NCBI GenBank assembly: GCA_963771045.1
Contig: CAVYRW010000004.1
Span: 401,436 to 465,435 of the forward strand
Source: Waddliaceae bacterium
Lineage (GTDB): Bacteria; Chlamydiota; Chlamydiia; Chlamydiales; SLFE01
DNA length: 64,000 nt
Reading direction: 5' to 3'
The notes under the pieces were generated by a model. The model did no database searches and had not been told where the DNA came from. It worked only from the letters and a program-made list of their open reading frames with translations. The position numbers were made by a program, and so were the translations under genes. Each line of letters opens with the position of its first letter. Position 1 is the stretch's first letter. Below, one piece after another: positions 1 to 64,000 of the stretch.

Positions 1-554
1 TCGGGATAAAAGCTGTCAAACAGGAAGAACTTTATCAAATAGGAAGAGATTACCTGAATAACGATAATTACTTTTTGATATTTCCCTCGTTCAATCAAAC
101 ATATTTGAATTCTTCGTATACTGAAAAATTAATTAAGGATGTCATCCAATATTATTTAACCAAAGACTTTAAACAACTTACCGAGGAAAATTTACGATTA
201 TTGATAAACTGCAACTGCCTCAGCAATCCTGAAAAGATTGATCTTATTAAGCAACTTCTGGATTTATTTAAGCCCGATGAATCAGAATTCAAATTGGTCA
301 AATTAAAAGTGAGCATCATTTTGATCCATTTACGAAAATTTCTGGAATGCGAACAGAACTCTACCAAAAAGAATCAGATTTTATGGAATGCAAAAGACGA
401 CGAAATCGACAGCAGAGCTAAATTAGACACAGGGAGATTGCTCAAAGATACTCTCTCTAGTTTAGATTATTTAAAGCTCTGTGGGGAGAATGATTACGAC
501 CTTTGCATTCAACATCTTAATGGTAAGCTTGCTGAAGAATCGACTTCAGTTTAG
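1..554 (+). CDS. 3' part of a hypothetical protein (starts before the window)
   Basis: Frame of the 75..554 ORF is open back to position 3; no recognisable motif. Confidence 0.6.
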   Translation, partial: GIKAVKQEELYQIGRDYLNNDNYFLIFPSFNQTYLNSSYTEKLIKDVIQYYLTKDFKQLTEENLRLLINCNCLSNPEKIDLIKQLLDLFKPDESEFKLVKLKVSIILIHLRKFLECEQNSTKKNQILWNAKDDEIDSRAKLDTGRLLKDTLSSLDYLKLCGENDYDLCIQHLNGKLAEESTSV

Positions 555-639
555 GTAGTGTATTTAAAAGATTTTTTCCGAGAGTTTATCTGTCAATATT
601 GTTCGAGCCAATCAGCCTACCGGATCTCATGCTCCGATT

Positions 640-1060
640 AGGCAAAGGATTTAAGGAACGTTCGGTCAGGCGATGGTTAGGTCTCTTGATCGATGAGGAG
701 GCAGTTAAAAAAATCGGTCAGAAGCGAGGGATCTTGCGATTGGTCGGTCGGAACAAGTCTCTAGTGAAGTGAGTAGCTGTTTGAAAGCTATTGAGGAGGT
801 TAAGAAGTCCTTATTCGAGCGGCAACCGGCCGGCATTATGTAGATGACTGGTTCGACTGCTATGAGCCTAACTCTAGCTACTATTTACCAGAAGCTTTGC
901 CGGGTGAGCGTGCCAAAGGACAGGATACTCACATCAGATCTTTAACAGGCTTATCATTGACCTGTCCTATAGTTTCTCATGTCTTGAAGGCAATACTTAC
1001 TTGCTTTTCGATACTGAACGTCTTCTTTTTTATACCGCATGAGTTATTTGGTATCTGAAA
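640..1060 (+). pseudogene. Degenerate N-terminal fragment of an HTH-Fic family protein
   Basis: Broken frames give ERSVRRWLGLLIDEEAVKKIGQKRG, YVDDWFDCYEPNSSYYLPEAL and YSHQIFNRLIIDLSYSFSCLEGNTYLLFDTERLL (Fic LIDLSYNSSRLEGNTY-type helix); boundaries approximate. Confidence 0.55.
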
Positions 1061-1185
1061 TCTGAGAGACAATGGATGCGGAAATAAAGGGTGCTTTGGG
1101 GTAGCTCCTCTCCCAAAGACCCCTTGAATACTGACTGTAAAAGCTAAAATTCCAACAAAAGAACTTCATATTTTTTTGTTGATCA

Positions 1186-1902
1186 TTACAGTCCTCCTGC
1201 TTTCTCTAGAGCTTTGGGAAAAAGGACATGGTTTTCTTTATGGACATGTTTGTGCATGTCACCTTCGAGGTTATGAAACTTTTGTAAAAGGACTCTGACG
1301 GTGGGGCATGCTCCTTCAAAAGGTGTATAGTCATTAGTAAGGTTTCGGAATTTTTCGAGAAATCCCCCAGCATCGTTATGTTCGTGTATCATGACAGTGG
1401 TGGAGTTTTTGATATCATCGTATAACAATTCAGAACTATATTTTTCATTTTCCAAGCGACAAATCCAGGGAAAAAGAATGCTCTCTTCCTCACGCATATG
1501 TTCAAGAATATCAATGGTGAAGGTCTTAAATAACTTTTGCAACTCTTTGAACTTAGGGTGTTCAATTTCATGGCGTGCTACCACTTTCTTTAAAAGCTTT
1601 TCTATGGCAGGTAATTCCTCTTTAAGGTAGCGGTGATGTTTACTTTTGATATCATGCACCAATTCAGTTAGAGAGAACTTCTCTAGGTTGAATGTTTCGA
1701 CAGTTTCTTCTTTAGAGGCGTCGACTTTTTGCAGCTCCGTAATAAGTTCTTGAAGGTTGATATTTCTCTTCTTACAGAGCTCATCAAGAGGAATTTTACC
1801 TCCGCAACAGTACTCAATCCGATATTTATCGAAGACTTTCGCTCTATCAGGGTTTTCGGTAACGATATTACACACGTGCTGTGAGATATTTATTAGTGAC
1901 AT
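1186..1902 (-). CDS. ric: Iron-sulfur cluster repair di-iron protein (Ric/YtfE/ScdA)
   Basis: N-terminal YRIEYCCGGKIPL ScdA motif; hemerythrin-like HHRYL, HMREEE..LFP, EH, HKHVHKENHVLFP. Confidence 0.92.
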   Translation of the reverse strand: MSLINISQHVCNIVTENPDRAKVFDKYRIEYCCGGKIPLDELCKKRNINLQELITELQKVDASKEETVETFNLEKFSLTELVHDIKSKHHRYLKEELPAIEKLLKKVVARHEIEHPKFKELQKLFKTFTIDILEHMREEESILFPWICRLENEKYSSELLYDDIKNSTTVMIHEHNDAGGFLEKFRNLTNDYTPFEGACPTVRVLLQKFHNLEGDMHKHVHKENHVLFPKALEKAGGL

Positions 1903-1919
1903 TTTTTTTCTCCTTGTTT

Positions 1920-3269
1920 TTATAAAAAAAATTTAAATCGAGGTGTTTCTATAGGTTGAGATACTTTTTTGTTTAGATAAATGGTCGTTGTCAAACAACT
2001 TCCCCACAGCGTGAAGGCTATGAGTTCACAGATGCCGCTAACGCCAACAAAGACGAAGGCAATAGGAGTCGAGTCAGTGAGTATTTGTAAAGTGACGCGC
2101 AAAAAACACCCTATATTGACTAAAAAGAATGCAGTATTATGACCGACGATACATCTTGAACTAGGGGAAAAGATCTTAATTCCCATTCCCATGAGGAATA
2201 GAGAAATGAAGCCCACAGTGATAGCATGACGAATTGCTCCATAGTATGCGTGACTAAAAGAAATTTCACTAAACCATTGGTATAAGGGCATGAGAACGAG
2301 AAGGGTGAGAGAAACAAGAAGCCAACGATAAGACCATCGCATAAACTTATTGCTTGGATGTTTTTCTTTGAAAGGCTTTGATAAGCACCATATCCGTAAG
2401 ATGCTGACAGTCCCTAAGCAGTATAGAATCCATGGCAGCAGAAGTGCGGAAGCAAAATAATGGAGACCGATAAGACGGTATAAAAGAAAAAAAGAAATTT
2501 CTGTTAGTAATGCGACGATGAACAGCCACCATACTTTCCAAGCTTGACGTCTTGGAACCTTCGGCAGGTCGAAGAATGTTGGAAAGGCTTTTATGGAAAT
2601 TCCGAAGATCATAAAGAGCATGAATCCATGGATTTGTAAGTTTCGTAAAGGTGCTTGAAATGTTGCAATGTACCATACGAGATTGTCAAAAGAGGAAGCT
2701 TTGCAAATATTCCATGTATGCCACGTACTTGCAACACTCATTAAAAAAAAACATGCTATCGAGGTGAATAAATAGACGCAATATGGCTGAAATAGCGTTT
2801 TACTCTGTCTATAAGTAGCGAAAATTTGTATAGCAAAAAGAACTGCAGCGACAATCTGTAACGAACTACCTATAACGGCGGCTTGTAATGCCCAATTAGA
2901 TGTTTGCAAAGACACCATCCCTACAGCGCGGATGAGTACACCAATGACAATACTCACCAATACTGCATATGCTAAGGAGGGTATTGCAAGTGTTGATTTC
3001 CAAAAATGGGGGATTGTAAAATAGACTAACCCCATGATGAATAAACTTGCCCATCCAAATACCTGTGCATGTCCATGGGCATTGGTATCGAAGATGAAGA
3101 TAGTTATGAAAGATTGTTGTTCCCCTATCTTCAAAAGAAGATAGCTTCCCCAGGCAGCACCCATTATTATCGTTAAAACGATAGAGCAGAGCATATACCA
3201 TGTGCCTATGTTATTGCATCGATTGCCGAGAAATTCTCTTTTGAAATATGTATCTTTCATATAATTCAA
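1920..3269 (-). CDS. nnrS: NnrS-family membrane protein
   Basis: About 12 TM segments; HGHAQVFGWASLFIMG, HAITVGFISLFLMG motifs; located between rrf2 and ric. Confidence 0.72.
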   Translation of the reverse strand: MNYMKDTYFKREFLGNRCNNIGTWYMLCSIVLTIIMGAAWGSYLLLKIGEQQSFITIFIFDTNAHGHAQVFGWASLFIMGLVYFTIPHFWKSTLAIPSLAYAVLVSIVIGVLIRAVGMVSLQTSNWALQAAVIGSSLQIVAAVLFAIQIFATYRQSKTLFQPYCVYLFTSIACFFLMSVASTWHTWNICKASSFDNLVWYIATFQAPLRNLQIHGFMLFMIFGISIKAFPTFFDLPKVPRRQAWKVWWLFIVALLTEISFFLLYRLIGLHYFASALLLPWILYCLGTVSILRIWCLSKPFKEKHPSNKFMRWSYRWLLVSLTLLVLMPLYQWFSEISFSHAYYGAIRHAITVGFISLFLMGMGIKIFSPSSRCIVGHNTAFFLVNIGCFLRVTLQILTDSTPIAFVFVGVSGICELIAFTLWGSCLTTTIYLNKKVSQPIETPRFKFFL

Positions 3270-3308
3270 CTTTACTATGTAAGTTTGTAGAAAATATTTA
3301 TAATTTGA

Positions 3309-3722
3309 TTAATGCTTGGCACCTTGTGGGTATTTGATTAATTCTCCAAGAAAAACGGTGGCAAATTTATTCTCTGCAGTGACGGCGACATTTTGTAACA
3401 TCTTATGTAAAGGGCATAACGCCTGACAGGGTGTTTTACATCTTTTTAACGGGCAATGAGTGATTGGGCGTATTGGATCGATAGCATTGATTATTTCTAG
3501 GATTGTGATATTTTCGGCGGGTATCTTTAATATGAAGCCACCATCTTTACCGCGTTCAGAATCCACCAAACCCGCCTTACCTAGCTGTTGCATAATTTTA
3601 CGAAGATAGCTTAACGGCACTTCTGTACTCTCCGATATCTGTTGTGTTTTCATTTTCGACTCGCCATTGGTAGCTAAGAAAACAAGGGCTCTAAGAGCGT
3701 ATTCTACTGTTTGAGAAATCAT
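3309..3722 (-). CDS. Rrf2-family Fe-S transcriptional regulator (NsrR-like)
   Basis: MISQTVEYALRAL...YLRKIMQQL...SERGKDGGF wHTH; C-terminal Cys cluster CPLKRCKTPCQALCPLH. Confidence 0.9.
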   Translation of the reverse strand: MISQTVEYALRALVFLATNGESKMKTQQISESTEVPLSYLRKIMQQLGKAGLVDSERGKDGGFILKIPAENITILEIINAIDPIRPITHCPLKRCKTPCQALCPLHKMLQNVAVTAENKFATVFLGELIKYPQGAKH

Positions 3723-3757
3723 GTTATAAAAACCTTTGCTCTATAGATGAAAGTATA

Positions 3758-3787
3758 AATAAGATATTTATATCTTAATATCTTATT
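3758..3787. promoter_or_regulatory. Candidate Rrf2 operator (nested inverted repeats)
   Basis: AATAAGATATT-N8-AATATCTTATT (11-8-11) enclosing TAAGATAT-TT-ATATCTTA (3760-3777), 36 bp upstream of the rrf2 start. Confidence 0.55.
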
Positions 3788-4262
3788 AAATGTCCATCAT
3801 TTATTATTTTAAATTTTTTTTATGCTAGGGGACGTCTTCAAAATCGCAACCACACCAAAATGCTTGCTAAAACCACCATGACCCTGTAAAGCTCTACCTT
3901 CGCCTCGTACCGAGTGGCGACACGACGATACTGTTTGATCCGCCCAAAATAATTCTCTACAAGATGGGGCTCCTTATATAGATGCTCGTCATAAATGATT
4001 TCCTCCCTGCGACAAGAGCGCCCTGGAATAACAGCAGCTTGTCCACTATCTAGGATTAGATCCCTCAATGAGTTACTTGTCCGCAATTGTCAAACGACAT
4101 TAGAAAGTAACCCATTTGCGACAGCGAAAAGTACCCCCTTAGTTAATTTTTTATTGTAGTGTAGCAGTACAAGTTCTTATGTTCTTTGCTTGTACTGGCT
4201 TGTTCCTATTTTCTCATAGGTAATTCCCCTCCTCTTTGGGGGAGGGGTTGAAAATTAAAATT

Positions 4263-5042
4263 TTAATTCACTTTCATGCTTGTTGTAGATTTAACAAGCC
4301 CACTCTTACGTTTCTCCTTCAAGCGATAACTTTCTCCTCGTATTGTTATCACGTGGCTGTGATGCAATAGCCGGTCAAGAATCGCTGTTGCTACTGTCGG
4401 ATCCCCAAAAACATCTCCCCATTCACCTATGGCACGGTTGCTGGTTATAAGGACACTTCCTTTCTCATACCGCCGCGATATTAGCTGAAAAAAGAGATGG
4501 GCCGCTTTCGGGTCAAATGGCAAATATCCCAGCTCATCAATGATCAAAAGCTTGGCTTTTGAATATTGACTTATCTTGTCGTCAAGCCTGCCTTCAAGAT
4601 GAGCTTTTGTCAGCTGGGCAAGCAAAACTGTCGCTGAGGTAAAAAGCACCGTATAACCTTGCAGTACCGCCTCTCTTCCCAGGCCGACTGCCAAATGAGT
4701 TTTGCCCACTCCGGGAGGTCCAAGTAAAAGAACCGTGTCGCCGTTGGCTACCCATCGGCAGGTTGACAGCTCGCGTATTTGAGCAGGGTCTATCGAGGGC
4801 TGGGCTTCATAATCAAACTGATCCAAAGTTCTCGAAAAAGGAAATTTTGCCATGCTGATCCCCATTGTAATCCGCTTTTGGTCCTTGCTTTGGATCTCTT
4901 GCTTGCAAAGATAAAAAACTGTTTCCCTCAGGGTCATCTGTTGCCTGGCCGCTTCGTCAAGAAGGGTGCCCAGCCTGTCTCTGACCGCTGTTAATTTCAG
5001 CCTGGTCAGCATTGCGATTAACTGTTCATGATCTGCTGTCAT
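4263..5042 (-). CDS. istB: IS21 helper ATPase IstB
   Basis: GPPGVGKTHL Walker A, LLIIDELGY Walker B, TAILDRLLHH; ATG overlaps the istA TAA. Confidence 0.95.
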   Translation of the reverse strand: MTADHEQLIAMLTRLKLTAVRDRLGTLLDEAARQQMTLRETVFYLCKQEIQSKDQKRITMGISMAKFPFSRTLDQFDYEAQPSIDPAQIRELSTCRWVANGDTVLLLGPPGVGKTHLAVGLGREAVLQGYTVLFTSATVLLAQLTKAHLEGRLDDKISQYSKAKLLIIDELGYLPFDPKAAHLFFQLISRRYEKGSVLITSNRAIGEWGDVFGDPTVATAILDRLLHHSHVITIRGESYRLKEKRKSGLVKSTTSMKVN

Positions 5043-6291
5043 TACCACCCTCCTCCGATAACTGTTTCATACTCTGATAGCGGCCGAAGCAATTCATAGC
5101 TTGGCTGCTTCTCAGGCAAAGATTTTATTTTGCTTGAGGAAGGTTCCTTGAAACGGGCGGGATTGATAATCCCGTTAAAGTGCTCCGGTTTGACCGAACT
5201 CTCTTTTTTCCCCAAGCAGAGGGAATGTCTTGCAATCTCAGAAGGTCCTTGTGTTATAATGACCTCGTCGTTAACTACTTGTACCGTGACTTGTTGTTTG
5301 ACCAGTTACCACGGCACACTGTAGCGGTTGTTGTCCACTTCGACGCAGCAGTCATTGTGAACAACTCTTTTTAATTCCCGGACTTGGAAGAAAGGCGGCT
5401 TTCCCTCCAATTTGTTAAGAGATTTTTTTTCATCCCTTTCAAAACGCACTAAAGGCTCTTCTCCCGTTGTACCGTGTATCCGTACATCGGCTATTTCACG
5501 CATCCACCAGTGAAGATGCTCTTCCAAATGCTCCCAGCTGTCAAACTGCCTCCCGGCTATGCAATTTCTTTTTACATATTTGACCCCGCTTTCGTCTTTG
5601 CCTTTGGTTCTAGCGCGATAAGGAGCGCAAGCTCTTGGCTTGAATTTTCAATAAGAGGCAAAAGCCCGCAGACGGTCATTGAAAATAATCTCCCTTGTTT
5701 TAGGGTTGTGATATGTGACAAGAGGTTTGGGATTATCAAGAAGCACTTCTTCGGGGATTCCTCCAAAATAGCGAAAGGCTCCGTCCAATCCCTCGAACCA
5801 AGACACTTGTCTTTCGTTTGTAAAGGCTTGAACATAATTTCTTCTGGAATAGCCGAGAGTTGCAACGAAGAAAAAGACCTTCCTCTTTTCCTGAGCAATA
5901 CTTATGGTTATCGACCCAAAATCGATTTGAAGCTGTTTTCCGGGAGGTGTTTCAAAGCGAACAGTAGCCTTTGCTTTGGCTACTAGCTTTTGCCTAAAAG
6001 GTTTGACAGCTCTTTGCACCGTACGGGGGTCGACTGTGATATTATGCTGCCGGCGAAGCTCCTGGTGGACGACAGCGGCATTCCCTCCATGTTGGAGAAA
6101 GGTTTCCTCCAGCTTTCCAATCCTTGGAGCTTTCTTTTTGAATTTTTTCTTTTATAAGGAACCCACTTTCCCTGTTTCAAATATCTTTTAACAGTTTTTT
6201 CAGTGGTTCCCAGTCCCTTGGCGATACGCCTTTTTCCCCACCCTAATTTTGTAAGATCCAGTATTTGATCCACAAATTCGGGCGATTTCAT
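5042..6291 (-). pseudogene. istA: IS21 transposase IstA, frameshifted
   Basis: Fragments WGKRRIAKGLG, RFETPPGKQLQIDFG, LLDNPK, RIHGTTGEEP..F, VDNNRYSVP in different frames. Confidence 0.88.
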
Positions 6292-7097
6292 GATTTCCTC
6301 ACTTGTTTATTTATTCAAGCAAGGAAGAATTTTACCATTTTTCATGATCAATTCCTAAGTCAGGGGGGACTTTTCAATGTCGAAAGGGGGGTATTTTACA
6401 CTGTCGCCCAACAGCAATAACGTTTTCCGATTCCTTGCCAGACAACAGCCGTTCTGCTTGTGTGATGTCATGGCAGTTACCTTATGAATTTTAGTTGTTC
6501 TGCCTCCCCGAGATTTGCCTATTCCTTGCGCTGGTTGCGCTGCCTTCTTGATTACAAACGTGGCGTGTTGGTGAACGCGCACGATAGTCGCATCGATCAT
6601 ATGTGATTCGTCGTCCGATTCTTTTTTTTTAAGATCCCCCAGATTGATTCCCATACCCCATTGAGTGACCATCGCCTAAAGCGCGTGTATACCGTCTTCC
6701 ATTTTCCGAAATCTTTAGGTAAATCTCTCCAAGGCGTTCCTGTTCGCAAAATCCATAGTACGTCTTCAACCACCGTGCGGTTGTTCTTAGGAGGGCGCCT
6801 CTTTTGGTCTTTTTTTGAGGTAGAAGTGGGCCTATCTTCTCCCAGTCTTTGTCGGTCAAAATCGTTCGTGTTATTAGATGCTCCCATTGGTAAAAAAGAA
6901 ATACCTATACCACAGTTTTGATTTTGAAGACGTCCCCTAGTCTCAATCTTGAATTTATTGATGTAGATAAAACCAATACAGTATCTAGACTTTTCTTTAA
7001 TCATCGTTATATGTATATGTATAATATAGGTATCAAGTAACGCATTGAAATTTATATAAACAGAGGTCTTAGGATGCTATTTTTTTCGCAAAAAACA

Positions 7098-7923
7098 GGT
7101 GGTCCATAACATGTAATGCTCAATTTTTGAATTGACATTGATTTCCTTGTGCGTTTTCCTTTGTTTCTAAAACGAATGGAGGACCCAAATGACACCCACT
7201 TGTCCTAACTGTAAATCCACCAGTATCAAAAAGAACGGCCATATTCACAGTGGAAAGCAAAATCATAGGTGTTTGTCTTGTGGAAGGCAATTCGTCATCG
7301 ATCCTCAGCAAAAAATAATATCAGATGAGACAAAATCAAGAGTAAGACAGGCATTGCTTGAACGCGTTTCTCTCGAAGGTATTTGTAGAATCTTTGACGT
7401 CAGCATGCCCTGGCTTTTGAATTTTATGAACAGAATAATCGAAGATCTTCCAGAAGATTTGAATGCGGATGTCACTGGAGAAGAAGAGTTTGAGGTAGCT
7501 ATACTTGAGCTTGATGAACAGTGGAGCTATGTAGGAAAGAAAAAAAATCCAATATGGCTTTGGCTCGCATTTCATTCAGGTACACGACAGGTATTAGCTA
7601 TGCATGTAGGAAAAAGAAATAAGCAAGCAGCGGAATCCTTATTAGCGAAGCTCCCCGAGGACTTAAAAAAAAAGCCGTCTTTTATACGGATAAGTTCTCA
7701 ATCTACTACGAAGTCCTTCCTTGGGAACAACATCGCCCAGTCGGAAAGGAGTCAGGTAAGACAAGCTACATTGAGAGATTTAATAACACGCTCAGGCAGC
7801 GATGCTCAAGGCTAGTGAGAAAAACCCTTTCATTTTCAAAGAAAATTGAGAACCATATTGGCATGATAAAATATTTTATATGTGACTATAACCAGAGAAA
7901 AGCATTACAAGTTTAGGACTACC
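7098..7923 (+). mobile_element. IS1-family element, copy 1 (826 bp)
   Basis: Ends GGTGGTCC..GTAATGCT / AGCATTAC..GGACTACC; 8-bp target duplication AAAAAACA (7090-7097, 7924-7931). Confidence 0.93.
7189..7916 (+). CDS. IS1 transposase (InsAB', -1 frameshift in the A-run near 7665)
   Basis: CPNC..KNG....KQNHRCLSC zinc ribbon, ELDEQWSYVGKK; the -1 frame continues YTDKF..IERFNNTLRQR to TAG 7916. Confidence 0.85.
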
Positions 7924-8000
7924 AAAAAACATGTCTCTTCAGTACAACAAAGAAAAGTTGGGAAGAAAAATTATTATTTTATGTAAAGAGTGAAAATAAA

Positions 8001-8816
8001 TTGTTAGTATCTTGGTATCAAAGAAAAAGAACTCTTTGGAAAAAGTTTATCATAGGCATTGCACTTGTGAGTGTAATGCTTCCTTCGATAGCAGTGGCAT
8101 CACCAGCACACCAACCGTTTGCTGGATTTAATGCCAGCATAGGTGTTGGATTGGAGATGCCTAATATATCTAATGAAGCTAAGGCAAGCAATTTTGTTCC
8201 ATCTGTGGAGGATCTGTTTTTTACCGTATCTCGAAAAATGACCAACAATAAAGTCAATGGAGGGGTAAGATTAGGTTATTCCTGCATTTTTAAAGATCTC
8301 TTTTTGATTGGTTTGGCTGCTGATGCTATTTTTGGGAATAATAACCTAGACTTTGCTGCCACAATACGTGAAAATGGAACGGATTTACTAATAGAGCTAA
8401 ATTCAAATGTAAAGTTATCCAATCAATACGCCTTATTACTTAAATTTGGAAGGCAAGTGGGGAATAGGGCATTGTTGTACGGCTTGGTTGGACCTCGATG
8501 GGGAAATTTTTCTTTTACAATTAATAATGCCTTTAATCAAAATATTGGGCAGATTATTAACACAGGGTTAAGTACCCATACGAGTTATTACAAAACGGGC
8601 TGTGCGTTAGGAATAGGCACTGAGCTGCTACTTACCCGCTGTGTGAGTTTTGCACTTGAATATACACATACATTTTATCTACATCCTAAAATTTCGAACG
8701 AAGAAGCGCCCGTTACGAGCAATGGCGTTATAATACCTAATGCTGCTTTTACGCGAATGACTAAATTTAGTGCTCATAGCAATAACGTTATGATCCGCTT
8801 AGGTTACTACTTTTAA
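8001..8816 (+). CDS. Outer-membrane beta-barrel protein (Omp25/OmpA-TM-like)
   Basis: Signal-peptide-like N-terminus, alternating beta-strands, GCALGIGTE, ALEYTH, C-terminal RLGYYF; true start may be downstream. Confidence 0.8.
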   Translation: MLVSWYQRKRTLWKKFIIGIALVSVMLPSIAVASPAHQPFAGFNASIGVGLEMPNISNEAKASNFVPSVEDLFFTVSRKMTNNKVNGGVRLGYSCIFKDLFLIGLAADAIFGNNNLDFAATIRENGTDLLIELNSNVKLSNQYALLLKFGRQVGNRALLYGLVGPRWGNFSFTINNAFNQNIGQIINTGLSTHTSYYKTGCALGIGTELLLTRCVSFALEYTHTFYLHPKISNEEAPVTSNGVIIPNAAFTRMTKFSAHSNNVMIRLGYYF

Positions 8817-8910
8817 GAAAAGAAACTCCAAGAAAAACTTAAAAGGATTCAGTTTTCGATAGCTAGTGCTCTGTCAACCTAAATCTTTAAGTTGATAGGG
8901 TGCTAGTTGC

Positions 8911-8941
8911 AAAAAAGCAGAGCCAACCGGTTCTGCTTTTT
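8911..8941. terminator. Bidirectional hairpin terminator, cassette-end type
   Basis: AAAAAAGCAGAGCC-AACC-GGTTCTGCTTTTT; same family as 10778, 14503 and 24131. Confidence 0.75.
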
Positions 8942-8942
8942 A

Positions 8943-9104
8943 CCCGTGATTGTGACCTAATCTCGTTCGCCTCAGCAATTTTAGCAATCCATCTGCAAAC
9001 TTACCCTCCTCGGTAAGCTCTAAAGAGCTTACTCTTCGTCACGTAAGTTCACATCTGAATCACTAAAATCACTGAGGCGAACGAGATTAGGTTACAATCA
9101 CGGG
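8943..9104. mobile_element. 162-bp MITE-like element
   Basis: ~42-bp terminal IRs CCCGTGATTGTGACCTAATCTCGTTCGCCTCAG; flanked by TTTTA duplication; the empty site is visible at 10801-10815. Confidence 0.75.
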
Positions 9105-9116
9105 TTTTAGTCTGGA

Positions 9117-9154
9117 TGGAGGTGGAGAGACAAGTTCTGAATTTTTGGGTGGTC
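9117..9154. repeat. ssrA-derived att-like repeat a
   Basis: TGGAGGTGGAGAGA (identical to tmRNA 3' 14 bp) + CAAGTTCTGAATTTTTGGGTGGTC. Confidence 0.85.
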
Positions 9155-9314
9155 AAATATGGGTTCGAGTGTATCTGAGCTCATGTTAAAATTCTCCTAG
9201 TAGAAGTGAAATTAGCATTTTGATATGTTTAATACTATCAAATATCGATAATATGATCGTTAAAAGCGATCAAATACTTGTATATTGATAGGGATAATGC
9301 TATCATAAAGGTAA

Positions 9315-9803
9315 ATGTGTTGGAGGACCCTGCTCATGAAAAAGCCTAAACAGTCGGACAAACTGCTTCTGAAAGAGATTGCCAGTTCAGCATGTGACTT
9401 ACGACACAAACAACGAGGTCTTGAGATAGGCCAGCTCATTGCCCTTATCCGTAGCCAGCTTAGTATGTCGCAACGTATTTTAGCAAAAAGAGCAAAAGTT
9501 CCTCAATCAACCATATCGAATATAGAATCAGGACGGCTACAACCCAATATTGCTACCTTAAAAAAGATCTTAAATTCAATGGAGTGTGATTTGCTTATAA
9601 GCGTTATTCCGCGAGAAGAGTTTGAGATCACTCGAAGAAAACAGGCAGAGGCAAAGGCTAAAAGATCGATTCAGTATCTAGAGGGGACCATGAGCCTGGA
9701 AGCTCAGAAGCCGGACAATGGGCTGTTGCATGAGCTAATCAAGGAAAAAATAAAAAAACTATTGGATTCTTCAGGTCCAGAACTGTGGGAAGATGACTTG
9801 TGA
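9315..9803 (+). CDS. XRE HTH protein (mobile mystery protein A type)
   Basis: IRSQLSMSQRILAKRAKVPQSTISNIESG HTH; TMSLEAQ motif; GTGA overlap with the Fic gene. Confidence 0.8.
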   Translation: MCWRTLLMKKPKQSDKLLLKEIASSACDLRHKQRGLEIGQLIALIRSQLSMSQRILAKRAKVPQSTISNIESGRLQPNIATLKKILNSMECDLLISVIPREEFEITRRKQAEAKAKRSIQYLEGTMSLEAQKPDNGLLHELIKEKIKKLLDSSGPELWEDDL

Positions 9804-10774
9804 TGTTCTCCTATCCTGAAGGCGCAACCCCCATTGATGATATCAGCGGTCTCAAGCCCCCTTGGGTTAAAACACAGCAAGACTTGAATATAGTCGAGGC
9901 TGAGAATATCTCCATTGCAATTAACAAATATTTATTAAAGTCGATTGATTTACCGCAGCGTTGGTTTAATGTATCTACATTAAAAAAAATTCATCGAGAT
10001 ATGCTGTTTGATGTATGGGAATGGGCTGGCAAGTTTCGCAACATCCAAACTAGTGTTGGAATTAAGCCATATCAGATCCCTGGCGCACTGGAGAATCTTT
10101 GTTCTGACGTTCAGTTTTGGTGTAGTGAGGCTTGTGAGTTAACGCTAGTGGAACAAGCGGCCAGAGTTCATCATCAACTTGTTTTGATTCACCCATATCC
10201 AAATGGCAACGGCAGATTTTCCAGGCTTGTTTCAGATCGTTATCTCAAAGCTTGGAAGTGTCCATTTCCTACCTGGCCAACAGAATTGAACAGAGATGGA
10301 CGATGTCGAAAATGTTATATTGCAGCATTGAAGGAAGCTGATGCAGGCGACCATGAAGCTTTGGTTCAGTATATGATAGAATATGGAGCTAAGGATCCTG
10401 AACTGAGTGAGTTGCTGGGGCATGCCTTTTTTAGGCGGAACTTTAAAGGAGAGCGCTTGGTCAGCCTTGTAAAGGCCTGCATCCGCCGAGGCTGTTGTGG
10501 TAATGAAGAAGAAAAAAGTGGTCACCAACCACTGAACATTGCGCTTCGCCATGATCTAAGGGAGGTGGCCTTACTGCTTATAAATAATGGTGCAGATTTT
10601 AAACGGAAAGATCGCTCTGGTCTTAACGGCTTTGAGTGGGCCTTGACTAAAGAACTCTATGATATTGCTCACGAAATGGTCAAACGAGGTTATCCCTATA
10701 CTCCTCGGCATCCTAATCCGCAACTGAAGGTTCCCTATCAGAACCTATACCATTTTGACCTATACTATTTTTAA
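9800..10774 (+). CDS. Fic-domain protein (mobile mystery protein B type) with C-terminal ankyrin-like repeats
   Basis: GATPIDD..GL N-terminus; WEWAGKFR; HPYPNGNGRFSR Fic motif; GHQPLNIALRHD..VALLLINNGAD ankyrin-like tail. Confidence 0.85.
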   Translation: MMFSYPEGATPIDDISGLKPPWVKTQQDLNIVEAENISIAINKYLLKSIDLPQRWFNVSTLKKIHRDMLFDVWEWAGKFRNIQTSVGIKPYQIPGALENLCSDVQFWCSEACELTLVEQAARVHHQLVLIHPYPNGNGRFSRLVSDRYLKAWKCPFPTWPTELNRDGRCRKCYIAALKEADAGDHEALVQYMIEYGAKDPELSELLGHAFFRRNFKGERLVSLVKACIRRGCCGNEEEKSGHQPLNIALRHDLREVALLLINNGADFKRKDRSGLNGFEWALTKELYDIAHEMVKRGYPYTPRHPNPQLKVPYQNLYHFDLYYF

Positions 10775-10777
10775 ACT

Positions 10778-10807
10778 AAAAAACAGAACCAACCGGTTCT
10801 GCTTTTT
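10778..10807. terminator. Bidirectional hairpin terminator, cassette-end type
   Basis: AAAAAACAGAACC-AACC-GGTTCTGCTTTTT directly after the Fic stop. Confidence 0.8.
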
Positions 10808-10815
10808 AGTCTGGA

Positions 10816-10850
10816 TGTAGGTGGAGAGACAAGTTCAGAACTTTTGATTG
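10816..10850. repeat. ssrA-derived att-like repeat b
   Basis: TGTAGGTGGAGAGA (1 mismatch) + CAAGTTCAGAACTTTTGATTG. Confidence 0.87.
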
Positions 10851-10897
10851 AAAAGAAGTGGAAATACCTTTAGAGTTTGGGGACATCTAGAGTTTTT

Positions 10898-12295
10898 GAG
10901 GATGTCCCGTTTTTAGTTGAAATTCGGTGACTCCATATACCAGTTTACGCAACCTTTGTTTTTATTTCACTCTGAATTCGGATTATCCTTTCCCTTACCT
11001 CTTCGATTGAAAAATATCCTTTAACTTTTCGAAATCTTTTTTCTGCATCCAAGAGGGTTGTCCCCAACCATCTTTGCGCCATTTTACCCTTTGTTTGAAT
11101 ACGAGTTATACGGCCCATACGCCGGCTTGTATTTGAGAACACTGATTCAATCGGATTTGTGGAATGCAGTGTCTTCCTCAAACGAGGAGGCACTTTTAAA
11201 CAATGCACCGTGAGGAGTTCTTCAAAACACTCACGGAGAGATTCCGCTGCAGATGGGTTGATTGTTTCAAGCCAACTCTCCAATTTCTTGAGTTCATTCT
11301 TAGCATCTTCATACTCAAGGCAATTTATTGCATTTCGGAAGCGATGATGCGCTTCTTTTCGATATTTTTTGGGAAGATGCTTTTGGATATTTCTGTCTTT
11401 ATGAATCGTACATCTTTGATGTATAAGTAATTTTCCAAACCTATCCTTCAGAGCCTTAATGATCCCTTTTCCTCCATCGGTTATAAAAAGTATTTTCTCA
11501 TCAAGCTTTAGTCCTCTGCGGTCGAGATTGTTCAACAGCTCTTGACAAATCACATTATTCTCAGTTGCACCTTCCCAAAAACCAAGAGAATGCTTATTTC
11601 CTTCAAGATCAATTGCCATTGCCACAATAAAAACTTTTCCTGCCAGATGATAACCATCAATGAGGATAGCGAAGGGAGAAAAACTGCTTAAATCTCTATC
11701 TTTTAATTCTTTAAGCTGTTTACTTGTCGCCGCTTTCAAATGCCGTGAAACAGAGGATTTAGAAATACCGAAGTGGTCAAGCAAACCGTCCAGCGCACCC
11801 TCATACTCCCTGCAAGAGATCCCCTTTAAAGCTTTTTCTAAGAGATCATCAGAAAATCTATCCTTATTATTTAGTTCCTGATATACAGAGAGTTGGACTT
11901 CCTTTTTATCCTTCCGCAAACGTGGCTTTTTTACTTTTAATTTTTCTCCTCCCACATAAACAGAACCCGCCTGGGATCCCCATTTCTCCCATCCGGGCAG
12001 TGGATCGTATTTAGGTCCGGCAAGCATTTCTCTTTCTGAAGAAAAAAGAAACTCGATCAAGCATTTCTTTAAGGAAATAAAAAACTGATCGAAATCGTCC
12101 TTAGCAGCTCCAATGAGATAAGCAATTTTCTCTTCGGGGCATGCAAATGAGAGAAGATCTGTTGATTTATTCTGTGATGTGCGACTATTCATCTTGTGGC
12201 TCCTTTGTTTTTTTGTTTTTTGTCAAAATTACATATTGACTATAGGAGCCACCTCTTTTCAAGATAAAATTTCAACTAATTTTGGGACATTCTCT
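10898..12295 (-). mobile_element. IS256-family element
   Basis: Imperfect IRs GAG(G/A)ATGTCCC..TTAGTTGAAATT; GAGTTTTT duplicated at 10890-10897 and 12296-12303 (end +/-1). Confidence 0.85.
10945..12192 (-). CDS. IS256/mutator transposase
   Basis: KGISCREY, ILIDG, FITDGGKG, QRCTIHKDRN, STNPIESVF. Confidence 0.93.
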   Translation of the reverse strand: MNSRTSQNKSTDLLSFACPEEKIAYLIGAAKDDFDQFFISLKKCLIEFLFSSEREMLAGPKYDPLPGWEKWGSQAGSVYVGGEKLKVKKPRLRKDKKEVQLSVYQELNNKDRFSDDLLEKALKGISCREYEGALDGLLDHFGISKSSVSRHLKAATSKQLKELKDRDLSSFSPFAILIDGYHLAGKVFIVAMAIDLEGNKHSLGFWEGATENNVICQELLNNLDRRGLKLDEKILFITDGGKGIIKALKDRFGKLLIHQRCTIHKDRNIQKHLPKKYRKEAHHRFRNAINCLEYEDAKNELKKLESWLETINPSAAESLRECFEELLTVHCLKVPPRLRKTLHSTNPIESVFSNTSRRMGRITRIQTKGKMAQRWLGTTLLDAEKRFRKVKGYFSIEEVRERIIRIQSEIKTKVA

Positions 12296-12371
12296 GAGTT
12301 TTTTGTTTTTAAGTTAGAAATTTAATGTAGATGTTTGGAAATATGGTTACGATTAGGTTATTTGCGCTGAT

Positions 12372-14021
12372 ATGATTCGATTTACTCCGAAAATATTTAC
12401 CATTCTAAAAGAGGGATATAGTCTTACTGATTTACGCTCTGATGCATTTGCAGGTTTAACAGTAGCAATTGTAGCGCTGCCGTTGGCGATGGCTCTCGGT
12501 ATAGCAAGTGGTGCATCCCCAGAGCAGGGAATTATTACAGCAATTGTTGCAGGCTTTATCATCTCTCTCCTGGGTGGTTCACGTGTACAAATAGGTGGAC
12601 CAACAGGTGCTTTTGTTGTCATTTTATCTAGTGTAATTAGTAATCATGGGTATGATGGATTGCTTGTAGCAACAATGCTGGCTGGAATTATCTTGGTGCT
12701 AGCAGGTTATGCTGGATTGGGACAACTTATCAAGTTCATTCCTCAGCCGGTTATAACAGGGTTTACATCTGGGATAGCTGTTATTATCGCATCAACACAA
12801 CTCAAGGATTTTTTTGGGTTACAGGCTGACCCTTTTTCTAGCAGTTTTCTAGAAAATTGGAGTGCTTATTTAAATGGAATAAGGTTCCCAGTTGTTTCAA
12901 TTGGCTTATTGGCTATAGTTACGATTTATATTATGCGTCAATTTATGCCTCGAATGCCCCGCTATTTGATAGCCTTAATTTTATGTTCGGCATCGGTGAT
13001 TTTACTAGGTCTAGATGTAGATACGATTGGTTCTCGTTTTCCAAATATTTCGCTAGGAATTCCTATTCCAAAATGGCCGGAAATGTCCTTTTACAAAGTA
13101 CAACAAGTGCTGCCTTCAGCATTTATCATTGCATTTCTAGCTGGAGTAGAAGCGTTGCTTTCGGCTGTTGTGGCTGATGGAATGACTGGATATAGACATC
13201 GTTCTAATCAGGAACTAGTTGGTCAAGGGATTGCAAATTTTTCGTCAGCTTTATTTGGCGGTATTCCTGCTACAGGGGCAATAGCGCGTACTGCAACGAA
13301 CATCACTGCAGGAGGTAAAACCCCTTTCTCTGGAATTTTTCATGCTTGTTTTCTCCTTCTTTTTATCTTATTTGCAGCCGAAACAATGAAATTTGTTCCA
13401 ATGTCTGCACTTGCGGCGATTCTTTTCTTTGTTGCTTGGGAAATGAGTGAGGCAAATCGATTTGTTCGTACAGTGAGGTTTCCCGGAAGCGATAGAATTC
13501 TTTTACTAATGACGTTCGCGCTAACAATATTTGTTGATTTAACCGTTGCAATTGGGGTAGGAGTTACACTAGCGTCGCTTTTGTTTGTAGCCCGTATGGC
13601 GAAATCTATTGAAATTTTTAGAGACATAAAAGAAGGTGTTAGCCTAAATCAAGAAAATGAAAATCAAAGAGATGAGTTGCCAAGGGGAGTAGAAGTGTTT
13701 TGGATTGCAGGCCCGATTTTCTTCGGAATTGCAAGTGATATTCCAGAGCTTTTAAAAAAAATTGGCGAGAATCCAAAGGTTTTAATTATCCGGATGCGAC
13801 TTGTTCCATTTCTTGATAAAACAGGTGCTTCGGCTTTAAATGATTTGGTCAAGCAGTGCGACCTTAGAGGTATAAATATAATTTTTTCAGCTTTACAAGG
13901 TCAGCCTAATAAAATTTTGACAAAGTTCCATCGTGATAAAAAGTGGAATTGTGTGTATTATGCGAATTCATATAAAGATGCATTGGTGCTTGCAAACGAT
14001 AAAATAAACTTAAGTAAATAG
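12372..14021 (+). CDS. sulP: SulP/SLC26 anion transporter with STAS domain
   Basis: GLTVAIVALPLAMALGIASG, GSRVQIGGPTGAF, ELVGQGIAN, GAIARTATN; C-terminal STAS. Confidence 0.93.
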   Translation: MIRFTPKIFTILKEGYSLTDLRSDAFAGLTVAIVALPLAMALGIASGASPEQGIITAIVAGFIISLLGGSRVQIGGPTGAFVVILSSVISNHGYDGLLVATMLAGIILVLAGYAGLGQLIKFIPQPVITGFTSGIAVIIASTQLKDFFGLQADPFSSSFLENWSAYLNGIRFPVVSIGLLAIVTIYIMRQFMPRMPRYLIALILCSASVILLGLDVDTIGSRFPNISLGIPIPKWPEMSFYKVQQVLPSAFIIAFLAGVEALLSAVVADGMTGYRHRSNQELVGQGIANFSSALFGGIPATGAIARTATNITAGGKTPFSGIFHACFLLLFILFAAETMKFVPMSALAAILFFVAWEMSEANRFVRTVRFPGSDRILLLMTFALTIFVDLTVAIGVGVTLASLLFVARMAKSIEIFRDIKEGVSLNQENENQRDELPRGVEVFWIAGPIFFGIASDIPELLKKIGENPKVLIIRMRLVPFLDKTGASALNDLVKQCDLRGINIIFSALQGQPNKILTKFHRDKKWNCVYYANSYKDALVLANDKINLSK

Positions 14022-14122
14022 TGAATATCAATGTAAAAAGAGAAGCCTGCCGAATTTGATTGACTAATTCAATGCCGATGTCACCTTACTATTATATTTT
14101 TAGAAACAAGCAGAGGTTATTT

Positions 14123-14473
14123 ATGACAGATTTACCTAAATGTACCAAGTGCGGTTCTGAATACACCTACGAAAATGGAGCTTTGTATATTTGCCCGGAG
14201 TGTGGTCATGAATGGGCTGTTAATGTCGAGGAGGAAAACGAGACGATACAGTCTGTTGTAAAGGATGCGCATGGAAACGTCCTTCAGGACGGCGATAGTG
14301 TAACGATTATCAAAGATATAAAGGTCAAGGGTTCGTCATCGGCTATTAAAGTCGGTATAAAAGTGAAAAATATACGTCTCGTGGATGAGGTCAACGGTCA
14401 CAACATTGAAGCGAAGGTTCCTGGTTTTGGAGCGATGTTGCTTAAATCTGAGATTGTTAAAAGATGTAATTAG
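14123..14473 (+). CDS. phnA: PhnA/YjdM zinc-ribbon protein
   Basis: [25 protein letters not shown]; [24 protein letters not shown]. Confidence 0.92.
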
Positions 14474-14502
14474 CCACCAGCTTCCTTTGCATGCCTTAAT
14501 AT

Positions 14503-14535
14503 AAAAAAAACAGAACTTAATAGTTCTGTTTTTTT
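14503..14535. terminator. Bidirectional hairpin terminator, cassette-end type
   Basis: A8-CAGAAC-TTAATA-GTTCTG-T7 followed by TAGT-N5-TGAAGGT (degenerate att core). Confidence 0.75.
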
Positions 14536-14746
14536 AGTGCCGCTGAAGGTTTTCACCTCCGCGCACACTTTATTGAACGATAAAGGCTCGCAAATCGCTC
14601 CTCTTTTCAACGATCGTTCTTTGTTAAACCAAAAAGGTTTAGCTTCGTCGCGATGTAAGCGTAAGCGTCAATTAAACCCATCTTCTTTCTGATTTTCTTT
14701 CCGGTTATTCTTTCCTCAAAACTCGATAAAGAAGAGGAGGAAAGAT

Positions 14747-15064
14747 ATGCACAATGAACTATCGGATACAGCTTTGGTTTGGAAAGATAGAATCCAAGAT
14801 TGGCAGGCTAGCGGTAAGTCTTTAGCTCAGTGGAGCAGAGAAAATAATTTCGTCTATTCTCGCACCGTTTATTGGAAGGTGCGGTTCTTGGGATCTCAAA
14901 GCGAGAAACATTCATCTCCGAAAGGATTCTTGGAATTAAAGGATGAGAGTCGACCCGATGCCGGAATCATTATCGAAACGGCTGCAGGCCGCATCCATCT
15001 TTCAACTAACTTTGACCAATCTACGCTTGCTCGATGCCTGGAACTTTTAGGAAACCTATGCTGA
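14747..15064 (+). CDS. tnpA: IS66 TnpA
   Basis: WKDRIQDWQASGKSLAQWSRE HTH. Confidence 0.85.
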   Translation: MHNELSDTALVWKDRIQDWQASGKSLAQWSRENNFVYSRTVYWKVRFLGSQSEKHSSPKGFLELKDESRPDAGIIIETAAGRIHLSTNFDQSTLARCLELLGNLC

Positions 15065-15393
15065 CAATCACAGGAAATGCTCGTATTTTTGTCTTCGGCG
15101 AGCCGGTTAACATGAGAAAGAGTTTCGAGGGTTTATGCGCTATCGTAGAGCAATCCTTGGAAGAGCCGACATCAGGTGCTTTCTTTGTTTTTCTCAATCG
15201 CCAGCGCAATAAAATGAAAGTGCTCTACTGGGATAATGACGGTCTTGCGATCTGGTATAAGCGTCTTGAAAAAGGACGCTTTCCTCTTAAAGCTTCCGGA
15301 AAAATTGCCATGAACAGGAGGGATTTTTTCATGATGCTTGAAGGCATTATTCCCAAGCGGATCAGCACCCGATTTTTTCTCGAAAAAACTTAA
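15058..15393 (+). CDS. tnpB: IS66 TnpB
   Basis: PVNMRKSFEGL, FLNRQRNKMKVLYWDNDGLAIWYKRLEKGRF. Confidence 0.9.
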   Translation: MLTITGNARIFVFGEPVNMRKSFEGLCAIVEQSLEEPTSGAFFVFLNRQRNKMKVLYWDNDGLAIWYKRLEKGRFPLKASGKIAMNRRDFFMMLEGIIPKRISTRFFLEKT

Positions 15394-15437
15394 ATATTTC
15401 CTTTTTTTAGAGAGTGTTTTTTGGTAAAATATGGACT

Positions 15438-16991
15438 ATGAAAGCGATACAAAACCCTTCTATAGAACAGCTTCAGAAAGAAAATTCAGAACTCAAAAAT
15501 GAGATCAATTACTTCAAAGAACAACTGGAATGGTTCAAGCGCCAGATATTTGACAAACGCTCTGAAAAGATCATCCCCCAGAATGAAAATCAACTGGAAT
15601 TCGATGGCTTCGGTAATCTTCAAGGAGAATAAAAAGAAGAGAAAAAAACGGTTTCTTCCCATACAAGACGAAAGCTGAAAAGAAACGGAAAAGACAAAAT
15701 CACTCTACCCGAAGATATCCCAACGGAAGTTATTCCTGTCGACATTCCCGAAGAGGAGAAAGTATGCCCTGAAACAGGAAAACCTCTCGTAAAAATGGGG
15801 GAAGAGGTAACCTATAAGTTTGCTTGCAAGCCCACCAGCTATTACCTTAAAAAGTAAGTTCGTCCCAAGTACGTTTCTCCGGATCGTCCTGAGCATGGAG
15901 TTTCAATAGCGCCGCTTCCGGGTTTATTATTAGATCGTTGTTTTGCGGATGAAAGCCTGCTTGCAGACATTATGGTTAAGAAATACGCCGACCACTTGCC
16001 TCTATACCGCCAAAGTGAAATGCGCGCAAGGGAAGATGTTAGGATAAGCCGGCAAAACCTTTGCACATGGGTTGTAAAAGCGGGTCTCGCCTTAAAACCC
16101 TTGTATACATTAATGAAAACAAAAATTCTTGAAAGTGAAAATGCTTTTGCGGATGAAACTCCTGTCAAGATGCTGGATCCCGGAAGAGGAAAAACTAAAG
16201 AGTCTTATGTATGGGCGCTCGCTGGAGGAAAAACAAAAGATCCGCCTTATCGGATTTATCAATTTTTCGAAAACCGCAAGCATTGCAACGCGAAAGAACT
16301 TTTAAAAGGTTTCAAGGGGACTCTTCATTCCGATAAATATGGAGCTTATGAAACGCTGGCAAATATGAAGCAGTATACCTGGTGCCCCTGCATGGCGCAC
16401 ATTCGTCGTAAATTTTTCGATATCCAAAGCGGCGATAAAGAGTTTAAAGATTGGTTTTTAGCCCAAATTCAGGAGCTTTACAAGTATGAAAAAATCGCTT
16501 GGGAAAAATCCCCCGAAGAACGATTAAAAATACGGCGGGAAGATGAGGAGTCGATCATCAGCGAAATGATCAAACAGGCGAAAAAAAAGCTTCAAGACCA
16601 TAAAATTCTCCCAAAATCAAAACTAATGGCAGCGTTGAAGTATTTTTGCGGCCTTATTCCTCATCTTAAAAACTATATTAAAAATCCTTTTGCCCATCTT
16701 GATAACAATGTTGCCGAACGAGCAATACGTCCCTTGGCAATCGGTCGTAAAAACTGGCTCTTTTTTGGAAGCGCTAATGGAGGGGAAGCAGCAGGAATCA
16801 TATACTCCCTTATTCAAACATGCCGTGAACTTGGCATTAATCCCCACGAATATCTTGAAGATGTCATGCGCAGTTTAATGGATCACCCCGCAAACAAGCT
16901 GTACGAACTTCTCCCCGACCGCTGGGCTAAGGCAAAGGGGCTCTCGATCTCTAAAGAATCTGGAATAATTTTTCCAGATGGGCTTAAATGA
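15438..16991 (+). pseudogene. tnpC: IS66 TnpC with two nonsense mutations
   Basis: TAA at 15630-15632 and 15855-15857 where copy 2 has GAA and TAT. Confidence 0.9.
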
Positions 16992-17056
16992 CGCTTACGT
17001 CGCGATCGCGAAAATAGAAACAATTTGCGAGCCTTTCTCATTTCAAATAGTATGCT

Positions 17057-17097
17057 TGGAGGTGGAGAGACAAGTTCAGAACTTTTGATTGGTCAAA
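17057..17097. repeat. ssrA-derived att-like repeat c
   Basis: TAGT-N5-TGGAGGTGGAGAGA-CAAGTTCAGAACTTTTGATTGGTC. Confidence 0.9.
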
Positions 17098-18390
17098 CCT
17101 ATATAGGCGATTGGTTTTCCATGGCTTGAATCAATCGATGCAGTTGTCCCAATAGATAGAAAGGCAAAGAGAGCAGGGTGTATTGTACAGGTGAACCGTC
17201 GGAAGTTCTCACTTGTATTGGAGTTATTGAAGGATAATCAGAATTTATCCTAACAGCTAGGCTTCTTCCTTTAAGCTGCATGAATTGATGAAGCGACTTA
17301 AGAGTTCCTGTGCTACCGGCTTTCACTTCAACTGGAACAACTTTGTTTCCGTGCTGAATCACATAGTCAATCTCAGCATTTGCTCCCGAATCGGTACGTT
17401 GCCAATAGTTTAACGAAGGAGAAGCGTAGGGTGGGAATAAGGTTCTTAACTGCTGGCCAACTAGCTGTTCTGCTATGCCGCCGCTGTTGACTAAGTTTAG
17501 TTCGGATACTGACCTTAGCTGATGTAGAGAGAGTCCTAGTTCAGCGCTAGCCAGACCACAGTCCAGCAAAATGACTTTGAAGAATTTGTTTTTGATTTCT
17601 GCATTCAGAGGTAAACCATTTGCGGAGGTTGCAAATGCGCGATGACACACACGGGCTTTATCTAGTAAGTCGAGAGCTTGTTTAAGTGGGGGAGTATTAA
17701 CCTCTGAATTGGCGTGTGAGTAGATGAATTTTTTCCCAAGCTGGCGTGGTACTGAAGCTAAAAGGTCTTCTAGCCGGGCAGTTGATAGACGGCCTCGATA
17801 TTTAGCGAAGTCCTCACGGTAAGTAGCTAGTAGGTCGAAGTGAATCTGATTGAGTGCGTCGAGGTTTTCCTGAGAACTCCAGCATGAAACAGCGGCGGGC
17901 ATGCCACCAGTGACTAGGTACTTTTTTACAGCTGAGAAAAGCTGTGTATGAATGGCATCGGGAATGACTTTGTCTAGCTGATAAGCTTGCAGGAACTTTC
18001 GGAGCTCATGATGCCCAACTGCATCCAAAAACTCTTCGAATGATAGTGGCTCCAGATACATATAACCGATTCGTCCCACCGGCATGCTGAATTCATGCTC
18101 AGCCAGAGCGAAGTCCAATAGAGAGCCGGCAGCCACAACAGGGAGTTCCGGCATATCTTCTGCAAACCAACGCAGTTTAGCGAGCAGGTGAGGTGCGGCT
18201 TGTATTTCATCCAGGAATAATATGGTATTTGATGGTTCGACAACTTTTCCCTGAGATGCTGCAATATTGGCAATGATTTCTTTGGGTTCATTTGAGTTAA
18301 ACAAGGATTCAAGATTTGGTAGCTTCTCAAAGTTTAACTCAGTAAGTTGTCTATTTGCCGATGTAGCTAGGTCTCGAATGAGCGTAAGCG

Positions 18391-19944
18391 TCATTTAAGC
18401 CCATCTGGAAAAATTATTCCAGATTCTTTAGAGATCGAGAGCCCCTTTGCCTTAGCCCAGCGGTCGGGGAGAAGTTCGTACAGCTTGTTTGCGGGGTGAT
18501 CCATTAAACTGCGCATGACATCTTCAAGATATTCGTGGGGATTAATGCCAAGTTCACGGCATGTTTGAATAAGGGAGTATATGATTCCTGCTGCTTCCCC
18601 TCCATTAGCGCTTCCAAAAAAGAGCCAGTTTTTACGACCGATTGCCAAGGGACGTATTGCTCGTTCGGCAACATTGTTATCAAGATGGGCAAAAGGATTT
18701 TTAATATAGTTTTTAAGATGAGGAATAAGGCCGCAAAAATACTTCAACGCTGCCATTAGTTTTGATTTTGGGAGAATTTTATGGTCTTGAAGCTTTTTTT
18801 TCGCCTGTTTGATCATTTCGCTGATGATTGGCTCCTCATCTTCCCGCCGTATTTTTAATCGTTCTTCGGGGGATTTTCCCCAAGCGATTTTTTCATACTT
18901 GTAAAGCTCCTGAATTTGGGCTAAAAACCAATCTTTAAACTCTTTATCGCCGCTTTGGATATCGAAAAATTTACGACGAATGTGCGCCATGCAGGGGCAC
19001 CAGGTATACTGCTTCATATTTGCCAGCGTTTCATAAGCTCCATATTTATCGGAATGAAGAGTCCCCTTGAAACCTTTTAAAAGTTCTTTCGCGTTGCAAT
19101 GCTTGCGGTTTTCGAAAAATTGATAAATCCGATAAGGCGGATCTTTTGTTTTTCCTCCAGCGAGCGCCCATACATAAGACTCTTTAGTTTTTCCTCTTCC
19201 GGGATCCAGCATCTTGACAGGAGTTTCATCCGCAAAAGCATTTTCACTTTCAAGAATTTTTGTTTTCATTAATGTATACAAGGGTTTTAAGGCGAGACCC
19301 GCTTTTACAACCCATGTGCAAAGGTTTTGCCGGCTTATCCTAACATCTTCCCTTGCGCGCATTTCACTTTGACGGTATAGAGGCAAGTGGTCGGCGTATT
19401 TCTTAACCATAATGTCTGCAAGCAGGCTTTCATCCGCAAAACAACGATCTAATAATGAACCCGGAAGCGGCGCTATTGAAACTCCATGCTCAGGACGATC
19501 CGGAGAAACGTACTTGGGACGAACATACTTTTTAAGGTAATAGCTGGTGGGCTTGCAAGCAAGCTTATAGGTTACCTCTTCCCCCATTTTTACGAGAGGT
19601 TTTCCTGTTTCAGGGCATACTTTCTCCTCTTCGGGAATGTCGACAGGAATAACTTCCGTTGGGATATCTTCGGGTAGAGTGATTTTGTCTTTTCCGTTTC
19701 TTTTCAGCTTTCGTCTTGTATGGGAAGAAACCGTTTTTTTCTCTTCTTTTTCTTCTCCTTGAAGATTACCGAAGCCATCGAATTCCAGTTGATTTTCATT
19801 CTGGGGGATGATCTTTTCAGAGCGTTTGCCAAATATCTGGCGCTTGAACCATTCCAGTTGTTCTTTGAAGTAATTGATCTCATTTTTGAGTTCTGAATTT
19901 TCTTTCTGAAGCTGTTCTATAGAAGGGTTTTGTATCGCTTTCAT
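18391..19944 (-). CDS. tnpC: IS66 transposase TnpC
   Basis: FGKRSEK, KYADHLPLYRQ, ADETPV, CMAHIRRKF, DNNVAERAIRP. Confidence 0.93.
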   Translation of the reverse strand: MKAIQNPSIEQLQKENSELKNEINYFKEQLEWFKRQIFGKRSEKIIPQNENQLEFDGFGNLQGEEKEEKKTVSSHTRRKLKRNGKDKITLPEDIPTEVIPVDIPEEEKVCPETGKPLVKMGEEVTYKLACKPTSYYLKKYVRPKYVSPDRPEHGVSIAPLPGSLLDRCFADESLLADIMVKKYADHLPLYRQSEMRAREDVRISRQNLCTWVVKAGLALKPLYTLMKTKILESENAFADETPVKMLDPGRGKTKESYVWALAGGKTKDPPYRIYQFFENRKHCNAKELLKGFKGTLHSDKYGAYETLANMKQYTWCPCMAHIRRKFFDIQSGDKEFKDWFLAQIQELYKYEKIAWGKSPEERLKIRREDEEPIISEMIKQAKKKLQDHKILPKSKLMAALKYFCGLIPHLKNYIKNPFAHLDNNVAERAIRPLAIGRKNWLFFGSANGGEAAGIIYSLIQTCRELGINPHEYLEDVMRSLMDHPANKLYELLPDRWAKAKGLSISKESGIIFPDGLK

Positions 19945-19988
19945 AGTCCATATTTTACCAAAAAACACTCTCTAAAAAAAGGAAATAT

Positions 19989-20324
19989 TTAAGTTTTTTC
20001 GAGAAAAAATCGGGTGCTGATCCGCTTGGGAATAATGCCTTCAAGCATCATGAAAAAATCCCTCCTGTTCATGGCAATTTTTCCGGAAGCTTTAAGAGGA
20101 AAGCGTCCTTTTTCAAGACGCTTATACCAGATCGCAAGACCGTCATTATCCCAGTAGAGCACTTTCATTTTATTGCGCTGGCGATTGAGAAAAACAAAGA
20201 AAGCACCTGATGTCGGCTCTTCCAAGGATTGCTCTACGATAGCGCATAAACCCTCGAAACTCTTTCTCATGTTAACCGGCTCGCCGAAGACAAAAATACG
20301 AGCATTTCCTGTGATTGTCAGCAT
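19989..20324 (-). CDS. tnpB: IS66 TnpB
   Basis: Identical protein to copy 1. Confidence 0.9.
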   Translation of the reverse strand: MLTITGNARIFVFGEPVNMRKSFEGLCAIVEQSLEEPTSGAFFVFLNRQRNKMKVLYWDNDGLAIWYKRLEKGRFPLKASGKIAMNRRDFFMMLEGIIPKRISTRFFLEKT

Positions 20325-20635
20325 AGGTTTCCTAAAAGTTCCAGGCATCGAGCAAGCGTAGATTGGTCAAAGTTAGTTGAAAGATGGATGCGGCCTGCAG
20401 CCGTTTCGATAATGATTCCGGCATCGGGTCGACTCTCATCCTTTAATTCCAAGAATCCTTTCGGAGATGAATGTTTCTCGCTTTGAGATCCCAAGAACCG
20501 CACCTTCCAATAAACGGTGCGAGAATAGACGAAATTATTTTCTCTGCTCCACTGAGCTAAAGACTTACCGCTAGCCTGCCAATCTTGGATTCTATCTTTC
20601 CAAACCAAAGCTGTATCCGATAGTTCATTGTGCAT
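20318..20635 (-). CDS. tnpA: IS66 TnpA
   Basis: Identical protein to copy 1. Confidence 0.85.
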   Translation of the reverse strand: MHNELSDTALVWKDRIQDWQASGKSLAQWSRENNFVYSRTVYWKVRFLGSQSEKHSSPKGFLELKDESRPDAGIIIETAAGRIHLSTNFDQSTLARCLELLGNLC

Positions 20636-20869
20636 ATCTTTCCTCCCCTTCTTTATCGAGTTTTGAGGAAAGAATAACCGGAAAGAAAATCAGAAAGAAG
20701 ATGGGTTTAATTGACGCTTACGAATGAGCCAAGTTTTTCCTGTTTGCCGTGCTCCTCGAATTACCAATGGCTTTCGGGTTTTTGAATTCAGCCAGTCAAC
20801 TAAGAAAGTCGTACGGTCGCGCTTCATATTATTCACTCCTTTATCTTAATTTTAGCCAATTCTTTTGTT

Positions 20870-20931
20870 TAAGTCTAGAAAATAAAGGGGTGTTTTTGAT
20901 TGTAAGTCTAGAAAATAGGTGGGTGTTTTGA
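20870..20931. repeat. 33-bp-period direct repeat upstream of the AAA ATPase gene
   Basis: TAAGTCTAGAAAATA(AAGG/GGTG)GGTGTTTT twice (20870, 20903). Confidence 0.7.
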
Positions 20932-21099
20932 AGGCCAGCGTTAGAAATTTGTAAGTGTAGGGATAGTAGCCGCCTTTAGCTGCAGAAATGGCTTCCTGAT
21001 GTGATACAGATAGCTGAAAATAGACCTTATTGGTGAAAACGGGTTGGATTCATCCATTTATGAAAAAGACTGTAATGTTTGACTGTCTTTAGTAAGGTT

Positions 21100-21135
21100 T
21101 GGAGGTGGAGAGACAAGTTCAGAACTTTTGATTGG
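21100..21135. repeat. ssrA-derived att-like repeat d
   Basis: TAGT-N6-TGGAGGTGGAGAGA-CAAGTTCAGAACTTTTGATTGG. Confidence 0.9.
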
Positions 21136-21164
21136 AGTAAAACCAGAAGTTTTCTTGATGGGGG

Positions 21165-21674
21165 CTATTCAAGGTCAGGGGCTGTAATCTTAAACTGAGA
21201 AGCTAAATGCTCTGATAAATCCTTCATCAACTGTTGCCCTTCTCCTGGTTTTTGAACTGGGCGTTTTGATGTTGATAGTAGCAGAGCAATATTCAAACAG
21301 TTTTGAGCTTTTTCAAATAGCGTTTGATGATGATGTACCAAAGGTTCATTATACACTAAGTTTTCCAGTGCCTTTGTTAAAAAGGGATTTTCATTTTTCC
21401 CTACATATCGGAAGTTTATTTTTAACTCACAAGCTAGTGACTTAAGGCGATTGGTGAATCGAGTTTGCGCTTCTCGTCTTTCCTTCCTATCATTTAAGTA
21501 GAGTGAAATCTTGCCTCCGATGAGTCCCGATATTATAGTTACAAGAGTGCTTATACAAAAAGTCAAAAGGGGATTCTGCTGAAAATTTTCTATAAATTCG
21601 GGCACTTTTGGAGCAACAATTGCAAAGATTATCTGAATATTTTTTTTGAAAGTTGTAAGCAAGAAAAAATACAT
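21165..21674 (-). CDS. Hypothetical single-TM membrane protein
   Basis: Hydrophobic LLTFCISTLVTIISGLIGG followed by a charged helix; start uncertain. Confidence 0.5.
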   Translation of the reverse strand: MYFFLLTTFKKNIQIIFAIVAPKVPEFIENFQQNPLLTFCISTLVTIISGLIGGKISLYLNDRKERREAQTRFTNRLKSLACELKINFRYVGKNENPFLTKALENLVYNEPLVHHHQTLFEKAQNCLNIALLLSTSKRPVQKPGEGQQLMKDLSEHLASQFKITAPDLE

Positions 21675-21676
21675 AT

Positions 21677-22138
21677 TTATACAACGACAAGGTCAGTTGG
21701 GACATCAAATTCAAGAGGTTCGATTGGGTGAGAGTAATCAGCCATATGAACGATTTTAAATGCTCTTCGGAAATCATCATCTTTCGTTAATAGTTGGTCT
21801 AGAAGCCATAATCTTAAATCTCTTTGCGTAGTCAAATTCATTTTAGAGCCCTTATTCCCTGTTTTTTCCCATTTCACAACAGCGGGATGTGTGACGCCAA
21901 AAAGCTTACCAAATTCAGTCTGAGTCAGCCCCAGCCAATTCCGAATGTAACGAATTTGATTGCCTGTCAAGTCGGATGGATGATGTGCAAGAGCTAGCAG
22001 AACAACCTTTTGTAAAACATTGAGGTCAACATCCAGTGTCCAAACTTCACGAAGCTCTATCATCGGAACATTGCGAAGAATAACTGGAAAGCCCAATCCT
22101 TCGTATACAACTTCTTTTTCAACTTTCTGTTTTTTCAT
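21677..22138 (-). CDS. HTH antitoxin-like protein (MqsA/HigA-like)
   Basis: YEGLGFPVILRNVP; LTGNQIRYIRNWLGLTQTEFGKLFGVTHPAVVKWE. Confidence 0.8.
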   Translation of the reverse strand: MKKQKVEKEVVYEGLGFPVILRNVPMIELREVWTLDVDLNVLQKVVLLALAHHPSDLTGNQIRYIRNWLGLTQTEFGKLFGVTHPAVVKWEKTGNKGSKMNLTTQRDLRLWLLDQLLTKDDDFRRAFKIVHMADYSHPIEPLEFDVPTDLVVV

Positions 22139-22142
22139 ATTT

Positions 22143-22461
22143 TCAATGCCTCCCCTCAAGGTAAAAGGCGGTTATAATTAAAAGGTCTTTCTCTTCATCG
22201 AATGAGACAATCACTCTTAGCTCCATTTCATCTATTGTCTTTCCACGTATGGCATAATTCCAAGTATTAAAAGCTTTTTCAAAGTGGTCTTTGCTTTTCT
22301 CATGCCTTCCGGTTCTTAGCACATGGATAATTTCAGGTAAGGTAATGTTTCTCTCGGCTTTTCTCTCAATGGCGTGAAAAGTATTTCGATATGCTCCTGA
22401 GCCTGCAATTTCTGACACGCTCTAGGAGGTTTTCTATCTTTTTGGGTCTTTTCGATGGCAA
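22143..22461 (-). pseudogene. DUF4258 (RelE/BrnT-like) toxin partner with N-terminal frameshift
   Basis: TTG 22461 with RBS gives MPSKRPKKIENLLERVRNC; a shifted frame gives SGAYRNTFHAIERKAERNI..WNYAIRGKT..LRVIVSF..IITAF. Confidence 0.62.
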
Positions 22462-22485
22462 GAGTATTTATCCCTTTTTACTTTT

Positions 22486-22514
22486 AATGTAACTGAGTGA
22501 CATTTAATTGTCAA
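22486..22514 (-). promoter_or_regulatory. Sigma70-type promoter with overlapping operator
   Basis: TTGACA-17-TACATT; IR AATGTAAC-TGA-GTGACATT over the -10. Confidence 0.55.
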
Positions 22515-22581
22515 GGGTTAGAAAACGGGAGAAAGAGAATACACCTAAACTATTTAATATAAGATATTTGAAAAAGATAAA

Positions 22582-22619
22582 TGGAGGTGGTTGGACACGT
22601 TCAGAACTTTTGACTGGGG
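22582..22619. repeat. ssrA-derived att-like repeat e (degenerate)
   Basis: TGGAGGTGGTTGGA-CACGTTCAGAACTTTTGACTGGGG. Confidence 0.78.
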
Positions 22620-22968
22620 CTCGTTGGATGAATTTTCAAGAAAATGGTAGGGTCGGGATCGCGGGAGAATAATATGTTAGAGAGGATAGATCACAAAAAT
22701 TACACCACTTTACTGCACTCCAAAGAGGTTATCAGTGGGCAGCGCTATCCATTCCCGTTTCTGTGGTGTCAATATTAGTAGGCGCTGCTCTGCGACGTCC
22801 AGTTTAGTGAGCGAGCAGAATCCATAACTACTTCATCTTGTTAAATCGGTCATTATTGGAAATCGAATTCATGAATAAATGATTATCTGGTAGTGTTGAG
22901 AATATTTAACAAGTCTTGAAGATATTTGTAATATGAGTAATAAATCCTGCATTGAGAACGACCGGCAT

Positions 22969-24126
22969 ATGACCAGCATCTTTGAGAGGTACCTCACCGT
23001 CTGGGTCGGATTATGTATCGTGGGAGGAATTTACCTTGGTAAAGCGGCCCCGGGACTTGCAAAAACACTTGATGGCATGAGTATTAGTGTTAATGGAGCA
23101 CCGGTTGTTTCCATTCCTGTTGCTATCTGTCTGTTTTTCATGATGTACCCGATCATGGTCAAGGTCGACTTCACAAGCGTGGTGAAAGCTGGTAAGAGTG
23201 TAAAACCCGTTTTTCTGACTCTGTTCATTAACTGGTGCATCAAGCCGTTCACCATGTATGCCATAGCCATGCTGTTTCTTGGTTTTCTATTTAAAGGATT
23301 GATTGGAGCCGATGCAATAGATCTGGTGAAGATGCCTTTTGGCCTTGATCTGCCTGTCGGAGTGGAGCATGGCGCGGGTACTGTGGTGTTGCACGACGGT
23401 GTCAAAATGCTTGAGATCCCTCTGTGGCGCAGTTATTTTGCCGGGTGTATCCTCTTAGGAATAGCACCCTGCACAGCTATGGTTCTTGTTTGGGGATACT
23501 TAGCTCAGGGGAATGATAGCCTGACACTAGTCATGGTTGCTATCAACTCTCTGGCTATGTTGCTGCTTTATGGCGTGCTAGGAGGGTTCTTGCTGGGCAT
23601 CGGTCAGTTACCTGTTCCATGGCAGGCACTTCTGCTTTCTGTGGCTATTTATGTGGCACTACCACTTGTTGCAGGGTATTTCTCTCGTAAATGGGTTATC
23701 GGAAACAAAGGAGAAGATTGGTTCAAAGAAAAATTTCTTCATATCTTAACGCCAGTGACCATCAGTGCACTATTGCTGACACTGGTGCTGTTGTTCAGTT
23801 TCAAAGGAGAAACCATTCTTGCTAACCCGCTAACTATTTTGTGGATCTCGATCCCATTGTTAATTCAGACGGTATTCATTTTTGGATTGGGATACGTCGG
23901 AGCAAAGATTCTTAAACTAAAATATGAAGATGCCGCTCCAGCCGCTATGATCGGTGCATCGAATCACTTTGAAGTTGCTATTGCCACTTCTGTTATGCTG
24001 TTTGGGCTCTCCTCCGGTGCCGCACTTGCCACAGTGGTCGGTGTACTCATTGAAGTGCCTGTAATGCTGATGTTGGTTGGTTTCTGCAAAAGAACAGTCG
24101 GCTGGTTTAATACAGAAAAGGTATAG
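22969..24126 (+). CDS. acr3: Acr3 arsenite efflux transporter
   Basis: [61 protein letters not shown]. Confidence 0.95.
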
Positions 24127-24130
24127 AAAC

Positions 24131-24161
24131 AAAAAAACAGAACCGAAAGGTTCTGCTTTTT
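24131..24161. terminator. Bidirectional terminator for ssrA and acr3
   Basis: A7-CAGAACC-GAAA-GGTTCTG-CT5. Confidence 0.85.
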
Positions 24162-24170
24162 AGTACTGAT

Positions 24171-24581
24171 TGGAGGTGGAGAGAATCGAACTCTCGTCCT
24201 TAGCGAACGCCATAGTGACCACTACATGCTTAGTGTCCTGTATCAGATCGGTCTTGCTGCAGGGCACCCCACTAAGGGACCGAACGGTTTCTTGTTTTCT
24301 CGAACAAGGCTCTTAGAAACCAACCGAAGCCCGGTTCATACCAAGTAAATGACGACAATCCAAAAATCCCTGGTCCAACTTAAGGTTGTCGGGCTACTTA
24401 TTCAGTTAAGATTAAGCAGCAACTAGAGCCAAAGAATCGTCTGCTACTGGAGCAAAATCGCCTTTGACTATTTTTGATTCATTTTTAGCATTTATAGCTT
24501 AGCCGGTTTTTTTAGGAGGCCAACCGACATCCTCCGCATGCAATCAATACTTGATTCCCAAGTCGAAACCAGTACACCCCC
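24171..24581 (-). ncRNA. ssrA: tmRNA
   Basis: 5' GGGGGTGTACTGGTTTCGAC; 3' GAGAGTTCGATTCTCTCCACCTCCA; acceptor GGGGGTG/CACCTCC with G3-U; tag ORF 24489-24412 (A)AKNESKIVKGDFAPVADDSLALVAA*; CCA not encoded. Confidence 0.97.
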
Positions 24582-24608
24582 AAAAGGTTAGTTGATCTTT
24601 ATAGCTGA

Positions 24609-24617
24609 ATTATACCA
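24609..24617 (-). promoter_or_regulatory. Extended -10 promoter of ssrA
   Basis: TGGTATAAT ~28 bp upstream of the mature 5' end. Confidence 0.55.
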
Positions 24618-24684
24618 CAAGGGCCAATTATCTGAAAAGAGCGGCTCTTCTCAATAATCTTGTAAAACGCTACATTGACAACTT

Positions 24685-25068
24685 ATGTCAGGGGCTTTTT
24701 CGATAGCAAGCATTGGAATCGGGGCCGTTTTGGGCGCGCTTTTGCGCTGGGGGTGCGGCATGCTCATGAATCCGCTGTTTCCCACTCTGCCGATGGGGAC
24801 GCTCTTTGTTAATCTGGCTGGCAGCTTTCTTATGGGAATGATGGTTCTTTTGGCAGTGGAACACACCTATTTTTCCTACGAAATGCGGCTGGCGGTTATA
24901 ACCGGGTTTTTAGGGAGCTTGACAACGTTTTCAACATTTTCCGCCGAAGCTTTCACTTTATTGCTTAGGCAAGAATTTTTATGGTTTCTGGCACTTGGAT
25001 TTTTACATACCGGCGGTTCTATAGCTATGGTTTTTGCGGGGTATGCCTTGGGTAAATTATTGTTTTAA
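24685..25068 (+). CDS. fluC: Fluoride channel Fluc/CrcB
   Basis: GAVLGALLRW, PMGTLFVNLAGSF, TGFLGSLTTFSTFS. Confidence 0.93.
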   Translation: MSGAFSIASIGIGAVLGALLRWGCGMLMNPLFPTLPMGTLFVNLAGSFLMGMMVLLAVEHTYFSYEMRLAVITGFLGSLTTFSTFSAEAFTLLLRQEFLWFLALGFLHTGGSIAMVFAGYALGKLLF

Positions 25069-25078
25069 TAGGAGTCTT

Positions 25079-25408
25079 ATGAAAGGAATGCAGCTAAAAT
25101 TCTACATGCATGAGTTTAGAAAGCACAAAGGAATCCTCCTCTATGAATGGCTGATCGAAAAAACCAAGGAGCTGGGGATTCACGGAGGGTCGGCGTTTCG
25201 GGCCATCGCAGGGTTCGGCCGGCACGGAGTGGTGCATGAGGAATATTTCTTTGAGCTGGCCTCGGACCTCCCTGTGGAAGTTGTCTTTATCGTCAGCAAA
25301 GAGGAAGCAGAGGCAATTTTTGAAGTCATTCGGGGAGAAAAACTGGATATTTTTTATGTGAAGGTTCCGGTCGATTATGGCGTTTTGGATAACTTTTCCG
25401 ATAAATAG
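25079..25408 (+). CDS. DUF190 (PII-like) protein
   Basis: LYEWL..GIHGGSAFRAIAGFGRHG..FELASDLPVEV; typical crcB partner. Confidence 0.88.
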   Translation: MKGMQLKFYMHEFRKHKGILLYEWLIEKTKELGIHGGSAFRAIAGFGRHGVVHEEYFFELASDLPVEVVFIVSKEEAEAIFEVIRGEKLDIFYVKVPVDYGVLDNFSDK

Positions 25409-25959
25409 TCCAAAATGGCCCGCTTGTCTGTCATTTTCTTGAAAAGAACGGCATCGTAGATCCAGTGGCCGCTAAGTGAGGGGGTGCGCCCCGAAGGGAG
25501 CATAACCGCCTCCTTCAATTCCAAAATAAGTTTTCGTTTTTCAGGAGTGAGCGCCTTTTTCAGCTTTTCCATGTACTTCCGGTTGGACGAGATCTCCTCG
25601 CGCTTAAGAACCAGATGTCGAATTTCCAGGGAAGCTTGTAGCCGCCGACGGCAAGCTTGAGCTGGAGGTAGTCGCCACGAGGAAGTTCGGGTCTTTTTTT
25701 ATGAAAGTTTCTTTCGAACCTAACAACCTCAGATTCCGGTATTTGAATGAAATCATAGGCTAGTCCCGCAATGGCGGTGGCCGGATCAAGTCCCCTCGTC
25801 CAATTCGACGATCATGTCAACGTCATTCCAGGCCATAAGGTCAAGAGCGCAGCTGCCGGTGAGGATGACTCTGCCGTATTGGGACAAGGCGGCAAGTATG
25901 CCGAAACCCTCAATGATTTGGCTGGCCTCTTCTCTTAGTTTTTTCGCTTTGTTTGTCAT
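25375..25959 (-). pseudogene. Nucleotidyltransferase-like protein with two frameshifts
   Basis: MTNKAKKLREEA..LTGSCALDLMAWNDVDMIV (GS..DxD motif), then shifted frames ..WKFDIWF.. and EEISSNRKYMEKLKKALT. Confidence 0.5.
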
Positions 25960-26015
25960 GGATTTTTAACTTTTGTGTTACTATACTATGCTATTTAAAT
26001 AAAAGGAATCCAGAA

Positions 26016-29000
26016 ATGTTTGATGAAGTGACACAGGAATCTTTTGCCGAAAGGGAGAAAAAAGTTCTTGAATTTTGGAAAAAGGAAAAAATTTTTGAAA
26101 AATCGGTCGAAGGCCGCAAAGAGGGTGAAACGTTTGTTTTCTATGACGGGCCGCCCTTTGCGACGGGGCTGCCTCATTACGGCCACCTGCTGGCCGGCAC
26201 CATCAAAGATGTGATTCCCCGCTACAAAACAATGAAAGGGTATTTTGTCCCCCGTCGCTTCGGCTGGGACTGCCACGGCCTGCCCGTCGAGCAGGAGATC
26301 GAGAAAGCGCATGGCCTTTCGGGGGCCAAGTCGATCGAAGAGTTCGGGATCGGCAATTTTAATGAAAAGTGCCGGGAGATCGTTCTACGCTATTCCGAGG
26401 AGTGGAAAGACACTGTCCTCAGGATGGGAAGATGGATCGATTTTGACAACACTTACCGGACAATGGACAGGTCTTTCATGGAGTCTGTCTGGTGGGTGTT
26501 CAAACAGCTCTATGACAAGGGCCTTGTCTATGAAGGGTATAAAGTGATGCCGTTTTCGGCAAAGCTGGGCACTCCGCTGTCGAATTTCGAGGCGGGTGAA
26601 AATTATAAAGAGGTCGACGATCCTTCGTTAACGGTAAAATTCACACTGGAGAAAGATCCCAAGACATTCATTCTGGCATGGACGACTACTCCCTGGACGC
26701 TCGTTTCCAACCTGGGACTTATGGTTGGTCCTGATGTCGATTATGTGAAAATTCACGACAAGGTCGAGGGTCAAAATTACATTTTGGCCAAAGAGCGGCT
26801 GGAGACTTATTTTGACGAGCCGGAAAATTACACGATCATCAAAACCCTCAAAGGAAAAGAGCTGGAAGGGCTTTCATACGAGCCGCTGTTTTCCTACTTT
26901 GCGGATCGGAAGGACAAGGGAGCGTTCCGGGTGATCCTGGAGGAAGAGGTGGCCACTGGTGAAGGAACGGGAATCGTTCATACGGCTCCGGCTTTCGGCG
27001 AGCTCGACTTTTACGCCTGCCAAAGAAACGGCATCGACCTCGTCTGTCCCGTGGACAGCAACGGCCAGTTTACTGAAGAAATTCCGGAGTATGTCGGTCT
27101 TTTTGTCAAAGACGCCGACAAAGATATCATCAAAAGGCTCAAACAAAAGTCCAAAATTGTCCGCCACGAAACGATTCATCACCGCTATCCGTTTTGCTGG
27201 AGATCGGATACGCCTCTGATCTACAGGGCCATGACGACGTGGTTTGTCGCTGTGGAAAAAGTGAAGGACAAAATGATCAGCGCCAATGATAACATTCACT
27301 GGACGCCCGACTACATCAAACACGGCCGTTTCGGAAAATGGCTTGAGGGGGCCAGGGATTGGGCGATCAGCCGGAACCGCTACTGGGGAACGCCGATTCC
27401 CCTTTGGCGGTCGGAAGACGGCGACATTGTCGCCGTCGGAAGCGTGAAAGAACTTGAAGATTTGACCGGAAAGGACATTCAGGACATCCACCGCCATTTT
27501 ATTGACGATCTGACATTCACAAAAAACGGCAAGGTATTCAAAAGAATCCCTGAAGTGTTCGACTGCTGGTTCGAGTCGGGTTCGATGCCTTATGCGCAAA
27601 ACCACTACCCTTTTGAAAATCAGGACAGATTCGATCAGCTGTTTCCTGCCGATTTCATCGCGGAAGGGCTGGACCAGACGCGCGGCTGGTTTTATACTCT
27701 CACTGTTTTGGGAGCGGCCCTTTTTGATAGCGAAGCGTTTAAAAATGTGATCGTCAATGGCATTATTCTCGCCGAAGACGGCGCCAAGATGTCCAAGCGG
27801 TTGAAAAATTATCCCGAGCCGGGGAATGTTATCGAGAAATACGGCGCCGACGCGATTCGCCTTTACATGCTCGACAGCCCCGCTGCCAAAGCCTCCGATC
27901 TTTGTTTCTCCGAAAGAGGAGTGGAGCTGGAACTTAGGCAGGTGTTGATCCCTCTTTGGAATGCTTACAGCTTCTTCATTACCTACGCCCGCATTTGCGG
28001 GTGGAAGCCCGACAAAAAGCTCGAGCTTGAAACTCCGATGGACAAATGGATCGTCTCAATGCTGGGCAAGTTGATCCACGAGGTGGAAGAAGGGCTGGAC
28101 GCTTATGATCTCACACGGGCTGTCAAACACTTTGCCCTGATTTATCAACGAGCTGACAAACTGGTATATCAGAAGAAGCCGCCGCCGTTTTTGGGAAGAA
28201 AAACCTACCGAGGACCGAGGGCAGGCCTTCGCTACGCTTTATTATGTTCTGGTGGAGCTGTCAAAGATCGCAGCGCCGTTTGTTCCCTTTATCAGCGAGA
28301 TGATGTATACAAACCTTCGAAGCGAAGATATGCCCGAATCGGTTCACCTTTGCCATTTTCCACAGTACCGAGAAACCTGGCGGGATATTCATCTTGAACA
28401 GGCTATGGCCGCCGTGCAAACTGTCGTCAGTTTGGGTCATTCGCTAAGAAAGGAAAATAAGCTGAAGGTCCGCCAGCCTCTTCCCACTGTGCATATTGCT
28501 TCTCCGAACGAAAAAACGCTTGGCTTTTTAGAAGAGCAAAAACACCTGATTCTTGATGAATTGAATGTGAAAAATATTGAGTTTATCGGAGATGAAAAAG
28601 AGCTTGTGTCTTTGAGCGCCAAGCCGAATTTCAAAGTTCTCGGTAAGGAAGTGGGCAAACTGATGCCGAAGGTTCAAAAGGCGATTCAGAATCTTCCTCA
28701 AAAAGAGCTGGAGATTATTTTGAATGGCGGTCTTGTGACTCTGGAAGTCGAAAGTGTCCGGCTCAAGCTCGGTTCAAATGAAGTTCTTGTCGACCGGACT
28801 GTCCGTGAAGGATTCATTGCGGCAAATGAAGGGGTGATCACTGTCGCCCTTGATACGGCTTTGACCGAAGAACTCGAAATTGAAGGACTTGCCCGCGAAG
28901 TGGTGAATAAAGTGAATACGATGCGCCGAGAAGGCGGGTTTGATGTGACAGACCGCATTCATCTCACTTTGCAAACTACTCCTAGAGTGCAGAAAAGCTT

Positions 29001-29133
29001 TGAAGAACATGGCGATTATATCAAACAGGAAGTGCTCGCTAAGACGGTCGCATTCTCCGAATGCGATGGGACCGAGTGGGACCTAAACGGCGAGAAGACC
29101 ATCATAAAGATAGAAAACGTTAATCCATCTTGA
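26016..29133 (+). CDS. ileS: Isoleucyl-tRNA synthetase (type 2), one apparent frameshift near 28135
   Basis: PFATGLPHYGH, GWDCHGLP, AWTTTPWTL, DWAISRNRYWGTP, EGLDQTRGWF, KMSKR; shifted frame resumes ELTNWYIRRSRRRFW. Confidence 0.95.
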
Positions 29134-30754
29134 AGTTTTGATGCTCTTGAGCGTGGGTGATGATTTCGATTTCCCGGTCATAACCTTTTTGGCAAGCATG
29201 CTTATAAAGATTGTCTTTGACACCTGTTATGGAAAGGCGGTCGCGGTTTTGCAGTATTCCTTGAAACCTCTTATGATGCATTTCCTGTTTTTTTGCCAAA
29301 ATTGTCGGGGCTAAAGTCACAACCGTTTGTATGTGCCTACTTTCGATCGAAGCATCGCGCGTGTAAATTTTCATTAATTCAAGAAGCAGAAAAATGGTTT
29401 TACCAGACCGGTCAACGGCATCTTTGCAGACGACAAAGATGGCATCCGGCTTGTAGTATCTTTGGCAAAGGAAGATAAAAAGCGAGTAAAAAATATCGAT
29501 AAAATCCTTACGTTTCTGCCTGTCTAAACGCGCTACGTTAAAAAAGACATCACGGTGAATTTGGTCGAGAAGTTCAGTCGTCTCCTTTCGAAAATTCTGG
29601 TCTTTTTTAATCGAATCGGGGCAGTGATTAGCCGGAGTGTTAAAAAACTGGTTGATGATTGCTTCCTTAAATTTTTCAGCGCTATAAAACGACTTCCATT
29701 GCCCCGATTGATGATAAAACTTCGTATCATGATCAAGAGTAAAGAAATTTTTTTCCATGCCGACGCTTTCAAATCCTCCTTTGAGCGCTTCTGTCCGGGA
29801 GATTTCCGCCGGGGTTTCTAATTTCGGTTTCATGATATCTTCTGTTGTGGCGCATTGAAGATTGAAATACAGAATGTTATTTCCCGCATCATGCGAGTGG
29901 CGAAGGTACGCTTGAAATTCAGGAGACATAATGGCTTGGCTTCTCTCGATTTCGGGATTGGAAAAACCAATAGTGGGTGTCCCTGTGCGGATAAAACGGG
30001 TTGTGTAGCCCAAAATTTTGAGGTCGAAGAGAACAAAAGGGGGATTGCCCATTAACAGTGGGTCGAAACCGTAGCCTAAAGCTCCTTTTACCTTATTTGC
30101 CGAAAGAGCAAAAATAGGGGCTTTGTATGATTGAGGGCATTGATAAATGGCGTTTTGCTGCTTTTCTAAGCTAAGCGCATCTATATTGATCGTGTCCGCC
30201 CCGATTTGAATGATACGAGTCAGAACTAAATCGGCAAATGTATAGAGCTTGGAATTGTATAATGCGGCAGCTATTTGGTGCAGCTGGGAGACATCTACTG
30301 ATTGAGTATTTAGGGCCTGCTCGTATTCATTGGAGAGAAGAGCCTCTCGTAGAGAGTTGATTATCCTATGATATTTTTCCCTGGGACCGCCTTCGAACTT
30401 ATCTATTTGTTTATGTAGGATGATAATTATTTCTTTTATTCGGATTTGAAGAGGCCTCAGTTTGTCATCTTGAAGAGTTTTGAGATTGTGGATGTCACCC
30501 GGAATATTGGTGAAGAATTCCATGAGGAGAAAAGAATATTTCATTTTCTTCCATTCGTGATCGCCGTCGGAAATGCAGTCGTACGGATATCTGATGATTC
30601 CAAGCAAACCACCGAATGAAGGTATATAATTTTCGAATTGCTGATAAAAATATTTCCAGGCTATCTTGACAACAGCGTTTGTGTCCAAAGTTCTACTAAG
30701 CTGCAACCTAAGATCAGGTGCTTTTGAATTGTTTGTACGGTCCGGCGGTTCCAT
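29120..30754 (-). CDS. Putative CX5R phosphatase effector
   Basis: IFVVCKDAVDRSG motif (29408-29428); no signal peptide. Confidence 0.6.
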   Translation of the reverse strand: MEPPDRTNNSKAPDLRLQLSRTLDTNAVVKIAWKYFYQQFENYIPSFGGLLGIIRYPYDCISDGDHEWKKMKYSFLLMEFFTNIPGDIHNLKTLQDDKLRPLQIRIKEIIIILHKQIDKFEGGPREKYHRIINSLREALLSNEYEQALNTQSVDVSQLHQIAAALYNSKLYTFADLVLTRIIQIGADTINIDALSLEKQQNAIYQCPQSYKAPIFALSANKVKGALGYGFDPLLMGNPPFVLFDLKILGYTTRFIRTGTPTIGFSNPEIERSQAIMSPEFQAYLRHSHDAGNNILYFNLQCATTEDIMKPKLETPAEISRTEALKGGFESVGMEKNFFTLDHDTKFYHQSGQWKSFYSAEKFKEAIINQFFNTPANHCPDSIKKDQNFRKETTELLDQIHRDVFFNVARLDRQKRKDFIDIFYSLFIFLCQRYYKPDAIFVVCKDAVDRSGKTIFLLLELMKIYTRDASIESRHIQTVVTLAPTILAKKQEMHHKRFQGILQNRDRLSITGVKDNLYKHACQKGYDREIEIITHAQEHQNFKMD

Positions 30755-30805
30755 AAATCCTCGGCGCTAAATGATTCAAATACAATCGGGATATTATCAG
30801 AGAAA

Positions 30806-32722
30806 TTAATTTTTAGAGAGCTTTTTGTAGATGGGCTGCCTAAGCTGCCAGCGGTGGAAAGAGTACCAGATACCAAGGGCTATGAGAAACACAATCCAGA
30901 TGATGACATTTTGCGCTGTAACCCAGGGATATGAGATCTGATCGGGAAATCCCCAGCGGGGTCCGGGAGGCCAAAAGATGAAAGTCGGGGTTCCCTTGAT
31001 ATTTTGCTGAGGAACAAATCCAAAGGACCGGCTGTCTCCGCTCATTGCATGGTTGTCGCCGAGGACAAGGTAGTGTTTTTCAGGGACATGTATGCCGATT
31101 TTTTTGATATAATCGGCATCGATTTTCCCATTTTTCAGAGGAGGCCCATGGTCGATAAAGGGGAGATAGGAATTGTTTTTCCCGGCTTTTTGCTTTTCAT
31201 TTTCGACAAATTCCTGAAGGGCAGGATCGTCTTTCTTAAAGAGGGGAGATCCCATGATGTAAAGGTCGCCGTTTCGAAAGTAAGCATAGCGGAAGGGGTG
31301 GTAGGGCTGGTCCGGCATGCGGGGACTGAAGGCCCGGTTAAAAAGAATCCCTAAGTTAAAAAACTTTTGTACATTTTCCGGCGAGCGGCTGTAGAGAGGA
31401 TTGGTTTTAGCAAGCTCTTTGCAATAGCCCTTAAAACTGATTTTGCAGGCTTTGCCGTGGTAGAACTCATACGTGCCGTCGGCTACACCTGCAAACGCGG
31501 GATTGAAACTCCCATAAGGCGCCGGGCTTTCGGAGTAGTTTCTCGCAAGTCCGCCGCGCACCTGGAATCTGGCGGTATAAAGCCCATTCATCAGGGAGTC
31601 GATTTTTTCTTTGTTTAGCGGAATTATCGACGTTTCAGTGTTGAGGACCGTCTGATAGTAGTTGTTTGATGGCGATGTATAAACCTGGTTGCCGCCGAGA
31701 GCGGCATCATGCCGAAGCTCGAGATAGAGCGGCGCTTTTTCAACATTTTGCGCCAGGTCGGGATCGATGAGCTTGAGTTGTTTGCCCGTTAATATTCGGG
31801 CCATGGCAAAGTTCTTCATTCCCAGATAATCTTCATATTTGAGGGAATTGACTTTTTTCCATCCCGAAGGGGTGAGGACTTCGCCTGTAGAATTTCCGAT
31901 CCAGTTGGTGGAAAGTCTGCCGATAGGCTTGTTAAAGTGGAGAAAGACGGTTTCTTTGGCAATGCCTGCGCTTTTTGGTTTGACATTGACATCCTTGCCC
32001 TCAAAGGTAGTGAAGGGGATATACTCGAGGTCTTTCATTCGGGGGCTATTGCGAAGCTCGGGGATATCGTTTCCATTTTTGTCGATGCCGTAAATCTGTC
32101 CTCCATAGAAATAGAGGGTATCGCCCGGTTTTCCGATCAACCTTTTGATGTATCTTTTTTTATAGGGGAAGATCCAAAAGTATTTGGTGTCGGTATTGGG
32201 GAGGTCGATATCATTGCCCGACCAGACGATCGGGTTGCCCCTGATGACGCTGTCTGGATTGAAATAAATGTGGTCGTTTATAAAGGGCATGTTAATCCCG
32301 TAGGTCGTTTTCGAGACCAGCAGGTGGTCCTGCTCTTTGAATGTCGGCCTCATGGAGCCGGAGGGGATTTGGTAAAGCTCGAACCAGGTCTGGCGGACTA
32401 TCGTCGCTAAAATTAGGGCAATGGCAAGAGCGAAGACAATTTCCTTGGCGTAATGAAGAAAGGGGCGGTGGATTTTGCCCTCTCCGAATGTTTCAAGATC
32501 TTTGGCAAGCCGGCTGGCTTCTTCTTTTTTTTCCTCTCTAACCGTCTTATCGAGCTGCTCCATTTGATTTTCGAGGCGTTCGAGCTCGGGCTTTGGCAGG
32601 GATTGCCAATGCTTTTTATACCAGCTATAGCACCATTTTAGAATATTGCGGCTTTTGCTAAGGGAATATCGTGTGCGCCCAAACATGCTGTCTAACATAA
32701 GTGAAATCTCAAAAAAACTCAA
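30806..32722 (-). CDS. lepB: Signal peptidase I (chlamydial long form)
   Basis: IPSGSMRPT, YIKRLIGKPGDTL, VLGDNHAMSGDSRSFGFVP. Confidence 0.93.
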   Translation of the reverse strand: MSFFEISLMLDSMFGRTRYSLSKSRNILKWCYSWYKKHWQSLPKPELERLENQMEQLDKTVREEKKEEASRLAKDLETFGEGKIHRPFLHYAKEIVFALAIALILATIVRQTWFELYQIPSGSMRPTFKEQDHLLVSKTTYGINMPFINDHIYFNPDSVIRGNPIVWSGNDIDLPNTDTKYFWIFPYKKRYIKRLIGKPGDTLYFYGGQIYGIDKNGNDIPELRNSPRMKDLEYIPFTTFEGKDVNVKPKSAGIAKETVFLHFNKPIGRLSTNWIGNSTGEVLTPSGWKKVNSLKYEDYLGMKNFAMARILTGKQLKLIDPDLAQNVEKAPLYLELRHDAALGGNQVYTSPSNNYYQTVLNTETSIIPLNKEKIDSLMNGLYTARFQVRGGLARNYSESPAPYGSFNPAFAGVADGTYEFYHGKACKISFKGYCKELAKTNPLYSRSPENVQKFFNLGILFNRAFSPRMPDQPYHPFRYAYFRNGDLYIMGSPLFKKDDPALQEFVENEKQKAGKNNSYLPFIDHGPPLKNGKIDADYIKKIGIHVPEKHYLVLGDNHAMSGDSRSFGFVPQQNIKGTPTFIFWPPGPRWGFPDQISYPWVTAQNVIIWIVFLIALGIWYSFHRWQLRQPIYKKLSKN

Positions 32723-32786
32723 TGCGAAAGGTGGTGACTCTCTCTTTATCGGATCTTTAATTAAAAAATATAAAATTTCATAAGAA

Positions 32787-35700
32787 ATGACTATTAACTC
32801 GAAAAATAATAAATATTTTAATCATTTAGGCGCTGCTGTTAAATGCATAGAAGTGAAGTCTAAAGGCAGATCTGCTGTTAAAAATTTGTTTTTTAAACAA
32901 ATGCTTATGCTGAAGCGTCTCTTTTATTTTTTTCGCTTTGGAGTGTGGTTTAACAATAAGAAGGGGCGCAAAATTGTCCTGCTGTATATCTGGGAGACAA
33001 AAAAGGATCAAAAAAGCAGCGAGCAAAATGAGAAAGTTAAGAAAATTTTTGAAAAACTGTCGGTTTTAAAAAATGGAACTTATACCAAAGACATTGAGTG
33101 CTCTCTGATTGATACCGTCTTTGAAGATGATGAACGAGGCTATACCGCAGCCCAAGGAATGCCGGTTCCGACAGCCAAACTTCTTTTCCATATTCATGCC
33201 GATGAATTTGGAGCCAATAATAAATCCCTGGAAGGATCGACAGCACTTCCCAATCTCGAATATCTGTATCTTTTTCTGAAAAAGAAAGAGAAGCAAACGG
33301 GTGAAGACTATGGAATGAGTCAGGAGATTTGCGACGAGCTTGCCGAGGCTGTTTGTCTGGAACAATCCAAAAATTTCACTGCGGATGCCGCAAAAGCCAT
33401 CGACAGGGCTTTTAAGAAAAGGAAAAGGGTTTTGTTTAAAGGCGGGTGGACCGGATCACCGGGCCATGCCATTTATTATGAAATCATTCCCGACACTTCT
33501 TCGACAGCGAGCGTCAGATTTTATAATCTGGGTGGGGGTGTGAATCGGCATTCAGCTAAATTCTCTGGAGGAAAAGTCAAATACTCTCCCTACATTGAAT
33601 TTTCCGGCGTCTCGAAAGAGAGGCTCCTCGACAAAAATCATTTAAAGATCATTCATGAACTTAAAACTGTCGTTTTGCATCCGAACACCGCAAACAAAAC
33701 CGAATTTAACGAAAAAGATATTTATGAAGGGTTGGTCGGCATTCTGAAGCCGGAGTCTGCCAAAGAAGATTTTACCTGTTCGGAAACGCTTTTCAAAACG
33801 ACGCAGCATAGCGGCATCTGCGCCTGGAGATCCTTGATGGCCTTTATGTCTGCCAGGCTTGAGGGCGATCAATACAAAAAATTCATCATCGATATCAAAA
33901 TGCAAAGTTTGGCGGATAAGACCGAAGCTATATCTTCCAAAACCTTAACCATAAATGAATGGAGGCTGGCTTCCAAATCTTATCAAAAACTTTGCCGCTC
34001 TGTCGCAAAAGCCTATGACCGGGGCATTATCGGCGGCCGCTATATGGCTCGTGCCCAGCTTCAACTAGCGAAGTCGGAGTCGGCGATCAATGAAAGTAAA
34101 AAGAACATTTTCCCCGCATCGCCAGGAGTCGCTGCTTTGAAAGCACCCAGATGGCCTTCAAGTAAAGTTAAAAAAAGTTATTTTCTCACTGAATCTCTTG
34201 AAAACAAAGCGCAAGGCATCACAAGCAAGGGGGAGTCATTTCCGTGTTCTTATGTTGTCGATAAGATAAATAAAGCAAAAAGCAAATACACGCCTCAAGG
34301 TCTTAAAAGAGTTTTGGAAATTGCGCAAAAAGCTTCTGAAAATGGAGAGCATCATGCGGTTCATATTGCTCTTAACCGGTATATTTCTTCATGGCCTATT
34401 GATAAGGGGAAAAATGATGGCAATGATTTAGAAACGGCAAAAGAAATGATTAACGATTTGGGAAAAATAGCCCGTCTATTTTTTAAAGAGAGCCTCCATA
34501 TCCCATCTGCCGATAATGTCCGGCCCGACAGCCTTTACTGCCTCGTGAAAATCCTATATTTGCAAAAAAAGCTCTTGGAAAATGAATTTAACGATATGCC
34601 ATTTCTTCGCAATGTCATGAAGAAATATGATATATATTTCCTCTTAAATGACGCTCGAAAAAATCATGAATATAGTAAGATTTTATACAACTTGGTCGGA
34701 TATACCGTAATGCCAAAATATACTTTCGATTCAAGCAAGGATGTCGGAAAAAGTTCTCATCTACAGTTCGAAAATGAAGAAAAGGGCTTAAGTGGTTTTG
34801 CTCGAAAGCAATTTTTGGATATTAAGACCCAACTATCAAAAAATGATCCCGACTTTAAGCATTTGCCTCAAAGCGGTCAGGACGCAAGACTTTTTACAAG
34901 CGACAAACTTCCCGCTTGGTTTCAAGGATTGAGGGACACCTTGCTCTATGTACACATTTTGCAGAATGAACCGATCGCAACGCCTTCCTCAGAAAACCTC
35001 GACCTCTCATGGGAGTTTGCATGCCGTGACGTGAAAGATTACAATGATAAAGATGTTTGCAAAGTGGATTTTGGGGTCAAGGGCTTGACCGGAGATCTCC
35101 TGAAAAAATATCCAGCTCTTAAGGAATTCAGATACAAGCCTGAGCTTCGCTACTCCTGGCTCTTGCGTCCTATAAAATCAGAAAAACTCCAAAGGTTTGT
35201 GCGTTTTCTCTGCTCAATCAACTATAACTATAATGAAAAAAAAGTTCTTGCCGATTTTAAGTTAGGGAAGGAAATGGGGTTTTCCGATGAAGCTTTTAAA
35301 GAATTAACCCACATTTTCTTAAGAGGGAAATTTAATATTTCCGAGGGTTTTGAGTATTTTTTGAAGCACCCGGAAAAACTGCGCGACCCGGATTATCAGG
35401 TTTTATTCCAACTGATATTCTTTCATAGATCCAAACTGCATAATGAATGCTTAATTAACGATTTTTCCGACTTATTTACAGATTTTTTGCGCAATCAATA
35501 TTTGAACTGTCTTGAAGAAAACGATATCCAAACATCGGTCTTCCTGCTTAGAATGCTCAGGCTTGTCTCCGAGTTTTCTGATCAAAATCAGAGCATGGAT
35601 CTTTATATTGGAAAATTGCGCGCTATCAGCAGACGGAATGGTTTGTCCATCGACGAAAAAGGGGTCATATTTGGAGAGCTGATCGTTTGTCTTGGGAAAA

Positions 35701-38700
35701 AGGATCAATTATCTGATCAGGATATCAAAGATTTGCTGACAGGATCTGTTTATTTACAGGAAAATCCCGTGTGCAGCCGGTGGAAGTGCCCGCAAACCGA
35801 AAAAGAGGTGATTGAAGCGCTCCATATCCACGCAAAACAAATTGCCGATGCTCTTGACCCGAAAGAAAGAGGGGACGGCCACAAGCTATTAAATTATGTG
35901 TCCCATTTTATGCGGGGAACAGGGGATCAACAGTGGCAAGGAAGTTTCCCCTGTTTTAAAACTCAAGACGGCCGGCATGTTTATTACCCTCTTGCTGCAA
36001 GGCTGATATCGGAGAATCATGAAACCAAGCTTCCGGAAGCTATTCGGAATCATCCCGATTTCAGGCAATTATTTACCGGAATCGAGAGGGCCGTTTCTTT
36101 AAAAAACGGCGTTTATCAATTTAGGGGCAAGCACGGTTTTAAAACTCTCATTTATTTGGACAACAAAAATCGGCTTAGTATAGAGCAGGTGCGGGGAGAT
36201 GAGCGCTATCGATTTATCCCGAGAGAGGCCTTTTCAATAGAGAAAAAAAACGCCTTAATCAGCCGCCACCTGCAGGACAACTTTCATCATTGGCAGCCCT
36301 TGGCAAGTCCAAACCGTATTGAGATCGTTGATCCGGAATCGGAGATGACTGTCTACCGAGCGCACCAAAAAAACGGCCGCCTGAAGAAAATTGAGATGGT
36401 AAAGGAAAATTTCAAGCTTTCCCTCCCTTCAAAGGTGTTTACACGATTCGAAAGCCCGATGTACATTCAGCAGTGGTACAATGGCCGCAAAAAATTTGCC
36501 CGGTGCGAACTCCCTCGTTTCAACCTTTCTTTTATTCCCGATGCTAAAGACAGCTCGAAACTTCTCTGTGACCGGTTCATTGATGAGGGCTATTACCTAA
36601 GCTCAAAATCGCACATCCCCTATCTTGGGTCTTTTCAACATTATCTCATCCTTGAAAATCCCGAAGGAAAACTCAAAGTATTGATCCCCAAACGAGATCT
36701 TCGTAAAAATGAGAAGCAGAAAGAATCCCTTCAGCCTTTGTTTGAATTTGATATGAAGTGTGCGGCAGAGGACAACGCCAAACAGCAATACGAAGTTTAC
36801 GATGTTGACAAGTCGGCAGCCTTGACTTCTTCTTCTCAGGAAAGCCGGCTGTATCTAGCGCTGATTTTGGCTGCTGTCCAGGAATACGAAAGTGCGGCAA
36901 AGATTTTGGAAACAAGCGGGAGAAAATTAAGTTCTTATACTCCATCGCAAGAGAGCCTACTCTCCCAACTGATGAATATGAAGCAATACACCGGAGACGC
37001 AAGCGGCAACGGCATTGTACTTCGCTTGTATGCAAGCTATCTTCTTGTGAAAAACAAGGTCAATTCCAATCTTGATGTTCCTTCTTCTTCAGATCCGATT
37101 ATTCGAGAAGCCTTGTTAAAAGCATGGGAACATGATCATAATATAACGGCTTTAAGATTAAAGAGGCATGAAGAGCTGTTTGTATTGAAATATCTTTTAG
37201 GCAAAGAATTTAATGCCTCTCTTTTTGTAAGGTTGAAGCAGTTGGATCCCGATTACGCGAAACGATACCGCCATCCCGATGTGCCGTTTCAAGAAGAGCT
37301 TTCGCAAATCTTTGTCGATCTGAGGCAAAGGTTGAAAAACGATTCTCCCCCTTGCTTATATACAAGATATGATCAATCAAACTGGAAAAACCTTACTACT
37401 AAAAACGTTCTGCTCACCAGAATCAATGAAGATTTAAAAGATCGGTTTTTCGCTTTCTACGATTTGGCAATCCATGGTCCTGAAGACGAGAAGAAGTGGC
37501 TGAAAATCGCCCTTGAATTCGGGAAACACCAAGAGAAGGGGGAAGAATGGAGGGAATTGTTTGCCCGTATTTTGGATAATCCAGAAAAATTTCCTCCCCT
37601 TCCAGATAGTTCGCAAAACTCTAGAGAGTGGTTTCGCGGCGTTGTCGAAACGGCTGAGCCTAGATTGATTTTAAAAAATCAAACCGAGAAGAAGTCTTGG
37701 CTGCCGTCGGAAGTTGCTGAAGAGAAGGCGGAGCTGCCTGTTGAATTCAAAGTCAGCTATCATTTTGAGGCCGCGCAGACATTCCGGCAAACGCTCGATA
37801 GCAAAAAGTGCTTCCTCGTGAAAGAGGCGGCCCAAGAAATTAACAGGGGGCTAAACAACTGGTTTGAGATGAAATTGAAAAATCCAGCAATCGACGAGCA
37901 GTTGTTTATTCAGGAAATTAAGCGTTTAAAAAATGATCAATATGCTTATGTAAAAAATGCGGCAACTCAGGTTTACTCTTTGAACCCTGGCGCCGAAACG
38001 ACGATCGCTAAGATTTTGAATGAGGGGGCCCAGGAGAAGGAAAATCAACTGAAAAAGCTTGAGATCGAAATCCTAAGTCTTGCCAACCGGCCTCCGAAAA
38101 GTGCGCAGGAGAAAGCGTATCATTTTCTGCTTCTCGGAGGACGAAACCGGAAAGTCATTACCTTGGAGGAACTTCTGGTTGCTTTCGGCAAACATTCGCC
38201 GGCTTCACTCAAGAAACAAAATCCCGCGTTAACCGAAAGCGAGATTGAAACAATTCTGAATAAAGTCGGGGACTATTTAATTTTGGCCACTCGTGAACAG
38301 CAGCGTCTCAGGGCAAAGAAGATTTTCGAAAAATTCAAGAATTGCCCAAAAGAAGACAAGGAAGACAAGAATGATTACCGCCAGCTGCTGGCCATGGAGC
38401 TTATGGTTGAAAGAAAGTATGTACCGAACGCTCATCCTGCCTATTTGGTCTTCGAATATTATGCCGATATTCTGCTTCGCCCCATGCAAGTGGATAAACT
38501 GAGCTCCTTTCTTCAAGAGAAAGATCAAAATCCCGTGATGGAAATGATCATGGGTTCGGGAAAGTCCAAGGTTCTTCTCCCCCTTCTCGGGCTTTTGAGA
38601 GCGGATGGAGAAACAATTTCCACGCTCGTTGTTCCTAAGCCGCTGTTTGAAAGCGTCTCTGCCGATACCCAAAAATACCTTCAGGAGGCTTTCTCACAAC

Positions 38701-41594
38701 GTCTGCACACCTTCCATTTTAATCGAAATACTCAGTTCACAACATCCTATCTTCACTCGATTTTAGACGAACTGGATGCGATACAAAAGGAGGGGGGCTG
38801 TTTGATCATGACGAGCAAGAGCTTGCAATGCCTCATCTTGAAGTTTATCGAAATATCGCTCAAAGATTTGTTCAAAAATGAAACCTCTGAAGAGTTGAAG
38901 CTGATGACTCAAATTCTTCAAAGAATCAGGAAAAACGGCCACCCGTTGATTGACGAGGCCGACACGATCTTAAACGTCTTGCATCAAATATGCTACAGCA
39001 CGGGTAAGAAATTGAGTCCTGATTGCGATGAGATTAAGCTCATTTCTGAAATTTATGAGATTATTTATAGCGATAAAAAAATCAAAACCATCGCCAGGAT
39101 TGAAAGCAATCCTTCCTCGAAGTCAAATGCCGGCGTTCTTACAGAAAAGCTTTACCAGAATAAATTGAAGAAATTGATTGCGGCAAAAATTGTGTCGAAA
39201 TTGCAGTCAATGGAATTTTCTTCGGCTGAAAAAACAGAAAAGGTGAAGGATTTCTTCGGAAATTTAGAAGAAATGCCGTTGGCCGTCCGCTATCTTTTCC
39301 GGGACAGTAAAGAAAAGGAAAATATACAATCGTTTTATGACAAACAAGATCGCGATATTCAAAATATTCTCGCACTTTCTTCCGAAGTGATCAGTCGCCT
39401 TCTTCCCCATACGCTGACACGAAATTGCGATGAGAGGTATGGCCTGGATCAGAAAAATGGCGGAGCCATCGCGATTCCATTCGCTGCGGCCAATACTCCG
39501 AATATCGGCTCTCAGTTCGCCAATCATTATATCACGATGAACTACACTTTTCAGTACTATGTGAAAAAGGGAATTTCTCAAGAGATTATCGAACAGCAGA
39601 TCAAAAGGCTCCAAGGTGAGGCGCTTGGTGAATTGAAAGAAGAGGGCAGAGGCGCTAACCTTGAAAATACAAACGCATGGAAACAATTTCTCAAATTGAA
39701 AGGAGATATCGATATCACCCTTTTCAATTATAACAAGCGGCAGCTGCAGTCTCTTATCGCATATGTCAACAGCTCCCGAAAGCATAAACTGAGCTTCATA
39801 TCGGAGATTATCCTTCCGGAGGTGCAGCTTTTCTCTCAAAAGCTCGCGTGCAACTCTCATAATCTGATCGACTTTTTTCTTAAAGCTTCAGGCTTTACCG
39901 GTACCCTTTGGAATGCCAGCAGCATGCATCGTAAGCTAAGTCCCGAGCCTGAGGAGGGGACCGACGCGAAAACGTTAAAACTTCTTTGGGAAAACAAATT
40001 AAATGCCGTCCATTCAATACAAGAGGGGTCTGTTTCCGATAGGCTCAAATGGCTGAAGAAGCAAAACATATCCTACGATCTCATCAGCGATGCCGGCGGC
40101 TACTTTAAGGAAGGAGGAAATGCCCGCATTGCGTGTGAAATGTCAGCAATTCAGAACAAACCTGTTGTGTACTACAACACAAATAATGAACAGGTGGAAT
40201 TTTTTAATGGCAAAGAGGTGCCTCTTGCCGAGTCCAAAACGGCAATTGAGGATCGGTGCACATTCCTCGACCAATCCCACACAACCGGAGCCGATGTCAA
40301 ACAGAAAAAAGACGCCGTTGGCCTCGTGACAATCGGCCGCAATATGCTCCTTCGTGATCTGCTGCAAAGCGTGTGGCGTCTTCGCGGATTGGATAAATCG
40401 CAGCGTGTGAAATTTCTCGTTTCATGCGAAGTGGAATCCATTATCAGGCAGTCTCTTTCTATTTCAAACGACAAGACTTTGTCTTTTGGCGAAATCCTGG
40501 AGTTTACGATTGTCAATCAGGCAAGGCAGCAAGGCAAGGATAATTTCAAAGCTTTGAGGCAGGAGCTCAAAACCCTCTCGCAATCGATACTCTTAAATTC
40601 CCTGCTCAGCCAAGAGCTCACCCTGCAAGAGAAAAGAGCGGCCTCTGAATTTCTTACAAAAGAGTGGATCGAATCATCTGCTCTTGAGCCGAGAGATATC
40701 TATGGAATAATACCTTCGAAAGCTCCAAGCCAAGACGTTCTTTTACAAGAAAAGAAGAAGGCAGAAGAGCATATTCAAAAGATTATCAGGGGCCTTCCGT
40801 TCTTAGAAGAGAAGGAAATTATCCCAACCGATATTTTTGAACAAATCGACAACATAACCTCAAGACTTGAGGGTTTGCTCCCAAGAGAAGTTACTGTTCC
40901 TATTAGAGAGCTCGACGATGATCAGACTGTTGAAATCGAGCAGGAAACCGAGCAGGAGAATCAAACCCAAATTCAGGTGCAGTCTCATCAAATTGATCAA
41001 GAAGTGAAACTGGGACAAATAAATTGTCCCGGAAAATATAAGTTTTCAGATGACATTTCCAACGAATTGTTCCCCGGGAAAGAAGGCCCGTCTTACTATC
41101 AAGATCTGCCCTGCTTTCCTCTCAAAGCCTATTTGGAAAACGATCCGGTTCTTAAAGATTATGTTTCTGCCTTCGAGGGGATTTACGCGACGCTCAATGT
41201 TTTTGAATGGCCTGAGGAAAAACCCGATATCAGTGATCTCAAATTGCTCGGCGCCTGCCGCACCCCGTTTCACTTTGTTCAAGTTTTTGACAATGATGAC
41301 ATCCTGATTCTATCACATAACGAATCCTCTGCCAAGGATCACTACAACCTGACCTTCGGATTTTACGACAAAAAGCGCGCTGTTTCCCTTGAGCTGCTTA
41401 AAAATATCGTCAAAGTTAAATTCTTGAATGGAGATTCTGACTTCACCAAAAAAGAGTTGAAGATCCTCAAATCCTGGATTGAGTTCCATGGAGCTGAAAA
41501 AATGCAGTATCTATATGAACATCATATTCTCAACGGATTCCCCGAAAAAGCGGCTTGCTATGCAAACAGTCAGCTCCGACGAATTTGGCAGTAA
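32787..41594 (+). CDS. 2935-aa protein: N-terminal protease-like domain plus C-terminal DUF3638-like SF2 helicase/ATPase
   Basis: H227/N247/Q340/C345 motifs; MGSGKS (38550), IDEAD (38952), SGFTGT, DQSHTTGAD, QSVWRLR. Confidence 0.75.
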   Translation: MTINSKNNKYFNHLGAAVKCIEVKSKGRSAVKNLFFKQMLMLKRLFYFFRFGVWFNNKKGRKIVLLYIWETKKDQKSSEQNEKVKKIFEKLSVLKNGTYTKDIECSLIDTVFEDDERGYTAAQGMPVPTAKLLFHIHADEFGANNKSLEGSTALPNLEYLYLFLKKKEKQTGEDYGMSQEICDELAEAVCLEQSKNFTADAAKAIDRAFKKRKRVLFKGGWTGSPGHAIYYEIIPDTSSTASVRFYNLGGGVNRHSAKFSGGKVKYSPYIEFSGVSKERLLDKNHLKIIHELKTVVLHPNTANKTEFNEKDIYEGLVGILKPESAKEDFTCSETLFKTTQHSGICAWRSLMAFMSARLEGDQYKKFIIDIKMQSLADKTEAISSKTLTINEWRLASKSYQKLCRSVAKAYDRGIIGGRYMARAQLQLAKSESAINESKKNIFPASPGVAALKAPRWPSSKVKKSYFLTESLENKAQGITSKGESFPCSYVVDKINKAKSKYTPQGLKRVLEIAQKASENGEHHAVHIALNRYISSWPIDKGKNDGNDLETAKEMINDLGKIARLFFKESLHIPSADNVRPDSLYCLVKILYLQKKLLENEFNDMPFLRNVMKKYDIYFLLNDARKNHEYSKILYNLVGYTVMPKYTFDSSKDVGKSSHLQFENEEKGLSGFARKQFLDIKTQLSKNDPDFKHLPQSGQDARLFTSDKLPAWFQGLRDTLLYVHILQNEPIATPSSENLDLSWEFACRDVKDYNDKDVCKVDFGVKGLTGDLLKKYPALKEFRYKPELRYSWLLRPIKSEKLQRFVRFLCSINYNYNEKKVLADFKLGKEMGFSDEAFKELTHIFLRGKFNISEGFEYFLKHPEKLRDPDYQVLFQLIFFHRSKLHNECLINDFSDLFTDFLRNQYLNCLEENDIQTSVFLLRMLRLVSEFSDQNQSMDLYIGKLRAISRRNGLSIDEKGVIFGELIVCLGKKDQLSDQDIKDLLTGSVYLQENPVCSRWKCPQTEKEVIEALHIHAKQIADALDPKERGDGHKLLNYVSHFMRGTGDQQWQGSFPCFKTQDGRHVYYPLAARLISENHETKLPEAIRNHPDFRQLFTGIERAVSLKNGVYQFRGKHGFKTLIYLDNKNRLSIEQVRGDERYRFIPREAFSIEKKNALISRHLQDNFHHWQPLASPNRIEIVDPESEMTVYRAHQKNGRLKKIEMVKENFKLSLPSKVFTRFESPMYIQQWYNGRKKFARCELPRFNLSFIPDAKDSSKLLCDRFIDEGYYLSSKSHIPYLGSFQHYLILENPEGKLKVLIPKRDLRKNEKQKESLQPLFEFDMKCAAEDNAKQQYEVYDVDKSAALTSSSQESRLYLALILAAVQEYESAAKILETSGRKLSSYTPSQESLLSQLMNMKQYTGDASGNGIVLRLYASYLLVKNKVNSNLDVPSSSDPIIREALLKAWEHDHNITALRLKRHEELFVLKYLLGKEFNASLFVRLKQLDPDYAKRYRHPDVPFQEELSQIFVDLRQRLKNDSPPCLYTRYDQSNWKNLTTKNVLLTRINEDLKDRFFAFYDLAIHGPEDEKKWLKIALEFGKHQEKGEEWRELFARILDNPEKFPPLPDSSQNSREWFRGVVETAEPRLILKNQTEKKSWLPSEVAEEKAELPVEFKVSYHFEAAQTFRQTLDSKKCFLVKEAAQEINRGLNNWFEMKLKNPAIDEQLFIQEIKRLKNDQYAYVKNAATQVYSLNPGAETTIAKILNEGAQEKENQLKKLEIEILSLANRPPKSAQEKAYHFLLLGGRNRKVITLEELLVAFGKHSPASLKKQNPALTESEIETILNKVGDYLILATREQQRLRAKKIFEKFKNCPKEDKEDKNDYRQLLAMELMVERKYVPNAHPAYLVFEYYADILLRPMQVDKLSSFLQEKDQNPVMEMIMGSGKSKVLLPLLGLLRADGETISTLVVPKPLFESVSADTQKYLQEAFSQRLHTFHFNRNTQFTTSYLHSILDELDAIQKEGGCLIMTSKSLQCLILKFIEISLKDLFKNETSEELKLMTQILQRIRKNGHPLIDEADTILNVLHQICYSTGKKLSPDCDEIKLISEIYEIIYSDKKIKTIARIESNPSSKSNAGVLTEKLYQNKLKKLIAAKIVSKLQSMEFSSAEKTEKVKDFFGNLEEMPLAVRYLFRDSKEKENIQSFYDKQDRDIQNILALSSEVISRLLPHTLTRNCDERYGLDQKNGGAIAIPFAAANTPNIGSQFANHYITMNYTFQYYVKKGISQEIIEQQIKRLQGEALGELKEEGRGANLENTNAWKQFLKLKGDIDITLFNYNKRQLQSLIAYVNSSRKHKLSFISEIILPEVQLFSQKLACNSHNLIDFFLKASGFTGTLWNASSMHRKLSPEPEEGTDAKTLKLLWENKLNAVHSIQEGSVSDRLKWLKKQNISYDLISDAGGYFKEGGNARIACEMSAIQNKPVVYYNTNNEQVEFFNGKEVPLAESKTAIEDRCTFLDQSHTTGADVKQKKDAVGLVTIGRNMLLRDLLQSVWRLRGLDKSQRVKFLVSCEVESIIRQSLSISNDKTLSFGEILEFTIVNQARQQGKDNFKALRQELKTLSQSILLNSLLSQELTLQEKRAASEFLTKEWIESSALEPRDIYGIIPSKAPSQDVLLQEKKKAEEHIQKIIRGLPFLEEKEIIPTDIFEQIDNITSRLEGLLPREVTVPIRELDDDQTVEIEQETEQENQTQIQVQSHQIDQEVKLGQINCPGKYKFSDDISNELFPGKEGPSYYQDLPCFPLKAYLENDPVLKDYVSAFEGIYATLNVFEWPEEKPDISDLKLLGACRTPFHFVQVFDNDDILILSHNESSAKDHYNLTFGFYDKKRAVSLELLKNIVKVKFLNGDSDFTKKELKILKSWIEFHGAEKMQYLYEHHILNGFPEKAACYANSQLRRIWQ

Positions 41595-41838
41595 GTTCGG
41601 TATATGTTCGGTTATTTGTGTTAAATGGTTGGATTTGAGCCTCTTTTTGTGTGGATAATCTGTCAGCAACTTGTCGGTATCGGTTCATAACTCTTGGTAT
41701 ATAAGGATTTTTACACTCCTTATGGAAAACAATCACAACTCATAACATTCAGATAATCAGAATGATATGATTCATTTCCCTAGGGCGTGCTAGGAAGCGC
41801 TGGAAGAGGACGAATGTAAATAAATGATTGTTGATAAC

Positions 41839-42546
41839 TTAAGGATATTTGTTGGGAGAAATGGCGCCGCTGCCGGAATCGACGACACGAACATTGGTTT
41901 TTCCCGCCATCGCCTTCACCCTCATCCAGTAAGGAAAATAGGAAGGGTATCTATTGGATTCACTGGGAATGTAGATGTGGAGAAGCTTGCCCGACATTTC
42001 GCTGCCGTCATTCGGCCATTTAGCTCCCCAGGCGTCGAAGTAAACGCCGGGGACAATCTGCCCATTCACAACCATGCGCGGGTGCCACAGACGTCTGTTT
42101 CCGTCGGATGTGTCGACAAAGCGCCGTTGATTCATCGGCAGCGGGTAAAAGGGAAGGTTGATCAGTTTTGTGAAAAGGTTGTCTGTTTCGGAAAGGTTCA
42201 TCCAGCTTTGGCGGGGAAAGGAATACATGTCCTGAATCCTTCCGTCTAGCAAATCGATTTTGTAGGCAAGCCATGCCGTATGGTTCGGCGCTCCCGATTC
42301 TATCCAGGACCGCCATGAAGGGGTCCAGTCCGGGAATCTTGCCCCGGGGATGGTGATTTCCTGTACCAGTAGAGAGTTATCGTCCTTATCTTGAATAAAA
42401 AGCATGGTATAGTTTTTATTGCGGCAGGTGACAAGATAATCGCCCGGCTTGGCTTTTTTCAGATTATCTCTTAAGACCAAAGAATCTGAAAATACAGTTA
42501 ATGGACTTAAAATTAATAAGATAAGAATGAATAATCGAGTTTTCAT
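41839..42546 (-). CDS. Exported hypothetical protein
   Basis: Signal peptide MKTRLFILILLILSPLTVFS; 235-aa open frame. Confidence 0.7.
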   Translation of the reverse strand: MKTRLFILILLILSPLTVFSDSLVLRDNLKKAKPGDYLVTCRNKNYTMLFIQDKDDNSLLVQEITIPGARFPDWTPSWRSWIESGAPNHTAWLAYKIDLLDGRIQDMYSFPRQSWMNLSETDNLFTKLINLPFYPLPMNQRRFVDTSDGNRRLWHPRMVVNGQIVPGVYFDAWGAKWPNDGSEMSGKLLHIYIPSESNRYPSYFPYWMRVKAMAGKTNVRVVDSGSGAISPNKYP

Positions 42547-42616
42547 AACTAATTGCCTCGGATGTTGAATTCTAGTTTAATCGATAGTATGAATAAATAT
42601 AAGATATAAAACGGAA

Positions 42617-42979
42617 TTGAAAATGAAATTTTTTTTAGCACTGATCCTGACTTGTTTATTGGTTCTATCTTGCGAGCCCGATAAAAAAGAGCCGGTGAAT
42701 CCGGATTATGCCAGCCTTCCTAAAGAGCAGCGGGAGGTCGTCATCAAGATCGATAAAGAAATCGACAAGCTTCAAAATGAAATGGGAAAAAATATGACCG
42801 GTTTCGATAAAGAGGAAGAGCAGGGGGAGGGAGAAGTCCACGGAAACTGGCAGAAGTTTAGCGTGTCTGAAAAAGCGGCGTCAAAGAATCAGCAACAAAC
42901 GGCTCGCATTAAGGAGCGTATTATCGAATTGCAGCAGAAAAAAATAAAAATTCTGGAAGATCGGACTCCTCAAAAATAA
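42617..42979 (+). CDS. Putative lipoprotein, coiled coil
   Basis: Lipobox LVLS-C. Confidence 0.7.
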   Translation: MKMKFFLALILTCLLVLSCEPDKKEPVNPDYASLPKEQREVVIKIDKEIDKLQNEMGKNMTGFDKEEEQGEGEVHGNWQKFSVSEKAASKNQQQTARIKERIIELQQKKIKILEDRTPQK

Positions 42980-43003
42980 AACGATCAGGTTAAAATATTA
43001 GTC

Positions 43004-44476
43004 ATGAAACTCCGCGATCTTTACAAAGACTCACTTTCTTTGCTCACCGATTTCTATCAACTGACCATGGCGGCAAGCTACTGGAAAGAGGGCTTAAAAG
43101 ATTCCGAAGCGGTCTATCACTTGCATTTTAGAAAAAATCCCTTCAAAGGGGGATTCGCCATAGCTGCGGGGCTTGATTCGGTGATCGAGTTTTTGAAAGA
43201 TTTTCATTTCGACAGTTCTGATCTGGACTATCTTTCGGGGATAAAAGATTTTGACGGCAATCGCTATTTCGATGATGGATTTCTTAAGTATTTGTCGGAA
43301 ATGCAATTTACCTGCGACGTCGATGCAGTCCCTGAGGGAACGGTTGTTTTCCCTCAGGAATCCTTAGTGAGAGTCAAAGGGCCGATCATTCAATGCCAGA
43401 TACTGGAAAGCCCTCTCTTGAACCTTGTCAATTTCCCGACGCTTGTCGCAACGAAAGGCGCGCGCGTCGCTATGGCGGCCGGCAAAGATACGGTTATGGA
43501 GTTTGGACTGAGGCGGGCTCAGGGTATCGACGGGGCGATTACCGCTAGCCGCTCTTCTTATATCGGGGGGTGTCATTCCACTTCGAATGTCCTTGCCGGA
43601 AAGATGTACGGCATCCCTGTGAGCGGAACGCACGCTCATAGCTGGATTATGGCCTTCGACGAAGAGATCGAGTCATTTTACGCCTTTGCAAGGGCCATGC
43701 CGGGCAATACCATATTTTTGGTCGACACTTATGACACGATCGAAGGTATTCGAAATGCGGTTGAAGTCGGAAAATGGCTGAAAGAAAACGGCAGAAATTT
43801 CTATGGCATCCGGCTGGATTCCGGAGACCTGGCCTATCTGAGCATGCAGGCGAGAAAAATGCTCGATGAGGCCGGATTTGAAAGCACAAAAGTCGTGGGG
43901 AGCAATGAGCTCGATGAAACTGTGATTTCCGATCTCAAAAAACAGGGAGCCAAAATTGGCGTGTGGGGTGTGGGAACGAATTTGGCTGCGGCTAAAGATC
44001 AACCGGCTTTGGATGGGGTTTATAAGCTGTCTGCCATCAAGCACAAGGGCAGAGACTGGCAGCACAAGCTGAAACTTTCCGAACAGATGATTAAAATTTC
44101 CAACCCCGGAATTCTTCAGGTGCGCAGGTTTTCAGGCGAATACGGCAATATCGCCGATATCATTTATGATGAACTCCTCGGCATTCCTCAGCAGTGGACT
44201 GTTGTCGACCCCTTGGATCCGACAAGGCAAAAAACAATGCCTGAAAATTCCAAGGGCGAAGATCTTCTGGAGCCGATCTTCCGAAAGGGAAAGCTCTGCT
44301 GCCGGCAGCCCTCTATCCATGAAATTAGAGAGAATACTTTAAGCAACCTCAAACAGTTTCATCCCGCCATCAAACGTTTTCTCAACCCTCACCAGTATGT
44401 TGTGGGGCTTGAAAAGAATCTTTACCGTTTGAAGGTGGATATTATTAATGACATCAGAGAAAAGGCGGGACAATGA
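43004..44476 (+). CDS. pncB: Nicotinate phosphoribosyltransferase
   Basis: LLTDFYQLTM, EFGLRRAQG, GTHAHSW, LVDTYD, GIRLDSGDL. Confidence 0.95.
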   Translation: MKLRDLYKDSLSLLTDFYQLTMAASYWKEGLKDSEAVYHLHFRKNPFKGGFAIAAGLDSVIEFLKDFHFDSSDLDYLSGIKDFDGNRYFDDGFLKYLSEMQFTCDVDAVPEGTVVFPQESLVRVKGPIIQCQILESPLLNLVNFPTLVATKGARVAMAAGKDTVMEFGLRRAQGIDGAITASRSSYIGGCHSTSNVLAGKMYGIPVSGTHAHSWIMAFDEEIESFYAFARAMPGNTIFLVDTYDTIEGIRNAVEVGKWLKENGRNFYGIRLDSGDLAYLSMQARKMLDEAGFESTKVVGSNELDETVISDLKKQGAKIGVWGVGTNLAAAKDQPALDGVYKLSAIKHKGRDWQHKLKLSEQMIKISNPGILQVRRFSGEYGNIADIIYDELLGIPQQWTVVDPLDPTRQKTMPENSKGEDLLEPIFRKGKLCCRQPSIHEIRENTLSNLKQFHPAIKRFLNPHQYVVGLEKNLYRLKVDIINDIREKAGQ

Positions 44477-45087
44477 AAGCGCTGCTTCTTGTCGATTTGC
44501 AATATGATTTCTTTCCCGGCGGGGCATTGGCGGTGAAGGAGGGAGATAAGATACTTCCTGCTATCGACAAACTTCTCAAAATGGACTGGGATCTGATTAC
44601 CGCTTCACAAGACTGGCATCCTCCCGATCATAAAAGTTTTGCATCGATGCACAAGGGAAAAAAAGTCGGAGATAAAATTGATTTGGACGGGATTGAACAG
44701 ATTTTGTGGCCCGATCACTGCGTTCGAGACACTCGGGGCGCCGAGTTTTATCCCGGCTGGGATACCGAAAGAGTTGACAAAGTCTTTTGCAAAGGCGTCG
44801 ATACCAATGCTGACAGCTACAGCGCATTTTTTGACAACGGCCACCGTCGTTCTACAGGTCTTGGCCAGTATTTGAAAGAACGCAACATTACAGAAGTTTA
44901 TATTGCGGGGCTTGCTACGGATTATTGCGTGAAATTTTCTGTGTCCGATGCCCTGGAACTCGGCTTTAAAACCTACATTGTCATGGAAGGGGTAAAAGGG
45001 GTGAATCTTAAGCCGGAAGACTCTGAGCAAGCTCTCCGCACAATGCAGGAGAGGGGGGCGGTGCTTGTGAGCGTCCATGACCTCTGA
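44473..45087 (+). CDS. pncA: Nicotinamidase/pyrazinamidase
   Basis: VDLQYDFFPGGALAV, QDWHP..H.SF, WPDHCV, YSAFFDN, GLATDYCV. Confidence 0.95.
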   Translation: MKALLLVDLQYDFFPGGALAVKEGDKILPAIDKLLKMDWDLITASQDWHPPDHKSFASMHKGKKVGDKIDLDGIEQILWPDHCVRDTRGAEFYPGWDTERVDKVFCKGVDTNADSYSAFFDNGHRRSTGLGQYLKERNITEVYIAGLATDYCVKFSVSDALELGFKTYIVMEGVKGVNLKPEDSEQALRTMQERGAVLVSVHDL

Positions 45088-45349
45088 ACTTGTCGTCAAA
45101 ATCATTCCTAAAAGCAGCCAAAACGCGATAATCGGCTATGAAAACAACCTTTTGAAAATTAAAATCAAGGCAGTCCCCGAAAAAGGTAAAGCTAATGAGG
45201 AGCTGCTAAAATTCCTTTCAAAATCTCTCAAAGTCCCCAAAACCTCCATTGTTATCAAAAGCGGTCTAAGCGGGAGACAGAAGAGACTTGAATTTCAAAA
45301 TATCTCTCCCAAAGAGCTGGACTTTCGACTGCGGAATTTGTTAAAATAG
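45077..45349 (+). CDS. DUF167/YggU protein
   Basis: VKIIPKSSQN..KIKAVPEKGKANEEL..SGLSGRQK. Confidence 0.85.
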   Translation: MTSELVVKIIPKSSQNAIIGYENNLLKIKIKAVPEKGKANEELLKFLSKSLKVPKTSIVIKSGLSGRQKRLEFQNISPKELDFRLRNLLK

Positions 45350-45372
45350 CAGGACAACCAAGGATTTTTATT

Positions 45373-46881
45373 ATGCTGAGAAAAGGTTTATTTTTAATCA
45401 TTTTTATTTTTTCTTCCGGAAGCGTTTTCTCAGACGAGAATAAGTCCGAAAGCCTGTGCCCGTCCAAACCTGATTGCCTGGAAGAGAAAACCGAAACGAC
45501 TCAGCATGAAGCTAAAATCAATGGCCGTGCGATTAAATATACCGCGACTGCCGGCACAATCGTCTTGAGAAACAAGGAAGGCGAGGGCGAAGCGAGCATT
45601 TTTTATGTCGCCTATACAAAAAATAATGAAAACGACCTCTCGAAAAGACCTGTTACATTCTGCTTCAATGGCGGTCCGGGTTCTTCTTCCGTTTGGCTCC
45701 ATCTGGGAGCGCTTGGCCCGAGGCGCCTTGCGATGAATGTCGACGGAACCCCCGAGAGGCCTTATCATCTTGTTGACAACGAATATTCCCTGCTCGATAT
45801 CACCGATCTTGTTTTCGTCGACCCCGTATCCACCGGCTACAGCCGCGTCGCCCCGGATGTCGAGGCGAACAAATTTCATGGCGTTGAACAGGACATCAAG
45901 TCTGTCGGGGAATTCATTCGCCTCTATACAACGCAAAACGGAAGGTGGACGTCACCTAAGTTTATCGCCGGGGAAAGCTACGGAACGACGCGGGCAACAG
46001 GCCTTGCGAGCTATCTCTATGACAATACGCGCATGGAAATGAACGGCATTTTGCTGATCTCTGCGGTTCTCGACTTTCAGGCTTATTATTTTTCCATGGG
46101 CAACGATTTGCCCTATATAACCTTTCTCCCCACTTATTCCAATATAGCCTGGTATCACAAAAAGCTCGATAAAGATTTGCTTCAAAACTTCTTTAAGACA
46201 CAAGAAGAAGTGAAAGAGTTTGCTTTAGGGGAATATGCCAGCGCTCTTGTACAGGGAAACCGTTTGAAAGAAAAGGAAAGAAACCGCATTGCCGAAAAGC
46301 TGTCCAGATACACCGGTCTCGACAAAAACTACATTCTCAAGTCAGACCTTAGGGTGAATATGGCCAGCTTTGTTAAAAAATTGATGAATGGGGAGGACCG
46401 CCTGGTCAGCCGCTTCGACGGCCGCATGCTGGGCATTGACGAGGATCCGACATCATCGAGGGTTTCGTATGATCCCATGCTGTCGCTCATTGCCCCTGCG
46501 TTTACATCCACAATGAATCAATATCTTCAAGGCGAGCTGAACTGGAAAGAGACCCGCGAGTATGAAATCCTGGCCATGGGGCTCTATCCCAAGTGGGATT
46601 GGAGCAAAGCCAAGAACCAATACCTCAATATGAATGAAGACCTTCTTGACCTCATGTCGCAAAACCCCCACTTCCGCGTCTTTGTCGCAAGCGGCTACTA
46701 CGACCTGGCGACTCCTTTCGAGGCGACCGACTATACATTCGCCCATCTGCCGATCGACCCGATCCTAGAGCGTAACATCACGATCAGATATTACGACGCC
46801 GGCCATATGATGTATATTCATAAGCCGTCTCTTGTGAAACTCAAAAGGGATATGGCCGACTTTGTGAGGGGGTCTCTGTAA
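45373..46881 (+). CDS. S10 serine carboxypeptidase, exported
   Basis: FNGGPGSSS, DPVSTGYS, GESYG, GYYDLATP, AGHMMY. Confidence 0.92.
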   Translation: MLRKGLFLIIFIFSSGSVFSDENKSESLCPSKPDCLEEKTETTQHEAKINGRAIKYTATAGTIVLRNKEGEGEASIFYVAYTKNNENDLSKRPVTFCFNGGPGSSSVWLHLGALGPRRLAMNVDGTPERPYHLVDNEYSLLDITDLVFVDPVSTGYSRVAPDVEANKFHGVEQDIKSVGEFIRLYTTQNGRWTSPKFIAGESYGTTRATGLASYLYDNTRMEMNGILLISAVLDFQAYYFSMGNDLPYITFLPTYSNIAWYHKKLDKDLLQNFFKTQEEVKEFALGEYASALVQGNRLKEKERNRIAEKLSRYTGLDKNYILKSDLRVNMASFVKKLMNGEDRLVSRFDGRMLGIDEDPTSSRVSYDPMLSLIAPAFTSTMNQYLQGELNWKETREYEILAMGLYPKWDWSKAKNQYLNMNEDLLDLMSQNPHFRVFVASGYYDLATPFEATDYTFAHLPIDPILERNITIRYYDAGHMMYIHKPSLVKLKRDMADFVRGSL

Positions 46882-48451
46882 TTCTCTGGGTTGAAAATCC
46901 AAGGCCTTGAAGAAAACTTTGAACGCTTTTGGCGCCGGATGTATGTCCGGCTCCCACGCAACAGAAAATTTTTCCGTCTTCTTTAACAAGTTCTGCAATT
47001 TTTGAGGCCATATTCCGGTTGCGCTCCCACATCGTCTTTTCTTTCGGCTTTGCAGGGGAAAATTCATCAACATCTCCTCTTTCCCAGGCATCGAATTTTG
47101 GCTGTAGATCTATTTTTAGATACAAAGAAATTTGTTCGATAAGCAATTCTACGGCCTGAGAGATATCCCCGTCCTGTGGAAGTTCATTTGACAAGGCGTT
47201 GATTATTTTGTTCCCAATAGGATCCTCTGCAAGCATTTTTTGTGTCATTTTCTGTGTGAAATATTGTTCGAGTGTCTCCAATGCTTCAATGGGTTTTCCG
47301 TGTTTTGTTGCCTTTTGAATCAAATTGTAGTCCATTCCGGATAAAAGGCCGTTTTCTGCGAATATCCGAGCTCGAAGTTTTAAGAGGGATTGTTCAATAA
47401 AGACGTTCTTTTGAAAATCTATCCTTTCAGCGGCTTTGGGGAATAATTCTTTTAGATGATGATAAAGCCTATCTCTTTGTTCCGCGGGCATGTTTTTGAT
47501 CTTAGAAGTGCCATAGTTTGTCCTCTTCTGTTTTGTTACGTCGATTTCCACCGCAAGGCGTGCGGATCGTTTAAACGCTTCTCTGATACGGGAATTTAAG
47601 TGGAGCAAATAATTCGGCGTTCGATGTATCGAACCCAAAAGATAGCCGACTGTATTGTTTTCTTTCTTGATTTTCCAGAAACATCCTATCGGCTCTCGTA
47701 TGGGGCCTCTTGTTTCGATTTTGTAAAAATAACGAAGAAATAGGTTTACCTCAGAGATTGTGTCCGGACTTTCGTTAAAAATCAAAAGCGTCTTTTTTTC
47801 AGATAAAAGATACTTGTGGATCCTCTCCGCTATCGCCAGTGAATTTTCGAAATATTCAATTTTAGTGTCAAAATTCAGTTGAGGTGTTTCGATTTTTTCT
47901 GGAGAGCCTGCATCCCAAAAATTTTGGGAAAATAATGTCTTTTGATTTTGTTCAACAAGATATTCGACTTGTTTTCCATGTTCCATAGCAAATTGCTGTA
48001 TGCTTGCTTTCGGATCTGATAGAGGCTCCTTGGATTGATTTTTTAGGTCCAAATTTTTTGACAGTGCGATGAGGGTTTTGACGGCAATGGCAGTGGAGAA
48101 TTTTTTTGCGTCCCCTTCAACCCTATTGTCAATAAAAGTCAAATCTATGTCCTGACTTTTCATCCTTTTGGTTAAAGAGTCATTGATTCTCTTCAGAGCC
48201 TGCTTGTCATAGTTTTTTTCCAGGAGGCGGCAGAACGTGTCCATGGAATCTTTTTGTTCATCTTTGGGTGGAGTGTCGAAGACAACAAGCTCGGCTTCCT
48301 TTAACACAGTTTTGAAGCGGCGGTTTTTCAAAGGGTTGACCGATGATGGAGCGGTCAGGAAAAGATGGAGTATTTTTTCCTTTGAATCGGAATCAATAGG
48401 TTGCAAAGCAATTTGATAGAGATAACCGGGATTGGTAGAATTTAAAAACAT
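46841..48451 (-). CDS. TraB/GumN (Tiki-like) domain protein with long N-terminal extension
   Basis: YLLGSIH, LAVEID, GMDYNL, ALETLEQ, ERNRNMASKI, VGAGH. Confidence 0.75.
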   Translation of the reverse strand: MFLNSTNPGYLYQIALQPIDSDSKEKILHLFLTAPSSVNPLKNRRFKTVLKEAELVVFDTPPKDEQKDSMDTFCRLLEKNYDKQALKRINDSLTKRMKSQDIDLTFIDNRVEGDAKKFSTAIAVKTLIALSKNLDLKNQSKEPLSDPKASIQQFAMEHGKQVEYLVEQNQKTLFSQNFWDAGSPEKIETPQLNFDTKIEYFENSLAIAERIHKYLLSEKKTLLIFNESPDTISEVNLFLRYFYKIETRGPIREPIGCFWKIKKENNTVGYLLGSIHRTPNYLLHLNSRIREAFKRSARLAVEIDVTKQKRTNYGTSKIKNMPAEQRDRLYHHLKELFPKAAERIDFQKNVFIEQSLLKLRARIFAENGLLSGMDYNLIQKATKHGKPIEALETLEQYFTQKMTQKMLAEDPIGNKIINALSNELPQDGDISQAVELLIEQISLYLKIDLQPKFDAWERGDVDEFSPAKPKEKTMWERNRNMASKIAELVKEDGKIFCCVGAGHTSGAKSVQSFLQGLGFSTQRITETPSQSRPYPF

Positions 48452-48565
48452 AAAAATAATAATATTTATTATTGATTATACATAAATAGATAATTTTTAG
48501 CTTCAATTTTGTTAAATTGACAAAAAATAAATTGAATGATATTATATTAAAATAAGGAGTCGATT

Positions 48566-49759
48566 ATGGGCATTGATTCGTTTCATATAAGTGCTCAAAA
48601 TTATAATCAAAAGTCTGTAGATGTCAATCTAGCTAAATACGTTGATAAAGACAAATTACAAGAGCTAGTCAAGTATTTGAATTTTTCCTACAATGCTGCG
48701 ATTAGAAATGACTTCAAACCGTTTGAGGCCACCCTTTCGAATAAAAATATTCTTTATCTGATACACTGTTCCAACAATTGTCTTCAAAGTGGGCAAAATC
48801 TTTCTGAAGTTGCTGATCGTCTTTATTCTCTCACAAAAAATTTGTTTTCAAACCCCAATATCGAGGTTGATATTCAGCCTACGAAGGGGAGTAAAGCTTG
48901 GACAGCTATCTTAGCCAAAAGATATGGAGATAACATAGTGTTATCTCCTGAATTTAAAAAAAACCTATTTGAACGTATAATTCCCAAACCAGAAGTTGAT
49001 AAAAATCCTCCAATTTTTTCTATTTATGTACAATCTGATGATGAAAAGACTCAGTTTCACCGTCTCCTTGAAAAGGATCAGTTAAGCTTGAATTCACACT
49101 TGATTGCCGGAGGGGTCGATTGTGGAACATACCTGCACTTTAAAATTGTCAATGAGAGGTATGAAGAAGTGCGGTATTTATTCAGTAACTACAGCTCTCT
49201 CATTAACCTTAGCGCTGTCGATAAAGAGGGAAAAACAATTTTAATCACAGCCAATAAAGCCTGTGCACCATCGGATGTTATCAAGTTGATTCTTGCATCT
49301 AAAAATGCAGAATTGGACATAAATGCAAGAGATTCACAAGGGGCAACAGCTCTTCACTACGCTTGTTTATATGGCAGATTGGATCTTGTAAAAGAACTCA
49401 TTGATAAAGGTGCTGGTAAAAATATCGAAGACAATGAGGGGCGCACTCCGCTTGATTGGGCCAGACAAGATAGAATGTTTATCAAACATCAACTTGAAAC
49501 TATTTCGATCGACGGTGAGCGCGATGTTTATGCGGCGAAAAACTTTTTACGTCACGTGTCCTTAGGTTTCCACTATCCAATTTTGATATGCAAATCAAAC
49601 CTGGATAAAATGATCGGTACAATCGAAAAAGATCCTCAACATATAGATTATAAACACCTAAAAATGTTGAAACAACTTTGTGATAACTTACTTGGGAAAT
49701 CTCTCATTGAGCAATGTGAAGAAGGGCAAAAAGATGTTATCAATTATCTAAGATCTTGA
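48566..49759 (+). CDS. Ankyrin-repeat protein
   Basis: DKEGKTILI, INARDSQGATALHYACLYGRLDLVKELIDKGA, DNEGRTPLDWA. Confidence 0.88.
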   Translation: MGIDSFHISAQNYNQKSVDVNLAKYVDKDKLQELVKYLNFSYNAAIRNDFKPFEATLSNKNILYLIHCSNNCLQSGQNLSEVADRLYSLTKNLFSNPNIEVDIQPTKGSKAWTAILAKRYGDNIVLSPEFKKNLFERIIPKPEVDKNPPIFSIYVQSDDEKTQFHRLLEKDQLSLNSHLIAGGVDCGTYLHFKIVNERYEEVRYLFSNYSSLINLSAVDKEGKTILITANKACAPSDVIKLILASKNAELDINARDSQGATALHYACLYGRLDLVKELIDKGAGKNIEDNEGRTPLDWARQDRMFIKHQLETISIDGERDVYAAKNFLRHVSLGFHYPILICKSNLDKMIGTIEKDPQHIDYKHLKMLKQLCDNLLGKSLIEQCEEGQKDVINYLRS

Positions 49760-49796
49760 TTGCTAGCTAAGCTCGCTATCGCATAAAAACGAAGCA

Positions 49797-49837
49797 TTAA
49801 AATTGTTGGGCGAACGAGATTAGGCCACAATCACGGG
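49797..49837. repeat. Isolated half of the CCCGTGATTG MITE
   Basis: TTAAAATTGTTGGGCGAACGAGATTAGGCCACAATCACGGG matches the right IR at 9063-9104. Confidence 0.7.
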
Positions 49838-50049
49838 TCTAAATCAAAGCAATGATAAGCACCATCTGCAAATAGTTTAGAATTTGGTGGTATGTTCAAC
49901 TCAATCTCTTACATAAATATCTGGACGTCACATGGTTACAAGAAAAATATTTTGCTGATAAGATTGCAAAAGTTATCACTTCTACATGGCGTTGTTGCAT
50001 AAATCACCACTGAGACCACCGAGCTCACTGAGAGATTATGAGAGAGGAA

Positions 50050-50457
50050 TTAAATGATTAGACGCCTAATCCCATTTTTTAGAAGTTTTACATTGAAATT
50101 GATGAGCAAACCTCTGCCACCACCATTATGCTTAAGATAGGATAGAAGTTGGGCCTCATGAACAGGCAAGAAATTGGCCACAGATTTTATCTCCAAAATA
50201 ACCTTATCTTCCACTATCATATCGATCCGGTAGCCTGAGTCTAGCTTTTTATCACGATAAATAATAGGTACTGGTATCTGCCGGTTAACTTTCAAACCCG
50301 CAAGGTTCAACTCGTAGCAAAGACAAGTTTCGTATGTCGATTCAAGCAAGCCTGGACCTAATCTTCGATGAACTTCAATCGCAGCACCTATGATTTCCCC
50401 TGTTAAAAGGTCATTTCTTTTTTGGTTGGCTTCTTCAGTTGTGTGGGTACTAGTCAT
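50050..50457 (-). CDS. GxxExxY protein (PD-(D/E)XK-like)
   Basis: IIGAAIEVHRRLGPGLLESTYETCL, YRIDMIVEDKVILEIKS, AQLLSYLK, GLLINFN. Confidence 0.92.
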   Translation of the reverse strand: MTSTHTTEEANQKRNDLLTGEIIGAAIEVHRRLGPGLLESTYETCLCYELNLAGLKVNRQIPVPIIYRDKKLDSGYRIDMIVEDKVILEIKSVANFLPVHEAQLLSYLKHNGGGRGLLINFNVKLLKNGIRRLII

Positions 50458-50541
50458 CTTTTCTCCAAAAAGGGCGAATGCGAGCTTGCCGACAAATACC
50501 TAATACTCTAATTTTTAGTTGCAACAAATTGGAGGATCAAG

Positions 50542-51486
50542 ATGAAGGCAAAATATCGCATTCGCAACTGGAACGACTATAACAAATCTCTTATTCAAAG
50601 GGGAAGCATAACTGTTTGGTTTTCTGAAGATGCTATCAATAAGTGGATGGCTCCAAAAGAAATAGGAAAAAAGGGGCGTCCAAAACTCTATTCTGATGAC
50701 GCTATTCTCACCGCGCTCATTATTCGATCGGTTTTTCATCTTCCATTGAGAGCACTCGAAGGATTTTTGACATCTCTTGTTATGATTTTATCTGTTGGTT
50801 TATCGATTCCTTCTTATACTCAAATTTGTCGGAGAGCTAAGTTGTTGGGGCAAGAGTTGAAGAAACTTTCGAAAAAAAAAGTCACCAATATTGTAATCGA
50901 TTCAACCGGTTTGAAAGTGTACGGAGAGGGTGAATGGAAAGTTAGGCAGCATGGAATCAGTAAAAGGCGAACATGGAGAAAGCTCCATCTGGCAGTCTGC
51001 CCTGACTCTCACGAAATTATTTTCGAAATTCTTACTGAAAATAACGTTGCAGATTGTGAAGTGTATCCAAAACTTCTCGAGGTAATGCCGAAATCAGTTA
51101 AGCGCACATATGGAGATGGGGCTTATGATACTAAGCGATGCTATGCTGCAAATGTAGTTCACGGCTCAATTCCTATTATTCCACCCAATAGGAATGCTGT
51201 TTTTCGAGAAAACATATCTCCTTCTTGGAAGATGCGGAATATCAGTTTGCTGGAAATTTCAGGTTTAGGAGGTGATGATGATGCAAGAAAATTATGGAAA
51301 AAGTTGAAAGGTTATCATCGTCGATCACTTGCAGAAACAGCCATGTTTAGATTTAAACGATTCTTTGGAAATGATTTAAGAAGTAGAACTCTGGAAACCC
51401 AAAGGGCTGAATCAAGGGCAAAATGTGAAGCACTAAATATAATGACAAAGCTGGGAATGCCTGAAAGTGAATTAATAGCAGCTTAA
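50542..51486 (+). CDS. IS903-group transposase
   Basis: YRIRNWNDYNKSLIQRGSITVWF, IDSTGLKVYGEGEW, RRTWRKLH, GDGAYD, YHRRSLAETAMFRFK. Confidence 0.95.
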   Translation: MKAKYRIRNWNDYNKSLIQRGSITVWFSEDAINKWMAPKEIGKKGRPKLYSDDAILTALIIRSVFHLPLRALEGFLTSLVMILSVGLSIPSYTQICRRAKLLGQELKKLSKKKVTNIVIDSTGLKVYGEGEWKVRQHGISKRRTWRKLHLAVCPDSHEIIFEILTENNVADCEVYPKLLEVMPKSVKRTYGDGAYDTKRCYAANVVHGSIPIIPPNRNAVFRENISPSWKMRNISLLEISGLGGDDDARKLWKKLKGYHRRSLAETAMFRFKRFFGNDLRSRTLETQRAESRAKCEALNIMTKLGMPESELIAA

Positions 51487-51622
51487 ATCAAATCTCTCAT
51501 ATTCTCTCTGTGCGCTCTTGTGAGCTCTGTGGTTAATTACGCAACAAAGCCCTTCTACATTGGCCATTTGAGATGAAAGACCTTAAGCAATAGCTAATGG
51601 CTTTAAGATATGTATTATTATT

Positions 51623-52777
51623 TTATAAAGCGAGCCTTACAGTTCCCCGGGCTTCTTTAACCTCGGTTTCTCCATTCAAAATGATAGTGGACAGGCGGCA
51701 AACCGGCAAAAGAATTGTGATCTTTTGATCATGAAATACTCTCAGCTTAGATCTTAAGTTTTTCTTGCAGTTTGAAAAGACAGAAGAGCCTTTTTTCATG
51801 GTTTTCTCTATCGAGTATAAATCCTCGGAATCTAAATAAAAAGACACAAATTTTAGGTTTGAAAATGCTTCTTTTGCCCAATTGGCATGCTTTGACTTTA
51901 AAGGGTATTTGATATTAAAAGTAGTGATAAGAGAGGAGACCGATTTATCTAGCAAAGCGGAAAGGCGCAATGCTTCGAGTTGATCTTCTGAATTTATATA
52001 AACTTCTCTTACGATAGATTTCAGATAATTTGACAAATGAGTGTCTTCTTGCAAAACCCCTAACATATCGACTGGCAGCTTCAGCTTGCGATTCCCTGAG
52101 ATTTGGCAGGGAATCTTCAGATTATTCAAAAGATGATAACTCGCTTTAAACGTAAGGTTTTTTCGGTCCTCATCTTTCAGACCCGATAAATCTGAATGTA
52201 GGTTTTCAAACTGTTCCTTTGTCAACATTTTGCATTGTTCATTAATGATTGACATAGCCGCTAAAGAACATCCTTCATATTTGAATTCTTCAGACAGTAG
52301 GTAGACCTGGCACAAATCAAGCAGAGAAGGTTGATGTAAATGCTTCTCGGTAAACTCATTGCAATAGAGTGCATACCTAAAGATCTTCAAAGCTTGGACA
52401 CTATATTTTTTCGAGGCTTTGCTAAGATCGTCTAATCCCTGATAATGCAAAATTAAAGAATTGAAAGAGACAAAGGATCCGTCGTTGGATTGTATAGACA
52501 CATCTTTGTCAGGTTTGATTTTCTTAAAAACATCGTTTTGGCAGCAGATATCGAAAACACTTCTTGCCATATTTTCCATTGTTTCATTTTTTTGTGCTGC
52601 CGTATGAAAAATACAGAGTAGCTTCCAACTTTTTTCGGGATTATCTCTGACGAACGTATGTTCTATTTGAGATGAACAAAGAGCGGTTTTTATAATTTTC
52701 AATTTGTTAAAATGGCCATTTGCGACATCAAAATCTAATTGCTTAAGACGCTTGTCACTGATAGGGGATACATTCAT
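51623..52777 (-). CDS. Hypothetical protein with BTB/POZ-like central region
   Basis: DVSIQSNDG..FNSLIL..ALKIFRYALY..VYLLSEEF pattern; start uncertain. Confidence 0.5.
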   Translation of the reverse strand: MNVSPISDKRLKQLDFDVANGHFNKLKIIKTALCSSQIEHTFVRDNPEKSWKLLCIFHTAAQKNETMENMARSVFDICCQNDVFKKIKPDKDVSIQSNDGSFVSFNSLILHYQGLDDLSKASKKYSVQALKIFRYALYCNEFTEKHLHQPSLLDLCQVYLLSEEFKYEGCSLAAMSIINEQCKMLTKEQFENLHSDLSGLKDEDRKNLTFKASYHLLNNLKIPCQISGNRKLKLPVDMLGVLQEDTHLSNYLKSIVREVYINSEDQLEALRLSALLDKSVSSLITTFNIKYPLKSKHANWAKEAFSNLKFVSFYLDSEDLYSIEKTMKKGSSVFSNCKKNLRSKLRVFHDQKITILLPVCRLSTIILNGETEVKEARGTVRLAL

Positions 52778-53762
52778 TTTGTGCCTCCATGGCTGTTTTA
52801 AAAATTTTGAGCGAGGGATTCTCCGATAGGATTTGGGCTCTTTCTTTTTTGGAAAAGCAGTCAAAGCAACGAGTTAACCTGTAGTCATAAAGTTGGACTA
52901 GCTCTTTGACTTCATATCGCGATGCCACGTCAAACATTCTCTTTAAACAATCATGTCCGCCAAGGACAACCGTATCGCCCATTAGATATTTTATGATGAA
53001 CTCAAGCGATTCAGCATCATCATCAATAATCGCAAATTTTTCCTGGTCTGGAAAATCAGTGAAAATTTCCTTAAACCTGCCGCAGCTTCTCTGCAGGGCT
53101 TGTTTGTTGACATGAATGGGATTGTGATTGATTTTGAGAATGGCATTACGGGGAAGATGGGCTTTGAGAGAGAATATAAGACTTTTCTTCGTTTGAACTT
53201 GTTGTAAAATAGTTGGCAAATCGTTTTCCTGGATGTCGGAAAATCCCAAATTCTCAATAATTTTCTTTAATACAGGGGTGGCTGATTCAATCAGATCAGG
53301 GAAAATTTCTTCTGGAATTTTTTGAATAAAAGCTTCAAAAACTTTCGGTTCACCGAGAAATTTTGTTTGGAAATACTCAGATTGAAATTCGCTTAAAATC
53401 TTATCTTTTTTGGACTCTTCCAGATTTTCAAACTTTTTCAATAGCAGCTTTTGGTTTGGAGACAGCAAAGAATGATCGATCGAGTCTAGTGAAATCAACA
53501 GCTGAGAAAAACTTAGATTCTGAATATTCAGGCATTCTAAATAGGGGTATACATCATTGAAAATGTCCCCGCAAACAGGGGAACGGGTCTGTGGAAGGGC
53601 TCGTACAAAGCTTGCGATCTTTTTGGCGGTTTCGGCATTTTGAGTGGTGTAAACAAAAGAAGTGAGCCTTGGCCAAAAACCTGAATTCTCATTGTTTAAG
53701 AGATTCAATTTATTAGTTAGCGTTGTACGCACTTCTGAATAAGATAAATAATTTGTATTCAT
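52755..53762 (-). CDS. BTB/POZ-domain protein
   Basis: C-terminal ILKINHNPIHVNKQALQRSCGRFKEIF..DAESLEFIIKYL..MFDVASRYEVKEL. Confidence 0.72.
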   Translation of the reverse strand: MNTNYLSYSEVRTTLTNKLNLLNNENSGFWPRLTSFVYTTQNAETAKKIASFVRALPQTRSPVCGDIFNDVYPYLECLNIQNLSFSQLLISLDSIDHSLLSPNQKLLLKKFENLEESKKDKILSEFQSEYFQTKFLGEPKVFEAFIQKIPEEIFPDLIESATPVLKKIIENLGFSDIQENDLPTILQQVQTKKSLIFSLKAHLPRNAILKINHNPIHVNKQALQRSCGRFKEIFTDFPDQEKFAIIDDDAESLEFIIKYLMGDTVVLGGHDCLKRMFDVASRYEVKELVQLYDYRLTRCFDCFSKKERAQILSENPSLKIFKTAMEAQNECIPYQ

Positions 53763-53852
53763 AATGGAGGCATTGTGCTAAATTATCGGGATAAAATCAA
53801 GAAATAATAATAAATTGACTTGAACGTGGTTTTTTTGCTAAAATTCATTGCC

Positions 53853-54547
53853 ATGAAGCCTAAAGACTTAACGCTTCCTTTTCAATGGGGGGAGCAGTTT
53901 ATCACTATTCAAGATAAAATTTTTTTTACATTTGAGCCCTTTGAAAACAAGGGATCGGATTTTGTATTTCCGGGATGGTACCACCCCGAGGTTTTCGGCA
54001 ACGACAAACCTGTTAAAATCGAGTATTGCAGCGGAAACGGAAAGTGGATTATCCAGCGAGCTTCGGCGGAGCCGGGAGTGAATTGGGTCGCTGTGGAAAA
54101 AAGGCTCGTCAGGTTGAGGAAAGTATGGGCAAAGATGAAAAATCGAGGTTTAGGCAATCTGTTTTCCGTTTGTGGAGAGGCTCTGGATGCAACAAAACGG
54201 TTTCTTCCAACAGCCACAGTTGAGGAGGTGTATATTAACTTTCCGGATCCCTGGCCGAAAAAAAAACATGCCAAATATCGCCTGATTCAAACTCCGTTTC
54301 TCGATGAGCTCTCGCGGATATTAAAGATGGGAGGAGCTGTAAGTTTGGTTACCGATGATGCCGATTACTCCGGGCAAATAATTAAGGTTTTCTCCGGTCA
54401 TTCATCTTTCGAATCTTGCTATGAGGCTCCCTTTTACCGAAGCGAAAGAGAGGACTATGGTCCTCCTCTTACTTTGAGGATCTTTGGCGCAGCAAGGGAA
54501 AAGACATCCGCTACCATCTGTTTAAAAAAATCAGGTGTTTGCAATGA
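53853..54547 (+). CDS. trmB: tRNA (guanine-N7) methyltransferase, apparent frameshift near 54465
   Basis: [38 protein letters not shown]; shifted frame SYFEDLWR ends at 54547. Confidence 0.88.
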
Positions 54548-55525
54548 CTCCTATCATTTACGACGGATCATTTGCCGATCTTGCCGACGGTTTCGATACT
54601 GTTGTCATTGCTCTTGATGGCAGGACTTCATCTGATTTAATTTGGAAGCATCAAGCAGAAGAGGCCGCTTCAAAAGGGCTAGGCATTTTTTGGGAGATGG
54701 ACCTTGGGCTTTTCAACCGCCTTTCTAAACCGCTTGGCAATGAAACACAGCTAAAAACTTTATCTCTTGCTCTCGATCATTTTTATAACTCGTTTTGGCC
54801 AAATTTTGAAGAAAATAGCGTGGGAATTTGTCTTTATCGAGGGTCGATTGATTTAAGCCAAGGGTTTCCCTGGGACGACAAGCAGCAAGAGGGTTTTCAG
54901 CAGTGGCTTGAGGGGAGGGATCCCGACTCGCAATTGAGGAGGCTTTATTGCCGGGATGTCGCTTTGGAATACCTTCAGCTGCTCATTCCGAGTCTTCCGC
55001 AAACTCTTGATCCCTATCTGCTTTTCGATGCCTCGGGTATTTCAAATCCGCTTCATCTGGCTCAGCTGCTAGATAATGACCGTTTCGAGAGATTCAGGCG
55101 GGTGATCAAAGGGAGCATCGTCTTGCATCGGGAGCTTCAGTGGGGCCAAAGCTCTTTATGCGATGAAGTATCAGGGATTTTTAGGAACCGACTGCTCCCA
55201 AATCAATTTGGGAGAGCCGGCGGCAGTCGGAGTTTATCTTCCTTATACTGACTCTTATAAGGAAGAGTGTTGGGCAGATCTCGGTAATGGGCTTGAGCTT
55301 TTGCAAGAAAAGGGCATCACTTACCGTTTAGTCTCTGAGCAGCAGCTTGTTGCGGATTGGGATGGCCTCGATTATCTCATCGTTTCCGAAAAAAGCATCA
55401 CGCCTCTTGGAAAACGTAAACTCCTCGGTTTCTGTGCCGCGGGAGGAACCATTGTTACAATTTGCGGCGAGCCTGTCAATGTCCCTCATGAAACTTCATT
55501 AAGCAGCTGGCTTTCAATATTTTAA
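54544..55525 (+). CDS. Conserved hypothetical protein split by one apparent frameshift near 55160
   Basis: Overlapping ORFs 54535-55251 and 55163-55525 in an operon with trmB. Confidence 0.55.
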
Positions 55526-55597
55526 GTAATGTATTGTCTTTTGGCTCCGCATGCTTCATCATAGAAGTATGGGGATAAAAAAAAGCAAGGAGGCCAT

Positions 55598-57216
55598 ATG
55601 GCACAGACAGTTACCACTACAGGGAGTCAACTTGCCTTCACGAATTACCAAGCTTCAGAAAAACTTCGTTCATTAGCTCAAAATGCTTTAGATCTCACAA
55701 AAGAGGGCGTTTTAACTCCAGAAAGAATTGGAAAATATGTTCAAAGGGCATGCGGACTTAAGCTTCTGTATGCGACTGACCGAGTCACTGACGAGGTGAT
55801 CAAAAGTTTAGCCGATCTGGCGAAAGAATCAGGCGCTGTGGAAAAAATGAAATCCATGCAGGCGGGACAGATAGTCAATAAGATTGAAGGGTTTCCAAGC
55901 GAAGAGCGGTCGGCGCTCCACACAGCCATGAGGGATTTTTTCGATCACCCTCAATCGGCAAAAATCGCCAAGAGAAGCCACAGAACTGGAAAGGGTTGAA
56001 ATTGACAAGCTCAAAGGGTTCTTAGCGAAAATCGACCCGGAGGGCAAATTTACCGATTTGATCATGATTGGCATCGGCGGCTCTAACCTTGGGCCGGAAG
56101 CGGCCTTCCGCGCGCTTAGTTATCTGAAGAAACCCGGCCGAAACGTCTACTTTATCGCCAATGTCGATCCCGACGAAACCGCCAGGGTTTTGCAGAATGT
56201 CGATCTGAATAAAACGCTGGTTCTTGTCGTCTCAAAATCCGGTGGAACACTGGAAACAAAAACGAACTACGAGTTTATGGCCCGCAAGTATGAGCAGGCG
56301 GGATTGAATCCCAAAGATTTCTTTGTTTCGATTACCGGAAAGGGAAGCCAGCTCGACGACAAAAAGAAATTTCTCGAATGTTTTTACAGCTGGGACTTTA
56401 TCGGCGGCCGTTACAGCACAAGTGCGATGTATGGGGCTGTCGTTCTTTCTTTTGCCCTTGGTTTCGACCATTTTTGGGAATTTCTGCGCGGAGCTCATGA
56501 GATGGACCGCGTGGCCCTTGAGCCGGATATTGATAAAAACCTTCCGCTCAAGCTGGCATTGCTCGGCATTTGGAATCATAACTTTTTGGGATGCCATACT
56601 CTGGCGATGATTCCCTATAGCAGCGCACTGCATCGCTTTCCTGCGCATATCCAGCAGCTGGAGATGGAATCAAACGGCAAGCATATCGACCGCCACGGCT
56701 TAAGAGTTGATTTTGAAACGGGCCAGATTATATGGGGCGAGCCCGGCAACAATGCCCAGCACTCATTCTACCAGCTCATCCACCAGGGAACGCCGATCAT
56801 TCCTTTGGAATTTATCAGCTTCAAGGAATGCTCAGTTTGGCGACGATATGGTGATAAACGGGACGACAAACCAGGAAAAATTGCTGGCTAACATGTTTGC
56901 TCAGGCCATCGCTCTTGCGACCGGAAAAAGAGACGACAACCCGAACAAACAGTTTGAGGGAAACCGTCCCTCAAGAATCATCCTGGGGGAAAAGCTCACT
57001 CCTTATGCTTTGGGAACGCTCTTTTCGCTCTATGAGAACTGCGTGGCCTTTCAGGGTTTTATCTGGGATATCAACTCCTTTGACCAGGAGGGGGTGCAGC
57101 TCGGAAAGGTTCTGGCAGGACGTGTGGTCAAGAGCTTTGAGGGCTTCCGCTCTACAGGCAAGGAGTCGGGAGAGTATCCTTTGGGCGATGCTTATCTGAA
57201 TCAGTTAGATTTCTAG
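55598..57216 (+). CDS. pgi: Glucose-6-phosphate isomerase, two apparent frameshifts (~55968, ~56830)
   Basis: ERSALHTAMR, IGIGGSNLGP, VVSKSGGTLET, GGRYS, QQLEMESNGK, QHSFYQLIHQG, INSFDQEGVQLGK. Confidence 0.93.
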
Positions 57217-57248
57217 ACAAAGTAGAGGGTTTCTTGTAAACTATTGCT

Positions 57249-57815
57249 ATGGCAAGAAACCCTCTTCATAAACCCACAATCCCAAGGCGGAGCCGCCTTT
57301 GCAGCCGGACCAAGGAAAAGTTTGAACCCGGCTCCGAATATATTTCCTTAATTTTGGAAGGGGAGGACGAAGGGGAGTATATCCGCGAGGATATCCTTCT
57401 CAAACATTGGGAAAAGCACCCCGGAAAATGACCTGGTGAAACAAGCCAAAAGTTCGTGGAAGGCAAAAATTCCTTTAAAGCCCGAAGGGCCGAAAGAACA
57501 GGAAGAACTGCTCGACCGAGCATATGAACTGTTCATAGAACATCATGAAAAACAGGATCCCGAAGATTTGCTCAAGGCATTCATTCTGGCGCTTTTTTTA
57601 CAGAGAAAAAAAGTATTTATTTTCCGCCAGGAAATGCTGCATCACGACAAGCCCGCTTACGTTTTCGAGGCGGCGGGTTCTGAAGACATATATTGCGTTC
57701 CCGTAGTCAAACCCACCGAAGAACAAATGAAATCTTTGCAAGATGAATTCAGTCATGAAATCGGCATCGTGTCCAATTGCGGAAAAGAAGTGATCAAACC
57801 CGAAGTGCTAGGTGA
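57249..57815 (+). CDS. Hypothetical protein, apparent frameshift near 57428
   Basis: ORFs 57249-57431 and 57436 onward join into one reading frame; 3' end inferred. Confidence 0.5.
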
Positions 57816-57981
57816 AAATTCTCCCTGGCCTTTTTGCTGCGACAAATGCCAGAGTGCCGATCTGCACGGCTGGCTGTCGGAAGACTATAAATTTTCCCGA
57901 GAACTGAATGAAGAAGAGTTCGATGAATGGGCGAGGAAGAAATTCGGAAAGCTCAACCCCTATGATCCCGATGCTTTTTAA
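57755..57981 (+). CDS. yacG: YacG-like DNA gyrase inhibitor (needs +1 nt near 57775)
   Basis: MKSASCP(N)CGKEV..SPWPFCCDKCQSADLHGWLSEDY matches the YacG CxxC..PFCS.RC..DL..W pattern. Confidence 0.65.
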
Positions 57982-57992
57982 TAAGAGGGCTT

Positions 57993-58873
57993 ATGGAAGA
58001 GGCGCTTAAGGATTTTTTTCTTTATCTTACAGCCGAGAAGGGGCTTTCGCTCAATACAATTGATGCGTATCAAAATGATCTTGCTAAAGTTTTGCGAGTA
58101 TTTGGCTTCGGAAGGACTTTGCGATTTCAACCAGACGACACAGGAACACATTGTCGGTTTTTTGGCATTGCTCAGGTCACATAACTATTCAGAGGCGACT
58201 GTAGCTAGAGCATTTTTTGCCGATTAAGGTTTTTTTCCGTTATTTGAAAAGGGAAAAACTGGTCGAGAAGAACGTCGCTTACTATTTGGAGAATCCCAAA
58301 CTTTGGCAGCTGCTTCCGGCTGTTATGAGTTCACATGAAGTCGACCGACTGCTTGCCGCTCCCGACGAAAACACCCCTGAGGGGCTCAGGGACAAAGCAA
58401 TTTTGGAAGTTCTCTACGCTTGCGGCCTCCGCGTGTCGGAAGCATGCAGCTTGAAGATTTATGATGTCGACGACAATTTTATCAAAGTTTGCGGCAAAGG
58501 CGGCAAAGAGCGGACAGTGCCCATTGGAAGAGCGGCGCTAAAAGCGGTAGACAAATATTTGTCACGCTGCCGCGTCGACACGGGAGGAGAGGGGGACCAC
58601 CAGTTTTTTGTCACATCAAGAGGAAAGCCGATCGATCGGATCTTTGTCTGGAAAATGATCAAAAAATACGCACTTCAGGCAAATATTAGCAAAAATATCT
58701 CGCCTCACACGCTGCGGCATTCTTTCGCCACGCATCTTTTGGACAACGGCGCAGACCTTAGAGTCATTCAGGAGCTGCTCGGCCACGCCAGCATCAGCAG
58801 CACTGACAGATACACTCATGTGAGCCGAAAACATCTGATCACTTCATTTGAAAAATTTCATCCAAGAAATTAA
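57993..58873 (+). CDS. xerD: Tyrosine recombinase XerD, two apparent frameshifts (~58089, ~58217)
   Basis: KGLSLNTIDAY; RDKAILEVLYACGLRVSE; GKGGKERTVP; SPHTLRHSFATHLLDNGADLRVIQELLGH..TDRYTHV. Confidence 0.88.
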
Positions 58874-59007
58874 AAGTTATTTTGGAAAGGAGAGACAATG
58901 GTGCACACACAACTATTCAGATATACCTGCTTATTGAAATAGCTTCAAATTGCTAAAGAAAAATCGATTTTCTCGGTGCATTTGAAGTCGACGAATATGA
59001 AATTCTA

Positions 59008-59280
59008 ATGGATTTTTTACCCAATAATCTTTTCCAAATTCAAGATATCAACTATTTGAAGCAGCTTGATGCCAAACAAAGAAAAGAGCTGATCGATTCA
59101 ATCAGGTTAAATTGTAAAAAGGAATCCAACATCTTGGATTTATCGAAATTGATCATGAACCCATTTTCTTATTGGGATCTGTTGCTTTCGATCAGATTCT
59201 CCCGGTGGCTCAATTTTATGCGGCCAACATCGGTAAACCCTCTGTATTCGAGCGCTTCTCTTCGGAAGGATAATTTTTAA
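59008..59280 (+). CDS. Small hypothetical protein
   Basis: 90-aa ORF only. Confidence 0.35.
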   Translation: MDFLPNNLFQIQDINYLKQLDAKQRKELIDSIRLNCKKESNILDLSKLIMNPFSYWDLLLSIRFSRWLNFMRPTSVNPLYSSASLRKDNF

Positions 59281-59323
59281 AAAAGACAGGCGATTGATGT
59301 AACGATCCCTTTGATCGATGCCG

Positions 59324-59406
59324 TTTCAGCTTTATACCCGTGATTGTGACCTAATCTGAGGCTGGGCGCTACAGATTAGGTCACAATCACGGGTATAAAG
59401 CTGAAA
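59324..59406. repeat. Perfect 35-bp inverted repeat: minimal CCCGTG MITE inside a palindrome
   Basis: TTTCAGCTTTATACCCGTGATTGTGACCTAATCTG-13 nt-reverse complement. Confidence 0.85.
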
Positions 59407-59476
59407 TTGATGGAGATAGTCTTTCAATTTCCTGAAAAAGATATGGCTGAGAGCAATAAAGCCTTAATACCGGTGC

Positions 59477-59926
59477 TTACGCAGCGGAATTAGCTGTCTT
59501 AAACCCTTTGTTTGGATGTAGGAAGTGATTATCATCCGCTGATCTGTCCAGCGCTTGCCAGCCGACATAGCACCCGATGATAGGTGGCACGGCAAGGTAG
59601 AGGTAAGGCCAGGAAGCAAAAGCGACAACCAGAATGATTGCTTTAGCGACAATATTGACTTTCTGAAAGGTATTCCAGAGTGCTGCGACTCCATCTCGTA
59701 GTTGGTTGCGAAAAACCAGTCCCAATACGGAACCGGCTAAAGTCAATTGGGGGAACGCAACAAACGAGACGACGCCGGCAAGCATGACAAATGTACAGGC
59801 GGCGATATCGGCCACCTTTTGAGCGGTTGTGCTGTTAAGATTATCATGATAACTATGAAATCTGGGAGTTAAATGATGATCTAGAAACTTTACTGTAGAA
59901 GCAGTTGCATCTTTAATATAGTGCAT
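59477..59926 (-). CDS. Inc-like membrane protein
   Basis: Two bilobed hydrophobic stretches; no signal peptide. Confidence 0.6.
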   Translation of the reverse strand: MHYIKDATASTVKFLDHHLTPRFHSYHDNLNSTTAQKVADIAACTFVMLAGVVSFVAFPQLTLAGSVLGLVFRNQLRDGVAALWNTFQKVNIVAKAIILVVAFASWPYLYLAVPPIIGCYVGWQALDRSADDNHFLHPNKGFKTANSAA

Positions 59927-59974
59927 TATTATCTCCTAATTTTATTTAAAAAATATAATTAATAAATAATATTA

Positions 59975-60421
59975 TCAGATTTGGTTTTTTTTCGGTAGAT
60001 AATTTGTCATTACCGAAAACGTATAAGCGCCTGCCCCCAGCGATGTCATAAGAGAAGTTTGGTCGGGAAATGCATATAATAAAATTAAACCTACAACATA
60101 AGCTGAGACACGGACTCCTTGGTCTGCCCATATATCTTGAATTTTTTTGACGATTTCCTGGACCTCGGGAGGAATTTGGGCGCTGTAGCGGTCAATGGCT
60201 AGTCCTAGGAAAAATCCGGCAACCGACCCTCCTAAAGTTATCCAGAAACGGCTGGCAATCTGGGTAATGGCGAAAGCTAAACCGGCGATCTTGTCAGCGT
60301 TTTCGTAGATCTGATAATTTTCAATTAGAGTTTTAAAGTTATCGAGCTTTTGGTTCACTCCATTAAGAAATGTCGGTTCCTTCGGTTGATTCCAACCCAT
60401 GTAATAGTTGACTAGATTCAT
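59975..60421 (-). CDS. Inc-like membrane protein (probable paralog of 59477-59926)
   Basis: Same size and hydropathy layout; A.K.A..A and L.GSV.G shared. Confidence 0.6.
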   Translation of the reverse strand: MNLVNYYMGWNQPKEPTFLNGVNQKLDNFKTLIENYQIYENADKIAGLAFAITQIASRFWITLGGSVAGFFLGLAIDRYSAQIPPEVQEIVKKIQDIWADQGVRVSAYVVGLILLYAFPDQTSLMTSLGAGAYTFSVMTNYLPKKNQI

Positions 60422-60589
60422 TGCGTCCCTCCCTGTTAAAATAAAAATGGAAGTTTACAGTATCAAAGAATTTTTTATCCAGAACCTTGATTAATTTTCC
60501 TTAATTTTTTACTATTCAAACAACTATCGTAAATGGTGTTTTTTCGCATATAAAAATTTCATTTAAAATCAAATATTTGCCGAAATTCT

Positions 60590-61415
60590 GGTGGTCCATA
60601 ACATGTAATGCTCAATTTTTGAATTGACATTGATTTCCTTGTGCGTTTTCCTTTGTTTCTAAAACGAATGGAGGACCCAAATGACACCCACTTGTCCTAA
60701 CTGTAAATCCACCAGTATCAAAAAGAACGGCCATATTCACAGTGGAAAGCAAAATCATAGGTGTTTGTCTTGTGGAAGGCAATTCGTCATCGATCCTCAG
60801 CAAAAAATAATATCAGATGAGACAAAATCAAGAGTAAGACAGGCATTGCTTGAACGCGTTTCTCTCGAAGGTATTTGTAGAATCTTTGACGTCAGCATGC
60901 CCTGGCTTTTGAATTTTATGAACAGAATAATCGAAGATCTTCCAGAAGATTTGAATGCGGATGTCACTGGAGAAGAAGAGTTTGAGGTAGCTATACTTGA
61001 GCTTGATGAACGGTGGAGCTATGTAGGAAAGAAAAAAAATCCAATATGGCTTTGGCTCGCATTTCATTCAGGTACACGACAGGTATTAGCTATGCATGTA
61101 GGAAAAAGAAATAAGCAAGCAGCAGAATCCTTATTAGCGAAGCTCCCCGAGGACTTAAAAAAAAAGCCGTCTTTTATACGGATAAGTTCTCAATCTACTA
61201 CGAAGTCCTTCCTTGGGAACAACATCGCCCAGTCGGAAAGGAGTCAGGTAAGACAAGCTACATTGAGAGATTTAATAACACGCTCAGGCAGCGATGCTCA
61301 AGGCTAGTGAGAAAAACCCTTTCATTTTCAAAGAAAATTGAGAACCATATTGGCATGATAAAATATTTTATATGTGACTATAACTAGAGAAAAGCATTAC
61401 AAGTTTAGGACTACC
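60590..61415 (+). mobile_element. IS1-family element, copy 2 (826 bp)
   Basis: Near-identical to 7098-7923; 8-bp duplication GAAATTCT (60582-60589, 61416-61423); premature TAG at 61385-61387. Confidence 0.93.
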
Positions 61416-61428
61416 GAAATTCTTTATT

Positions 61429-62097
61429 TTGCTATTGTTCAATGTCTCCAGTATCATGGCACACCCGCCAGAAGCAGATGATCAATCAATTCTAGTATTT
61501 TCTATTCCAAAAGGGGGAACTCACCTGATTGAACTCTATCAACACTATTTCTCTATAGGCCATTTTCATGGACCCTATGCCTGTATTCCGCATAATGAAG
61601 AATGGAAGCTAATTTTAAATATCCGTGACTTAAGAGATGTAATCATTTCTTTTAAAAATCGAAGTTTTCCCCCAGTCGGTTGGGATTATGAGACTTGGTT
61701 TTCATTAACAGAAAGTGAGCAAATTACCTATTTTATCAATGATTATAAAGAGGTATTTAACCCTCTCGACCAGGCCATTTATTTTCTTGAAACATTAGAA
61801 AACAATCCCAATGCACTGGTCGTCAAGTTTGAAGATTTAGTCGGGCCAAAAGGGGGTGGATCTCTTGACGCACAAAAATTGGAAATTAGAAAAATTGCAG
61901 ACTATCTCGGCATCAAGATTACTGAAAAAGAAATCGACGATATTGCCGATAAATTGTTTGGGAGAACTATAACCTTTAAAAAAGGCCAAATAGGTCAATG
62001 GAAAGAGGAGTTTACCGCTTTACAAATAAGCCAAGTAAAAGAAAAATTAGACTCTCTCTTGATCGAGTTGGGTTATGAATCGGATTTTGACTGGTGA
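61429..62097 (+). CDS. PAPS-dependent sulfotransferase-domain protein, 5' end disrupted by IS1
   Basis: SIPKGGTHLI (5'PSB loop), IRDLRDVIIS (3'PB), VKFEDLV, KKGQIGQWKEEF. Confidence 0.8.
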   Translation: MLLFNVSSIMAHPPEADDQSILVFSIPKGGTHLIELYQHYFSIGHFHGPYACIPHNEEWKLILNIRDLRDVIISFKNRSFPPVGWDYETWFSLTESEQITYFINDYKEVFNPLDQAIYFLETLENNPNALVVKFEDLVGPKGGGSLDAQKLEIRKIADYLGIKITEKEIDDIADKLFGRTITFKKGQIGQWKEEFTALQISQVKEKLDSLLIELGYESDFDW

Positions 62098-62215
62098 TTT
62101 AACATACGCAACTTTGACAAAAGAGCTTCATGCGCAGAAGTCATCATTTTGGTAACTTTTATGCAACAAAAGTCGGTTTATTTCTGTGATCTACTGCGGC
62201 TAAACTACAATTTTT

Positions 62216-63670
62216 TCACTGAAGCTTTTGTTTGAGGAGGGTGTTGACCGTCTGGGGGTCGGCTTTGCCACGCGAGAGTTTCATGACTTGCCCCATAAGG
62301 AACTTGAATGCGCGCTCTTTGCCGCTTCTGTAGTCGTCGACCGATTCTTGATTTTCGGCAATGACTTGGTCGACGAGAGACTCAATTTCTCCAAGGTCGC
62401 TTAAGGGCTGGTAGTCGGGGTTCTCTTTGATGATTTGCTCGGGTCCTTTTTGGGGATGTTCAAGCATGTCGTCGGCCACTTTCTTGGCGATTTTTCCCGT
62501 GATCGTGCCTTTGTCGATGAGATTGACGAGCGTTGCGATATCTTCAGGAGGAATTCTTGTGTCGATAAGGCTTTTTCCCGATTCTTTTAGCTGTCCGGCA
62601 AATTCGATAATGAGCCAGTTGGAGAGGGCGCGGGCATTGGAGCATGTTTTGAGGCAAATTTCAAAATAGTCTGCCAAGGGTTTGTCGCTTGTTAAAATGA
62701 ACGCGAGTTCGGGATTGAGCTTGAGTTGACTGACGTAGCGCCTTTCTCTTTGCAGGGGGAGCTCGGGAAGCTGGGAGCGGATTTTTTCAATATAATCTTG
62801 GACGAGGATGATCGGAGGAAGGTCCGGCTCGGGAAAATAGCGGTAATCTTCGGCATACTCTTTCCGCCGCATCAGAACGGTTTGCTTGCTGTCGGGATCC
62901 CAGCGGTAGGTCGCCTGCGTAATCACTTCGGCAGGGTCTTTATTCGGTTCGTTTTCATAGACGAGGATCTGCCGTTTGATTTCCGATTCGATCGCCATTT
63001 CCATAAAGGTAAAGGAGTTCATGTTTTTGATTTCGATTTTGTTGCGGAATCCTTCTTCCCCTTTGGGACGGACGGAGACGTTGACGTCGAAGCGGAGAGA
63101 CCCCTCTTCCATGTTGCAGTCGGAGGCATCGAGGTACTGCAGAATGGCTTTGATGGCCATAGCATAGGCAACAGCCTCTTTCGCACTGTGGATGCAGGGC
63201 TCGGAGACGATCTCGATGAGGGGGACGCCGGCTCTGTTGTAATCGACGCCGGCAAAATTTCCGAAGTGAGTGAGCTTGCCGGCGTCGTCTTCAAGGTGGA
63301 CGCGGTTGATGGCGAAAGCTTTCTCTTCGCCCTCGACTTCGCAAATGACTTCTCCGCCCCAGATGATGGGCTCGTCAAACTGAGTGATTTGGAAATTGCG
63401 GGGGCTGTCGGGATAAAAGTAGGATTTGCGGTCGAATTTGCTGAAATGGGCAACCTCGCCGTTGATGGCGCAGCCGAATTGCACGGCCTTGCGGACAGCT
63501 TCTTTATTCAGAACAGGGAGGGCGCCCGGCATGCCGGTACAAACTTCGGTAATATTGGTATTGGGCTCATCGCCAAAACGGTTGGGCGCGACGCTGAAGA
63601 GTTTTGATTTTGTATTGAGCTCGGAGTGGATTTCCAGGCCGATAATCACTTCCCAGTCTTGTCTTGGCAT
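62216..63670 (-). CDS. gatB: Asp/Glu-tRNA amidotransferase subunit B
   Basis: [51 protein letters not shown]. Confidence 0.97.
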
Positions 63671-63678
63671 TCTATCTC

Positions 63679-64000
63679 CTATTTGGCAAATTCCGGCTTA
63701 GCTTTGTGAAAATCGGTTTTTTGTTCAAACGCGTGGGCTGTTTTAAACACGCGGACATCTTCTTTTTGGGGGCCGATAAGCTGCAAACCGTAGGGTTTAT
63801 TTTCTTCGACAAATCCGCAGGGAATACTGATGGAGGGAGTTCCGGCGAGATTGGCGGCAATCGTATAGATATCTTCCAAATACATCTGGAGAGGATCTTT
63901 TATTGATCCCAGCTCGAAAGTTCCCGAAGGGGATACAGGGAGAGCGATAACGTCGCATTTTTTGAAAGCTTCTTCAAACTGCTTAATAATGAGCGTGCGC
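63679..64000 (-). CDS. gatA: Amidotransferase subunit A, 3' part
   Basis: [46 protein letters not shown]; upstream of gatB. Confidence 0.93.

Follow-up and report, generated by a model that had tools for sequence, protein, structure and literature searches.

Integrons assemble ordered arrays of small cassettes of one to three genes that are bordered by short cores, enter at one primary insertion site (attI, next to the gene of the integrase IntI) and are rich in toxin–antitoxin and accessory genes. Their attC sites are imperfect palindromes with 7-bp cores (RYYYAAC...GTTRRRY), conserved in structure only, and their cassettes are mostly promoterless and co-oriented behind Pc. Clusters of attC sites without an integron integrase are known as CALINs. 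A second group of elements uses tRNA and tmRNA genes; tandem islands at the tmRNA gene were reportedly treated by Williams in 2003 ('Traffic at the tmRNA gene'). CIMEs are flanked by att sites, lack recombination genes and are thought to be moved by the integrase of a related element using the same att. Their accretion with ICESt3-type elements occurs in Streptococcus, although CIMEs are usually single and larger, with a known same-att ICE. Acinetobacter pdif modules and IMEX elements are small and recombinase-less, carry resistance or toxin–antitoxin genes between short sites and depend on a housekeeping recombinase; pdif sites are dif-like 28-mers of alternating orientation on plasmids. Islander islands carry their own integrase by definition and typically measure 5–100 kb (PMC4383910), and Prochlorococcus tycheposons shuttle cargo at seven tRNA genes including tmRNA (bioRxiv 10.1101/2020.12.28.424599).

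In the window analysed here, a 64-kb stretch of DNA from a Waddliaceae bacterium, the region 9.1–24.2 kb is probably a tandem row of five or more small non-autonomous gene cassettes that a recombinase encoded elsewhere has inserted, in a site-specific manner, at the ssrA 3' end. This array and its chlamydial relatives share with integrons the ordered small cassettes of one to three genes, the short core borders, the single primary insertion site and the type of cargo, and with CALINs the lack of a neighbouring integrase. Moreover, a hairpin element (HE) found at some junctions has the layout of attC, that is, an inverted core, a palindrome variable in sequence and conserved in structure, and a direct core. 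However, the chlamydial arrays have neither IntI nor an attI next to an integrase, and an essential RNA gene provides their primary site at its 3' end. Their 36-nt site is conserved in sequence, most of their cassettes lack a palindromic attC, and each cassette usually, if not universally, brings a terminator for ssrA. Since the genes lie in both orientations (42:36 across 46 intervals), expression is not driven by a single Pc. The preliminary description had called the array integron-like; by membership it is not an integron, with no IntI, no attI-linked integrase and genes in both orientations.

Islands at tRNA and tmRNA genes are alike in the ssrA 3' target, in the regeneration of the gene by the element, in displaced 3' fragments as direct repeats and in arrays with the incomers next to the gene. 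An intact gene with a displaced 3' fragment, as in Islander islands, is found in the window and in loci L003, L012, L037 and L046, and none of the searched arrays has its own integrase. The chlamydial units differ in being about 1.4 kb long and integrase-less, with one arm conserved across families. Tycheposons likewise push older elements inward to the island by successive integrations and plug in cassettes of adaptive genes, but they encode a tyrosine recombinase of their own and, in many cases, replication genes, neither of which the chlamydial cassettes carry. Like CIMEs, the cassettes are flanked by functional-looking att sites and lack recombination and transfer genes; in contrast to CIMEs, no integrase-bearing element with the same arm was found for them in about 50 loci, plasmids or phages. 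In contrast to pdif sites, the chlamydial sites are direct repeats, not dif-like, chromosomal and anchored at ssrA.

Anatomy of the array in the window

On the plus strand, the final 14 nt of the tmRNA appear in reverse complement as the 14-mer TGGAGGTGGAGAGA. This sequence recurs exactly at 9117, 17057, 21100 and 24171, and at 10816 with one mismatch (five matches observed vs 0.35 expected; five reached in 0/100 shuffles), and the core copy at 22582 is degenerate (TGGAGGTGGTTGGA, 11/14 identical). The previously noted recurrence of five copies in direct orientation at 9.1–22.6 kb thus goes beyond shuffles. The core, formerly taken as 14 nt, is revised to a putative crossover core of 7–9 nt: homology breaks inside TGGAGGT(GG), the only segment common to every junction type, and the GGAGAGA or GGTTGGA that follows is part of the arm. 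The TAGT-N5-6 reported before all copies but that at 22582 is present in the window but does not extend to a general motif, as the wider family has no conserved TAGT.

The arm sequence CAAGTTCAGAACTTTTGATTGG follows the core copies, exactly at 17071 and 21114, with one mismatch at 10830 and with two at 22596 (0 expected), and in degenerate form at 9131 (CAAGTTCTGAATTTTTGGGTGG). It is missing after the tmRNA's own core, where the sequence runs on as ATCGAACTCTCG, just as had been described. The full arm consists of GGAGAGA or GGTTGGA and then CAAGTTCAGAACTTTTGATTGG, and its length is 22–29 bases; it holds the palindrome AAGTT-CTG-AACTT. Core and arm carry 1.5–2 bits per position vs about 0 bits in the distal cassette flank, which is unrelated in sequence between cassettes and usually has a rho-independent terminator hairpin with a T run. 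These distal terminators usually serve ssrA; that of cassette A serves ssrA and the convergent ACR3 gene. No arm-core site lies in the 64 kb beyond the array.

Table 1. Features of the array and its borders, in window positions.
Feature	Position	Strand	Details
tmRNA gene (ssrA), putative primary attachment site	24171..24581	minus	ARAGORN; Rfam RF00023, 148 bits
Putative crossover core, last 7-9 nt of tmRNA	24171-24179		plus strand TGGAGGT(GG); from sequence
Bidirectional terminator hairpin, distal (P') end of cassette A	24132..24161		13-bp stem with a T run on each strand; repeat family D3
Cassette A, nearest ssrA	22582..24170	+	variant site 22582-22617, TGGAGGT GGTTGGA CACGTTCAGAACTTTTGACTGG
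ACR3 arsenite efflux gene, cassette A	22933-24126		NCBIfam acr3, 5e-113
Cassette B	21100..22581	+	site 21100-21135
DUF4258 toxin-like gene, cassette B	22143-22418	minus	
HTH partner gene, cassette B	21677-22159	minus	
169-aa ORF, cassette B	21165-21674	minus	no assigned family
Cassette C	17057..21099	+	site 17057-17092
AAA_14/DUF4143 ATPase gene, cassette C	from ~20826 to 17099	minus	PADLOC PDC-S01
IS66 copy 2	18383-20722		splits cassette C ATPase gene; TSD GAATGAGC
Cassette D	10816..17056	+	site 10816-10851
Hairpin element (HE)	14544..17070	+	inverted repeat I3; ends in 17057 core
IS66 copy 1	14655-16999		splits HE; TSD GTCGCGAT
Terminator, cassette D	14503-14535		
PhnA/YjdM gene, cassette D	14060-14473		
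SulP permease gene, cassette D	12372-14021		
IS256-family insertion, cassette D	~10898-12294		
Cassette E	9117..10815	+	degenerate site 9117-9152
Terminator, cassette E	10784-10801		
Fic-ankyrin gene, cassette E	9800-10774		matches 'mobile mystery protein B', PADLOC PDC-S04/SoFic
HTH gene, cassette E	9315-9803		
Probable older cassette remnant	8001..9116	+	P'-type terminator 8910-8942; repeats D3-D5, inverted repeat I2
Outer-membrane beta-barrel gene, older remnant	8001-8816		

After subtraction of insertion sequences the intervals measure 1589, 1482, 1695 (4043-2348), 2483 (6241-2353-1405) and 1699 nt, in line with the earlier estimates, and their cargo genes are in mixed orientation (Table 1). 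The stretch from 8001 to 9116 is probably a further cassette remnant whose own arm was lost under IS1/IS21; a 164-nt MITE (8942–9105) lies between its terminator and the 9117 core. Insertion sequences abound in the window, and some of its genes are frameshifted. As an internal control for IS-type ends, the IS66 copies show inverted repeats and 8-bp duplications. The cargo cassettes themselves are neither MITEs nor insertion sequences, an identity that was ruled out because they have no terminal inverted repeats, with the arm at one end and a variable terminator at the other.

The HE is a 175-nt covarying rod-like palindrome inserted at the same core as the cassettes, with cores (CCACCTCC/GGAGGTGG) inverted at one end and direct at the other. 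The window copy has palindromic arms and a conserved centre, together with an inverted core (CACCTCC) and an incomplete one (TGAAGGT). Compensatory changes occur in 28 of its 47 pairs, and 89.9% of it is paired vs 73.6% in shuffles (0/500 reach this value). The scarcity of G-T pairs fits DNA rather than RNA. It is present at about a quarter of the junctions, always at a core and in a single orientation, and these junctions share 7 nt only.

Related arrays and cassette turnover

The same 36-nt site occurs in about 90 copies on some 45 further contigs, almost all of which carry a Chlamydiae label, and is nearly invariant across 20 loci from 15 species-representative genomes and 30 metagenome loci. 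Eleven of the 15 genomes carry labels of Chlamydiae-group lineages, three are labelled 'uncultured bacterium' and one Aerophobetes. The arm-core repeat is not scattered: it forms a single array in the window and co-oriented arrays on the other contigs, with uniform orientation in each of the 20 contigs that have at least two sites. Where the near end is visible, the array stops at ssrA (the window, L003, L012, L046, L037, L034), at an ssrA 3' fragment (L007, L009, L023, L051, L044) or, for one cassette, at tRNA-Tyr instead. The inter-site intervals (n = 46) have a median of 1.4 kb and one to three ORFs each, and an array can hold up to six or more units. The cargo, mostly Fic, AbiE, DUF4258-HTH, PDC-S01, RhuM, ACR3 and SulP, consists chiefly of transporters and of toxin–antitoxin or candidate defence genes. 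These loci also contain islands of other classes, whose crossovers lie deeper in ssrA. The 36-nt site was not found in PLSDB plasmids, INPHARED phages or IMG/VR, and hence no vector is known.

Content and order differ among related loci, which bears out the expected cassette turnover. Positions 21107–22588 of the window and the first L037 cassette show 95.8% identity along 1487 nt, despite tmRNAs that are only about 70% identical, and the ACR3 cassette of the window stands between the tmRNA and the toxin–antitoxin cassette that is first in L037. L022 and L023 have a 99.7% identical cassette with different neighbours, and the identity starts exactly at the core. The same Fic cassette is tmRNA-adjacent in one and internal in the other of L003 and L027, whose identity stops after TGGAGGTGG. 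L005 and L044 form an occupied/unoccupied pair, the single such polymorphism found; no circular junction and no empty ssrA site in the same strain were seen. In L011, L012, L014 and L016 modules are recombined in differing orders. L021, the one extra contig with the ACR3 cassette, is colinear with the window. The earlier proposal of capture at ssrA is supported in part: the L005/L044 pair and the ACR3 placement favour cassette-wise insertion there; that the newest cassette lies nearest the tmRNA is likely as a tendency but not an exclusive rule. In one cassette pair with 97.5% identity, the arm and some 45 nt beyond it differ, which indicates that homologous exchange also shapes the arrays.

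Recombinase search and competing explanations

About 300 kb of arrays yielded no integrase or other site-specific recombinase, the inspected DNA being the window and parts of other contigs of at most ~20 kb each. Every ORF of at least 90 aa at 9.1–24.2 kb was scanned with Pfam, NCBIfam or PADLOC, and tblastn searches with XerD, IntA and lambda Int were added; these returned only IS66 and IS256 transposases and no site-specific recombinase. A Pfam summary of 104 ORFs from L001–L020 has no integrase family among the families listed, Pfam scans aimed at the cassette ORFs that were recurrent or large gave no recombinase, and phmmer, hmmsearch and tblastn with the same three queries had no match in any locus. 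Profile scans and tblastn also yielded no integrase remnant in any interval, so that the cassettes are recombinase-less, as first described. The window has no tyrosine recombinase within 1–57 kb. Its only one is a XerD equivalog at 57993–58873 (TIGR02225, 5e-85), 34 kb from the array, which is frameshifted and for which integron-integrase models fall far below cut-off. No integrase-bearing element with this arm was found beside the ~90 sites in ~50 loci or in the plasmid, phage and viral collections.

A folded single-strand mechanism, with hairpin sites like integron attC and CTX-phage attP or with IS200/IS605-type ends cut by an HUH Y1 transposase, is unlikely, even though it would account for several features. 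The HE would be its archetypal substrate, given the rod-like palindrome with inverted and direct cores, the compensatory changes, the few G-T pairs and the fixed orientation at a core, and the cargo cassettes would use the arm palindrome. Site conservation is one-sided, and every insertion lies 3' of ACCTCCA, read in the tmRNA sense, an orientation specificity that also fits IS200/IS605 elements and PATEs, which insert without target duplication and have similar subterminal hairpins at their two ends. However, three quarters or so of the junctions lack an HE, the arm stem would have 5 bp only, and the cargo ends are dissimilar, their distal hairpins being ordinary sequence-variable terminators with no conserved second end. 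Neither an IntI nor a Y1 gene was found in the window; an IS605 carrying the Y1 TnpA (Y1_Tnp) was seen in one Waddliaceae array only, and this IS is multi-copy in that MAG.

The intervals could also be decay products of integrase-bearing ssrA islands that have lost the integrase and most genes. Tandem islands and degraded remnants are well known at tRNA and tmRNA genes (PMC4383910; tycheposons), the window is IS-rich with frameshifted genes, and islands with deeper ssrA crossovers exist in these loci. Still, this origin is quite unlikely in view of ~90 site-bounded units in which no integrase gene or fragment was found, their tight size distribution around 1.4 kb and the intact near-identical cassettes with exact site-to-site boundaries that occupy different positions in divergent hosts. 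Decay would, moreover, erase the arm, which is kept across families.

That housekeeping XerC/XerD move the cassettes in the manner of IMEX or pdif modules is very unlikely. A lack of recombinase genes and the capacity to form arrays are likewise seen in Xer-dependent elements and Acinetobacter pdif modules, and the sole tyrosine recombinase gene of the window is xerD, but this copy is frameshifted. By inspection, the 36-nt site is no dif-like 28-mer in which a 6-bp spacer separates XerC and XerD arms: it lacks the 11-6-11 symmetry and any motif resembling a XerD arm (TTATGTAAACT-like). In Chlamydiae, dif has the canonical form, a 28-bp palindrome of Firmicutes type situated at the terminus (PMC3025954), whereas the cassettes target the tmRNA end.

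DNA uptake with RecA exchange between 36-nt sites and no dedicated recombinase would suit the mosaic boundary ~45 nt inside one cassette pair and the modules fused where a junction site was lost, but is highly improbable as the sole process, since the 7–14 nt shared at the ssrA junction and the 7 nt at HE junctions are less than efficient RecA exchange requires, different cassettes have unrelated distal flanks, and many independent junctions show the same, precise break points.

Proposed mechanism and biological meaning

The anatomy, the arrays across many Chlamydiae, the lack of a recombinase in cis, the turnover and the positions of the homology breaks point instead to non-autonomous cassettes that would enter by conservative site-specific recombination, through a circular intermediate and with a trans-acting enzyme. 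By analogy with what are, to our knowledge, all known elements integrating at the 3' ends of tRNA and tmRNA genes, this enzyme would most likely be a tyrosine recombinase, although conservation on only one side of the crossover is atypical of the classical attP sites of this class. Read along the plus strand, a cassette consists of the arm, one to three genes that lie in either orientation and have expression signals of their own, the variable distal end and the core. The recombinase, supplied from outside the array, would exchange strands inside the 7–9-nt core TGGAGGT(GG) between the ssrA 3' end and a free cassette arranged as distal end-core-arm. Such an exchange would rebuild an intact tmRNA, supply ssrA with a new terminator and move older cassettes outward, and recombination between neighbouring sites may lead to cassette excision or shuffling.

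With dozens of Chlamydiae contigs and a recombinase never nearby, the site behaves like an undescribed integron-style gene-capture site. Tentatively, environmental Chlamydiae might possess a lineage-wide platform analogous to integrons, in which the ssrA 3' end would be the attI equivalent, the recombinase would be host-encoded and act in trans (possibly domesticated or novel), the 29-nt arm would be the tag, and the HE would be an attC-like or empty cassette. If so, this platform would trade defence, toxin–antitoxin and transporter genes among intracellular bacteria with amoebal or other eukaryotic hosts in common.

The tmRNA-end repeat and its cassettes in the window

The last 14 nt of the tmRNA gene (ssrA), which read TGGAGGTGGAGAGA on the plus strand, recur in direct orientation at 9117, 17057 and 21100 as exact copies and at 10816 with one mismatch. 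Five matches are thus present in the window against 0.35 expected, a number reached in none of 100 shuffles; a further copy at 22582 is degenerate (TGGAGGTGGTTGGA). Each copy of this core except the tmRNA's own is directly followed by an arm, CAAGTTCAGAACTTTTGATTGG or a close variant, for which a search of the window returned four matches against zero expected, the copy at 9131 being more diverged. These counts bear out the preliminary description, which had reported direct tmRNA-end repeats fused to an arm missing from the tmRNA, and its interval lengths are also correct once the lengths of two IS66 copies and of one IS256-family element are taken off. Its TAGT-N5-6 motif is common to related distal ends (the cassette ends opposite the arm) within this genome, but is not general. 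Further copies of the site were sought across the 64-kb window and none was found beyond the array.

The five intervals, cassettes A (nearest ssrA) to E, and the features around them are listed in the table, in which numbers prefixed with L denote other contigs, mostly of Chlamydiae, carrying the site or its cargo.

Features of the array, its surroundings and comparison loci (window positions unless a locus is named)
Feature	Position	Details
tmRNA gene (ssrA)	24171-24581, minus strand	ARAGORN; Rfam 148 bits
Cassette A		ACR3 arsenite efflux gene
Cassette B	21107-22588	DUF4258/HTH toxin-antitoxin-like pair; 169-aa ORF
Cassette C		AAA_14/DUF4143 ATPase; PADLOC PDC-S01, 5e-134
Cassette D		SulP, PhnA; IS256-family element; IS66 copy 1
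Cassette E		HTH + Fic-ankyrin pair; 'mobile mystery protein B', PDC-S04/SoFic
Distal-end hairpins/terminators	24132-24161; 14503-14535; 10784-10801; 8910-8942	
Hairpin element, window copy	14544-14654 and 17000-17070	Divided by IS66 copy 1, TSD GTCGCGAT
Hairpin element, other loci	L002, L008/L037, L011, L022, L023, L026/L027, L034, L035, L040, L051	
IS66-family copies 1 and 2	14655-16999; 18383-20722	Mutually inverted; 10 differing positions
MITE-like element	8942-9105	~164 nt; 63-nt inverted arms; ends CCCGTGATTGTGACCTAATCT
MITE-like end copies	49809-49845; 59321-59401	
IS21-family element	3825-6940	istB intact, istA fragmented
IS1-like copies	7084-7815; near 60576	
ileS	25953-29133	Split across reading frames
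pgi	55598-57216	Split across reading frames
xerD	57993-58873	Split across reading frames
2935-aa single ORF	32787-41594	Upstream of ssrA region
tmRNA 3' fragments	L007:2599-2650; L009:839-870	Also L023, L051, L044/L005
AbiEi/AbiEii cassette adjoining tRNA-Tyr	L010:1212-1295 and 3147-3183	Normal arm-core at far end
IS605-type element	L058:6149-7805 (Waddliaceae CAVVNU010000017.1)	Divergent TnpB + Y1 TnpA
DUF4258/HTH module, or HTH alone, outside any array	L057:9676-10462; L059:10001-10465	Between housekeeping genes

The window is rich in insertion sequences. IS66 copy 2 interrupts the ATPase gene of cassette C with the target duplication GAATGAGC; in copy 1, tnpC contains a stop codon and the 6 nt GTAAGC are duplicated at the left end. 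Since each copy has its own 8-bp target duplication, no inversion has taken place between the two. The MITE-like element separates the 9117 core from a distal-end terminator, and its insertion appears to have duplicated TTTTA. The IS21-family element and the IS1-like copies together obscure the distal end of the array; no arm remnants were found distal to 9117, where these elements mask the sequence. Each of ileS, pgi and xerD is split across two or three reading frames, which reflects either assembly indel errors or real pseudogenization in an IS-rich genome.

Occurrence and anatomy of the cassettes in other genomes

A degenerate pattern covering part of the core and arm was scanned against GTDB species representatives and metagenomes. 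It matched 20 loci in 15 of the representative genomes, 11 of which are labeled as Chlamydiae-group (Chlamydiae, Chlamydiales, Parachlamydiales, Waddliaceae) and three as 'uncultured bacterium'; the remaining one is labeled Aerophobetes, and its contig, like the window, has an isoleucyl-tRNA synthetase gene beside the tmRNA gene. A further 30 loci were matched in metagenomes, and none in IMG/VR, PLSDB plasmids or INPHARED phages. A profile made from the matched sites raised the number of copies to about 90. On the 20 contigs with at least two sites, and with up to six per contig, the sites are co-oriented. In addition, the HTH antitoxin family used as a search anchor led to one more array (L058), which contains an IS605-type element inside a cassette between two sites; this element is multi-copy in its MAG and carries the sole HUH transposase seen near any array. 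The DUF4258/HTH module or its HTH part also occurs in array-free settings on a 1.45-Mb chlamydial contig and in a Simkaniaceae MAG. As another anchor for ssrA regions, crcB proved not to be syntenic with ssrA in relatives.

Where the near end of an array was reached, the window, L003, L012, L046, L037 and L034 have a complete tmRNA gene there, in the strand orientation expected; L007, L009, L023, L051 and L044 instead have a short piece of the tmRNA 3' end, made up of the core and 9-30 nt of the T arm. Such fragments, at near ends or in array interiors, come in two lengths, core+ATCGAACTC and core+ATCGAACTCTCGTCC..., and are the leftovers of events in which another element with a deeper ssrA crossover inserted and displaced the old end together with its array. 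The two lengths imply that elements of at least two further classes integrate at ssrA, with crossovers at the T loop and past the T stem. At L010, an AbiEi/AbiEii cassette adjoins tRNA-Tyr, whose 3' end CCACCCCCA is one mismatch from the tmRNA core, and CATTTACCA is present after both cassette junctions; the tRNA-Tyr end is a possible secondary attachment site.

The unit itself is compact and one-sided. Among 46 intervals between sites, lengths run from 243 to 6241 nt with a median of 1.4 kb, and each interval contains 1-3 ORFs, in mixed orientation (42:36). Across 63 non-redundant junctions, a per-position tally gave 1.5-2 bits over the 36 nt of core and arm, with variable spots at GGA[GAG/TTG]GA and C[AA/AC/GC]G, and essentially zero sequence conservation on the distal side of the core. 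This distal side nearly always has a hairpin and a T run ending 3-15 nt short of the core, predicted in the tmRNA sense to be a terminator directly past the tmRNA 3' end. Each cassette therefore seems built to adjoin ssrA and terminate its transcript, which is indirect evidence for insertion at the ssrA-proximal core. Two other functions of the site were considered and rejected: the arm shows no consistent sigma-70-like signal of a promoter, and arm and core are not the 3' part of a tRNA-like gene, as the cassette-side sequence beyond the arm is unconserved and the arm has no T-arm fold.

Cassette turnover, break points and the hairpin element

Identical cassette content and order in relatives, which would have spoken against the reading in the preliminary description, is not what is seen: cassette position, neighbors and order differ among loci. 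Cassette B has a counterpart in L037 (95.8% identity over 1487 nt), where it is the first unit beside a tmRNA only ~70% identical to that of the window; in the window, the ACR3 cassette separates it from ssrA. The ACR3 cassette was found on just one other contig, a non-circular one that is colinear with the window. A cassette common to L022 and L023 is 99.7% identical, its identity starting exactly at the core, with unrelated neighbors on the other side. Likewise, the Fic cassette lies beside the tmRNA in L003 and internally in L027, and its identity stops after TGGAGGTGG. L005 and L044 match at 95% identity as far as a core; beyond it, L044 runs on into a tmRNA fragment and L005 has an arm and a cassette, which makes them an occupied and unoccupied pair. 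In L011, L012, L014 and L016, modules are differently combined, the junction site being lost in some.

The homology between the window and L037 breaks after TGGAGGT, and the GGAGAGA/GGTTGGA variants lie on the arm side of the break. This places the exchange within TGGAGGT(GG), the last 7-9 nt of the tmRNA, which is shorter than the repeated 14-mer. Homologous exchange occurs too, as indicated by one cassette pair of 97.5% identity whose arms have diverged and whose mosaic boundary lies ~45 nt into the cassette.

About a quarter of the junctions carry a hairpin element (HE) of 175 nt, which is also found directly against intact tmRNA genes, always co-oriented and always adjoining a core. It consists of a partial core TGGAGGT, 2-3 nt, an inverted core CCACCTCCA, a variable arm, a conserved center with its own hairpin, a complementary arm and a full core, so that its insertion is expressible as recombination inside TGGAGGT alone. 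Twelve distinct copies yield one rod fold of 47 pairs, 28 of them with compensatory changes; pairing is seen in 89.9% of cells against 73.6% in shuffles (0/500) and 36-47% in slid controls. Rare G-T pairs and the equal folding of both strands argue for a structure at the DNA rather than the RNA level. Rfam gave only a chance hairpin resemblance to miRNA precursors for the HE or the site, and ARAGORN miscalled the L034 copy as a permuted tmRNA. By its architecture, the HE is the most attC-like part of the system.

Source of the proposed recombinase and relation to known systems

Taken with the observed anatomy, phyletic spread, lack of a cis recombinase, cassette turnover and break points, the data are consistent with a model in which an enzyme from outside the array inserts non-autonomous cassettes at the 3' end of ssrA in a conservative, site-specific manner. 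Such a recombinase, supplied from outside the array, would presumably act on a circular intermediate. Since each characterized element integrating at the 3' end of a tRNA or tmRNA gene uses a tyrosine recombinase (Islander, PMC4383910), this would be the default class.

No site-specific recombinase was found in the five cassettes of the window, either by Pfam on its ORFs or in NCBIfam/PADLOC annotation, and tblastn with XerD, IntA and lambda Int detected no fragments in its array. The sole tyrosine recombinase in the window is a frameshifted XerD equivalog 34 kb from ssrA. At the other array loci, XerD, E. coli IntA and lambda Int had no matches in phmmer, hmmsearch or tblastn. Pfam likewise revealed no recombinase, either among 104 summarized locus ORFs or in targeted scans of recurrent and large cassette ORFs; phmmer is weak across integrase subfamilies (IntA vs XerD E=1.4), and a very divergent family could be missed in loci without a Pfam scan. 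Within the window array and the scanned loci, neither recombinases nor integrase remnants were found in the cassettes, in line with the lack of a recombinase noted in the preliminary description; the searches covered 64 kb of the 2.29-Mb source chromosome and no more than ~20 kb of each further contig.

With its one-sided site and the HE, the system still leaves room for a rival mechanism in which the DNA acts as a folded single strand (attC-, CTX- or HUH-like). Movement by hijacked Xer recombinases is unlikely, given that chlamydial dif sites are canonical (PMC3025954) and the 36-nt site does not look like dif. Three observations contradict an origin by decay of integrase-bearing islands: unit sizes are tightly distributed, no integrase remnant at all turned up in what was searched, and intact cassettes have moved between hosts.

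The arrays resemble integrons in having one primary site, many small cassettes and an enzyme that is not cassette-borne, but they lack IntI, as well as attC at most junctions, and show mixed gene orientation; all tested features of integron membership were negative. They resemble trans-mobilized units of the CIME type, and fall outside the Islander definition of an island because they carry no integrase. Tycheposons are the closest published cargo shuttles at tRNA/tmRNA genes and, unlike the chlamydial cassettes, carry their own recombinase. Full-text literature searches returned no description of such arrays in Chlamydiae. The system is best classed as site-specific traffic at ssrA, pared down to cassettes that carry no integrase and share an arm conserved across the lineage.

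The 36-nt site offers a simple search key, both for an inventory of chlamydial mobile genes in metagenomes and for the hunt for the putative recombinase, which could be a compact, sequence-specific integration tool. The system would be a second, independently evolved answer to the problem that integrons solve, namely how one site and one enzyme can serve many small cassettes; it rests on an essential RNA gene whose terminator every cassette must provide. Obligate intracellular bacteria are usually considered poor in routes of gene gain. The findings suggest that environmental Chlamydiae widely share an insertion platform dedicated to stockpiling and exchanging small modules, among them Fic, AbiE, DUF4258-HTH, PDC-S01, RhuM, ACR3, SulP, type I restriction and outer-membrane proteins.

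Follow-up and report, generated by a model that had tools for sequence, protein, structure and literature searches.

A giant gene with two enzyme-like modules

The locus described here raises the question of what an environmental chlamydia does with a protein of 2,935 residues that starts like a cysteine enzyme and continues into an ATP motor. Within the window (the whole stretch of DNA analysed, 64,000 nucleotides), the gene is a single open reading frame, window:32787-41594(+), with the ATG at 32787, the stop codon at 41592-41594 and 2,935 codons for 2,935 aa. The original prediction had read it as one 2935-aa protein without a signal peptide, and it had quoted a series of motifs. Every one of these motifs was found exactly once and at the residue given: GGWTGSPGHAIYY at 219-231 (His227), FYNLGGG at 245-251 (Asn247), QHSGICAW at 340-347 (Gln340, Cys345), and the motor motifs at the residues shown in Table 1. 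Neither a signal peptide nor a transmembrane segment was found in the protein, its Kyte-Doolittle hydropathy being at most 1.4 in all 19-residue windows, which agrees with the earlier reading.

Conservation was assessed with 28 full-length homologues (29-43% identity to the 2,935-aa protein), which are 2,763-3,385 aa long and align from Met1 onward. In Pfam and NCBIfam scans of the protein, DUF3638 was the sole match, the remaining matches being sub-threshold noise, and no meaningful match came from searching PDB sequences with the whole protein or with a profile of the head or of the motor. In this environmental chlamydia of the Parachlamydiales type, the gene encodes a giant soluble protein (about 335 kDa), a further member of a family that is very large and has been catalogued but never studied. 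The gene is intact and joins a cysteine-enzyme-like head to a SecA-like ATP motor.

Table 1. Coordinates of the gene, its regions and its motifs in the window
Feature	Position	Strand	Remarks
Whole gene	32787..41594	+	2,935 codons plus stop; without signal peptide or transmembrane segment
N-terminal leader, residues 1-127	32787..33167	+	Outside the LegA15/AnkH structural match
AnkD/AnkH-type cysteine-protease-like domain plus helical cap, residues 128-441	33168..34109	+	AF2 model, structural matches
His227 codon CAT, putative general base	33465..33467	+	Inside G-G-W-x-G-x-P-G-H-A-x-Y-Y-E
Asn247 codon AAT, putative third triad member	33525..33527	+	Inside F-R-x-x-N-x-G-x-G
QHSGIC, Gln340-x4-Cys345	33804..33821	+	Putative oxyanion-hole Gln and nucleophile Cys, helix N-terminus
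Middle region, residues 442-1875 (~1,400 residues)	34110..38411	+	Without recognisable family
DUF3638/DUF3645 two-RecA ATPase module, residues 1876-2620	38412..40646	+	Pfam DUF3638, AF2 pLDDT 81
Walker A MGSGKS, 1922-1927	38550..38567	+	M1922, G1923, G1925, K1926 28/28; S1927 27/28
Walker B / motif II IDEAD, 2055-2059	38949..38963	+	D2056 27/28; E2057, D2059 28/28
Motif III-like GFTGT, 2369-2373	39891..39905	+	G2369, T2371, T2373 26/28; G2372 27/28
Motif V/VI region, DQSHTTGAD 2495-2503 to QSVWRLR 2527-2533	40269..40385	+	Candidate arginine fingers R2531, R2533
C-terminal region, residues 2621-2935 (315 residues)	40647..41591	+	Without recognisable family

The head is a conserved thiol-enzyme-like domain

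A single sequence could show the order His-Asn-Gln-Cys by chance, but this is not the case here, because the order is conserved in homologues. His227, Gln340 and Cys345 are present in all 28 full-length homologues and Asn247 in 26 of them. Across 177 instances of the head domain, the four positions are conserved at 95-96% (Asn or Asp at the second): His in 165/171, Asn in 160 of 174 (with Asp in 7 more), Gln in 161/169 and Cys in 159/168; Gly343 is kept in 157/170. The His-Asn-(Gln)-Cys order of the original prediction is thus near-invariant, and the failure of conservation among homologues that it had named as refuting it was not observed. The data support a genuine conserved domain at the N-terminus that resembles a thiol enzyme and has its catalytic-type residues in the order of clan CE. 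The AF2 model of the head is confident (pLDDT 86.4, pTM 0.85). In model numbering, His227 is the first residue of strand 133-141, Asn247 follows strand 146-152, where the next antiparallel strand ends, and helix 251-263 starts at Cys345. This is the same secondary-structure placement as that of His, Asn/Asp and Cys in AnkH (PMC6712400).

Structural searches with the head model point to the same place. LegA15/AnkD (PDB 7KJ6, 7XQL and 7EW8, 7xql being the complex with GDPNP) and AnkH (PDB 6MCA), which are Dot/Icm effectors of Legionella pneumophila, are its only clear structural relatives among the matches listed: 7kj6_A with Z 19.5 (264 aa, 3.6 A), 7xql_A with Z 19.4, 7ew8 with Z 18.0-18.1 and 6mca with Z 15.6. 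The next of the matches listed have Z of at most 7.8 and cover the helical cap only. Foldseek E-values for the head model ranged from 5e-6 to 1e-4, and Atlas clusters bearing PF28177 T4SS_AnkD reached a TM of 0.59 to the head. The model aligns over residues 34-347 with residues 168-461 of the LegA15 chain, i.e., after the ankyrin part of LegA15. Model residues His133 and Cys251 lie at offsets of 135 and 110 from LegA15 268 and 361, in agreement with the offsets of 134 and 114 at the ends of the aligned range, so that in the model His227 would correspond to LegA15 His268 and Cys345 to Cys361.

The head shares with LegA15/AnkD and AnkH the fold over ~255-264 residues (Z 15.6-19.5), the order and placement of His, Asn/Asp and Cys, and local motifs (GHA, N/D-x-G, G-x-C-x-W); with LegA15 it also shares the Gln-x4-Cys spacing (Gln356 and Cys361 in LegA15, PMC9757750). 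The AnkH-family motifs rGHa, D-N-R-g and GNCSWANV (PMC6712400) are paralleled in the head by PGHA, YNLG and GICAWRSL. In contrast, sequence similarity is undetectable, with 10-14% identity in the structural alignments and no match of the head-family profile to PDB sequences at E up to 10. LegA15 and AnkH carry ankyrin repeats ahead of the domain, whereas no Ank family was found in Pfam scans of our whole protein or of residues 95-470. Unlike in LegA15 and AnkH, the head is fused to ~2,500 further residues including an ATPase, and the organisms belong to different groups, Chlamydiota for our protein and Legionellales for the two effectors.

The chemistry of this fold is disputed. The cysteine-protease-like module of AnkD and AnkH has been described as remotely related to clan CE, the AnkH domain superposing on XopD with the triad aligned, and in vitro assays of AnkH revealed no protease activity (PMC6712400). 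For LegA15, an atypical Cys-dependent GTPase activity was reported, which Q356A and C361S abolish and on which H268A has little effect (PMC9757750). Neither protein has demonstrated peptidase or deubiquitinase (DUB) activity. The GTPase reading comes from one study only and contradicts the earlier protease-like reading of the same fold.

The original prediction had placed the head with the CE-clan proteases (ChlaDUB, ULP, YopJ). Clan CE peptidases (Ulp1/SENP C48, XopD, ChlaDUB1, YopJ and adenain) do share with the head the order His - Asp/Asn - Gln - Cys, the His on a strand, the acid or amide on a neighbouring strand and the Cys at a helix N-terminus. They differ from it in that the head carries an extra helical cap and has 118 residues from His to Cys, versus ~61-70 in Ulp1/XopD (residue numbers drawn partly from PMC6712400 and partly from general background). 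The proposed kinship found no match in the searches: Pfam gave no CE family (C48, C55, C57, C5) in residues 95-470 at E up to 10, no PDB sequence matched, and no CE peptidase chain was among the best 50 matches listed in each of three structural searches, the lists being dominated by the helical cap.

The motor is a DUF3638 ATPase with a SecA-like fold

The match to Pfam DUF3638 (PF12340) covers residues 1876-2077 (E 2.6e-29; 102.6 bits versus a cut-off of 31), and DUF3638 was found in 27/27 of the family members scanned. DUF3645 (PF12359) was found in 19/27 (best E 7.4e-5), and for the 2,935-aa protein itself it was unreported by Pfam at E up to 1. Weak Pfam matches among the 27 homologues included DEAD in 5/27 and ResIII in 8/27. 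The motifs expected of a DUF3638-type helicase-like domain are invariant or nearly so (Table 1), the motif III-like GFTGT also in alignment A2. The most conserved 50-residue block of the whole protein, with a column identity of 0.73, is the motif V/VI region, where D2495, Q2496, G2501, R2523, D2524, Q2527, R2531 and R2533 are kept in 27/28 homologues. With all NTPase motifs conserved, the motor is a DUF3638 P-loop SF2-like ATPase that is predicted from its sequence to be catalytically complete.

The AF2 model shows ~275 largely helical residues inserted between motifs II and III, and then a second RecA domain followed by a long helix. SecA and SecA2 are the top motor matches by two methods, with model residues 17-754 spanned: SecA 2fsf with Z 12.4 (372 aa) and SecA2 4uaq with Z 10.9, and SecA 1tf2 with E 7.9e-6 in Foldseek. 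DEAD-box, DEAH, DinG and XPF-type SF2 cores score Z 8-9.7. Judging from the model, the fold thus appears closest to SecA, ahead of DEAD-box and other SF2 helicases. The SF2 helicase-like assignment in the original prediction agrees with the two RecA domains and motifs I, II, III and VI found here, but SecA is closer than the nucleic-acid helicases. The large insertion between motifs II and III, which in SecA is the position of the preprotein-binding domain, and the long helix after the second RecA domain are common to SecA/SecA2 and the motor. The two differ in that identity is 9-11% with an rmsd of 5-6 A, and that the inserted domain of the motor is mainly helical and unrelated in sequence to that of SecA. 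No SecA Pfam family was found in the 2,935-aa protein or the 27 homologues, and the resemblance is one of fold only.

The P-loop/DEAD-like ATPase module and a size of ~3,000 aa are also features of the fungal and protist DUF3638/DUF3645 giants (UniRef 'ubiquitinyl hydrolase 1'). Matches to fungal DUF3638 proteins by phmmer (E 6e-20 to 3e-16) comprise the motor only, with 13-24% of the query covered. The fungal proteins start with DUF6606, whereas our protein starts with the AnkD/AnkH-type head, and the idea that DUF6606 is a diverged copy of the head is unsupported, with an hhalign probability of 0.07-1.3%. In these alignments the head CaWRSL is paired with DUF6606 PWRRSxLW and YKxF with YKxF, which is a possible lead. 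A Pfam match to the TBP-TOTE 'conflict system' at residues 2159-2189 was rejected because it is weak (18 bits versus a cut-off of 27), lies in a helical stretch of the model and is absent from the homologues scanned (0/27).

Leader, middle and C-terminal regions

The leader ahead of the head has a low column identity (18-38%) and contains short motifs common to homologues (h-x-K/N-C-I and W-x-N-N-K...K-I-V); it is a candidate secretion or targeting region. Pfam scans of the middle region gave no match. Residues invariant among the 28 homologues are scattered through it (W1050, E1222, R1244, F1249, K1297 and N1812), and an Atlas feature search returned HEAT/TPR-like leads only, all sub-threshold (scores 0.76-0.79), so that this region may be an alpha-helical scaffold. 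The C-terminal region is moderately conserved (column identity 0.24-0.41), with no Pfam match above threshold and no usable match in the Atlas feature search.

Distribution and genome context

The head domain is present in 113/300 sampled genomes of the phylum and in 85/165 genera, with copy numbers per genome reaching six or more, and a search with the head-domain profile returned 1,887 representative clusters. The family is large and expanded by paralogy. No member turned up in 24 sampled genomes, all of one genus and about 1.1 Mb in size. Nor was it found in one genome of the genus of the source organism or in a further genome of its family, and the gene thus behaves as accessory content. 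All named loci of the family (21/21) belong to chlamydial MAGs. A word-index search with the head profile at near lengths gave three fragments only and no named stand-alone relatives. A scan of IMG/VR viral contigs with head patterns yielded no confirmed relative, a result that says little on giant viruses because the patterns are specific to the chlamydial subfamily.

Among 126 family proteins with both modules, both sites are kept in 114. The head His or Cys is lost in 11, in which Walker A, Walker B and (where aligned) the arginine fingers are kept, and one has an altered Walker B. Head catalysis is thus not always required, as ~9% of the family are without the head Cys or His. A second DUF3638 gene of the same genome is without the head. 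Two Criblamydia homologues bear the UniRef name 'ubiquitinyl hydrolase 1', a label taken over from the source and not the outcome of an experiment. Eukaryotic clusters are among the structural neighbours of the head in the Atlas, and the motor family is otherwise eukaryotic, with fungal matches. The genes flanking the locus are unrelated housekeeping genes; neither defence-type genes nor a recognisable effector island were found among the neighbouring genes. The source genome holds an SctV-type export gate and secretins.

Likely function and target

In our assessment, with a probability of roughly one half, this is a host-directed giant protein in which a thiol-hydrolase head is combined with an ATP-driven remodelling or clamping motor. 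The overall outline of the original prediction, a CE-like head and an SF2-like motor, is retained in it, without the match to a CE family and with a motor that is nearer to SecA than to helicases. The head would act as a thiol hydrolase (a peptidase, an isopeptidase or a related acyl-transfer enzyme) using a Cys-His-Asn triad, and it is probably not a GTPase of the LegA15 style. We prefer a thiol hydrolase over a LegA15-type GTPase because the His is 96% conserved, whereas H268A had little effect in LegA15 (PMC9757750). The same preference follows from the GTP-contacting residues of LegA15, Arg291 (Asn+1) and Lys367 (Cys+6), whose equivalents in the head are not basic (L/T/S and M/L/F, respectively) in a mapping that is anchored on local motifs and not on a residue-level superposition. 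The motor would be an ATP-driven remodelling or clamping engine acting on a macromolecular substrate, possibly a polypeptide given its SecA-like architecture, and presumably the indispensable part of the machine. To our knowledge, no member of the family of either module has a known enzymatic activity. The protein may be aimed at a eukaryotic host (amoeba), presumably after export by the type III system. We infer this from the Dot/Icm effectors that are the solved relatives of the head, from the otherwise eukaryotic motor family and the eukaryotic clusters among the Atlas neighbours of the head, and from a family that is widespread, multi-copy in the phylum and accessory, in a genome with an SctV-type gate and secretins. 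With 335 kDa, the protein would be a very large type III substrate.

Other readings of the head appear less probable. It is doubtful that the head is a clan-CE deubiquitinase or ubiquitin-like (UBL) protease of the ChlaDUB/Ulp1/XopD type that is secreted and removes ubiquitin or ubiquitin-like modifiers inside the host. The His-Asn-Gln-x4-Cys order and its secondary-structure placement, the superposition of AnkH on XopD (PMC6712400), the UniRef name shared by the two Criblamydia homologues and the fungal DUF3638 proteins, and the many DUBs encoded by chlamydia-like bacteria (PMC10643670) all argue for it, but the Pfam, PDB-sequence and listed structural matches (best 50) are devoid of CE relatives, and DUB activity is reported for neither AnkH nor LegA15. 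In addition, four of five CE-like Simkania proteins (SnCE2-5), which may or may not belong to the present family, showed no activity towards probes of Ub, SUMO, NEDD8 and ISG15 or towards ubiquitin chains (PMC10643670). We consider it improbable that the head instead resembles LegA15 as a nucleotide hydrolase, with Cys345 activating water for GTP hydrolysis and the head serving as a nucleotide-regulated switch beside a second, ATP-dependent motor. LegA15 is the best structural match, its GDPNP complex included, and the Gln-x4-Cys that it needs (PMC9757750) is conserved in the head family; the non-basic residues at the motif-anchored equivalents of Arg291 and Lys367, the strong conservation of a His that is dispensable for GTPase activity in LegA15, and the reliance on one study at odds with an earlier reading weigh on the other side.

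Similarly, we think it unlikely that the protein stays in the bacterium, where it could be, for example, a giant NTPase-protease for conflict or defence or have a part in the developmental cycle. A protein of extreme size in which no signal peptide was found, encoded among housekeeping genes with no recognisable effector island, would fit such a role, as would the DUF3638-type proteins of free-living eukaryotes, which must act within the cell. This has to be set against the translocated Legionella effectors to which the head is related, the expansion of the family in amoeba-associated lineages with no member found in the 24 genomes of ~1.1 Mb from one genus, the lack of defence-type genes among the neighbours and the absence of the TBP-TOTE match from the 27 family members scanned. 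An extension of the host-directed thiol-hydrolase reading, to which we give very little weight, is that the protein is a self-contained ATP-driven protein-processing machine, in which the SecA-like motor grips or threads a host protein and presents it to the CE-like head inside the host. If true, protease and unfoldase would here be paired on an SF2/SecA motor, in contrast to the AAA+ motors of all known ATP-dependent proteases, and the DUF3638 proteins of eukaryotes and giant viruses would be versions of the same machine.

The gene adds one more intact, assayable member to its family and no new principle. The near-invariance of His227 in a much larger family bears on the LegA15 dispute and speaks for an ancestral chemistry of the fold in which the complete Cys-His-Asn set takes part. 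At ~9 kb per gene, the family ranks among the largest parts of the coding capacity of environmental chlamydiae that lack an explanation, and it links three things without an agreed function: the disputed AnkD/AnkH domain (protease or GTPase), the eukaryotic DUF3638/DUF3645 giants and a SecA-like motor outside protein export.

Genomic setting of the giant gene

The gene at window:32787-41594(+) is one open frame of 2,935 codons, with a G+C content (0.41-0.43) similar to that of the surrounding DNA. On its 5' side lie an isoleucyl-tRNA synthetase gene, an ORF belonging to no family and a long, divergently transcribed signal peptidase I gene, and on its 3' side a CT021-family gene on the opposite strand, followed by genes for nicotinate phosphoribosyltransferase and an isochorismatase-family protein. 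Because these neighbours are unrelated housekeeping genes, the giant gene stands alone. A motif search of the protein located each motif quoted in the original prediction once, at the residue stated. The claimed lack of a signal peptide was borne out as well: no N-terminal signal peptide was found in the 2,935-residue protein, nor any hydrophobic segment across its entire length.

Several neighbouring reading frames deserve mention. The 502-aa ORF matches serine carboxypeptidase family S10 (Pfam E 7e-20), a mostly eukaryotic family, and therefore may be another host-like gene. In the 536-aa ORF, a TraB/PrgY/GumN domain (E 2.7e-32) takes up the C-terminal part, preceded by ~250 N-terminal residues without assignment. 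The isoleucyl-tRNA synthetase gene is split over two frames, with the break near 28138-28141: frame A (from 25953) runs into Arg-rich nonsense after ...AVKHFAL, and frame B, which opens at 28141 with FINELTNWYIRRSRRRFW..., is the expected continuation, with the anticodon-binding region and DUF5915. The gene is essential, and its apparent 1-nt frameshift falls at GCCCTGATTTATC, where there is no long homopolymer; the shift may reflect an assembly error or, less probably, be real or programmed.

Motifs of the giant protein (residue numbers) and coordinates of other genes in the window or elsewhere in the same genome (L004, locus; G000:C4, contig)
Feature	Position	Remark
GGWTGSPGHAIYY	contains His227	head
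FYNLGGG	contains Asn247	head
QHSGICAW	contains Gln340 and Cys345	head
MGSGKS	residues 1922-1927	motor, Walker A
IDEAD	residues 2055-2059	motor, Walker B
GFTGT	residues 2369-2373	motor
DQSHTTGAD	residues 2495-2503	motor
QSVWRLR	residues 2527-2533	motor, arginine motif
Isoleucyl-tRNA synthetase gene (ileS)	window 25953-29133 (+)	
544-aa ORF	window 29120-30754 (-)	between ileS and signal peptidase gene; no Pfam family
502-aa ORF	window 45373-46881 (+)	
536-aa ORF	window 46841-48451 (-)	
1,365-aa ORF	L004:247-4344 = G000:C4:655246-659343	no detectable relatives in sequence set compared
Second DUF3638 gene, 2,002 aa	L004:4335-10343 = G000:C4:659334-665342	behind 1,365-aa ORF, overlapping it by 10 nt

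Fold and proposed chemistry of the head domain

The cysteine-protease-like N-terminus of the original prediction stands on conserved residues and on an AnkD/AnkH-type protease-like fold, but not on sequence similarity, as the head has no sequence-level link to any solved structure in the PDB or to any Pfam family. All 28 full-length homologues have H227, Q340 and C345, as well as G219, G220, W221, G226, G343 and S349; H135 and D311 each occur in 27 of them, and N247 in 26. Among 177 head-domain instances, the counts are 165/171 for His, 160 (plus seven Asp) of 174 for Asn, 161/169 for Gln and 159/168 for Cys. In an AlphaFold2 model built from the 28-sequence alignment (pLDDT 86.4, pTM 0.85), His227 starts a beta-strand, Asn247 ends the next antiparallel strand and Cys345 heads a helix, a placement matching the one described for the putative triad of AnkH (PMC6712400). 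Among the matches listed, Foldseek returned only the Legionella effectors LegA15, AnkD and AnkH (E 5e-6 to 4e-4). An independent aligner gave AnkD 7ew8 (Z 18.0, 251 aa, 3.6 A) and AnkH 6mca (Z 15.6, 255 aa), the remaining listed matches having Z <= 7.8 and covering the helical cap only, and a further search gave LegA15 both as 7kj6 (Z 19.5, 264 aa) and as the GDPNP complex 7xql (Z 19.4). Positions 34-347 of the model align with 168-461 of the LegA15 chain, which fits His227 = His268 and Cys345 = Cys361. The ankyrin repeats of the Legionella protein lie ahead of the matched part, so that the shared portion is limited to the protease-like core and cap. Neighbours in the ESM Atlas include two Legionella "Dot/Icm substrate" clusters with Pfam PF28177 T4SS_AnkD (TM 0.59) and two eukaryotic clusters without a family.

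The literature on the chemistry of such domains is split. For the AnkH domain, a resemblance to XopD (clan CE) was described in which His243-Asp258-Cys324 superpose on the triad of XopD; AnkH requires these residues for its function in infection, and protease activity in vitro was not detected (PMC6712400). LegA15, on the other hand, was reported in a later study to be a Mg-dependent GTPase for which Gln356, Cys361, Lys367, Arg291 and Arg408 matter, N290A having a mild effect only and H268A almost none (PMC9757750). Anchored on local motifs, the family head keeps Gln-x4-Cys, and His at 96%. Unlike LegA15, the chlamydial family has Leu, Thr or Ser at the Arg291 position (Asn+1) and Met, Leu or Phe at the Lys367 position (Cys+6), as mapped by local motifs and not by residue-level superposition. 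Taken together, these sequence features favour a putative Cys-His-Asn thiol hydrolase over a LegA15-type GTPase. The more specific claim of a deubiquitinase found no direct support: the UniRef name "ubiquitinyl hydrolase 1", carried by two Criblamydia homologues and fungal DUF3638 proteins, is automatic. Of five CE-like candidates in Simkania, four, which may or may not be members of the giant family, reacted neither with Ub, SUMO, NEDD8 or ISG15 probes nor with ubiquitin chains (PMC10643670).

The N-terminal DUF6606 of fungal relatives (P0046-P0048, residues ~235-280) contains PWRRSxLWL...YKxF, which resembles C-A-W-R-S-L...Y-K-x-F of the head without the Cys. It may be a degenerate, Cys-less relative; hhalign pairs the two segments at 1.3% probability only, at which a relation is not demonstrable.

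The motor domain

Residues 1876-2077 match Pfam DUF3638 (E 2.6e-29), which is found in all 27 aligned homologues, with DUF3645 in 19 and weak ResIII and DEAD matches in eight and five, respectively. Walker A, Walker B, GFTGT, the DQSHTTGAD block and the Q-x2-W-R-x-R arginine motif are all invariant or nearly so, and conservation across the entire protein peaks in residues 2501-2550. The AF2 model of residues 1860-2620 (pLDDT 81, pTM 0.72) has two RecA-like domains; an insertion of ~275 largely helical residues separates motif II from motif III, and the second domain is followed by a helix of 41 residues. Foldseek ranked SecA structures best (1tf2, E 7.9e-6), followed by DinG, RapA, MDA5 and UvrB, and the independent aligner gave SecA 2fsf (Z 12.4, 372 aa) and SecA2 (Z 10.9), with DEAD-box and other SF2 cores lower (Z 8-9.7). 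The designation "SF2 helicase-like" was thus correct, and the nearest architecture to the modelled motor is the SecA polypeptide motor. No SecA profile matched the giant protein, which is therefore not a SecA family member, and neither sequence nor structural comparisons gave any indication of a nucleic-acid substrate.

Family members conserve residues 442-1875 and 2621-2935, through which invariant Trp, Glu, Arg and Lys are scattered; Pfam and Atlas searches with these regions matched nothing. Fungal relatives share the motor only (13-24% of the query).

Head His and Cys, Walker A Lys and Walker B Asp-Glu are all kept in 114 of 126 family proteins with both modules. Eleven (P0122, P0132, P0136, P0137, P0147, P0150, P0154, P0178, P0037, P0040 and P0041) lack the head His or Cys and keep Walker A and B, and both arginines of QxxWRxR are kept in the nine where the alignment reaches the motif; these eleven would combine a dead head with a presumably live motor. 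Walker B is altered in one protein only. These counts are descriptive, because the proteins are mutually related and were selected by the head profile. They suggest that the protein cannot do without its motor and can do without catalysis by the head.

Family distribution and proposed role

Full-length relatives are 29-43% identical, and those with a named source belong to Parachlamydia, Criblamydia and uncultured chlamydial MAGs. The 21 named loci found in a species-level genome collection are from chlamydial MAGs, except for a 1.3-kb contig from a bin labelled Verrucomicrobia. A profile of the head-domain alignment (A1, residues 95-470), searched against 1.84 billion representatives, retrieved 1,887 representative clusters at E <= 1e-3, of which 355 reached E <= 1e-30, the best 150 being nearly all proteins of ~3,000 residues or their fragments. 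Viral contigs in IMG/VR, scanned with patterns specific to the chlamydial head, yielded no confirmed relative among giant viruses. When 300 genomes were sampled evenly across the phylum, 113 of them, from 85 of 165 genera, had the head, and a single genome can carry up to six or more copies. The head went undetected in all 24 sampled ~1.1-Mb genomes of one genus, in a genome from the source organism's own genus (88% complete) and in a second genome of its family (99% complete). This patchy distribution looks like accessory gene content. The source genome (2.57 Mb, five contigs, 90.6% complete) has one head copy only. Outside the window it encodes a second, very divergent DUF3638 ATPase, with ~22% identity to the family's motor only. 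This gene and the preceding 1,365-aa ORF, both lacking an AnkD/AnkH-like head, may be a coupled pair or a single frameshifted gene of ~3,360 codons.

The two-module outline of the original prediction holds, with no direct support for a deubiquitinase and with a motor closest in fold to SecA. Three observations make the giant protein a candidate host-directed effector: its head has Legionella effectors as relatives, the affinity of its motor is otherwise eukaryotic, and in amoeba-associated lineages the family is multi-copy and patchily distributed. An SctV/FlhA-type export gate and secretins are encoded in the genome, in line with its phylum. We put at roughly even odds the combined reading in which the protein would be directed at the host, its head would act as a thiol hydrolase and its SecA-like ATP motor would work on a macromolecule; any specific substrate would carry much lower odds. 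The giant gene itself is intact and adds a new member to a large family that is catalogued (DUF3638) and experimentally untouched.
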